Below, piece by piece: positions 1-24,264 of a DNA stretch of 24,264 nt. The notes beneath the pieces were generated by a model that did not search any database, was not told where the DNA came from, and saw only the letters and a program-made list of their open reading frames with translations. This stretch comes from a virus (Duplodnaviria > Caudoviricetes): positions 1-24,264 of the IMG/VR virus record IMGVR_UViG_3300017759_000079. One strand, written 5' to 3'. The position numbers and the translations under genes were made by a program. The first letter of the stretch is position 1; the number at the start of each line of letters is the position of its first letter.

Positions 1-726
1 ATTCTTAACCAAATAAAGATAAGCATTGACTCTTGCAAATGCCCAAGCAGATGCTGATTTGATCTTTGGGCTGTGAGAAGTATTAAACGCTCCGAGCCCT
101 CTTTGAAATACTGACTTTAGTTGTCCAACTGTAACTCCATAACCAAGTTTGCTTTTGTACCTTTTATTAAAATCATCTGCTTTCTTTTTTAAAGTAGCCT
201 CATCCTTTTTTGAAACCTTTGCTCCTCTACTTGTTGAGGCATCTCCCTTTGCAGTACCTTTGCCTTTTGGATTTCTATTAGGTGTATCGCTTTTTGGTGC
301 TTTCGGACTCTTTTTTATCCCACCTCTTTTGCCTACCTCTGCCAAATCGATTTCTTTTAATTTACTTATCGCCCAATTTACTCCTGCTGAGCCTCCCCAT
401 GCATCCCACATCAATCCTCCGCAACCCTCTGTGTAAGGTACATCTTTGTGTTGTTGATGTCTTTTGAATGAAGCCATGCGAGCAATCGTGTCTCGGCTGA
501 GTTTTGCTTTTCTTGCGATTTGGGCTGCTCTTGTCCACCCCACCCTTGTTCCGCATGATGAGCCATTTTTTTCTTTCCACTCAATAGCTCTCTTTGCATT
601 ATTTACAGCTCCTTGTGGGTAATCGTTGTATGTTTCAAATTCGATTCTCTGACCTGCATTGTACCTTTTATCTTTTTTGATTAAGGCATTAATTTTTCCC
701 AATATAAGTTTAGTTCTTTTATCCAT
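1..726 (-). CDS. Multi-module basic phage protein, 3' end runs off the window; probable virion/internal head protein
   Basis: Missing from the ORF track because there is no stop in the window. ATG at 726 follows the amidase stop, and the frame stays open for 242 codons: MDKRTKLILGKINALIKKDKRYNAGQRIEFETYNDYPQGAVNNAKRAIEWKEKNGSSCGTRVGWTRA...MWDAWGGSAGVNWA..., then a K-rich linker, then ...VFQRGLGAFNTSHSPKIKSASAWAFARVNAYLYLVKN. The last motif resembles DUF5824 (RGxxA...WxxARV), from memory. Confidence 0.8.
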   Translation of the reverse strand, partial: MDKRTKLILGKINALIKKDKRYNAGQRIEFETYNDYPQGAVNNAKRAIEWKEKNGSSCGTRVGWTRAAQIARKAKLSRDTIARMASFKRHQQHKDVPYTEGCGGLMWDAWGGSAGVNWAISKLKEIDLAEVGKRGGIKKSPKAPKSDTPNRNPKGKGTAKGDASTSRGAKVSKKDEATLKKKADDFNKRYKSKLGYGVTVGQLKSVFQRGLGAFNTSHSPKIKSASAWAFARVNAYLYLVKN

Positions 727-727
727 T

Positions 728-1165
728 TTAAAATTGGTTGCTGATCCATTCATATTCTTGTTGAGCATCAAAGCATGGGCATGATTTAGAACTGAAATCA
801 TTGTGTCCATAAACATTTGCCTGTGGGTACATTATTTTTAGATAGCACAACATATCATCCAAAGCCTCTTTTTGCTCATCTGTTCTTGTGTCTTTTGCAA
901 CCCAATCTCCATCTGCACCTCTCTCCGCTTCAACTCCTCCAATGTAACAAATTCCGATGCTATCAAAATTATGTCCTTTAGTGTGAGCACCTGTTTGCTC
1001 AATCGGTCTGCCCTCATGCACTTGACCATCCAATCCAATGACAAAATGGTAGCCGATATCTCGCCACCCTCTTTTCAAATGCCACTTACGTATTGTCTCG
1101 ACGCTTACATCTTTTCCCTCTTGTGTTGCAGAGCAATGTATTATTATCTTCCTGATCTTTCGCAT
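728..1165 (-). CDS. Endolysin, N-acetylmuramoyl-L-alanine amidase (Amidase_2, T7 lysozyme-like)
   Basis: Motifs IIIHCSAT, DIGYHFVI, GAH, SIGICYIGG and GHNDF..KSCPCF match the Zn-amidase His/Tyr/His/Lys/Cys pattern. ATG at 1165 preferred over TTG at 1171. Confidence 0.95.
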   Translation of the reverse strand: MRKIRKIIIHCSATQEGKDVSVETIRKWHLKRGWRDIGYHFVIGLDGQVHEGRPIEQTGAHTKGHNFDSIGICYIGGVEAERGADGDWVAKDTRTDEQKEALDDMLCYLKIMYPQANVYGHNDFSSKSCPCFDAQQEYEWISNQF

Positions 1166-1269
1166 GAGCAATTAGTTTTTAAATTCTCCAAAAATCGATT
1201 CCAACCAAAGTGAAATCTACATTTTTTATCCTCCAACCAATCTGCAAATTTTCTTATTAATTTAATCAT
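1144..1269 (-). CDS. Small basic hypothetical protein (41 aa) in the lysis region
   Basis: MIKLIRKFADWLEDKKCRFHFGWNRFLENLKTNCSCERSGR. ATG at 1269 lies just after the upstream stop at 1271-1273; the track start at 1362 overlaps another ORF. Confidence 0.55.
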   Translation of the reverse strand: MIKLIRKFADWLEDKKCRFHFGWNRFLENLKTNCSCERSGR

Positions 1270-1270
1270 T

Positions 1271-1399
1271 TTAACAATTTTGTGAAGCAGAGGTAGTAGA
1301 ACTATACCAATCATAAATGTCTCCCCATCCATTTGAGCCATTGTTGATCTCTCCACATCCAAACCAACTCACATCATATATCTCTGCTGTCGTGTTCAT
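1271..1399 (-). CDS. Small Trp/Gly-rich peptide (42 aa)
   Basis: Hand-translated MNTTAEIYDVSWFGCGEINNGSNGWGDIYDWYSSTTSASQNC. It has an A-rich start context and fills the gap between its neighbours exactly. Confidence 0.65.
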   Translation of the reverse strand: MNTTAEIYDVSWFGCGEINNGSNGWGDIYDWYSSTTSASQNC

Positions 1400-1405
1400 A
1401 TTTTA

Positions 1406-1561
1406 TTATTTATTTTTTTGATTCATTAAGTACCATTTATTTATTGTGTAACCTATTGTTACGACTAACAACAATAATTTTAGCACCATATCAATGTTTG
1501 TCAAGCTTATTGCAAAACTGCTTATATTCAATCCGTATATTTTTAAATCTGTTAAATTCAT
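1406..1561 (-). CDS. Putative holin / small membrane protein (51 aa)
   Basis: MNLTDLKIYGLNISSFAISLTNIDMVLKLLLLVVTIGYTINKWYLMNQKNK: hydrophobic segment(s) and a basic C-terminus. TAATG overlap with the tail fibre stop; lies upstream of the endolysin. Confidence 0.65.
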   Translation of the reverse strand: MNLTDLKIYGLNISSFAISLTNIDMVLKLLLLVVTIGYTINKWYLMNQKNK

Positions 1562-3003
1562 TATTGTAGTGTCGTTGGATTATATCCTGTTTGTTCTTGA
1601 GTTTTAAATATCTTGTATTTAATTCTAAATTCAACATTATAATTCGGTCTTATTGTTTGGGTGTTTAATGTTCTTGCTCTTAACTGAACTGTGTTTCCTG
1701 ACCTTTGAACAGTCGTTAAGAAATTGTTATTGATCTGCACATTTTCATTGCTTCTCATTAAGTAAGCCCATTTTTTTTGTTCTGCACGATATGTTCCTAA
1801 AGTAACAGCAGCAATTTGTCTGTCATAAACTTCTGCTCCTGATCGATTAAAAAAGCCCAACCATGGGTCTGCATCAGGTCCGACAAAGTTCCCCCTTGTG
1901 GTTGGTGTATAAATGTCTTTATTATCAATGACTAAAATCTCATCAACTAAAACAAATGTATTGTCATTCGGTGCTGTTAAAATAGTATAAGTTTTATATT
2001 CTCCGATTGTCTGAACTCCCCACCAACTCGGCTTGATTCTTACCCATTTATACAACCAATCCTCCATCAATTTTCCATCCTGACTAAAACTTGCGGTTGT
2101 TGCTTGGGTAAAGTTAGGTTTGTCAGGGTTCATGCTACTTAAATTTCCACTTCCGTAATCGCTAAATTGTAAGAAATTTTTATTATCCTGAGTTGTGCCT
2201 GTATAAATCCTTTTTGATGTAAGAGCACCATTAAGTCTGTTTCCTATATTTAATTCATTTGACCTTATAGTGCCATTGACTTCAAGTGGGTACTGTGGGT
2301 CATTAAGCCTAATCCCAAGTTTGCTTGTTGATTTATCCATTAAAACGTTTCCGAACAATCTTGTATTGCCCTGAACATCCAACGGCCTCGATGGTGCTCC
2401 TGTAACATTGACTCCAATCGATCCTGTTGCCTTAATTGTTGCACCTTGAATTTGTGATGTAGATGTAATGTTTCCTGAATTTTGATTCAAGTTTCCACTA
2501 ACTTCCATTCCATCAAAAATAGTTACAGGGTTTTGAAAATTAACTTCATCCGAAAACTCAACGACACCTGTTGTGCCACTATTTGTTTTAGCTAATATAT
2601 GGTCAGTCAATAAGTTATTTTGAATCTCGACATTAAGATCGGTTCTGACATCTATTGCCGATGTAAAAGCTCCGTTGTTGTCTGATCTACCGATAAAAAT
2701 CCCTCTTTCAGGGTTGTCTTGGTTGTCTGAGTTTCCGACAAATTTAATAGCACCTCCATTTACATCCCCTTTAATGAATCTCTCTTGATCATTATAAGTA
2801 AACAATAAATCCCCTGCATCGATTTTTACATCCCCACTTGATTCAATTCCATTAGTTGACCTGCCTACACTTAATGCACTATTATTTCCGACTCCATCCT
2901 GTACCACTACTCTGCCACTTACAGGTATGCCCTGAGTGCTATCAGTAGTCTTTAGCAATCCATCATAAGTATTCCTTATTTGCGCTCCTGTTAGTGTACC
3001 CAT
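1561..3003 (-). CDS. Tail fibre / receptor-binding protein (480 aa)
   Basis: G/N/S/T-rich, with N-terminal MGTLTGAQIRNTYDGLLKTTD and repeated IGVN..P...LDVQG / LGIR...P.YPLEVNG units typical of Bacteroidota phage fibres. Distinct C-terminal globular region. Confidence 0.75.
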   Translation of the reverse strand: MGTLTGAQIRNTYDGLLKTTDSTQGIPVSGRVVVQDGVGNNSALSVGRSTNGIESSGDVKIDAGDLLFTYNDQERFIKGDVNGGAIKFVGNSDNQDNPERGIFIGRSDNNGAFTSAIDVRTDLNVEIQNNLLTDHILAKTNSGTTGVVEFSDEVNFQNPVTIFDGMEVSGNLNQNSGNITSTSQIQGATIKATGSIGVNVTGAPSRPLDVQGNTRLFGNVLMDKSTSKLGIRLNDPQYPLEVNGTIRSNELNIGNRLNGALTSKRIYTGTTQDNKNFLQFSDYGSGNLSSMNPDKPNFTQATTASFSQDGKLMEDWLYKWVRIKPSWWGVQTIGEYKTYTILTAPNDNTFVLVDEILVIDNKDIYTPTTRGNFVGPDADPWLGFFNRSGAEVYDRQIAAVTLGTYRAEQKKWAYLMRSNENVQINNNFLTTVQRSGNTVQLRARTLNTQTIRPNYNVEFRIKYKIFKTQEQTGYNPTTLQ

Positions 3004-3165
3004 TTATACTGTATTTTGATGTTTAGTGTTTTCGTCTGATACCAATCCATTTTCGTATTTTTTTAAAAACCTTTTCAAAAGATCAACATTCTTTTTTTTT
3101 GGTTTGCTGTTTCTTGTTTTCTTTGACTTCAAAATCTCGATTCCATTATTTGCAAAATGATTCAT
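3004..3165 (-). CDS. Small Lys-rich hypothetical protein (53 aa)
   Basis: MNHFANNGIEILKSKKTRNSKPKKKNVDLLKRFLKKYENGLVSDENTKHQNTV. ATGA overlap with the upstream gene; its TAA abuts the next ATG. Confidence 0.65.
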   Translation of the reverse strand: MNHFANNGIEILKSKKTRNSKPKKKNVDLLKRFLKKYENGLVSDENTKHQNTV

Positions 3166-3677
3166 AAAACCCAACCTGTAAAATTAGCATCTCTGTCAGG
3201 GTACATGTCTTCATTTTGATTTTGATTGTACTCAGGAAACTGCTCATTGTTAAAATTCATAAAATCAATAAATCTTCTCGTGTAGAATTGAGCAAAATTT
3301 CTGTGCTTGTCAATCAAAGAATCAACCTCCTCCTTTGTAACCGATTCGCTGTTTTCTGAATTGTGTTTGAAAACTCCTCCGTTTGCCACTTGGTAAGCAG
3401 CAAAAGGTAGGTAATCAACCATTGCATAGTGTATCAACATGTCGACAATGTAATTCTTTAGTAAAGACAAATAAGGGTCTTGCAATCCTGTGCCTCCTCC
3501 TGCTCCATCCAAAATGTCTGCAGAGATTTTATCGTACAACTTGCCACCCAAAAAATTCTGAATGTGAATCTGCTGAGCGATTTTGATGAATTGCAAAAAT
3601 TTATTCACATCTACGTTGCCATCAATGAGTGTGTTTGCTTTTAAATCCTTTGCTGTTATGAATAATGCTGTTGCCAT
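3162..3677 (-). CDS. Probable head-tail adaptor/connector (DUF6712-like), 171 aa
   Basis: Directly downstream of the portal. Helical protein with IKIAQQIHIQNFLGGKLYDKI and YTRRFIDFM...FPEY. Confidence 0.65.
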   Translation of the reverse strand: MATALFITAKDLKANTLIDGNVDVNKFLQFIKIAQQIHIQNFLGGKLYDKISADILDGAGGGTGLQDPYLSLLKNYIVDMLIHYAMVDYLPFAAYQVANGGVFKHNSENSESVTKEEVDSLIDKHRNFAQFYTRRFIDFMNFNNEQFPEYNQNQNEDMYPDRDANFTGWVL

Positions 3678-3687
3678 TTGCTATCTT

Positions 3688-5640
3688 TTATTTTTTGCCT
3701 CCACTCCAATTCGGATGATGCCCACCATTAGGCATATCAACAGGTGCCACAATCGATTCTGCTGTGCCTCTTGGGTTTATATTATACGACTTAGGTATTG
3801 ACCTTGTTCTTTGATAATCATTGAAAGCAGGGCTTGTAATCGTCTTGCTTTTTAATCTGTATAAAACTTTTTTCCAAACATGGTGGCAATATGGTCCTCC
3901 CTTATATTTGAATAAATCGTAAGGTTGTGATTTATGACCGAAATTTGAATTGATCCCCTCTCTGCTTGCTTTGTCAATGTCTTCAATTCTGTAAACTGCA
4001 GGATAGCCCCTTGAATCAAATCGACTCATCATTGTAGAACAGAAATCTCTGCTATCGCTTGATGATTGTTTCTTTTGATGATACTTATATCTAATCTTGT
4101 AAAATGATTTATCTAAGTAACTAAATCCCTTTGGTTTTGGCGTTACATATCCTGCGAGCTTTTGAGCTAAGTTCTTTTTTTCATCCAATAAATAATTAGC
4201 CCAAACTTCATCGTCATACTCTTCGCCATCGCACTCAATCTCATCTACAATCTCCCATTCGTCCAAAATCTCTTCATGCTCTAAATTATTGAGTATAGCT
4301 TTTGAGATGTCCTCTGTCAATTCGACCTGCTCCGACAAATCATGCGATTCGCAAGGCATGTACCAAATTTTATCATCCAATTTATGTTCGTGATATCCCT
4401 CACATCCCATCTCTTTAGCTACTGCGATTGCCTCCTCTTTAGTATCAAATGCACTTCGTCCATCTATTTGTTTTGAAGTTAATTTGACTCCTGTTTCCTC
4501 TTCTCTTGTTTCGCTGTCTATTGTAGTATCAATTTCGACAAACTCAAGTGGTTGAAGAGTCTTAAAATAAAGATTTAATGTAACCTCATTAAAGGCAAGT
4601 ATCTTATCAAAAGCATCAAGTAATAATTCTTGAAATGGGCGAATCACAGTATTGTCCATCAATACACTTGCGACCTTTAATTCATCGGCATTGTTTCCGA
4701 GTCCTGTTTGATCCTTGATTCCCAATAACATAGGCGATGTAATTCTATGCCCTAACATTATTTTGCGAGTACTCTCTGAACTTAGAAACTCATACTGCAA
4801 ATGTGCATCACTTAATTGAACTGCATCAATGCTACTTTGTGAATCTGTATTCTCGTTAAAGCTGAGTATAAATTTGCCTGCGTTTGAGCTGCCGCTGTAC
4901 TTCTCGTAAATTCTCCTTTCAATCAATTCTCTCTCCTCTTCATTCGGTACTCCATTGTTGAAGTTGATTAACATGCTTGGGGCAAGCCCATTTTTTATGT
5001 TAGACAAGTGATAGTTTGAAACCTCCTCCTCTAATTCAGCATATTGCAAACTGCCTTGGTAATCTACAGGCGAAAAGTAATAGTGTCCTGCAACGTAAGG
5101 TTTGATGTATAACAATTCGATTGCCTCATTGCTTGTTCCAAAAGCAGGTATTCTTTGAGGTTCATCCTGAGGTTTGATTTTAGCCCAATCGTGAAAATAG
5201 TAATAGCCCTTGACTTCTCCATCATCGTTTGCCTTTTCAATTGCAATTGTCTCAATAGGTAAGTGCTCAATTTGTGCAATCCTTTTTCGATCCTTTGAGT
5301 AAATTATTTGAACTGCACATTGCCCCATTAGTTTGAGATCATACGCTAATTTGCGAGTGCAATCTTTATTGAACAAAGATAATGCCTCTGCATATTCATT
5401 CGGCTTTTTATTGCTGTCTGTTGCATCTAATCCTTTGCCATAAATCATCTGCGAAATTCCATTGATAATCGCATTGTTTGTTGGGCTTCCTGAATATCTG
5501 TCTAAAAGGTAACTAAAGTATTCATTCTTTGTGCCATAGGTAACCCATGTTTTGTCCTTAGTAACCTTGATTTCAGGTGAAGTATAGTTGCTTAGATTTA
5601 CAACATTAATTTTACCCTTTTCTGTACGTCTTCTGCTCAT
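3688..5640 (-). CDS. Portal protein with C-terminal DUF3721-like and MuF/minor-capsid-like extensions (650 aa)
   Basis: Portal-like core (SPTNNAIIN...IYGKG, YYFSPVDY, NIKNGLAPS, SGSSNAGKF, IMLGHRITSPMLLGI, VIRPFQ) followed by about 260 extra aa containing GCEGYHEH...WYMPCESH, SRDFC and GGPYCHHVW. Confidence 0.85.
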   Translation of the reverse strand: MSRRRTEKGKINVVNLSNYTSPEIKVTKDKTWVTYGTKNEYFSYLLDRYSGSPTNNAIINGISQMIYGKGLDATDSNKKPNEYAEALSLFNKDCTRKLAYDLKLMGQCAVQIIYSKDRKRIAQIEHLPIETIAIEKANDDGEVKGYYYFHDWAKIKPQDEPQRIPAFGTSNEAIELLYIKPYVAGHYYFSPVDYQGSLQYAELEEEVSNYHLSNIKNGLAPSMLINFNNGVPNEEERELIERRIYEKYSGSSNAGKFILSFNENTDSQSSIDAVQLSDAHLQYEFLSSESTRKIMLGHRITSPMLLGIKDQTGLGNNADELKVASVLMDNTVIRPFQELLLDAFDKILAFNEVTLNLYFKTLQPLEFVEIDTTIDSETREEETGVKLTSKQIDGRSAFDTKEEAIAVAKEMGCEGYHEHKLDDKIWYMPCESHDLSEQVELTEDISKAILNNLEHEEILDEWEIVDEIECDGEEYDDEVWANYLLDEKKNLAQKLAGYVTPKPKGFSYLDKSFYKIRYKYHQKKQSSSDSRDFCSTMMSRFDSRGYPAVYRIEDIDKASREGINSNFGHKSQPYDLFKYKGGPYCHHVWKKVLYRLKSKTITSPAFNDYQRTRSIPKSYNINPRGTAESIVAPVDMPNGGHHPNWSGGKK

Positions 5641-6041
5641 AATACAATATAGTCATTTGTGCTTGTTTCTTTTTCAATGTAATTTCCTTTATTGATATTG
5701 TAGGATTTTTCATTGACTTGATTGATTTCCTGATCTGTAACAAAGATCTTGTCTTTGTAAACTACCCTTTTTTTGGGTGGTGTTGAAACATCATTATTTG
5801 TTATCCACAAGCTGTAAGTCATTCCCTCCTGCAATCCTACAGGTTCAAAATTGACTTTAATATAATCTCCATAGCTTTGGGTTGTATAGCTTTGATTTGT
5901 GATGTTTTCTCCTGTTATATCATCCACAATATAAGCTGTGTAATCTTCTGCCCATAAACTGCCCTGTGGTGCCGAAATAAAATAAAACTCTTGTTGTCTT
6001 ATTCCTCCGTTACCATCATCGCTTGTTTTTAATAGTATCAT
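5637..6041 (-). CDS. Hypothetical, probably structural, protein (134 aa)
   Basis: Beta-rich ORF with ATGA overlap to the portal; first gene after a late-promoter motif. Confidence 0.7.
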   Translation of the reverse strand: MILLKTSDDGNGGIRQQEFYFISAPQGSLWAEDYTAYIVDDITGENITNQSYTTQSYGDYIKVNFEPVGLQEGMTYSLWITNNDVSTPPKKRVVYKDKIFVTDQEINQVNEKSYNINKGNYIEKETSTNDYIVL

Positions 6042-6045
6042 ATAT

Positions 6046-6072
6046 GTATAACGCTATTTGTATGAATTTTTG
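6046..6072 (-). promoter_or_regulatory. Putative late promoter CAA-N16-CGTTATAC
   Basis: CACAA AAATTCATACAAATAG CGTTATAC ATAT ATG; one of five copies with identical spacing. Confidence 0.75.
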
Positions 6073-6083
6073 TGAAATAATTT

Positions 6084-6115
6084 AAAAAAAAAAGAGCCAC
6101 ATTCTTGTAGCTCCC
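6084..6115 (-). terminator. Intrinsic terminator after the capsid/tail-tube unit
   Basis: GAGCTACA-AGAA-TGTGGCTC stem-loop followed by T10. Confidence 0.85.
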
Positions 6116-6139
6116 TTTCAACTCGACTAAAATCCAATT

Positions 6140-6676
6140 TTAGATATCTGTAATGTCAGATGTAGAAACTGTGATTCCAACTCCTGTAATTCCTCCTGAT
6201 AAGAAATTAGCAGGTTTTTTCTCCATTCCTTGAAGCGTTAAAGTGTAACCGCTGAGGTCTCCCATTGCAGCTCCACTCACAACTGTGCCTCCATTTACGT
6301 CCGCGCCAAACTCACTTCCAACTAAAAAGAAATTGCCATTGTTATCTTCAACCACAACGTGTGGTCTTGCAACTGCAATTACTGCCAATTGGTCGTTTGA
6401 TTCAGGCGATAGCTTTTTTAATGTTAAATTAACTATTTGATCATAAAAAGTAGTGCCATTCTCTCTGCTTGATGTGATGGTTTGTTCTAATGAAGAGTTG
6501 CCTTTCAATACATATTTGTAAGCTGTCGGCGATCCTGCTACTGCTGTAATTTCATCACTTGTAGATGCGTAAGTAATATCTCCTAACGTACCGAAGTCAA
6601 TGAAATAAACAGCCTGCAACCCACCTACGCTATCCTTGCAAGGTTCTGTTCTCCCTTTTGTTATTAAGCATGCCAT
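6140..6676 (-). CDS. Major structural protein, probable tail tube (178 aa)
   Basis: MACLITKGRTEPCKDSVGGLQAVYF...SRENGTTFYDQ...GDLSGYTLTLQGME. Acidic and beta-rich, co-transcribed with the capsid gene. Tail-tube role is inferred. Confidence 0.65.
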   Translation of the reverse strand: MACLITKGRTEPCKDSVGGLQAVYFIDFGTLGDITYASTSDEITAVAGSPTAYKYVLKGNSSLEQTITSSRENGTTFYDQIVNLTLKKLSPESNDQLAVIAVARPHVVVEDNNGNFFLVGSEFGADVNGGTVVSGAAMGDLSGYTLTLQGMEKKPANFLSGGITGVGITVSTSDITDI

Positions 6677-6705
6677 TTGTTATATTTTTTATTTGTTATG
6701 GATTT

Positions 6706-6730
6706 GTGGGTCAGAAAAAATCCAACCCAC
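6706..6730 (-). other. Intergenic 10-bp RNA hairpin without U-tract
   Basis: GTGGGTTGGA-TTTTT-TCTGACCCAC between the capsid stop and the tail-tube start. Confidence 0.6.
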
Positions 6731-6746
6731 TCTCTCCGAATTATTA

Positions 6747-7694
6747 TTAAGCTCCGTAGTAAACAATGTCAGATGCAACACCATACTGCACACCTGCTGT
6801 GTAACGCATAATGAATCTAACATTTTTGCTTCCGTCCAAATCTGCCATGTCCAACACTCGCACCTCATTGTGATCGTTGAGTAATCCTGTGCCGAAAAAT
6901 AGGTTAGATTTTTGAGCAGCTACCATTCTGTTGTCTGCAAGTCCATTTGCAACAACAATAGAAACTCCATCAAAAGAAAGCCCTGCTCCTCCATTGTACC
7001 ACATTGTACCTTGTGCACCGATACCTGAGTTGTTTTCTCCGTTTACGAAACTTCCGAATCCACCCAAAGCACGAACATAAGCACGAGCGATATTTTGAGA
7101 AACATATATTAGCATGTCTTCTTTATTGTATAGTGATGAAGGTATTGCATCAACTACTTTTCCAAGCTCTCCAATTACGTTGCTTGATGTAACTGTTGCA
7201 GGAGTCTCGACATGACCACCTGCTGATGCGAATGCTGCATCTGCAAATAGAGTAGAGAATCCATCAAAAGTTCCTGCTCCTGCTGATCCTGACCAAATAG
7301 ATGTCTCAGTTGCTGATGCTACATCTGCAGAGATTCTTGCGATAAAGAAATCGCTGAATTTTGGAGGTAGCGAGTCGTGTGCTGAAAAGCCCATTGACTC
7401 AGCCTCCCAATCGTCCTGAAATGGAGTCTTGCAAAGCTCTAAGTTCACTTGTAACTCTTTTGGTTCAAGTATTCTTTCAGTTAGATCAACTGATCCTGTG
7501 TCTGTAAATCCGCAAGTTGCATTTGCGATAGCAGAAGTGTAATCAACTTTTTTGATCACTTCTTTTAATTTGATGTTTGGCTTAACTGTGATTAGTTGGT
7601 TAGCCAATGTGTTACCACTTAATAGAGCCGCTCCGATATATTCTCCTGCAAACTGCCCTGCATAAGTAGATGTAATAGATACTGATGTTGCCAT
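6747..7694 (-). CDS. Major capsid protein (315 aa)
   Basis: Size, and position after protease and scaffold. MATSVSITSTYAGQFAG..., LTERILEPKELQVNLELCK and C-terminal VRFIMRYTAGVQYG are consistent with an HK97 fold. Confidence 0.85.
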   Translation of the reverse strand: MATSVSITSTYAGQFAGEYIGAALLSGNTLANQLITVKPNIKLKEVIKKVDYTSAIANATCGFTDTGSVDLTERILEPKELQVNLELCKTPFQDDWEAESMGFSAHDSLPPKFSDFFIARISADVASATETSIWSGSAGAGTFDGFSTLFADAAFASAGGHVETPATVTSSNVIGELGKVVDAIPSSLYNKEDMLIYVSQNIARAYVRALGGFGSFVNGENNSGIGAQGTMWYNGGAGLSFDGVSIVVANGLADNRMVAAQKSNLFFGTGLLNDHNEVRVLDMADLDGSKNVRFIMRYTAGVQYGVASDIVYYGA

Positions 7695-7699
7695 TTTTA

Positions 7700-8362
7700 T
7701 TATTGTTTAATGTTTAAAATTTTGCTCACTATTCTATCGTAAGCGGTTATATTCTTGTTAGTGTTAAATTTGAATTTAGCCTTGAAAGCACTCTCCTCTT
7801 TTGGTGCATGCTTCAATGGTTCTGTTGCAGGTTTTGAAAGCTCTTCTTTCAACTCTTCTTGCTCACTAACCTCTTCGTTAGTAGCATCCGACTCGACTTG
7901 CTCATTCATAACCTCTGCCTCAACCTCTTCTGTCTGCTCACTCATTTTCTCCTCTGTGATAGTCATTTTTTCAATCATTCCCTTGATCTCTTCTAAGGCA
8001 GTATAAAATTCTTCTTTTGAAACGTATTCCATTTTTTCTTCCTTTGGTTCATCCTCCAAATTAGCTTCGACCTCTTCCTCTTGCTGAACTTCCTTTTCAG
8101 CCTCTTCCTTTTCAGCCTCTTCTTGTTCTCCAATCATAGCAATAATGCCATCCTCTTCGACAATTAGTTTTTTGCCATCTTCCATTTTATACTCTCCTTT
8201 GGGTAGAGCGACCTTGTCATCCTCTGTAACAATAAAAACCGACTCTCCTTTTGCAAAGCTATCTGCTTCAACAATAGTTCCGTTGTCTAATTTCATTTGT
8301 TCCAAATTTACTTGCAAGCCCAAAACTTCTTTGACTTTGTTTAGTGTTGTTGTTGCACTCAT
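7700..8362 (-). CDS. Capsid scaffolding protein (220 aa)
   Basis: Very Glu-rich coiled-coil protein just upstream of the capsid gene; N-terminal LDNGT...ALPKGEYKMEDG domain. Confidence 0.75.
   Translation of the reverse strand: MSATTTLNKVKEVLGLQVNLEQMKLDNGTIVEADSFAKGESVFIVTEDDKVALPKGEYKMEDGKKLIVEEDGIIAMIGEQEEAEKEEAEKEVQQEEEVEANLEDEPKEEKMEYVSKEEFYTALEEIKGMIEKMTITEEKMSEQTEEVEAEVMNEQVESDATNEEVSEQEELKEELSKPATEPLKHAPKEESAFKAKFKFNTNKNITAYDRIVSKILNIKQ
8089..8122. repeat. 15-bp tandem duplication in the scaffold gene (EEAEK x2)
   Basis: cttccttttcagcct repeated twice, plus a partial copy. Confidence 0.7.
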
Positions 8363-8377
8363 TTTTCTGATTTATTT

Positions 8378-8404
8378 AATTAACGATTTTAATTTTAAAA
8401 ATTG
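8378..8404 (-). promoter_or_regulatory. Putative late promoter CAA-N16-CGTTAATT (scaffold/capsid unit)
   Basis: CGCAA TTTTTAAAATTAAAAT CGTTAATT, 15 nt upstream of the ATG at 8362. Confidence 0.7.
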
Positions 8405-8412
8405 CGTTTAAG

Positions 8413-8565
8413 CTATTCATTTTCTTTTGAATATACTGATCCAATACCTTGTGCCATTAAACTGCCATCACAACATTTTCTGTGATAAGTATTGTCCTCA
8501 CACAAACATCCTCTTTTACCATTTTTAGGGCTTGAATAACTCGGTGTTTTAAAATATCTATTCAT
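8413..8565 (-). CDS. Small Cys-rich protein (50 aa)
   Basis: MNRYFKTPSYSSPKNGKRGCLCEDNTYHRKCCDGSLMAQGIGSVYSKENE; overlaps the protease stop. Confidence 0.75.
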   Translation of the reverse strand: MNRYFKTPSYSSPKNGKRGCLCEDNTYHRKCCDGSLMAQGIGSVYSKENE

Positions 8566-9142
8566 TTGAAATTATATTTTTTAATGTTTGAATGATTTGT
8601 TGATTCATCTCCTCCTCAGTAATTTTATTTCCCTCTGCTTTATCAGCGAAGTAACCCTCAATGCTAAAGCCTTTGACCTTTCCTGTTTTTACATATTCAT
8701 TCCAAACCTGATCATTGTCAACCTTTACTGCTCCAACCCAACTGCCTAATGGCAAGTCCATTCCATAAATGTTTGACTTGTCATTTTTTTTATCCTCAAC
8801 CAACCATGATTCAACAAGAGTTAACCCCTTTAAATCCTCACTATGCTCCAAAGTGGAGTTGGCTTGGTTTCCTTGTTTTAGGTATAGTTGGGATGCTTTC
8901 TGAACTGTCTCTCTGCTGAAATAAATATAGTATTCATCTTCTCCATTTTTTCTGTAAATAGGTTTATTAGGTATCAGTATTGGTCCGACTAAGATTTTTC
9001 GCTCCTTGTCTTGTTCTGCGAATCTAAACTCTTGCGACTTTAAAGCAACAAAGTCCTGCTCAATTGCAGGAGATTCAACAACAGAAATTGCTTCAACAAA
9101 ATTGTCTTGATCTTCATCCAAAATTAGTTCGACTATTCTCAT
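8558..9142 (-). CDS. Prohead serine protease, XkdF-like (Peptidase_S78_2), 194 aa
   Basis: AISVVESPAIE, GPILIPNKPIYR, TLEH, VESW, LPLGSW and VKTGKVKGFSIEG. Start moved to ATG 9142, after the late-promoter motif. Confidence 0.88.
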   Translation of the reverse strand: MRIVELILDEDQDNFVEAISVVESPAIEQDFVALKSQEFRFAEQDKERKILVGPILIPNKPIYRKNGEDEYYIYFSRETVQKASQLYLKQGNQANSTLEHSEDLKGLTLVESWLVEDKKNDKSNIYGMDLPLGSWVGAVKVDNDQVWNEYVKTGKVKGFSIEGYFADKAEGNKITEEEMNQQIIQTLKNIISNE

Positions 9143-9146
9143 AATT

Positions 9147-9173
9147 GTATAACGCGTTAAATTTATTTTTTTG
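9147..9173 (-). promoter_or_regulatory. Putative late promoter CAA-N16-CGTTATAC
   Basis: CACAA AAAAATAAATTTAACG CGTTATAC AATT ATG. Confidence 0.75.
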
Positions 9174-9176
9174 TGT

Positions 9177-11759
9177 TTAACCGATGGTTGCACCATCAAC
9201 AATGTTTCTCTCTAAACTTTGTGCTGTTGTAACATCTTGACTCGTAACAAATGCTTTGATTGGTTGCTGTTGCTGACCTGCTATTGCATCAGCTAATTGA
9301 TTTGTTCCGCTTGATCCAACTATATTAAATGCAGGTAATTGTGATCCTCCCTCAGCATTTGCCATTCTCGGTGTTGAAACTGTTGGGGCTGATCCTCCTC
9401 CCCCTCCTGAAGCTCCTGATTTTGCAACTGCTTTTTTTACGCTCCTCATTAAAGCAATTCCTTGACCAACAGCCATTGCAATAGTAATGATGTTTTGTGG
9501 AAAACCGATTTTTGAACTTGACGAAATGTTTTTTGCTGAATCAACTGCTGACTCAGCCACAGCTTGTTTGCCTTTGAATGAAATCCTTTTGAGTTCCAAA
9601 ATACTCTCTTTTAGCATCAATGCTTGTTTTGCAACAAGTAATGCTTTTCCGACTCCACTCTCTGCACCTGCTACTGAGATCACAGCATCCAATGTGTCAA
9701 GCTTATCTTGCCTCTTTTTAGCCTCAATATCTGAAAGGTGCTCTTGCTCTTCTGTATTGATTTCAACCATCCGATCTGCAAGCTGTTTTTTAAGCAAAGC
9801 CTTTTGCTCATCGTTCAACAACTCATCTTCAAGCAATAATGCTTGTTGCTCTTTTATTTTCTCTCTTCTTTCGCTAAATTGTAACTCATCAATTTCTTTG
9901 TCGAAAGTGAATTGATCAAGCTTTTCTTGGTTTTTCTTATTTCGATCCGATTGAGCTTTTTCTTCATCTTTAGCTTTTGCCTCCTTTTCTAAACTATCAT
10001 AAAAATCGTTAATTTGCTTTTCTGCTTTTCTTTTCTCCTCTGTAGTTAACTTTAAAGCATCCAACTCCTCTAATGCTCTTTGACGTTTTCTTTCTGCTTT
10101 TTCTAATTCTGATTTGTCGACTAAATTCTCAGATGCTTGTTGATATTTTTTTTCAATAGCAGCCAACTTTTTTAAATCACTTTCCCTCTGCTTTCTTGCC
10201 TCTTCTGCCGCTTTTTTTCTATTCTCTTCTGCCTCTGCATCAAACTTAGCTTGTTGCTCCTGATTCTTTTTTTCTTGTTTTTTCTTTTCTTTTCTCTCTG
10301 CTTGTCCACTTCTTTCTGCAGCGAATCTAATTGCCGCTGTCAATCGGTTTTGAGCAACCTGTGCAAATTTTTCTGCTCCTGCCTGAATATCCTTTGCCCC
10401 ATCCTCAACCAATTTTTTAGCCTCATCAAATCTTTTTTGAGCGGCTTTTTTATCAATAGCTTTTCCGATCAAAGGTATTTTTGAAATTGCCAAAATAGCA
10501 CTATTAGCAAACATTCCTATTGCACCGCCTAAAATTTTCAATAGCCCTTTTAGTATATCTACGTTTCCACTAACTGCAAGTTTGATATTGTTCCATGATT
10601 CACGAAAGCTAAAAGCCAAAACATCAATAACAAATCCCAATCCCTCGATTGCTAATGTCAACCCCTGAATGACTTTCCTTTGTAAGAAATTTATTGGTCC
10701 CTCTCCATCTTCAAAGCCCAAAAGTAAGCCCTCCCAAGCTGATCCAAGTTTTGTCATATCCCCATCTAAATTGTCGAGTCTGACCTCTGCCATTTTTGCT
10801 GCAGCACCCTCAGCACCCTCAAATTTTGAAGTCAAATCGTCCAATTCCTGATTGCCGACTTTTGCTAAGTTAAGTAAAGCTTTACCTCCATTGATTCCTA
10901 CCAACTCGATTGCTGTGTTCAACTTGTTTGAAGAGCCATTGACCTGATCCATAGCCTCCTCTAAAGTCAATCCCTTTTTTGATAACTCAATAAATGTCTT
11001 AGCAAGTCCTGTTCCTGCCATACTGCCTGTGATACCTGTATTTGCCAATCCACCAAGCAATGCTGTTGTTCTCTCAACGCTCACTCCGACTGCAGATGCG
11101 GCAGGTGCAACCATTTTCAAACTCTCTCTCAACTTATCAAAATCCAAAGCTGTTGTTGAGGTGCTTTTAGCAAAGACATCTACCAACCTTTGTGTGTCCT
11201 CAGTTTCCAAACCAAATGCACGAACTGTTGATCCTGCAAAAGCAGCAGCCTCACTCAATCCAATCTCCAAAGATGCAGCCAAATCCAAAATAGCAGGAGT
11301 TGAATTTTCAATGTCTTGTAATGAAAACCCTAACTTAGCTAATTCGGTCTGTAAACCCAAAACTTGCTTTGCTGTAAAAGCTGTTGTTGATCCTAATTGC
11401 TTTGCTTGATCAGTAACTCTCTCCAATTCATCTGCTGTCTTTCCTGTAACTGCTCTTAATGTAGAAACACCTTTCCCAAACTCAGCACCTGCCTTTGCAG
11501 CTTTAGCCATAACACCAACCAAAGCACCAACTGCCACAACTATTGCTCCGACTCCTGTTGAAATAAGTGCAATTTTGAAAGCGTTAAGTGCAGGGATTGC
11601 AGATAATATGCCTGCCCTCATTGCACCAAAAGCACCTGACAAACCTTTGCTTGTAGTCTTTGCAGATTTACCTGTCTTTTGTAAACCCTTGTCAAGCTTT
11701 GCTACGCTTTGTTGCGCCTTGCCTGTTTCTATCTTTACAATTATTGTTTCTTGCGCCAT
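9177..11759 (-). CDS. Tail tape measure protein, TP901-type core (860 aa)
   Basis: AKQLGSTTAFTAKQV...ELAKLGF, G..GSMAGT.L and RLDNLDGDMTKLGSAWEG motifs; Ala/Gly-rich hydrophobic segments and a long K/E coiled coil. Confidence 0.93.
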   Translation of the reverse strand: MAQETIIVKIETGKAQQSVAKLDKGLQKTGKSAKTTSKGLSGAFGAMRAGILSAIPALNAFKIALISTGVGAIVVAVGALVGVMAKAAKAGAEFGKGVSTLRAVTGKTADELERVTDQAKQLGSTTAFTAKQVLGLQTELAKLGFSLQDIENSTPAILDLAASLEIGLSEAAAFAGSTVRAFGLETEDTQRLVDVFAKSTSTTALDFDKLRESLKMVAPAASAVGVSVERTTALLGGLANTGITGSMAGTGLAKTFIELSKKGLTLEEAMDQVNGSSNKLNTAIELVGINGGKALLNLAKVGNQELDDLTSKFEGAEGAAAKMAEVRLDNLDGDMTKLGSAWEGLLLGFEDGEGPINFLQRKVIQGLTLAIEGLGFVIDVLAFSFRESWNNIKLAVSGNVDILKGLLKILGGAIGMFANSAILAISKIPLIGKAIDKKAAQKRFDEAKKLVEDGAKDIQAGAEKFAQVAQNRLTAAIRFAAERSGQAERKEKKKQEKKNQEQQAKFDAEAEENRKKAAEEARKQRESDLKKLAAIEKKYQQASENLVDKSELEKAERKRQRALEELDALKLTTEEKRKAEKQINDFYDSLEKEAKAKDEEKAQSDRNKKNQEKLDQFTFDKEIDELQFSERREKIKEQQALLLEDELLNDEQKALLKKQLADRMVEINTEEQEHLSDIEAKKRQDKLDTLDAVISVAGAESGVGKALLVAKQALMLKESILELKRISFKGKQAVAESAVDSAKNISSSSKIGFPQNIITIAMAVGQGIALMRSVKKAVAKSGASGGGGGSAPTVSTPRMANAEGGSQLPAFNIVGSSGTNQLADAIAGQQQQPIKAFVTSQDVTTAQSLERNIVDGATIG

Positions 11760-11890
11760 GATATTTCTCTTTTAGCTTGTTTAAAGCCCTCTTTTATTGT
11801 TTGGGGTAATTTATACTTTCCTTGTGCAATTCTTATGCTTTCGGTTTCTCCATTTAAGTAGGGTAATAATTTTATTATTTCGTTTATCAT
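11741..11890 (-). CDS. Small hypothetical protein (49 aa)
   Basis: MINEIIKLLPYLNGETESIRIAQGKYKLPQTIKEGFKQAKREISWRKKQ. TAATG coupling upstream; overlaps the tape measure start. Confidence 0.7.
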   Translation of the reverse strand: MINEIIKLLPYLNGETESIRIAQGKYKLPQTIKEGFKQAKREISWRKKQ

Positions 11891-14091
11891 TAGTATATGT
11901 TTGATGTATAATTAAACAATTCTAACTTGCTCTCATTATTTTTAAGATTAGTTGTTATGCTGTTTATTATGTAAAATCTATTTCCTATTTGCAACCTGTC
12001 TGCGAGTGAATAATTCCTTAAAAAATCAGGTGGTAAAAAAGCTGTGATTTTTACTGCTCTTCTTTTCTGACTGAAAACTTCTTTTATGTATTTTAAATAA
12101 TACTCATTAAATAAACTCCGATCCTTTGTGATTCCTGTCCATTCATCAACTTCTGATCCAAAGTTTATTGTTTCTTGCTGTAAGCTATTTGCAGCACGAT
12201 TGTATTGTGTAACAGGTGCTGCATTGTTAGAATCAATGCCTGAATAAAAACTCAATCTTCTTGCGTAGCCTGTTTGTGTTTGCCTTCTTAAAAAAAGTAG
12301 AGGTTTTGTAAGTGTAGCATTTTGATCCTTATCAACACTCCATCCGACTGCTATGTTTGTTCGTACGCTTCCATCCGACAGCCTTTCGTAAATCATTTTT
12401 TCAAAAGGTAAAGTAATTACATATTTGTTGCCTCTATCTGTTGAAGCAACTTCAGGTTGCTGAGTACAATTCTCTAAAAATCCAAACTTGTTATTGTTGA
12501 TCTCATTAAAATTGTGAGCCAAAAATGTCTTAGGTTCTTGCCATCTCAAAGCGACCTCTTGATATGGTATAGCATAGTCAATATCTGATTTGTTTTTAGC
12601 TACATATTTAGTAATGTCTCTTACAATTCCTGTCTCCATAAATTTGTCTAAAGTCATGACCTTGACCTTGCCATCTCTTTGAATAAAAGCTGTTAGGTTA
12701 AACATCTTAAACATGCCTGTCAAAAATTCTAAAACCTTGATATTAGGCATTTGATCTGACATAACTATTCTCGAAACCCCTGTTGTTGGCTGTATGTCTC
12801 TAAATTGTTGCTCAAAACTTATAGTATAATTTGAAAAAAAACTGTTTAAAATTCTTGATCCTTTTATTCTTAAATCAGCTGAGTAAGTAAAATTAGGATC
12901 GCTTGTTTCAATAACCCATCGAAAAGATTGTCTGTTTGTTCCTAAAATAAAAGATTGTAAAACACCTGTTCCTGTTTGATTTTGTATTGAATTTTGTATT
13001 GATGTTGTGCCTGTAACATTCTCACAAATGATGTTAAACGGTTGACTGCTTGATGATGTTATAGTTAATGAATAAGAATAAGATTCGCTCTGTGCTTGGT
13101 AATTAGGGTAACCCAATCCATTGTTGTAATACCAACTATCACAACTCCAAATCCCTCCTGAGATTTCTGAGTTTGCACAAGGGAATGGTGTTATACCACC
13201 AAATGCATTTGCATTTGTGTAACAAGTTGCATCCTGAAGTGGGTTGATGACTGACCAAGTATTGATGTCTCCTGCAATATATCCGATCCCTGTGATAGGT
13301 ATTCTAATTTGACTGCCTCCTGAATAACTGACTGCAAGGTCTCCCTTTTGTCTTGCTATCCACAAATATAGCTTGTCGTAGATATCATTTTGAGATGTAT
13401 TAAAAAAAGAATCTGCATCTGTTTTGTTAAATTCTAAACCTGCAAAATTCTCAATCTCCTCAATGACTTTTGAAACCCTGATTGCAGGTTTTAAATCTGT
13501 ATATCTGACTCCTTGATTGTTTGTAGGGCCACTCCCTGCATAGTCCAAATTGCGACTCCCTGCAGATGTATTTGAACTATCGAAATAAAGCCTCTCTGTG
13601 TGAGATATTAAGGGGTAAATAATATTATTTGATATTAAATTTGCTCTCAAACCCTGCAGAACATTTGCTCTGTTATAATCATGATTGTAAGTTGTAACTG
13701 CCTCGAAAACATTTTGAAGTGAAATCTCTTTTAATTTTTTTTTGAGATCAACTGTTTCTCCAAAAAATGTCGCCTTGTAAGCATAAGGTTTATTGTTTGT
13801 CATTTTGACTCCATCCAAAGCCAAAAATCCTTTTCTAAATTCTTGTTGATTTAACAAAATTTTTGCAGGTAATTTGTCATTTGCATTGAATCCATTAGCA
13901 ATCCCATCGTCATAAAAATGCTTAAAAACTCGATTGTTGATTTTAGATGCAGGCATTGTAAACGACTTAGAAAAATCAGTGAAGATTGATCCAATGTCTT
14001 TCACATTTTGAATTGTTTGTGTAAGAGTAATGCTCTCATCTTTAAAAAGCTCTACTCTCTGACCATCAACAAAAAGCTGTACTATCTGCAT
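11890..14091 (-). CDS. Tail tip/hub-like structural protein (733 aa)
   Basis: N-terminal LFVDGQRVELFKDESITLTQ...DFSKSFTMPAS..NN..F and later MPNIKVLEFLTGMFKMFNL; lies in the tail module. Precise role is inferred. Confidence 0.7.
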   Translation of the reverse strand: MQIVQLFVDGQRVELFKDESITLTQTIQNVKDIGSIFTDFSKSFTMPASKINNRVFKHFYDDGIANGFNANDKLPAKILLNQQEFRKGFLALDGVKMTNNKPYAYKATFFGETVDLKKKLKEISLQNVFEAVTTYNHDYNRANVLQGLRANLISNNIIYPLISHTERLYFDSSNTSAGSRNLDYAGSGPTNNQGVRYTDLKPAIRVSKVIEEIENFAGLEFNKTDADSFFNTSQNDIYDKLYLWIARQKGDLAVSYSGGSQIRIPITGIGYIAGDINTWSVINPLQDATCYTNANAFGGITPFPCANSEISGGIWSCDSWYYNNGLGYPNYQAQSESYSYSLTITSSSSQPFNIICENVTGTTSIQNSIQNQTGTGVLQSFILGTNRQSFRWVIETSDPNFTYSADLRIKGSRILNSFFSNYTISFEQQFRDIQPTTGVSRIVMSDQMPNIKVLEFLTGMFKMFNLTAFIQRDGKVKVMTLDKFMETGIVRDITKYVAKNKSDIDYAIPYQEVALRWQEPKTFLAHNFNEINNNKFGFLENCTQQPEVASTDRGNKYVITLPFEKMIYERLSDGSVRTNIAVGWSVDKDQNATLTKPLLFLRRQTQTGYARRLSFYSGIDSNNAAPVTQYNRAANSLQQETINFGSEVDEWTGITKDRSLFNEYYLKYIKEVFSQKRRAVKITAFLPPDFLRNYSLADRLQIGNRFYIINSITTNLKNNESKLELFNYTSNIY

Positions 14092-15258
14092 TTATCTTAC
14101 ATTTTGAATTGTGTCAAAAGCATATTCAAATTCAAATGTGTATTGAATCAGCTTGTCATTGACTCCTGTTTTAAATTGTTGACTCGATGTTTTAACAATT
14201 ACAGGCACGACGCTTAAATCTTCAAACTCCAACCAAACGCTCTCAGATAAAAGCAATTGCTTGATAGGATCATTCATGCACTCTCCAATAAATCCTGTAT
14301 TGCAAACTATTCTCTCATTTGCCGAAATATCAAATCTCTGTTTTGTATGGGAGTTAGTATCATAGCTTGGTATTGTGGTTGTATAATCTAAAATGTTTGC
14401 TTTAAATTCCTGATCTCTAACCTGTATAGATTGTATGCTTTTCTTATCAACCCAAATATCCTGCAACGCTCCATATTTATTGTAAAATACCACTCTTATT
14501 TTTTCAAACTTTCCACATTGTAATCGGTTAAGAGTAAGAACTGTGGTTTGACTTGATCCTACATTGCTTTGTATTGTAATTGTATCTCCATCTCCAAATT
14601 GTCCTGCACCTAAAATCAAGTATTGTATTTTATCATTTGAATCACTACTATCTGTAATCACTTGACTAACTGCTGTTCCATCCCAATTAACATCTGCTGC
14701 AGTCCAATAGTATTCTGTCTCATTCCAATATCCTGCCCCTCCGATGTAATTTGCTGTGCCTTGTGGCTCTGAAAATAAAGGGATTCGTATATCTCTCCCT
14801 GTTGTAAAATAGATACAATGATTGTCTTGCAATACTTGAGGTGTAAAAGGTTGTGCAGGATTTTGAGGTTGATTAAATCTTCGTGGGTTTGATCCCTCAT
14901 TAAAATAGCCGAATCCATCAAAAGCCAAAAAAATTCTATCGTCTTGCTCTGTGAAAACTGTATTGTCAAACTCTGTTATAACTGCATCTAACTCAACCCA
15001 AACTGCATCAATAGCAGATGTGTAGTATTTTGTAAACAATTCATCTCGAATAAACTCTGCTATGTCAATAACAATGTAAGGTGTATTTGTAGATACGATT
15101 TCTCTCTCAATATAGAAATCCGATGTCGGAGGTTTATCTGTTCCGAAAACTCCACTGTAAATAAAAACATTTACTTGCACCCCAACTAAAGTTCGGTTGC
15201 TTTGTGTTGCCTCATATTTAACGAAGTACGGACTTCTTGCATTTATGATTGTACTCAT
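14092..15258 (-). CDS. Tail structural protein, distal-tail-like (388 aa)
   Basis: MSTIINARSPYF..., VFYNKYGALQ, IKQLLLSESVW, KLIQYTFEFEYA; tail module context. Confidence 0.65.
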   Translation of the reverse strand: MSTIINARSPYFVKYEATQSNRTLVGVQVNVFIYSGVFGTDKPPTSDFYIEREIVSTNTPYIVIDIAEFIRDELFTKYYTSAIDAVWVELDAVITEFDNTVFTEQDDRIFLAFDGFGYFNEGSNPRRFNQPQNPAQPFTPQVLQDNHCIYFTTGRDIRIPLFSEPQGTANYIGGAGYWNETEYYWTAADVNWDGTAVSQVITDSSDSNDKIQYLILGAGQFGDGDTITIQSNVGSSQTTVLTLNRLQCGKFEKIRVVFYNKYGALQDIWVDKKSIQSIQVRDQEFKANILDYTTTIPSYDTNSHTKQRFDISANERIVCNTGFIGECMNDPIKQLLLSESVWLEFEDLSVVPVIVKTSSQQFKTGVNDKLIQYTFEFEYAFDTIQNVR

Positions 15259-15839
15259 TGGTTATCTGTTTTTCTATTTTGATATTTTTCTTTGATCATA
15301 GTAACTAAATCTCTGACAAAACCCTGAGTCACTTCATCAGGCAAACGACCATACGCTCTGTTGTAAGGGTTTGAAAAAAAATAAGTAGGTTTGATCCCCT
15401 GAGCATAGATAAACTTGCTTAAAACGAATCCAATTGCTTTGTAGTTGCCTTTTGCGAATCTTCCCTTTTCATCTCTCAATCTAAAATTTTTTCTTTTAGC
15501 CCATTCTGTAAGAGGTTTCATTGGTGGGTATTTACTTTTGAAACTGAATCTGCTTAAAGGTGCTTTTTGAACTCCTGTTCTTTTTTTTCCATTAGCAGTC
15601 CATCTGTCAATGATTGATGGGTCTGCACCTTTGACTCCCTGATCAACAAATGCTCCATACTTCCCCAAATTAAAAACAACAGAAAACCCTTTTTTGTCCT
15701 CAATGATTGAATAGTTTAATGCTGAATAAAGCAAACCCTGATCAATCTTTTTTCTCCTTGTTAGGTTGCCTCTTGATTTAGCTATTACATTCTTGCCAAA
15801 AGCTTCAATGACTTGTCTTGTTTCTTTTAGGTATTGCAT
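15255..15839 (-). CDS. Neck/tail completion protein (HK97 gp10-like), 194 aa
   Basis: Basic protein with G.L..AL, YGAFVDQGVKG and GIKPTYFF motifs. Confidence 0.65.
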   Translation of the reverse strand: MQYLKETRQVIEAFGKNVIAKSRGNLTRRKKIDQGLLYSALNYSIIEDKKGFSVVFNLGKYGAFVDQGVKGADPSIIDRWTANGKKRTGVQKAPLSRFSFKSKYPPMKPLTEWAKRKNFRLRDEKGRFAKGNYKAIGFVLSKFIYAQGIKPTYFFSNPYNRAYGRLPDEVTQGFVRDLVTMIKEKYQNRKTDNQ

Positions 15840-16327
15840 CGATCAATGTTATTTCTTGTTTCTACATTAAAGGTAAAACTCCATCCTGCCAACAAATTTT
15901 CAAATCTGTCTTTGAATGGCTCTGCCTGTACTGATTCTCTGACTATCCTTGTATTGCCATCATTCTTTGAGCCACTATTAAAAATGTCTGTAACGTGATT
16001 CCCTGAATTTAACATTGAATTAAAAACCCAATTTTCATTGTCATTTGCATAAATCTCTGCCTCTGTAATATCAACTCCTGTCTCCTTGCCCTCTGTAACC
16101 ATATCCATAAAAAGAATTGTAACATTGTAGGTAATTATTGTACTATTAAACTGAGCACTATTTACAATAATGTGAGCCAAAGGAAAGATGCTTTGCTTAT
16201 CCAAATCAACTTCACTAATGTCTCCCTGTGAAACTGTATTGATTAGCTTATTATCCAAGCAACTATCTCTCAGGATTTCGATTAGTTGTAAAAAACTTTT
16301 TGATCCTTGATTTTGATTTACTGCCAT
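15827..16327 (-). CDS. Tail terminator-like protein (166 aa)
   Basis: Acidic; VSQGDI.EVDLDKQSIFPLAHI and EPFKDRFENLLAGW; adjacent to the completion protein. Confidence 0.65.
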   Translation of the reverse strand: MAVNQNQGSKSFLQLIEILRDSCLDNKLINTVSQGDISEVDLDKQSIFPLAHIIVNSAQFNSTIITYNVTILFMDMVTEGKETGVDITEAEIYANDNENWVFNSMLNSGNHVTDIFNSGSKNDGNTRIVRESVQAEPFKDRFENLLAGWSFTFNVETRNNIDRCNT

Positions 16328-16585
16328 TTAAAATTTGTTTTTAATTTCCTTGCCCTCGATTGATTCCTTTTCTTTTATGAATGCTAACATTGTAAAACAA
16401 AAATTTACATTTAATTTAGTGACCTTTTCAATTCTTGTAATGTCTCCCTTACTGAGTGCAAAGAGTGATTGATACCATCCCCATTTGTTTGAGAAGCCGC
16501 TTTGAGCGCTTGTTGTATTTCCCTCTGTTTGCCCTTGTCCAAATAAGTCATCATAGCGGTCGAGCAATCTATCCCTAAACGATAA
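16328..16585 (-). CDS. -1 frameshifted C-terminal extension of the tail assembly chaperone (gpGT-like)
   Basis: The -1 frame is open from the T9 slippery run: LSFRDRLLDRYDDLFG...FSNKWGWYQSLFALSKGDI...CFTMLAFIKEK. The fusion product would be 251 aa. Confidence 0.8.
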   Translation of the reverse strand, partial: LSFRDRLLDRYDDLFGQGQTEGNTTSAQSGFSNKWGWYQSLFALSKGDITRIEKVTKLNVNFCFTMLAFIKEKESIEGKEIKNKF

Positions 16586-17082
16586 AAAAAAACTATTGAT
16601 GAAACTACTGCATCCAAAGGCATTTTGAGCATAACATCATGAAACTCCTCTCCATGATAATCGTAAAGAATGTATTTGTCTTTTAGTTTCTGCTTGATAG
16701 GGCGATATAGCACAGCCATAGCTTTGTGAACTTGCTGAATGTCTCCCAAATGATTATCGATGTCAATATACTCTCCGAAAGTCAAATCCTCTAAATTAGG
16801 CACAAACCCAAACTCACTCTCTCCCATTTTAAATGTCCTTACAAGTGGAGGTGTTTTTTGTATGATATCATAAATCTTTGTGGCGATCCTTTCAAAATCG
16901 ACTAACTTCATGTTGTTAGCAACATCATAAGAAACATTGCAAAAGATTTCAATTAATTTACAAGTTATAAATCTTTCCGACTCTTCGACATCTTCGTTTG
17001 CTTTTATGATCCTTTCGTATTTTTGATATTGCTCCAATGTAATATCACTCAAAGAATCAGGCACATTGATTTTTATTTCCAT
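16411..17082 (-). CDS. Tail assembly chaperone (gpG-like), 223 aa
   Basis: IPDSLSDITLEQYQ-like N-terminus, FGFVPNLEDLTFGEYIDID, AMAVLYRP; contains the GTT TTT TTT slippery site. Confidence 0.78.
   Translation of the reverse strand: MEIKINVPDSLSDITLEQYQKYERIIKANEDVEESERFITCKLIEIFCNVSYDVANNMKLVDFERIATKIYDIIQKTPPLVRTFKMGESEFGFVPNLEDLTFGEYIDIDNHLGDIQQVHKAMAVLYRPIKQKLKDKYILYDYHGEEFHDVMLKMPLDAVVSSIVFFYRLGIDCSTAMMTYLDKGKQREIQQALKAASQTNGDGINHSLHSVRETLQELKRSLN
16584..16593 (-). promoter_or_regulatory. Programmed -1 ribosomal frameshift slippery site (G-T9)
   Basis: ATA GTT TTT TTT TAT contains a correctly phased X XXY YYZ heptamer (T TTT TTT). Confidence 0.8.
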
Positions 17083-17088
17083 ATATAT

Positions 17089-17115
17089 GTATAACGCTAT
17101 TTTAAAAATTATTTG
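17089..17115 (-). promoter_or_regulatory. Putative late promoter CAA-N16-CGTTATAC (tail operon)
   Basis: TACAA ATAATTTTTAAAATAG CGTTATAC ATATAT ATG. Confidence 0.75.
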
Positions 17116-17129
17116 TAAATCTAAGTAAT

Positions 17130-17160
17130 AAAAAAAAGAGGCACATTAATGCACCTCCCT
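17130..17160 (-). terminator. Intrinsic terminator closing the small-gene island
   Basis: GAGGTGCA-TTAA-TGTGCCTC stem-loop followed by T8. Confidence 0.85.
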
Positions 17161-17185
17161 TTCAATTATAATAATAAAAAACAAT

Positions 17186-17422
17186 TTACTTGCTAATAAA
17201 TTTAGCGAGCTCCTTATATTTTTTTTGTATGAATTTTTTTTCACAAGCAACCTCATCAAAGGTTAGCTGAACAATACTTGGCAAATCCCTCATCAAATTG
17301 TAAGCATTAAAGGTAAGCAATCTGCCATCCTCTAATTCAAAACAAACCTCTCCATTTTTACCTCCCCACATTGAGATTGTATTGTCAATATATATGTCCT
17401 CTAAAATATCTCTTTCAGTCAT
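17186..17422 (-). CDS. Hypothetical protein (78 aa)
   Basis: ORF with ATGA coupling to the upstream ORF. Confidence 0.7.
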   Translation of the reverse strand: MTERDILEDIYIDNTISMWGGKNGEVCFELEDGRLLTFNAYNLMRDLPSIVQLTFDEVACEKKFIQKKYKELAKFISK

Positions 17423-17580
17423 TTTATGTTGTTTATTGTTGATCTAATCTCCATAGCTTTATTTTCGTAAGCCCTGTAGACCTCGCTTGATTCTCTTGTC
17501 ATTCCATTATGATTAAAAACTCCTATCATATTGTCAAAAAACTTTAATTCCTTTTTTAGATCGTCTAATTGTGTCCTCAT
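17419..17580 (-). CDS. Hypothetical protein (53 aa)
   Basis: MRTQLDDLKKELKFFDNMIGVFNHNGMTRESSEVYRAYENKAMEIRSTINNIK; A-rich start. Confidence 0.7.
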   Translation of the reverse strand: MRTQLDDLKKELKFFDNMIGVFNHNGMTRESSEVYRAYENKAMEIRSTINNIK

Positions 17581-17600
17581 TTTTTTTGTAAATTATAAAC

Positions 17601-17738
17601 TTATATTTTAAATTTATTTGCAACCTCTCGAATCTCTGCCTTGTCATCCTGATCAAGCCCATCTGTTTTATTCGCATACATCCTTAGAACATAATGAACA
17701 AAGGTGCAATCATTTTCTGTTAGCTTTATATTTCTCAT
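17601..17738 (-). CDS. Hypothetical protein (45 aa)
   Basis: MRNIKLTENDCTFVHYVLRMYANKTDGLDQDDKAEIREVANKFKI; ATGA coupling. Confidence 0.7.
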   Translation of the reverse strand: MRNIKLTENDCTFVHYVLRMYANKTDGLDQDDKAEIREVANKFKI

Positions 17739-17914
17739 TTGATTAGATTTAAGCATAACTCTTTAGCAACATAGTTGATATGCTTTTGAGTAGTCATTGA
17801 CCAATAGCCGAGTTGGTTTAAATTATCTCCATCAATAGTAGCAACGTGTGTTGAGTAACTCCAAACCTGATTCCCTTGTATTCTTAAATTCTGTTTGTAT
17901 CTTTTAAGTGTCAT
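17735..17914 (-). CDS. Small conserved-looking phage protein (59 aa) with SYxTxVA...WSxTTxKH motif
   Basis: MTLKRYKQNLRIQGNQVWSYSTHVATIDGDNLNQLGYWSMTTQKHINYVAKELCLNLIK. Confidence 0.75.
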   Translation of the reverse strand: MTLKRYKQNLRIQGNQVWSYSTHVATIDGDNLNQLGYWSMTTQKHINYVAKELCLNLIK

Positions 17915-17921
17915 TTTATTT

Positions 17922-18077
17922 TTATTTTAAGTTAATTAAGTGAAATTCCTGACCATTGTCAAAAAGCATCATTCCATTTCTGATTGCTACAACTTTGACC
18001 ATCTCTGTGATTTTTTTTCCGAATGGAGTTTCTCTCTGTAATTTGAACTGATCTCCGATTTTTACTTTTGTATTCAT
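17922..18077 (-). CDS. Hypothetical protein (51 aa), possibly an SH3-like barrel
   Basis: MNTKVKIGDQFKLQRETPFGKKITEMVKVVAIRNGMMLFDNGQEFHLINLK; first gene after an early promoter. Confidence 0.7.
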   Translation of the reverse strand: MNTKVKIGDQFKLQRETPFGKKITEMVKVVAIRNGMMLFDNGQEFHLINLK

Positions 18078-18094
18078 GTCTATTTTGTTATCAA

Positions 18095-18140
18095 TTATAG
18101 TACAAAGATATCAAATAATTTTAATAACACAAGCTTTTTT
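18095..18140. repeat. 46-bp direct repeat, copy 1 (copy 2 at 23566-23611)
   Basis: 42 of 46 positions identical by manual alignment; contains the early promoter and operator. Confidence 0.9.
18103..18132 (-). promoter_or_regulatory. Bacteroidota primary-sigma (early) promoter
   Basis: TTG-N19-TATCTTTG matches the -33 (T)TTG / -7 TAnnTTTG consensus. Confidence 0.85.
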
Positions 18141-18150
18141 GTATTTTTTT

Positions 18151-18429
18151 TTAGTAATTATATACGACTCTGCTATTTGCTAAAGTTTGAATCACTTGCT
18201 CCATGTTACCTTTTATCCTACCACACAAAGGCACACATTCAGAAACGACTTCTGTACCTGCCTTGATCTTCTTGTTTTTGTTTTTGAAGTCCTGATCCAA
18301 AACCTCAACTCTTCTGCCTGTATATCCCATTGTCTCTCTGTCTGCCTCATCCATTTTGATTGAGCCATAAAACTTTCCGTTGAGGTATATATCTTTGTGA
18401 AATCCTATGATGTTAAATTCTGCTTTCAT
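18151..18429 (-). CDS. Hypothetical protein (92 aa)
   Basis: ORF track; ATG follows a hairpin and an A-rich leader. Confidence 0.7.
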   Translation of the reverse strand: MKAEFNIIGFHKDIYLNGKFYGSIKMDEADRETMGYTGRRVEVLDQDFKNKNKKIKAGTEVVSECVPLCGRIKGNMEQVIQTLANSRVVYNY

Positions 18430-18443
18430 GATTTAGATTTTAA

Positions 18444-18461
18444 AGGGGGATTGCTCCCCCT
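18444..18461 (-). other. GC-rich hairpin with GCAA tetraloop (weak terminator or processing/stability element)
   Basis: AGGGGGA-GCAA-TCCCCCT followed by only a short T run. Confidence 0.65.
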
Positions 18462-18468
18462 GTTTTAT

Positions 18469-18699
18469 TTATATTAGTTTAGCGTGTCGTAAGCTACCAA
18501 ATTCATCCCATTTTCTTGCCATTGAAGTTGTGTTTGTAAAAATATCATCTCCCCAATGTACAGGTTCGTGTTCTACTTCAATTCCCTTTGCATGCTTATC
18601 TTCAAAAATACCTGTTACAATTCCTTTAACCATTAAACCTGTAACAATGATTTCAACTTCTTTTCCGATTAGATTTTGATTTACTTCTGATGTTTTCAT
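18469..18699 (-). CDS. Hypothetical protein (76 aa), small beta-barrel-like
   Basis: Start moved to ATG 18699 (MKTSEVNQNLIGKEVEIIV), downstream of the promoter. Confidence 0.7.
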   Translation of the reverse strand: MKTSEVNQNLIGKEVEIIVTGLMVKGIVTGIFEDKHAKGIEVEHEPVHWGDDIFTNTTSMARKWDEFGSLRHAKLI

Positions 18700-18724
18700 T
18701 TTATTTTGTTTTATTATTATGATA

Positions 18725-18755
18725 CAAATATAAAACACATAATTGAGTTATCAAA
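18725..18755 (-). promoter_or_regulatory. Bacteroidota primary-sigma (early) promoter
   Basis: TTTG-N19-TATATTTG, an exact consensus match. Confidence 0.85.
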
Positions 18756-18794
18756 GTTTTTTAATAACTTTTTTATTTTAAGAAGATAATTTGT

Positions 18795-19949
18795 TTATCT
18801 GATAGCGTAAGTACCATAATTAGGTTTGCCCAATTTATTTACAATCGAATATCTCAGGGCATCAAGCGAATGGTTGAAAGCATCAATCGGCTTATTTGTT
18901 AGCTGTCCATTCTTGTCCTCTATGTATTTGTAATTTCTCAACTCCTTAATCATATTAACGCTGTCAGTCGTAACATGCAATCTGTATCTCCTGATCATAT
19001 CGATTCCGATATTGATACTGCCCTTTGCTGTTTTCTTTGCATTGAATCCCATTCTGAATATCTCCTCAATAGATTTCGGCTCTGCTGAGTCGCACCAAAT
19101 CTCATCTCTCCGATCTAATCCCAAACGCTTTAGCTCGTTTCCGATATCCTGATTTGTCATTCCTGTTCTGTATAACAACTCTCTGCAGTACATATCATCC
19201 CCCTCAATGAATGTTTCAACCAAAGCTGTGCTGTCATTTGAGAAACCAAAATCCAAACCTCTGCCAATTAATTTTGCAGATTCAGGTATGCTGTCTATTG
19301 TTTGAAATTTAAAAACAAGTGAGCGACTTGCTCCCCTCTCTCCCAAACCATAAACCCTCCAATAGTTATCGTCAATGTCTTTTAGCCTTTCAATCTCATT
19401 GACAAGCGATTGCTCTAAAAATGGATTGTCTTTGTATGTTGTTTGATAAAACTCAACATCCTCTCTTGTTAGCACCTTGTCATAAATCCAATGGTATTCG
19501 TCTGATGGATTGTAGTCAATTATTATTTGCTCAGTTGTTCTAAACAATAATTGTTGCCAATCTTCAAAGTATAATTCGTTACACTCATTGACAAAAAGCA
19601 ACTCCCTTTTGCGACCTCTAATTTTAGTCGGTTGATCCAATGAAATAAATTCAAATCTATTGCCATTTAAAAAATACTCGTGTGTAGATTTTCTGTGATA
19701 CTCTTCTCTGTATAAATTGTATGACCTTAGAATCTCAAAGAAATCTCGCATCACAGTTGAACGAACTGCAGGAAATGTCTTGCGAACTATTGTGATTGTT
19801 TTCTTTTTGTTGTTTACTGAATAAGAAAAAATTAACCAAAGCAGGATGTTGTATGTCTTGCCTGATCTTGTACCCCCCTGTTCAACTATTATTTTTTTTG
19901 TTGCCCTTTGGAGATGCTTGTAAACTTTATTGGTCTGTATCTCCCTCAT
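18795..19949 (-). CDS. terL: Terminase large subunit, PBSX/SPP1-like (Terminase_3)
   Basis: Walker A GGTRSGKT, Walker B LLFVNE, DYNP, TYKDNPFL, nuclease GLDFGF..D, DSAEP and NHSLDALRY. Confidence 0.96.
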   Translation of the reverse strand: MREIQTNKVYKHLQRATKKIIVEQGGTRSGKTYNILLWLIFSYSVNNKKKTITIVRKTFPAVRSTVMRDFFEILRSYNLYREEYHRKSTHEYFLNGNRFEFISLDQPTKIRGRKRELLFVNECNELYFEDWQQLLFRTTEQIIIDYNPSDEYHWIYDKVLTREDVEFYQTTYKDNPFLEQSLVNEIERLKDIDDNYWRVYGLGERGASRSLVFKFQTIDSIPESAKLIGRGLDFGFSNDSTALVETFIEGDDMYCRELLYRTGMTNQDIGNELKRLGLDRRDEIWCDSAEPKSIEEIFRMGFNAKKTAKGSINIGIDMIRRYRLHVTTDSVNMIKELRNYKYIEDKNGQLTNKPIDAFNHSLDALRYSIVNKLGKPNYGTYAIR

Positions 19950-20280
19950 CAATTACTTTGACATGAAATAAATTGTCTCCATCTGCTCCTGTTATCTCTT
20001 GCCTTTCAATATATCCTCTTGACTTTCCTTTTGTCTTTAAATAGAATATTGTAGCAGAAGTACTGCCCTCTCCAATTTGTTTATGTAACTGACTCTCTGC
20101 ATAGTCCAATGCTATATTTTGAATGTCATCAACCTGATTTCTGAACTCCTCATCCTCTTTCATCCATTCATAAAAAGTAGTCCTGCCGATTCCAACTTTT
20201 TTGCATGCTGTTGTTACGACTCCTAAAGATTTTTCCAATGCCTCAAGTATTGCTTTTTTATGGTGTTCGGTTTTGTTCAT
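19927..20280 (-). CDS. terS: Terminase small subunit (HTH)
   Basis: N-terminal HTH (LGVVTTACKKVGIGRTTFYEW), ATIFYLKTKGKSRGY and EITGADG; overlaps terL. Confidence 0.85.
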   Translation of the reverse strand: MNKTEHHKKAILEALEKSLGVVTTACKKVGIGRTTFYEWMKEDEEFRNQVDDIQNIALDYAESQLHKQIGEGSTSATIFYLKTKGKSRGYIERQEITGADGDNLFHVKVIDEGDTDQ

Positions 20281-21000
20281 TTACAGGTTAAGTTTAATTG
20301 TGAACTCATTTGCTTTTCTCTTTACTTGTGAGATCATTGATGGGTATAATTTTATTAAATCCTTTATTGCTTTTTTTTCGATTTCAATTGTTCTATAGTC
20401 TTTGCATCCTCCATCTTTTCCCCAATGATCATTCTCCCAATGTAGATAACGGATTCCCAAAATCCCTCCCTTATCTCTAATGTGTCGTAAGCAGATTTCG
20501 TAATCTTCTTTGACTACAAAATTTTCGTCAAAATAGTATTCTCCATCATTTATCATTCCCATTAGTGACGCTGTTACATAGGTTCTTGTGAGTATAGGTT
20601 TGTAAGGGTAACTGCCTCGTGGACTGCTCTCTGTTCTTGTACCCCATATTTTAAAACCCATCTGCTCTGTGAGATCAAAGTATTTTAAAAACTCCTCTGC
20701 CCAAAATCCCTCATCTCTGACCTCAATTTTTTTTGTTTTTCTCTCATCTAAAAAATTATAGCCAACGTGTTTTGCATCATCATCTAACATCACAACGTAT
20801 TGCTCATCTGTATTTTTAAGAATCCAATTTCTTGTCGGTGTAATTCCCCTGACCTCTTTCGGCACACAAACTATGTTTTTCACTAATCCCTTGTATTGGT
20901 GGTACTCACTTTCAGGAATAAAAAACGTACATATATTAGGCAGGATTTTATTTGTACTTGTTAGCCCTGCTCTCCCTTTACTTGGTACTGCTATTAACAT
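20281..21000 (-). CDS. GT-A glycosyltransferase of the TET/JBP-associated (TAGT/GREB1-like) family
   Basis: IAVPSKGR, GI..TRNWIL, VMLDDD (DxD), KEDYE.CL and GGC...R motifs. Confidence 0.8.
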   Translation of the reverse strand: MLIAVPSKGRAGLTSTNKILPNICTFFIPESEYHQYKGLVKNIVCVPKEVRGITPTRNWILKNTDEQYVVMLDDDAKHVGYNFLDERKTKKIEVRDEGFWAEEFLKYFDLTEQMGFKIWGTRTESSPRGSYPYKPILTRTYVTASLMGMINDGEYYFDENFVVKEDYEICLRHIRDKGGILGIRYLHWENDHWGKDGGCKDYRTIEIEKKAIKDLIKLYPSMISQVKRKANEFTIKLNL

Positions 21001-21604
21001 CTAATCTCTTTTTAAAATCATCCCACCATAAAACACGCTCCAAACTAACTGCATCAAAGGCACTCCCTTTTTTATATCCTCCTCGTCTGACCATCTTTAA
21101 CTGCAACATCTCTTTCAACTCCTCCCAATCAACGCTGTTGGGTTCTGCCATTATCAAAATGTATTCTTTCGGTGGCTCTAATTGAACGGACTGAGGCAAC
21201 TCAATTTCATCCTCATCCTCCATTTTATCGATCTGATCATCAATTGGTAAATCCAATCCCCAATCCTCCAACAAATTTGCATCCCAATCATTTGCGAGTA
21301 TATCCCAATCCCATTCTCCGAAACCGACATTGTCTTTTATCACAAACTCTCTCTCCTGCTCTTCTGTCAGTTCATCTGCTTGAATTATGTAAACCTCTTT
21401 CAATCCTGCCTGCACACTTGCTTTGTATCGCATATTGCCTCCCAAAATTACATTGTCTTTGTTCACAACAATGGGTCGTATCTTTAACATCTCAGGAAAC
21501 TGCTTGATGCTATCAACGAGCTTTCCGAACTTAAAATCCTTGATCAAACGTGGATTGTCGACATTTGATGTAATAGAATTTATTTTGACTTTTTTAATGT
21601 TCAT
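20978..21604 (-). CDS. ParB/Srx-like N-terminal domain protein with a short unknown C-terminal domain (208 aa)
   Basis: NPR.I...F.KLVDSIKQFPEML..RPIVV, ILGGNMRYKA and FVIKDN..FGEWDWD.L. Confidence 0.88.
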   Translation of the reverse strand: MNIKKVKINSITSNVDNPRLIKDFKFGKLVDSIKQFPEMLKIRPIVVNKDNVILGGNMRYKASVQAGLKEVYIIQADELTEEQEREFVIKDNVGFGEWDWDILANDWDANLLEDWGLDLPIDDQIDKMEDEDEIELPQSVQLEPPKEYILIMAEPNSVDWEELKEMLQLKMVRRGGYKKGSAFDAVSLERVLWWDDFKKRLDVNSSTK

Positions 21605-21608
21605 ATTA

Positions 21609-21635
21609 GTATAACGCTTTTTTTATTTTATTTTA
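21609..21635 (-). promoter_or_regulatory. Putative late promoter (T)AA-N16-CGTTATAC (ParB-GT-terminase operon)
   Basis: GATAA AATAAAATAAAAAAAG CGTTATAC TAAT ATG; the upstream element has TAA rather than CAA. Confidence 0.65.
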
Positions 21636-22060
21636 TCGACATGACCTGCCAATTCTGCCTCTCTGACTTCTCTGTAATTTTCTGCTACAATATCGTGCAC
21701 CTCATCAACCACACTTGTACTGCAATTCTCAATGACTGACTTGATGAATAAAGGCTTGTTTGTAGGGTTATCATTTATATAGAGAACATGATTGATTTTT
21801 TTATCTAACTCTTGATTGTAAAAGCTATATACATCAAAGCTATTGATGCTGTGGAGAATCGATGCATGGTTTGGTTTCCATCCTCCTAACTCAAAAACAA
21901 CCTTTTGTATTTTAGCGTAAGTACAATGATCGTAAGTTCTGAGATAGTAATAAAAAGCAGCCCTTGCTTCAACGTACTCTCTTTTCCTTGTTTGTTTCAG
22001 AAAATCAAGTCCATTGAACTGCTCTGTAAATTGATCTCTTAGTATTTCGTATTTTCTCAT
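21623..22060 (-). CDS. DnaA domain IV (Bac_DnaA_C)-like HTH DNA-binding protein (145 aa)
   Basis: TRKREYVEARAAFYYYLR...NHASILHSI resembles the DnaA R.R....ARQ..MYL.R...DHTTV.H pattern; no AAA+ domain. Confidence 0.75.
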   Translation of the reverse strand: MRKYEILRDQFTEQFNGLDFLKQTRKREYVEARAAFYYYLRTYDHCTYAKIQKVVFELGGWKPNHASILHSINSFDVYSFYNQELDKKINHVLYINDNPTNKPLFIKSVIENCSTSVVDEVHDIVAENYREVREAELAGHVDKIK

Positions 22061-22833
22061 AGTATTCCTTTAATTATATAATCATCCAATTGTGGTTCTT
22101 TGTCTTTAAAGAAATCTTTATAAATCTGAATGCCATATTGCACCTTGTCCTCTCCCTGTAAATAAAAACTCTCAGAGATTTCAAAAACTCCAATGTCCAA
22201 CGATCCTTTGTCAATGACTAAAAATTTAAAATTCTCAAAAGGTATATTGAACAAATTGCAATATAAGTAAACTTGTATGTCATAACCATATTTTTTTGCT
22301 GAATAAGAAAAACCTTTTATATCGCTACAAGTCTTAATGTCGCAGATTCTGTTCTCTCCCAATATATCTGCCTTACCCCTGAAAGGCATTCCCATTACCT
22401 CTCCAATCGCAGGCACCTCAAACTCACTGTAGCTAATCAATTTATGAGCCGCCTCATTTTTCAACAAAGCATCGGCAAGCTTTTCTGCTGTTTCCCTCTC
22501 TGTCTTAGTATATACGAGTCCGAACTCTTCAACAGCCTCCTTGTACTTCTTTGTGTTTTTGCTTGCAACATCAACAAAATTTAGCTTGTCGAATTTCTGA
22601 GGTTCTAAGATCAATGTATGCAACAAAGCACCATCCCTCAACCCCTGACTTTCGCCTTGACCATATTTTTGTATATAATGATATTTTTTTGGACTATCAA
22701 CAAGTAGTTTCAAACTACTACTGCTCAATGCTAATTGATTTAACTCTCCATAGTAGAAAACATCATCCTCCATCTTTTTAAGCAGAGGTTTGACCTCATG
22801 CTCTTCTCCATCTAAAAGCTTGATCCTATCCAT
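22057..22833 (-). CDS. PD-(D/E)xK exonuclease VIII/RecE-like protein (DUF3799), 258 aa
   Basis: LSSSSLK, G.LLHTLILEP, FE...FRGKAD...DIKT and YGYDIQVYLY. Start moved to ATG 22833. Confidence 0.87.
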   Translation of the reverse strand: MDRIKLLDGEEHEVKPLLKKMEDDVFYYGELNQLALSSSSLKLLVDSPKKYHYIQKYGQGESQGLRDGALLHTLILEPQKFDKLNFVDVASKNTKKYKEAVEEFGLVYTKTERETAEKLADALLKNEAAHKLISYSEFEVPAIGEVMGMPFRGKADILGENRICDIKTCSDIKGFSYSAKKYGYDIQVYLYCNLFNIPFENFKFLVIDKGSLDIGVFEISESFYLQGEDKVQYGIQIYKDFFKDKEPQLDDYIIKGIL

Positions 22834-22975
22834 TGAAGTATTTTTTGCTGACTCTTTTCCACCAATACGAAAATGCATAAAGCTGTGAAAACTCTTTCTC
22901 TGTGTATATTTCAACTTTGTTATTTGTTATAACCGAATAAACCCCACTCGGTAATTGTTTTATTATTTGATTCAT
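22826..22975 (-). CDS. Hypothetical protein (49 aa)
   Basis: MNQIIKQLPSGVYSVITNNKVEIYTEKEFSQLYAFSYWWKRVSKKYFNG; overlaps the exonuclease start. Confidence 0.65.
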   Translation of the reverse strand: MNQIIKQLPSGVYSVITNNKVEIYTEKEFSQLYAFSYWWKRVSKKYFNG

Positions 22976-22981
22976 TTTAAG

Positions 22982-23062
22982 TTATTTAGTTATTAATATA
23001 TATAATATGCAAATTGCAATTCCTATTAAAGCTAAGTAAGTGAATTGATATTTTGATCTCAT
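22982..23062 (-). CDS. Single-TM micropeptide (26 aa)
   Basis: MRSKYQFTYLALIGIAICILYILITK; ATGA coupling to the upstream Zn-finger ORF. Confidence 0.55.
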   Translation of the reverse strand: MRSKYQFTYLALIGIAICILYILITK

Positions 23063-23184
23063 AACATGTCTGCTTCAAAACAAATACCACTACAAAATTG
23101 CCCTAATTTCTGAACTTCTCTCCCACACATTGGGCAAGTATGCTCAGGTTCTTCGTTATATTTTAACCAATCGCTGTACTCCAT
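23059..23184 (-). CDS. Small treble-clef/FCS-type Zn finger protein (41 aa)
   Basis: MEYSDWLKYNEEPEHTCPMCGREVQKLGQFCSGICFEADML contains CxxC...FCSxxC. Confidence 0.72.
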   Translation of the reverse strand: MEYSDWLKYNEEPEHTCPMCGREVQKLGQFCSGICFEADML

Positions 23185-23186
23185 CT

Positions 23187-23378
23187 TTATTGCTTTTCTA
23201 ACAGTTCATAAAGTGAAGAGTCATATCTATTGCCACCCCCTAATGCCTGATCCAAGCCATACGCTCCGTATGCTTTAAAGTGATCCCAATCGCTCGTACC
23301 TCTTATTGTATCCTCGATTAAAGCTTTTGCCTCTTCAATCATTTCTATTGCCTCTTGTATGTTTTCGTATTTATTCAT
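23187..23378 (-). CDS. Hypothetical acidic protein (63 aa)
   Basis: ORF track; AAAAGACAATAAAAATG start context. Confidence 0.7.
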   Translation of the reverse strand: MNKYENIQEAIEMIEEAKALIEDTIRGTSDWDHFKAYGAYGLDQALGGGNRYDSSLYELLEKQ

Positions 23379-23394
23379 TTTTATTGTCTTTTAA

Positions 23395-23544
23395 TTATTC
23401 TGCAAAATATGTTCCATCTGTTTTAACGTAGAAAGCTTGACTCCCCTTTTCGACTAAAACCAAGTCGCCTGTAGCGTGAACATATTCAAAACCTTTGTTT
23501 TCTAATCTTGTTACTGTACTTTGTTGTTGTGATGTCATTACCAT
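23395..23544 (-). CDS. Hypothetical protein (49 aa)
   Basis: MVMTSQQQSTVTRLENKGFEYVHATGDLVLVEKGSQAFYVKTDGTYFAE; first gene after an early promoter. Confidence 0.68.
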   Translation of the reverse strand: MVMTSQQQSTVTRLENKGFEYVHATGDLVLVEKGSQAFYVKTDGTYFAE

Positions 23545-23565
23545 TTTATTGTCTTTTAGAATTAT

Positions 23566-23611
23566 TTATAGTACAAAGATATTAAACTTTTTTAATAACA
23601 CAAGCTTTTTT
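23566..23611. repeat. 46-bp direct repeat, copy 2
   Basis: 42/46 identical to 18095-18140. Confidence 0.9.
23574..23603 (-). promoter_or_regulatory. Bacteroidota primary-sigma (early) promoter
   Basis: TTG-N19-TATCTTTG. Confidence 0.85.
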
Positions 23612-23615
23612 TTGT

Positions 23616-23918
23616 TTATCTTACAAATTGCTCATATTTTTTTACAATAATTTTTAAATCTTCATTCTCTTTTTCTGCTTTTCTTGCTCTCAAAATAGCT
23701 CTGTTTTTTTCCAACCTGAACTCACTCATTGATCGGTTATACATTTTTCTGTCTGTTTGCAAATTGCTAACGTAAAAAGCAATCTCTGTAATTGCCCTTG
23801 ACATTTGTTCCAATTTGTCTGTCTTCTTTTTTTTAAGAGCAGACAAGACAAGAGCACCAAGCAACTCCATGTTGCCAAAGTACTCCATGTCTTTTAAGTT
23901 CTCAATTTTAGGATTCAT
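23616..23918 (-). CDS. Hypothetical helical/coiled-coil protein (100 aa)
   Basis: Start moved to ATG 23918 (MNPKIENLKDMEYF); C-terminal KNRAILRARKAE coiled coil. Confidence 0.72.
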   Translation of the reverse strand: MNPKIENLKDMEYFGNMELLGALVLSALKKKKTDKLEQMSRAITEIAFYVSNLQTDRKMYNRSMSEFRLEKNRAILRARKAEKENEDLKIIVKKYEQFVR

Positions 23919-24072
23919 TTGAAATCTCCTCAATCATGATCTCTTGCTTTTCTAACTCTTGCACCAAAACATCAAAAAGATATTCTGCTGCATCAAGTTT
24001 TTCTTTGTAGAAATCAATATCAAACTTTGTGTCTTTGATCTTTGTTTTTAAAATTTCGATTTTTGCTTTCAT
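23908..24072 (-). CDS. Hypothetical coiled-coil protein (54 aa)
   Basis: MKAKIEILKTKIKDTKFDIDFYKEKLDAAEYLFDVLVQELEKQEIMIEEISNES. Confidence 0.68.
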   Translation of the reverse strand: MKAKIEILKTKIKDTKFDIDFYKEKLDAAEYLFDVLVQELEKQEIMIEEISNES

Positions 24073-24090
24073 GTTATTTATATTTAATTA

Positions 24091-24264
24091 TTAAATTGTT
24101 TCAGTTTCTACTGCTTCCAAAGTGAAAATCCCATTATCTCCACTAAACTGAATTGTATCATGCTCAATTCTTATACTACCCCCCTCGTGCATTTCTATAT
24201 CCCAAAAGATTTCTGAGTGGTCGTGTTCTATCCAATCCCAAAGTTTATCCTCTAACTCTGATTG
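24091..24264 (-). CDS. Hypothetical acidic protein, 5' end outside the window
   Basis: Open frame ...QSELEDKLWDWIEHDHSEIFWDIEMHEGGSIRIEHDTIQFSGDNGIFTLEAVETETI, stop at 24091-24093. Confidence 0.6.
   Translation of the reverse strand, partial: QSELEDKLWDWIEHDHSEIFWDIEMHEGGSIRIEHDTIQFSGDNGIFTLEAVETETI

Follow-up and report, generated by a model that had tools for sequence, protein, structure and literature searches.

A small tailed marine phage of about 30.6 kb, 79% of whose genome was covered by the stretch of DNA analyzed here (24,264 nt; hereafter the window), was free of the words CTAG and CCAG/CTGG; near-identical assemblies harbored an MjaI-family nuclease gene, and no methylase was found, and therefore foreign DNA without protection is likely cleaved by the enzyme at these two words, with the phage spared by the absence of sites. 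The supporting observations were the zero word counts, the gene and its family, a conserved motif, purifying selection, and the finding that phages with the gene tend to be those lacking the words. A broader view is somewhat more likely than not: restriction nucleases of this kind, with no methylase, would be common to a widespread clade of aquatic phages, self DNA would differ from foreign DNA for them solely in lacking certain short words, and the target would have widened from palindromic CTAG to non-palindromic CYAG/CTRG and re-narrowed several times, perhaps with a monomer cutting CTAG and nicking CCAG; other missing-word sets (CCAG alone, CATG, and CCTG) may mark further phage nucleases.

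Table 1. Features of the window and of its left flank
Feature	Position	Strand	Remark
Word-loss footprint, CTAG and CCAG/CTGG	1..24264	.	Putatively caused by the phage's own nuclease
CCGG and CCCG/CGGG absent; GGCC, GGTGA, CCTTC, GGGAC, and CASTG near-absent	1..24264	.	Putatively caused by host restriction
Major capsid protein (probable)	6747..7694	-	Label based on where the gene lies and on a weak PHROG match
Terminase large subunit (TerL)	18795..19946	-	Marker for the tree on which nuclease and word loss were mapped
ParB-N protein plus TET-associated glycosyltransferase (TAGT, PF20691)	20281..21604	-	Tested as cause and rejected
211-aa MjaI-family nuclease gene	Outside the window, 2.5-3.1 kb past its left end; G006:C1:3226-3861 = L258:3226-3861, L259:10001-10636	-	From near-identical assemblies

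Missing words in the window

A count of all 4-mers gave zero copies each of CCAG, CTGG, CCGG, CTAG, CCCG, and CGGG in the 24,264 bases, and these six were the only 4-mers absent. Two null models were applied: (i) a second-order Markov model, which predicted about 100 CCAG/CTGG, 35 CTAG, 9 CCGG, and 23 CCCG/CGGG sites; and (ii) 300 randomizations of 35 genes, each permuting codons among the residues of one amino acid, which predicted (lowest shuffle in parentheses) 72.0 (52), 44.0 (25), 8.5 (3), and 17.9 (8), respectively. The total avoidance that a sequence-only reading had seen by eye was thus borne out, with zeros far below both nulls. So was its remark on codon pairs, as GCT-, TCT-, ACT-, and CCT-GGN did not occur at all, versus 33, 15, and 42 copies of GCA-, TCA-, and ACA-GGN; CCTG/CAGG (191 versus 141 expected), CCAA, TCGG, and GATC were abundant, as it had stated. 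It had overlooked several near-absent words (here and below, observed/expected): GGCC 2/20, GGTGA 1/21, CCTTC 2/31, GGGAC 1/15, CACTG 3/24, and AATATT 2/22, together with the 6-mers GAATTC, CATATG, and CTTAAG, each without a copy.

The six words were likewise absent from 6,320 and 887 bases past the window ends in near-identical contigs; the window and both flanks would form a circle of 30,648 bases, and no CTAG or CCAG/CTGG occurred anywhere in it. Compared to a relative with 89-93% identity, the window displayed no newly arisen CTAG, CCAG, or CTGG, while 10 were expected. A mutational or repair bias acting without selection would fit the low overall CpG of the window (ratio 0.52), but such a bias yields depletion rather than zero; the exact zeros stood beside an enriched mirror word, CCTG/CAGG, and sister phages retained CCAG, and this explanation is hardly credible.

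Near-identical assemblies and phage background

Contig G006 was common to window positions 1-19577 and was 99.96% identical (7 differences in 17,694 bases compared), and two further assemblies joined window sequence to the nuclease gene. These assemblies are the basis for presuming that the strain of the window also carries the gene, which is located beyond the window itself. It was flanked by an SSB-like gene on one side and a DnaB-like helicase gene on the other, was directly preceded by a terminator-like hairpin, and had a GC content of 29%, versus 36% for the window.

The capsid candidate, used as the marker for finding relatives, shared 31.5% identity with a protein from Nonlabens phage P12024S (Inhavirus). 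The host group is probably Flavobacteria. Of 16 co-binned loci, 7 fell in MAGs assigned to Flavobacteriales, to Flavobacteriaceae, or to a genus within Flavobacteriaceae, and the others in unrelated bins. No tyrosine integrase was found in the 33 records searched.

Family and conservation of the nuclease

The single 211-aa query had no Pfam match, while PF09568 (RE_MjaI) was precomputed in all 19 homologues and directly matched 16 of 20 alignment members. In the Atlas, comparison of the nuclease with MjaI clusters gave 0.97 for features and TM of 0.72-0.81; profile alignment (hhalign) with a cellular MjaI-family member, which adjoined an N4/N6 methylase-like gene, gave a 96.9% match at 23% identity, and both proteins shared a D...QIK motif. 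By these matches, the nuclease is placed in the MjaI family.

E106, D130, D136, Q150, and K152 were invariant in 244/244 nuclease copies. The predicted structure (pLDDT 94) placed E106, D136, and Q150-x-K152 at or on adjacent strands, consistent with an intact PD-(D/E)XK-type catalytic motif with these predicted residue roles. Purifying selection on the gene was evident in all 16 pairs compared (dN/dS 0.014-0.244). A Foldseek search with the model returned no match at E<=0.001; the top rows of the VIA structure comparison, which included Vsr (rmsd 4.2 over 119) and BsaWI (rmsd 3.9 over 136), were tied at Z 7.0-7.8, a range reachable by common arrangements. A tblastn search against 50,697 phage records gave no match to this nuclease; no cultured phage matched either it or three distant relatives.

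PF01555, PF00145, and PF05869 had no match in G000, G006, or G007, and Pfam scans of 34 window ORFs plus 17 flanking ORFs revealed no methylase, although one of unknown fold would escape them. The PHROG label 'DNA methyltransferase' appeared twice, on the ParB-N protein and on the head protease. A cognate methyltransferase, as in Type II restriction-modification, thus appears to be lacking from this phage as judged from its predicted proteins; some of the other nuclease carriers showed methylase-like hits at other genomic positions (PF01555 in 5/13 and PF00145 in 3/13).

Co-occurrence of the gene and word loss

A total of 244 nuclease loci were collected, many of them redundant (61 groups at 92%). 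Among the 224 informative loci, CTAG was missing in 221 and both CTAG and CCAG/CTGG in 206, while 18 retained CCAG. Pooled counts over the first 82 loci were 2/2,447 for CTAG and 13/3,700 for CCAG/CTGG, versus 1,803/1,912 for CCCG. Near-complete genomes lacked both words in 11/11 cases with the gene and in 1/28 without it. G020, the sole PF09568 match among 38 contigs chosen by other genes, had target-word counts of 0/115 and 0/62. The co-occurrence spanned phages of 24-48% GC.

The closest terminase relatives of the window had no nuclease gene and retained CCAG (85/132 and 89/133); CTAG was already low in its sister phages (4/40 and 11/45). The sequence-only reading had held that identical depletion in all related genomes, explained by mutational bias, would speak against it; for CCAG this was not seen, gene-free sisters having kept the word. 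Independent pairs agreed with the link between gene and word loss in 4/4 (TerL), 4.7/5 (capsid), and 2.8/3 (helicase) cases and never pointed in the opposite direction, the pairs being too few for p<0.05.

Stacked host restriction systems could in principle have removed all the words, with the nuclease gene a passenger or taken up late, after site loss. Relatives each had their own missing-word set (CATG, GATC, CCTG, and CGCG), and CCAG and CTAG were lost separately in some; both words were missing with no nuclease gene found in G010 (81% complete) and in fragments L349, L374, L375, and L378; and among 301 sampled genomes of the order, 3 had MjaI-family genes, with a methylase-like gene adjoining two of these. 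This account leaves unexplained the contrast of 206/224 with 1/28, the recurrence of the match between gene and word loss at different points of three trees, and the purifying selection on the gene, and we consider it improbable. The decoupling of words in relatives had suggested host systems as sole cause, a reading abandoned for CTAG and CCAG in view of the nuclease-word link. Prior depletion may have eased uptake of the gene.

An additional pressure on CCAG exists besides the nuclease, because CCAG alone was lost, with CTAG normal, in G025 (2/106), L161, and L193, lineages with incomplete coverage or with no gene detected. Further candidate nuclease genes are the 164-aa slot gene of G010 and a conserved small nuclease-like gene (cluster 10). 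Sites clustered in short segments of carriers L284, L309, and G054 suggest exchange with gene-free relatives. L342 (6 CCAG/CTGG and 3 CTAG) was discarded as a counter-example, all its sites lying past the point where its similarity to the phage stops.

Words probably read by the nuclease

The sequence-only reading had offered a single degenerate palindrome, CYRG, or alternatively CCVG plus CTAG. The latter fails, as CCCG was below 15% of expectation in only 4/104 informative nuclease loci and normal in most carriers. Recognition of the complete CYRG by a symmetric dimer that cleaves CCGG poorly, or finds it protected by methylation from the host, would account for CCGG below 15% of expectation in 50/57 informative loci and for the graded residual rates in pooled carriers (CTAG 0.08%, CCAG 0.35%, and CCGG 3%); CCGG methylation is described for a Polaribacter MAG in PMC12570018. 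This reading is nevertheless unlikely: carrier L553 had CCGG 31/33 beside CCAG 0/56; carrier G055 had CCGG 25/60, evenly spread, versus 1/27 in L335, the two nucleases being almost identical (dN 0.002); and CCGG had almost vanished from 10 gene-free near-complete genomes too. Since CCGG persists in some carriers, the nuclease likely recognizes CTAG together with CCAG/CTGG (CYAG/CTRG), with CCGG weakly cut or uncut.

CCAG returned in at least three branches of the nuclease clade. No residue cleanly separating CCAG-keeping from CCAG-free nucleases was found; changes in the KENH stretch were a weak lead. Footprints also differed between the sister pair L620 and L609.

Other depleted words and rejected causes

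CCGG, CCCG, and GGCC were also scarce in nuclease-free sister phages (G040: CCGG 0/22 and CCCG 1/41); the loss of CCGG and CCCG is therefore independent of the phage nuclease, which does not hold for CTAG and CCAG. Host restriction acting on the lineage is probably the cause of the scarcity of CCGG, CCCG, and GGCC, and classical restriction-site avoidance likely explains GGTGA, CCTTC, GGGAC, CASTG, and several 6-mer palindromes. No phage gene among 662 protein clusters was cleanly associated with loss of CATG, GATC, CCCG, or CCGG.

The earlier inference of selection by host defences with very short targets, or by the phage's own nuclease or modifier, thus stands in part: selection is upheld, host defence remains the likely cause for words other than CTAG and CCAG/CTGG, and an own nuclease gains support for those two (221/224 and 206/224 loci), while an own modifier does not. 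The ParB-TAGT cassette in the window might act at the missing words and drive their loss; however, of the 76 informative loci whose TAGT-type glycosyltransferase was 72-100% identical, a single one, a close relative, had lost both CTAG and CCAG/CTGG, and this cause was rejected as very improbable. Phosphorothioate modification was also rejected: the motifs given in the accessible portions of PMC12914056 and PMC11931770 include C*AG, C*CA, C*CGG, and NCTC but not CCAG. CCAG/CTGG/CAGG did not appear in the main texts of PMC8919816, PMC12570018, and PMC9516812 on marine methylomes or in one supplement of PMC8919816, though other supplements could list them; PMC4081073 had no whole-word match.

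Possible use of the nuclease

The gene may be expressed together with the replication genes in the lytic cycle, and its product, its target widened from the family's CTAG to include CCAG/CTGG, would cut unprotected foreign DNA and spare site-free phage DNA. The main use could be breaking the host chromosome, where the wider target would offer about four times as many sites: candidate-host DNA (347 kb from 16 genomes) contained 16.8 CTAG and 47.2 CCAG/CTGG per 10 kb. A use mainly against co-infecting or resident phages and plasmids, compatible with the same specificity, is the less probable one. Genomes of gene-free relatives contained dozens of target sites, in some cases more than 100, the clustered-site segments suggest contact with such relatives, and the phage had few nucleotide-salvage genes; against this, the roughly 64 sites per 10 kb of candidate-host DNA would be cut unless methylated, and host-genome degradation is described as a common lytic strategy in the part of 10.1101/2025.11.05.686725 consulted.

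Missing restriction sites are usually taken as a record of host defence and used for host guessing, while the strongest signal here tracked the phage's own gene. If the proposed mechanism holds, host or rival DNA would be destroyed without modified bases or a methylase, at the price of recoding a whole genome. CYAG/CTRG is a candidate new restriction specificity, and sister enzymes with different predicted targets (L563 versus L607 and L560 versus L580) offer a test of its widening and narrowing. Should missing-word sets mark further phage nucleases, the sequence of a phage genome could directly reveal what its enzymes recognize.

Comparison with known systems

The literature searched, which did not extend to most subscription papers or REBASE, yielded no report of a CYAG specificity or of an MjaI-type nuclease that a phage carries without a methylase. 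T4 DNA is protected by modified cytosine, not by site absence. T4 endonuclease II (DenA) is likewise a phage nuclease, described in part of 10.1101/2025.11.05.686725 as initiating host DNA degradation, but it is of GIY-YIG type (PMC2764454).

PacI differed in fold and has an 8-base site; it is cellular, whereas here 4-base words were purged from a whole phage genome, coding positions included. The likeness lies in protection by site absence instead of methylation: PacI is a solitary endonuclease whose host genome has no PacI sites, according to the accessible text of PMC3488263, and the phage had no CTAG or CCAG/CTGG in the window or flanks. Unlike in classical restriction-site avoidance, loss of CTAG and CCAG tracked a phage gene and not the lineage.

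MjaI itself is a CTAG-specific, active endonuclease (PMC2615612), and its family is classed as Type IIP PD-(D/E)XK (PMC2441816), in the passages available from both. The phage nuclease shared with the MjaI/MthZI Type IIP systems the family PF09568, the nuclease motif, and a missing CTAG, but it was phage-borne, had no methylase found, was distant (23% identity to the cellular member), and had a footprint extended by CCAG/CTGG. A parallel was cyanophage S-SM2, with a solo canonical MjaI-type gene and, in the 24.5 kb around it, no annotated methylase and CTAG at 0/37; two cyanophages with a methylase adjoining the gene retained some CTAG (5/42 and 9/45). S-SM2 kept CCAG (174/161), its footprint being confined to CTAG, whereas the present nuclease clade, distant in sequence, belonged to phages of about 30 kb that had lost CCAG/CTGG as well.

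Word loss and its phage context

A count of all 4-mers in the window's 24,264 bases gave zero for CCAG, CTGG, CCGG, CTAG, CCCG, and CGGG and for no other 4-mer, in agreement with the total avoidance claimed in the sequence-only reading. Expected counts from a second-order Markov model were ~100 for CCAG/CTGG, 35 for CTAG, 9 for CCGG, and 23 for CCCG/CGGG, and those from 300 codon shuffles were 72 (minimum 52), 44 (25), 8.5 (3), and 17.9 (8), respectively; the described codon-pair effect (Ala/Ser/Thr-Gly written xCA-GGx, never xCT-GGx) was present. The words were also missing from both flanks, as given by the overlapping contigs G006 and L081. Further words were nearly absent from the window (observed/expected): GGCC (2/20), GGTGA (1/21), CCTTC (2/31), GGGAC (1/15), CACTG (3/24), and AATATT (2/22).

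The window was a tailed-phage contig with every gene on the minus strand, including those for amidase, portal, head protease, tape measure, terminase, a ParB-N plus TAGT (TET-associated glycosyltransferase) pair, and exonuclease. The sole cultured match of the probable capsid protein was Nonlabens phage P12024S/L (31.5%), and a flavobacterial host was likely because 7 of 16 co-binned loci sat in Flavobacteriales-labelled MAGs. G006 covered positions 1–19577 (7 differences over 17,694 compared bases) and contributed 6,320 extra bases, L081 prolonged the other end, and a single contig from another assembly connected both ends into a probable circle of 30,648 bases. The L081–G006 overlap was only 93.9% identical, and thus strain variants existed in that region. 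Two 69-base intergenic repeats, 81% alike and just upstream of small genes, were possibly early promoters.

Coordinates of features in the window and related phages
Feature	Location	Remarks
MjaI-family nuclease gene, 211 aa	G006:C1:3226-3861	between SSB-like gene and helicase; outside window
163–164-aa gene	G010 (L388:18021-18512), L349–L351	same slot as MjaI-type gene
Cluster 10, conserved small nuclease-like gene	L258:65-553 and relatives	
Slot beside terminase	window 20281-21604; L347:9011-13599; L373, L344, G011, G016	gene content differs between phages; ParB-N + TAGT in window
Dam-type adenine methylase (PF05869)	L082:3000-3416	among small genes adjoining terminase
Tandem MjaI-related nuclease genes, then one methylase-like gene	L630:9402-11825	viral contig
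69-base repeat	window 18083-18151, 23554-23622	

A nuclease gene of the MjaI family

Two further assemblies bridged the window to the nuclease gene. Its 211-aa product had no Pfam match of its own sequence, but PF09568 (MjaI restriction-nuclease family) was found in 19/19 homologues and matched directly in 16/20 members of its alignment; the Atlas assigned it to this family by features and predicted structure, and it aligned at 96.9% probability with a cellular family member adjoining a methylase-like gene. The structure model was confident (pLDDT 94), and fold searches with it gave only mid-range scores, at which Vsr, BsaWI, and further nucleases of the class tied. The presumed catalytic residues were invariant in 244/244 copies, and dN/dS was 0.014–0.244 (16 pairs). 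The gene was AT-richer than the window (GC 29% vs 36%) and lay behind a hairpin of a type that visual inspection also showed in relatives lacking the gene, which together suggested a later insertion. Profile searches and ORF scans of G000, G006, and G007 found no methylase, and no tyrosine integrase was found in 33 records; methylase-like matches occurred elsewhere in the genomes of some carriers of the gene.

Gene presence and word loss

In the first 82 carrier loci pooled, observed versus expected counts were 2 vs 2,447 for CTAG, 13 vs 3,700 for CCAG/CTGG, 25 vs 846 for CCGG, and 1,803 vs 1,912 for CCCG/CGGG. All scans together gave full-length copies from 244/247 loci (61 groups at 92% identity); with 20 loci too short to judge left out, CTAG was missing in 221 and both words (CTAG and CCAG/CTGG) in 206 of 224 informative loci. 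Most residual sites were grouped within short stretches or at the ends of contigs, a pattern expected of recombinant or chimeric pieces. Among 39 genomes of 68–100% completeness, all 11 carriers lacked both words (10 had been selected for the gene itself, and the eleventh, G020, by its capsid gene), while the 28 genomes without the gene lacked CCAG in 2, CTAG in 4, and both in 1. On the trees of terminase, capsid, and helicase, carriers occupied ~5 distinct positions; none of the independent pairs ran in the wrong direction, and they were too few for p<0.05.

No MjaI-type gene was detected in G010 or in the fragments L349, L374, L375, and L378, yet all of them lacked both words; the slot in G010 was occupied by another nuclease-like gene, of 164 aa. 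Several capsid-selected fragments lacking both words (L011–L017) counted neither for nor against. CCAG alone was lost, with CTAG normal, in other lineages (G025, L094–L103, L161, L193, L198, L201, L218, and L224), and thus another CCAG pressure exists. The window's sister phages already had few CTAG sites, and host restriction may therefore have prepared the ground.

Probable target words

The target best fitting these sequence counts would be CTAG together with CCAG/CTGG, which reads as CYAG on one of the strands. CCCG was depleted in only 4/104 informative carriers and was therefore not part of it, contrary to the CCVG reading proposed earlier. A graded CYRG target was a possible alternative: CCGG was low in 50/57 informative carriers. 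It stood at the normal level in L553 (31/33) and was half-normal in G055 (25/60); the G055 nuclease was almost the same as that of a phage lacking CCGG. The window's nearest terminase relatives, having no nuclease gene, kept CCAG with CCGG and CCCG already missing. The full CYRG set first proposed as one target was poorly supported.

On the nuclease tree, three or more branches showed a return of CCAG with CTAG still at zero. Cyanophage S-SM2, with no methylase annotated near its canonical MjaI-type gene, had CTAG 0/37 and CCAG 174/161 in 24.5 kb, and two cyanophages with a methylase adjoining the gene kept some CTAG. The tandem-gene contig L630 had CTAG 0/26 and CCAG 66/101.

Neighbouring loci

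The terminase-side slot looks, by its gene content, like a swappable DNA-modification locus; relatives' genes there, recognised by reading their sequences, we take to resemble FolE/QueE/QueD of the 7-deazaguanine pathway. The Dam-type methylase of L082, an 89–93% relative, had no counterpart in the small genes that flank the terminase in the window.

The 163–164-aa gene is a candidate second self-sparing nuclease: its Atlas neighbours were unnamed viral clusters, one named restriction-endonuclease-like, and CCAG was missing in 3/4 carriers, G010 additionally being without CTAG, CCTG, and CATG. The cluster 10 gene was usually missing where the MjaI-type gene occurred, at a similar position, but the window's phage had both. 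CATG was zero in most cluster 10 carriers, but in non-carriers too (17/21 vs 6/18), and merely halved in the window (49/82). CCTG/CAGG was lost in other lineages (L129, L159, L164, L194, L204, L217, and L242), mostly with CATG (L164 being an exception), which formally mirrors the joint loss of CTAG and CCAG.

Proposed mechanism and known systems

The nuclease gene would be read together with the replication genes during lytic growth, and the enzyme would cut or nick unmethylated DNA at CTAG and CCAG/CTGG, the phage's own DNA being spared by having none of the target words; the DNA attacked would be the host chromosome or rival DNA. Candidate-host DNA (347 kb, 16 genomes) held ~17 CTAG and ~47 CCAG/CTGG per 10 kb, and therefore the widened target would nearly quadruple the sites. 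Any phage mutation making a target site would be purged; against the 89–93% relative, 0 new target sites were observed and 10 expected.

Protection by absence of the site is already described for PacI (PMC3488263), as is degradation of host DNA by phage nucleases (10.1101/2025.11.05.686725), and MjaI is reported as active and CTAG-specific (PMC2615612). In the portions of the literature covered by our search, no paper was found on a methylase-free MjaI-type phage nuclease or on CYAG specificity. The phage nuclease is proposed to work like a PacI-type solitary restriction enzyme; it shares its protein family with MjaI, yet forms no restriction-modification system. What is new is a distant MjaI-family clade in ~30-kb phages, whose footprint is widened and reversible.
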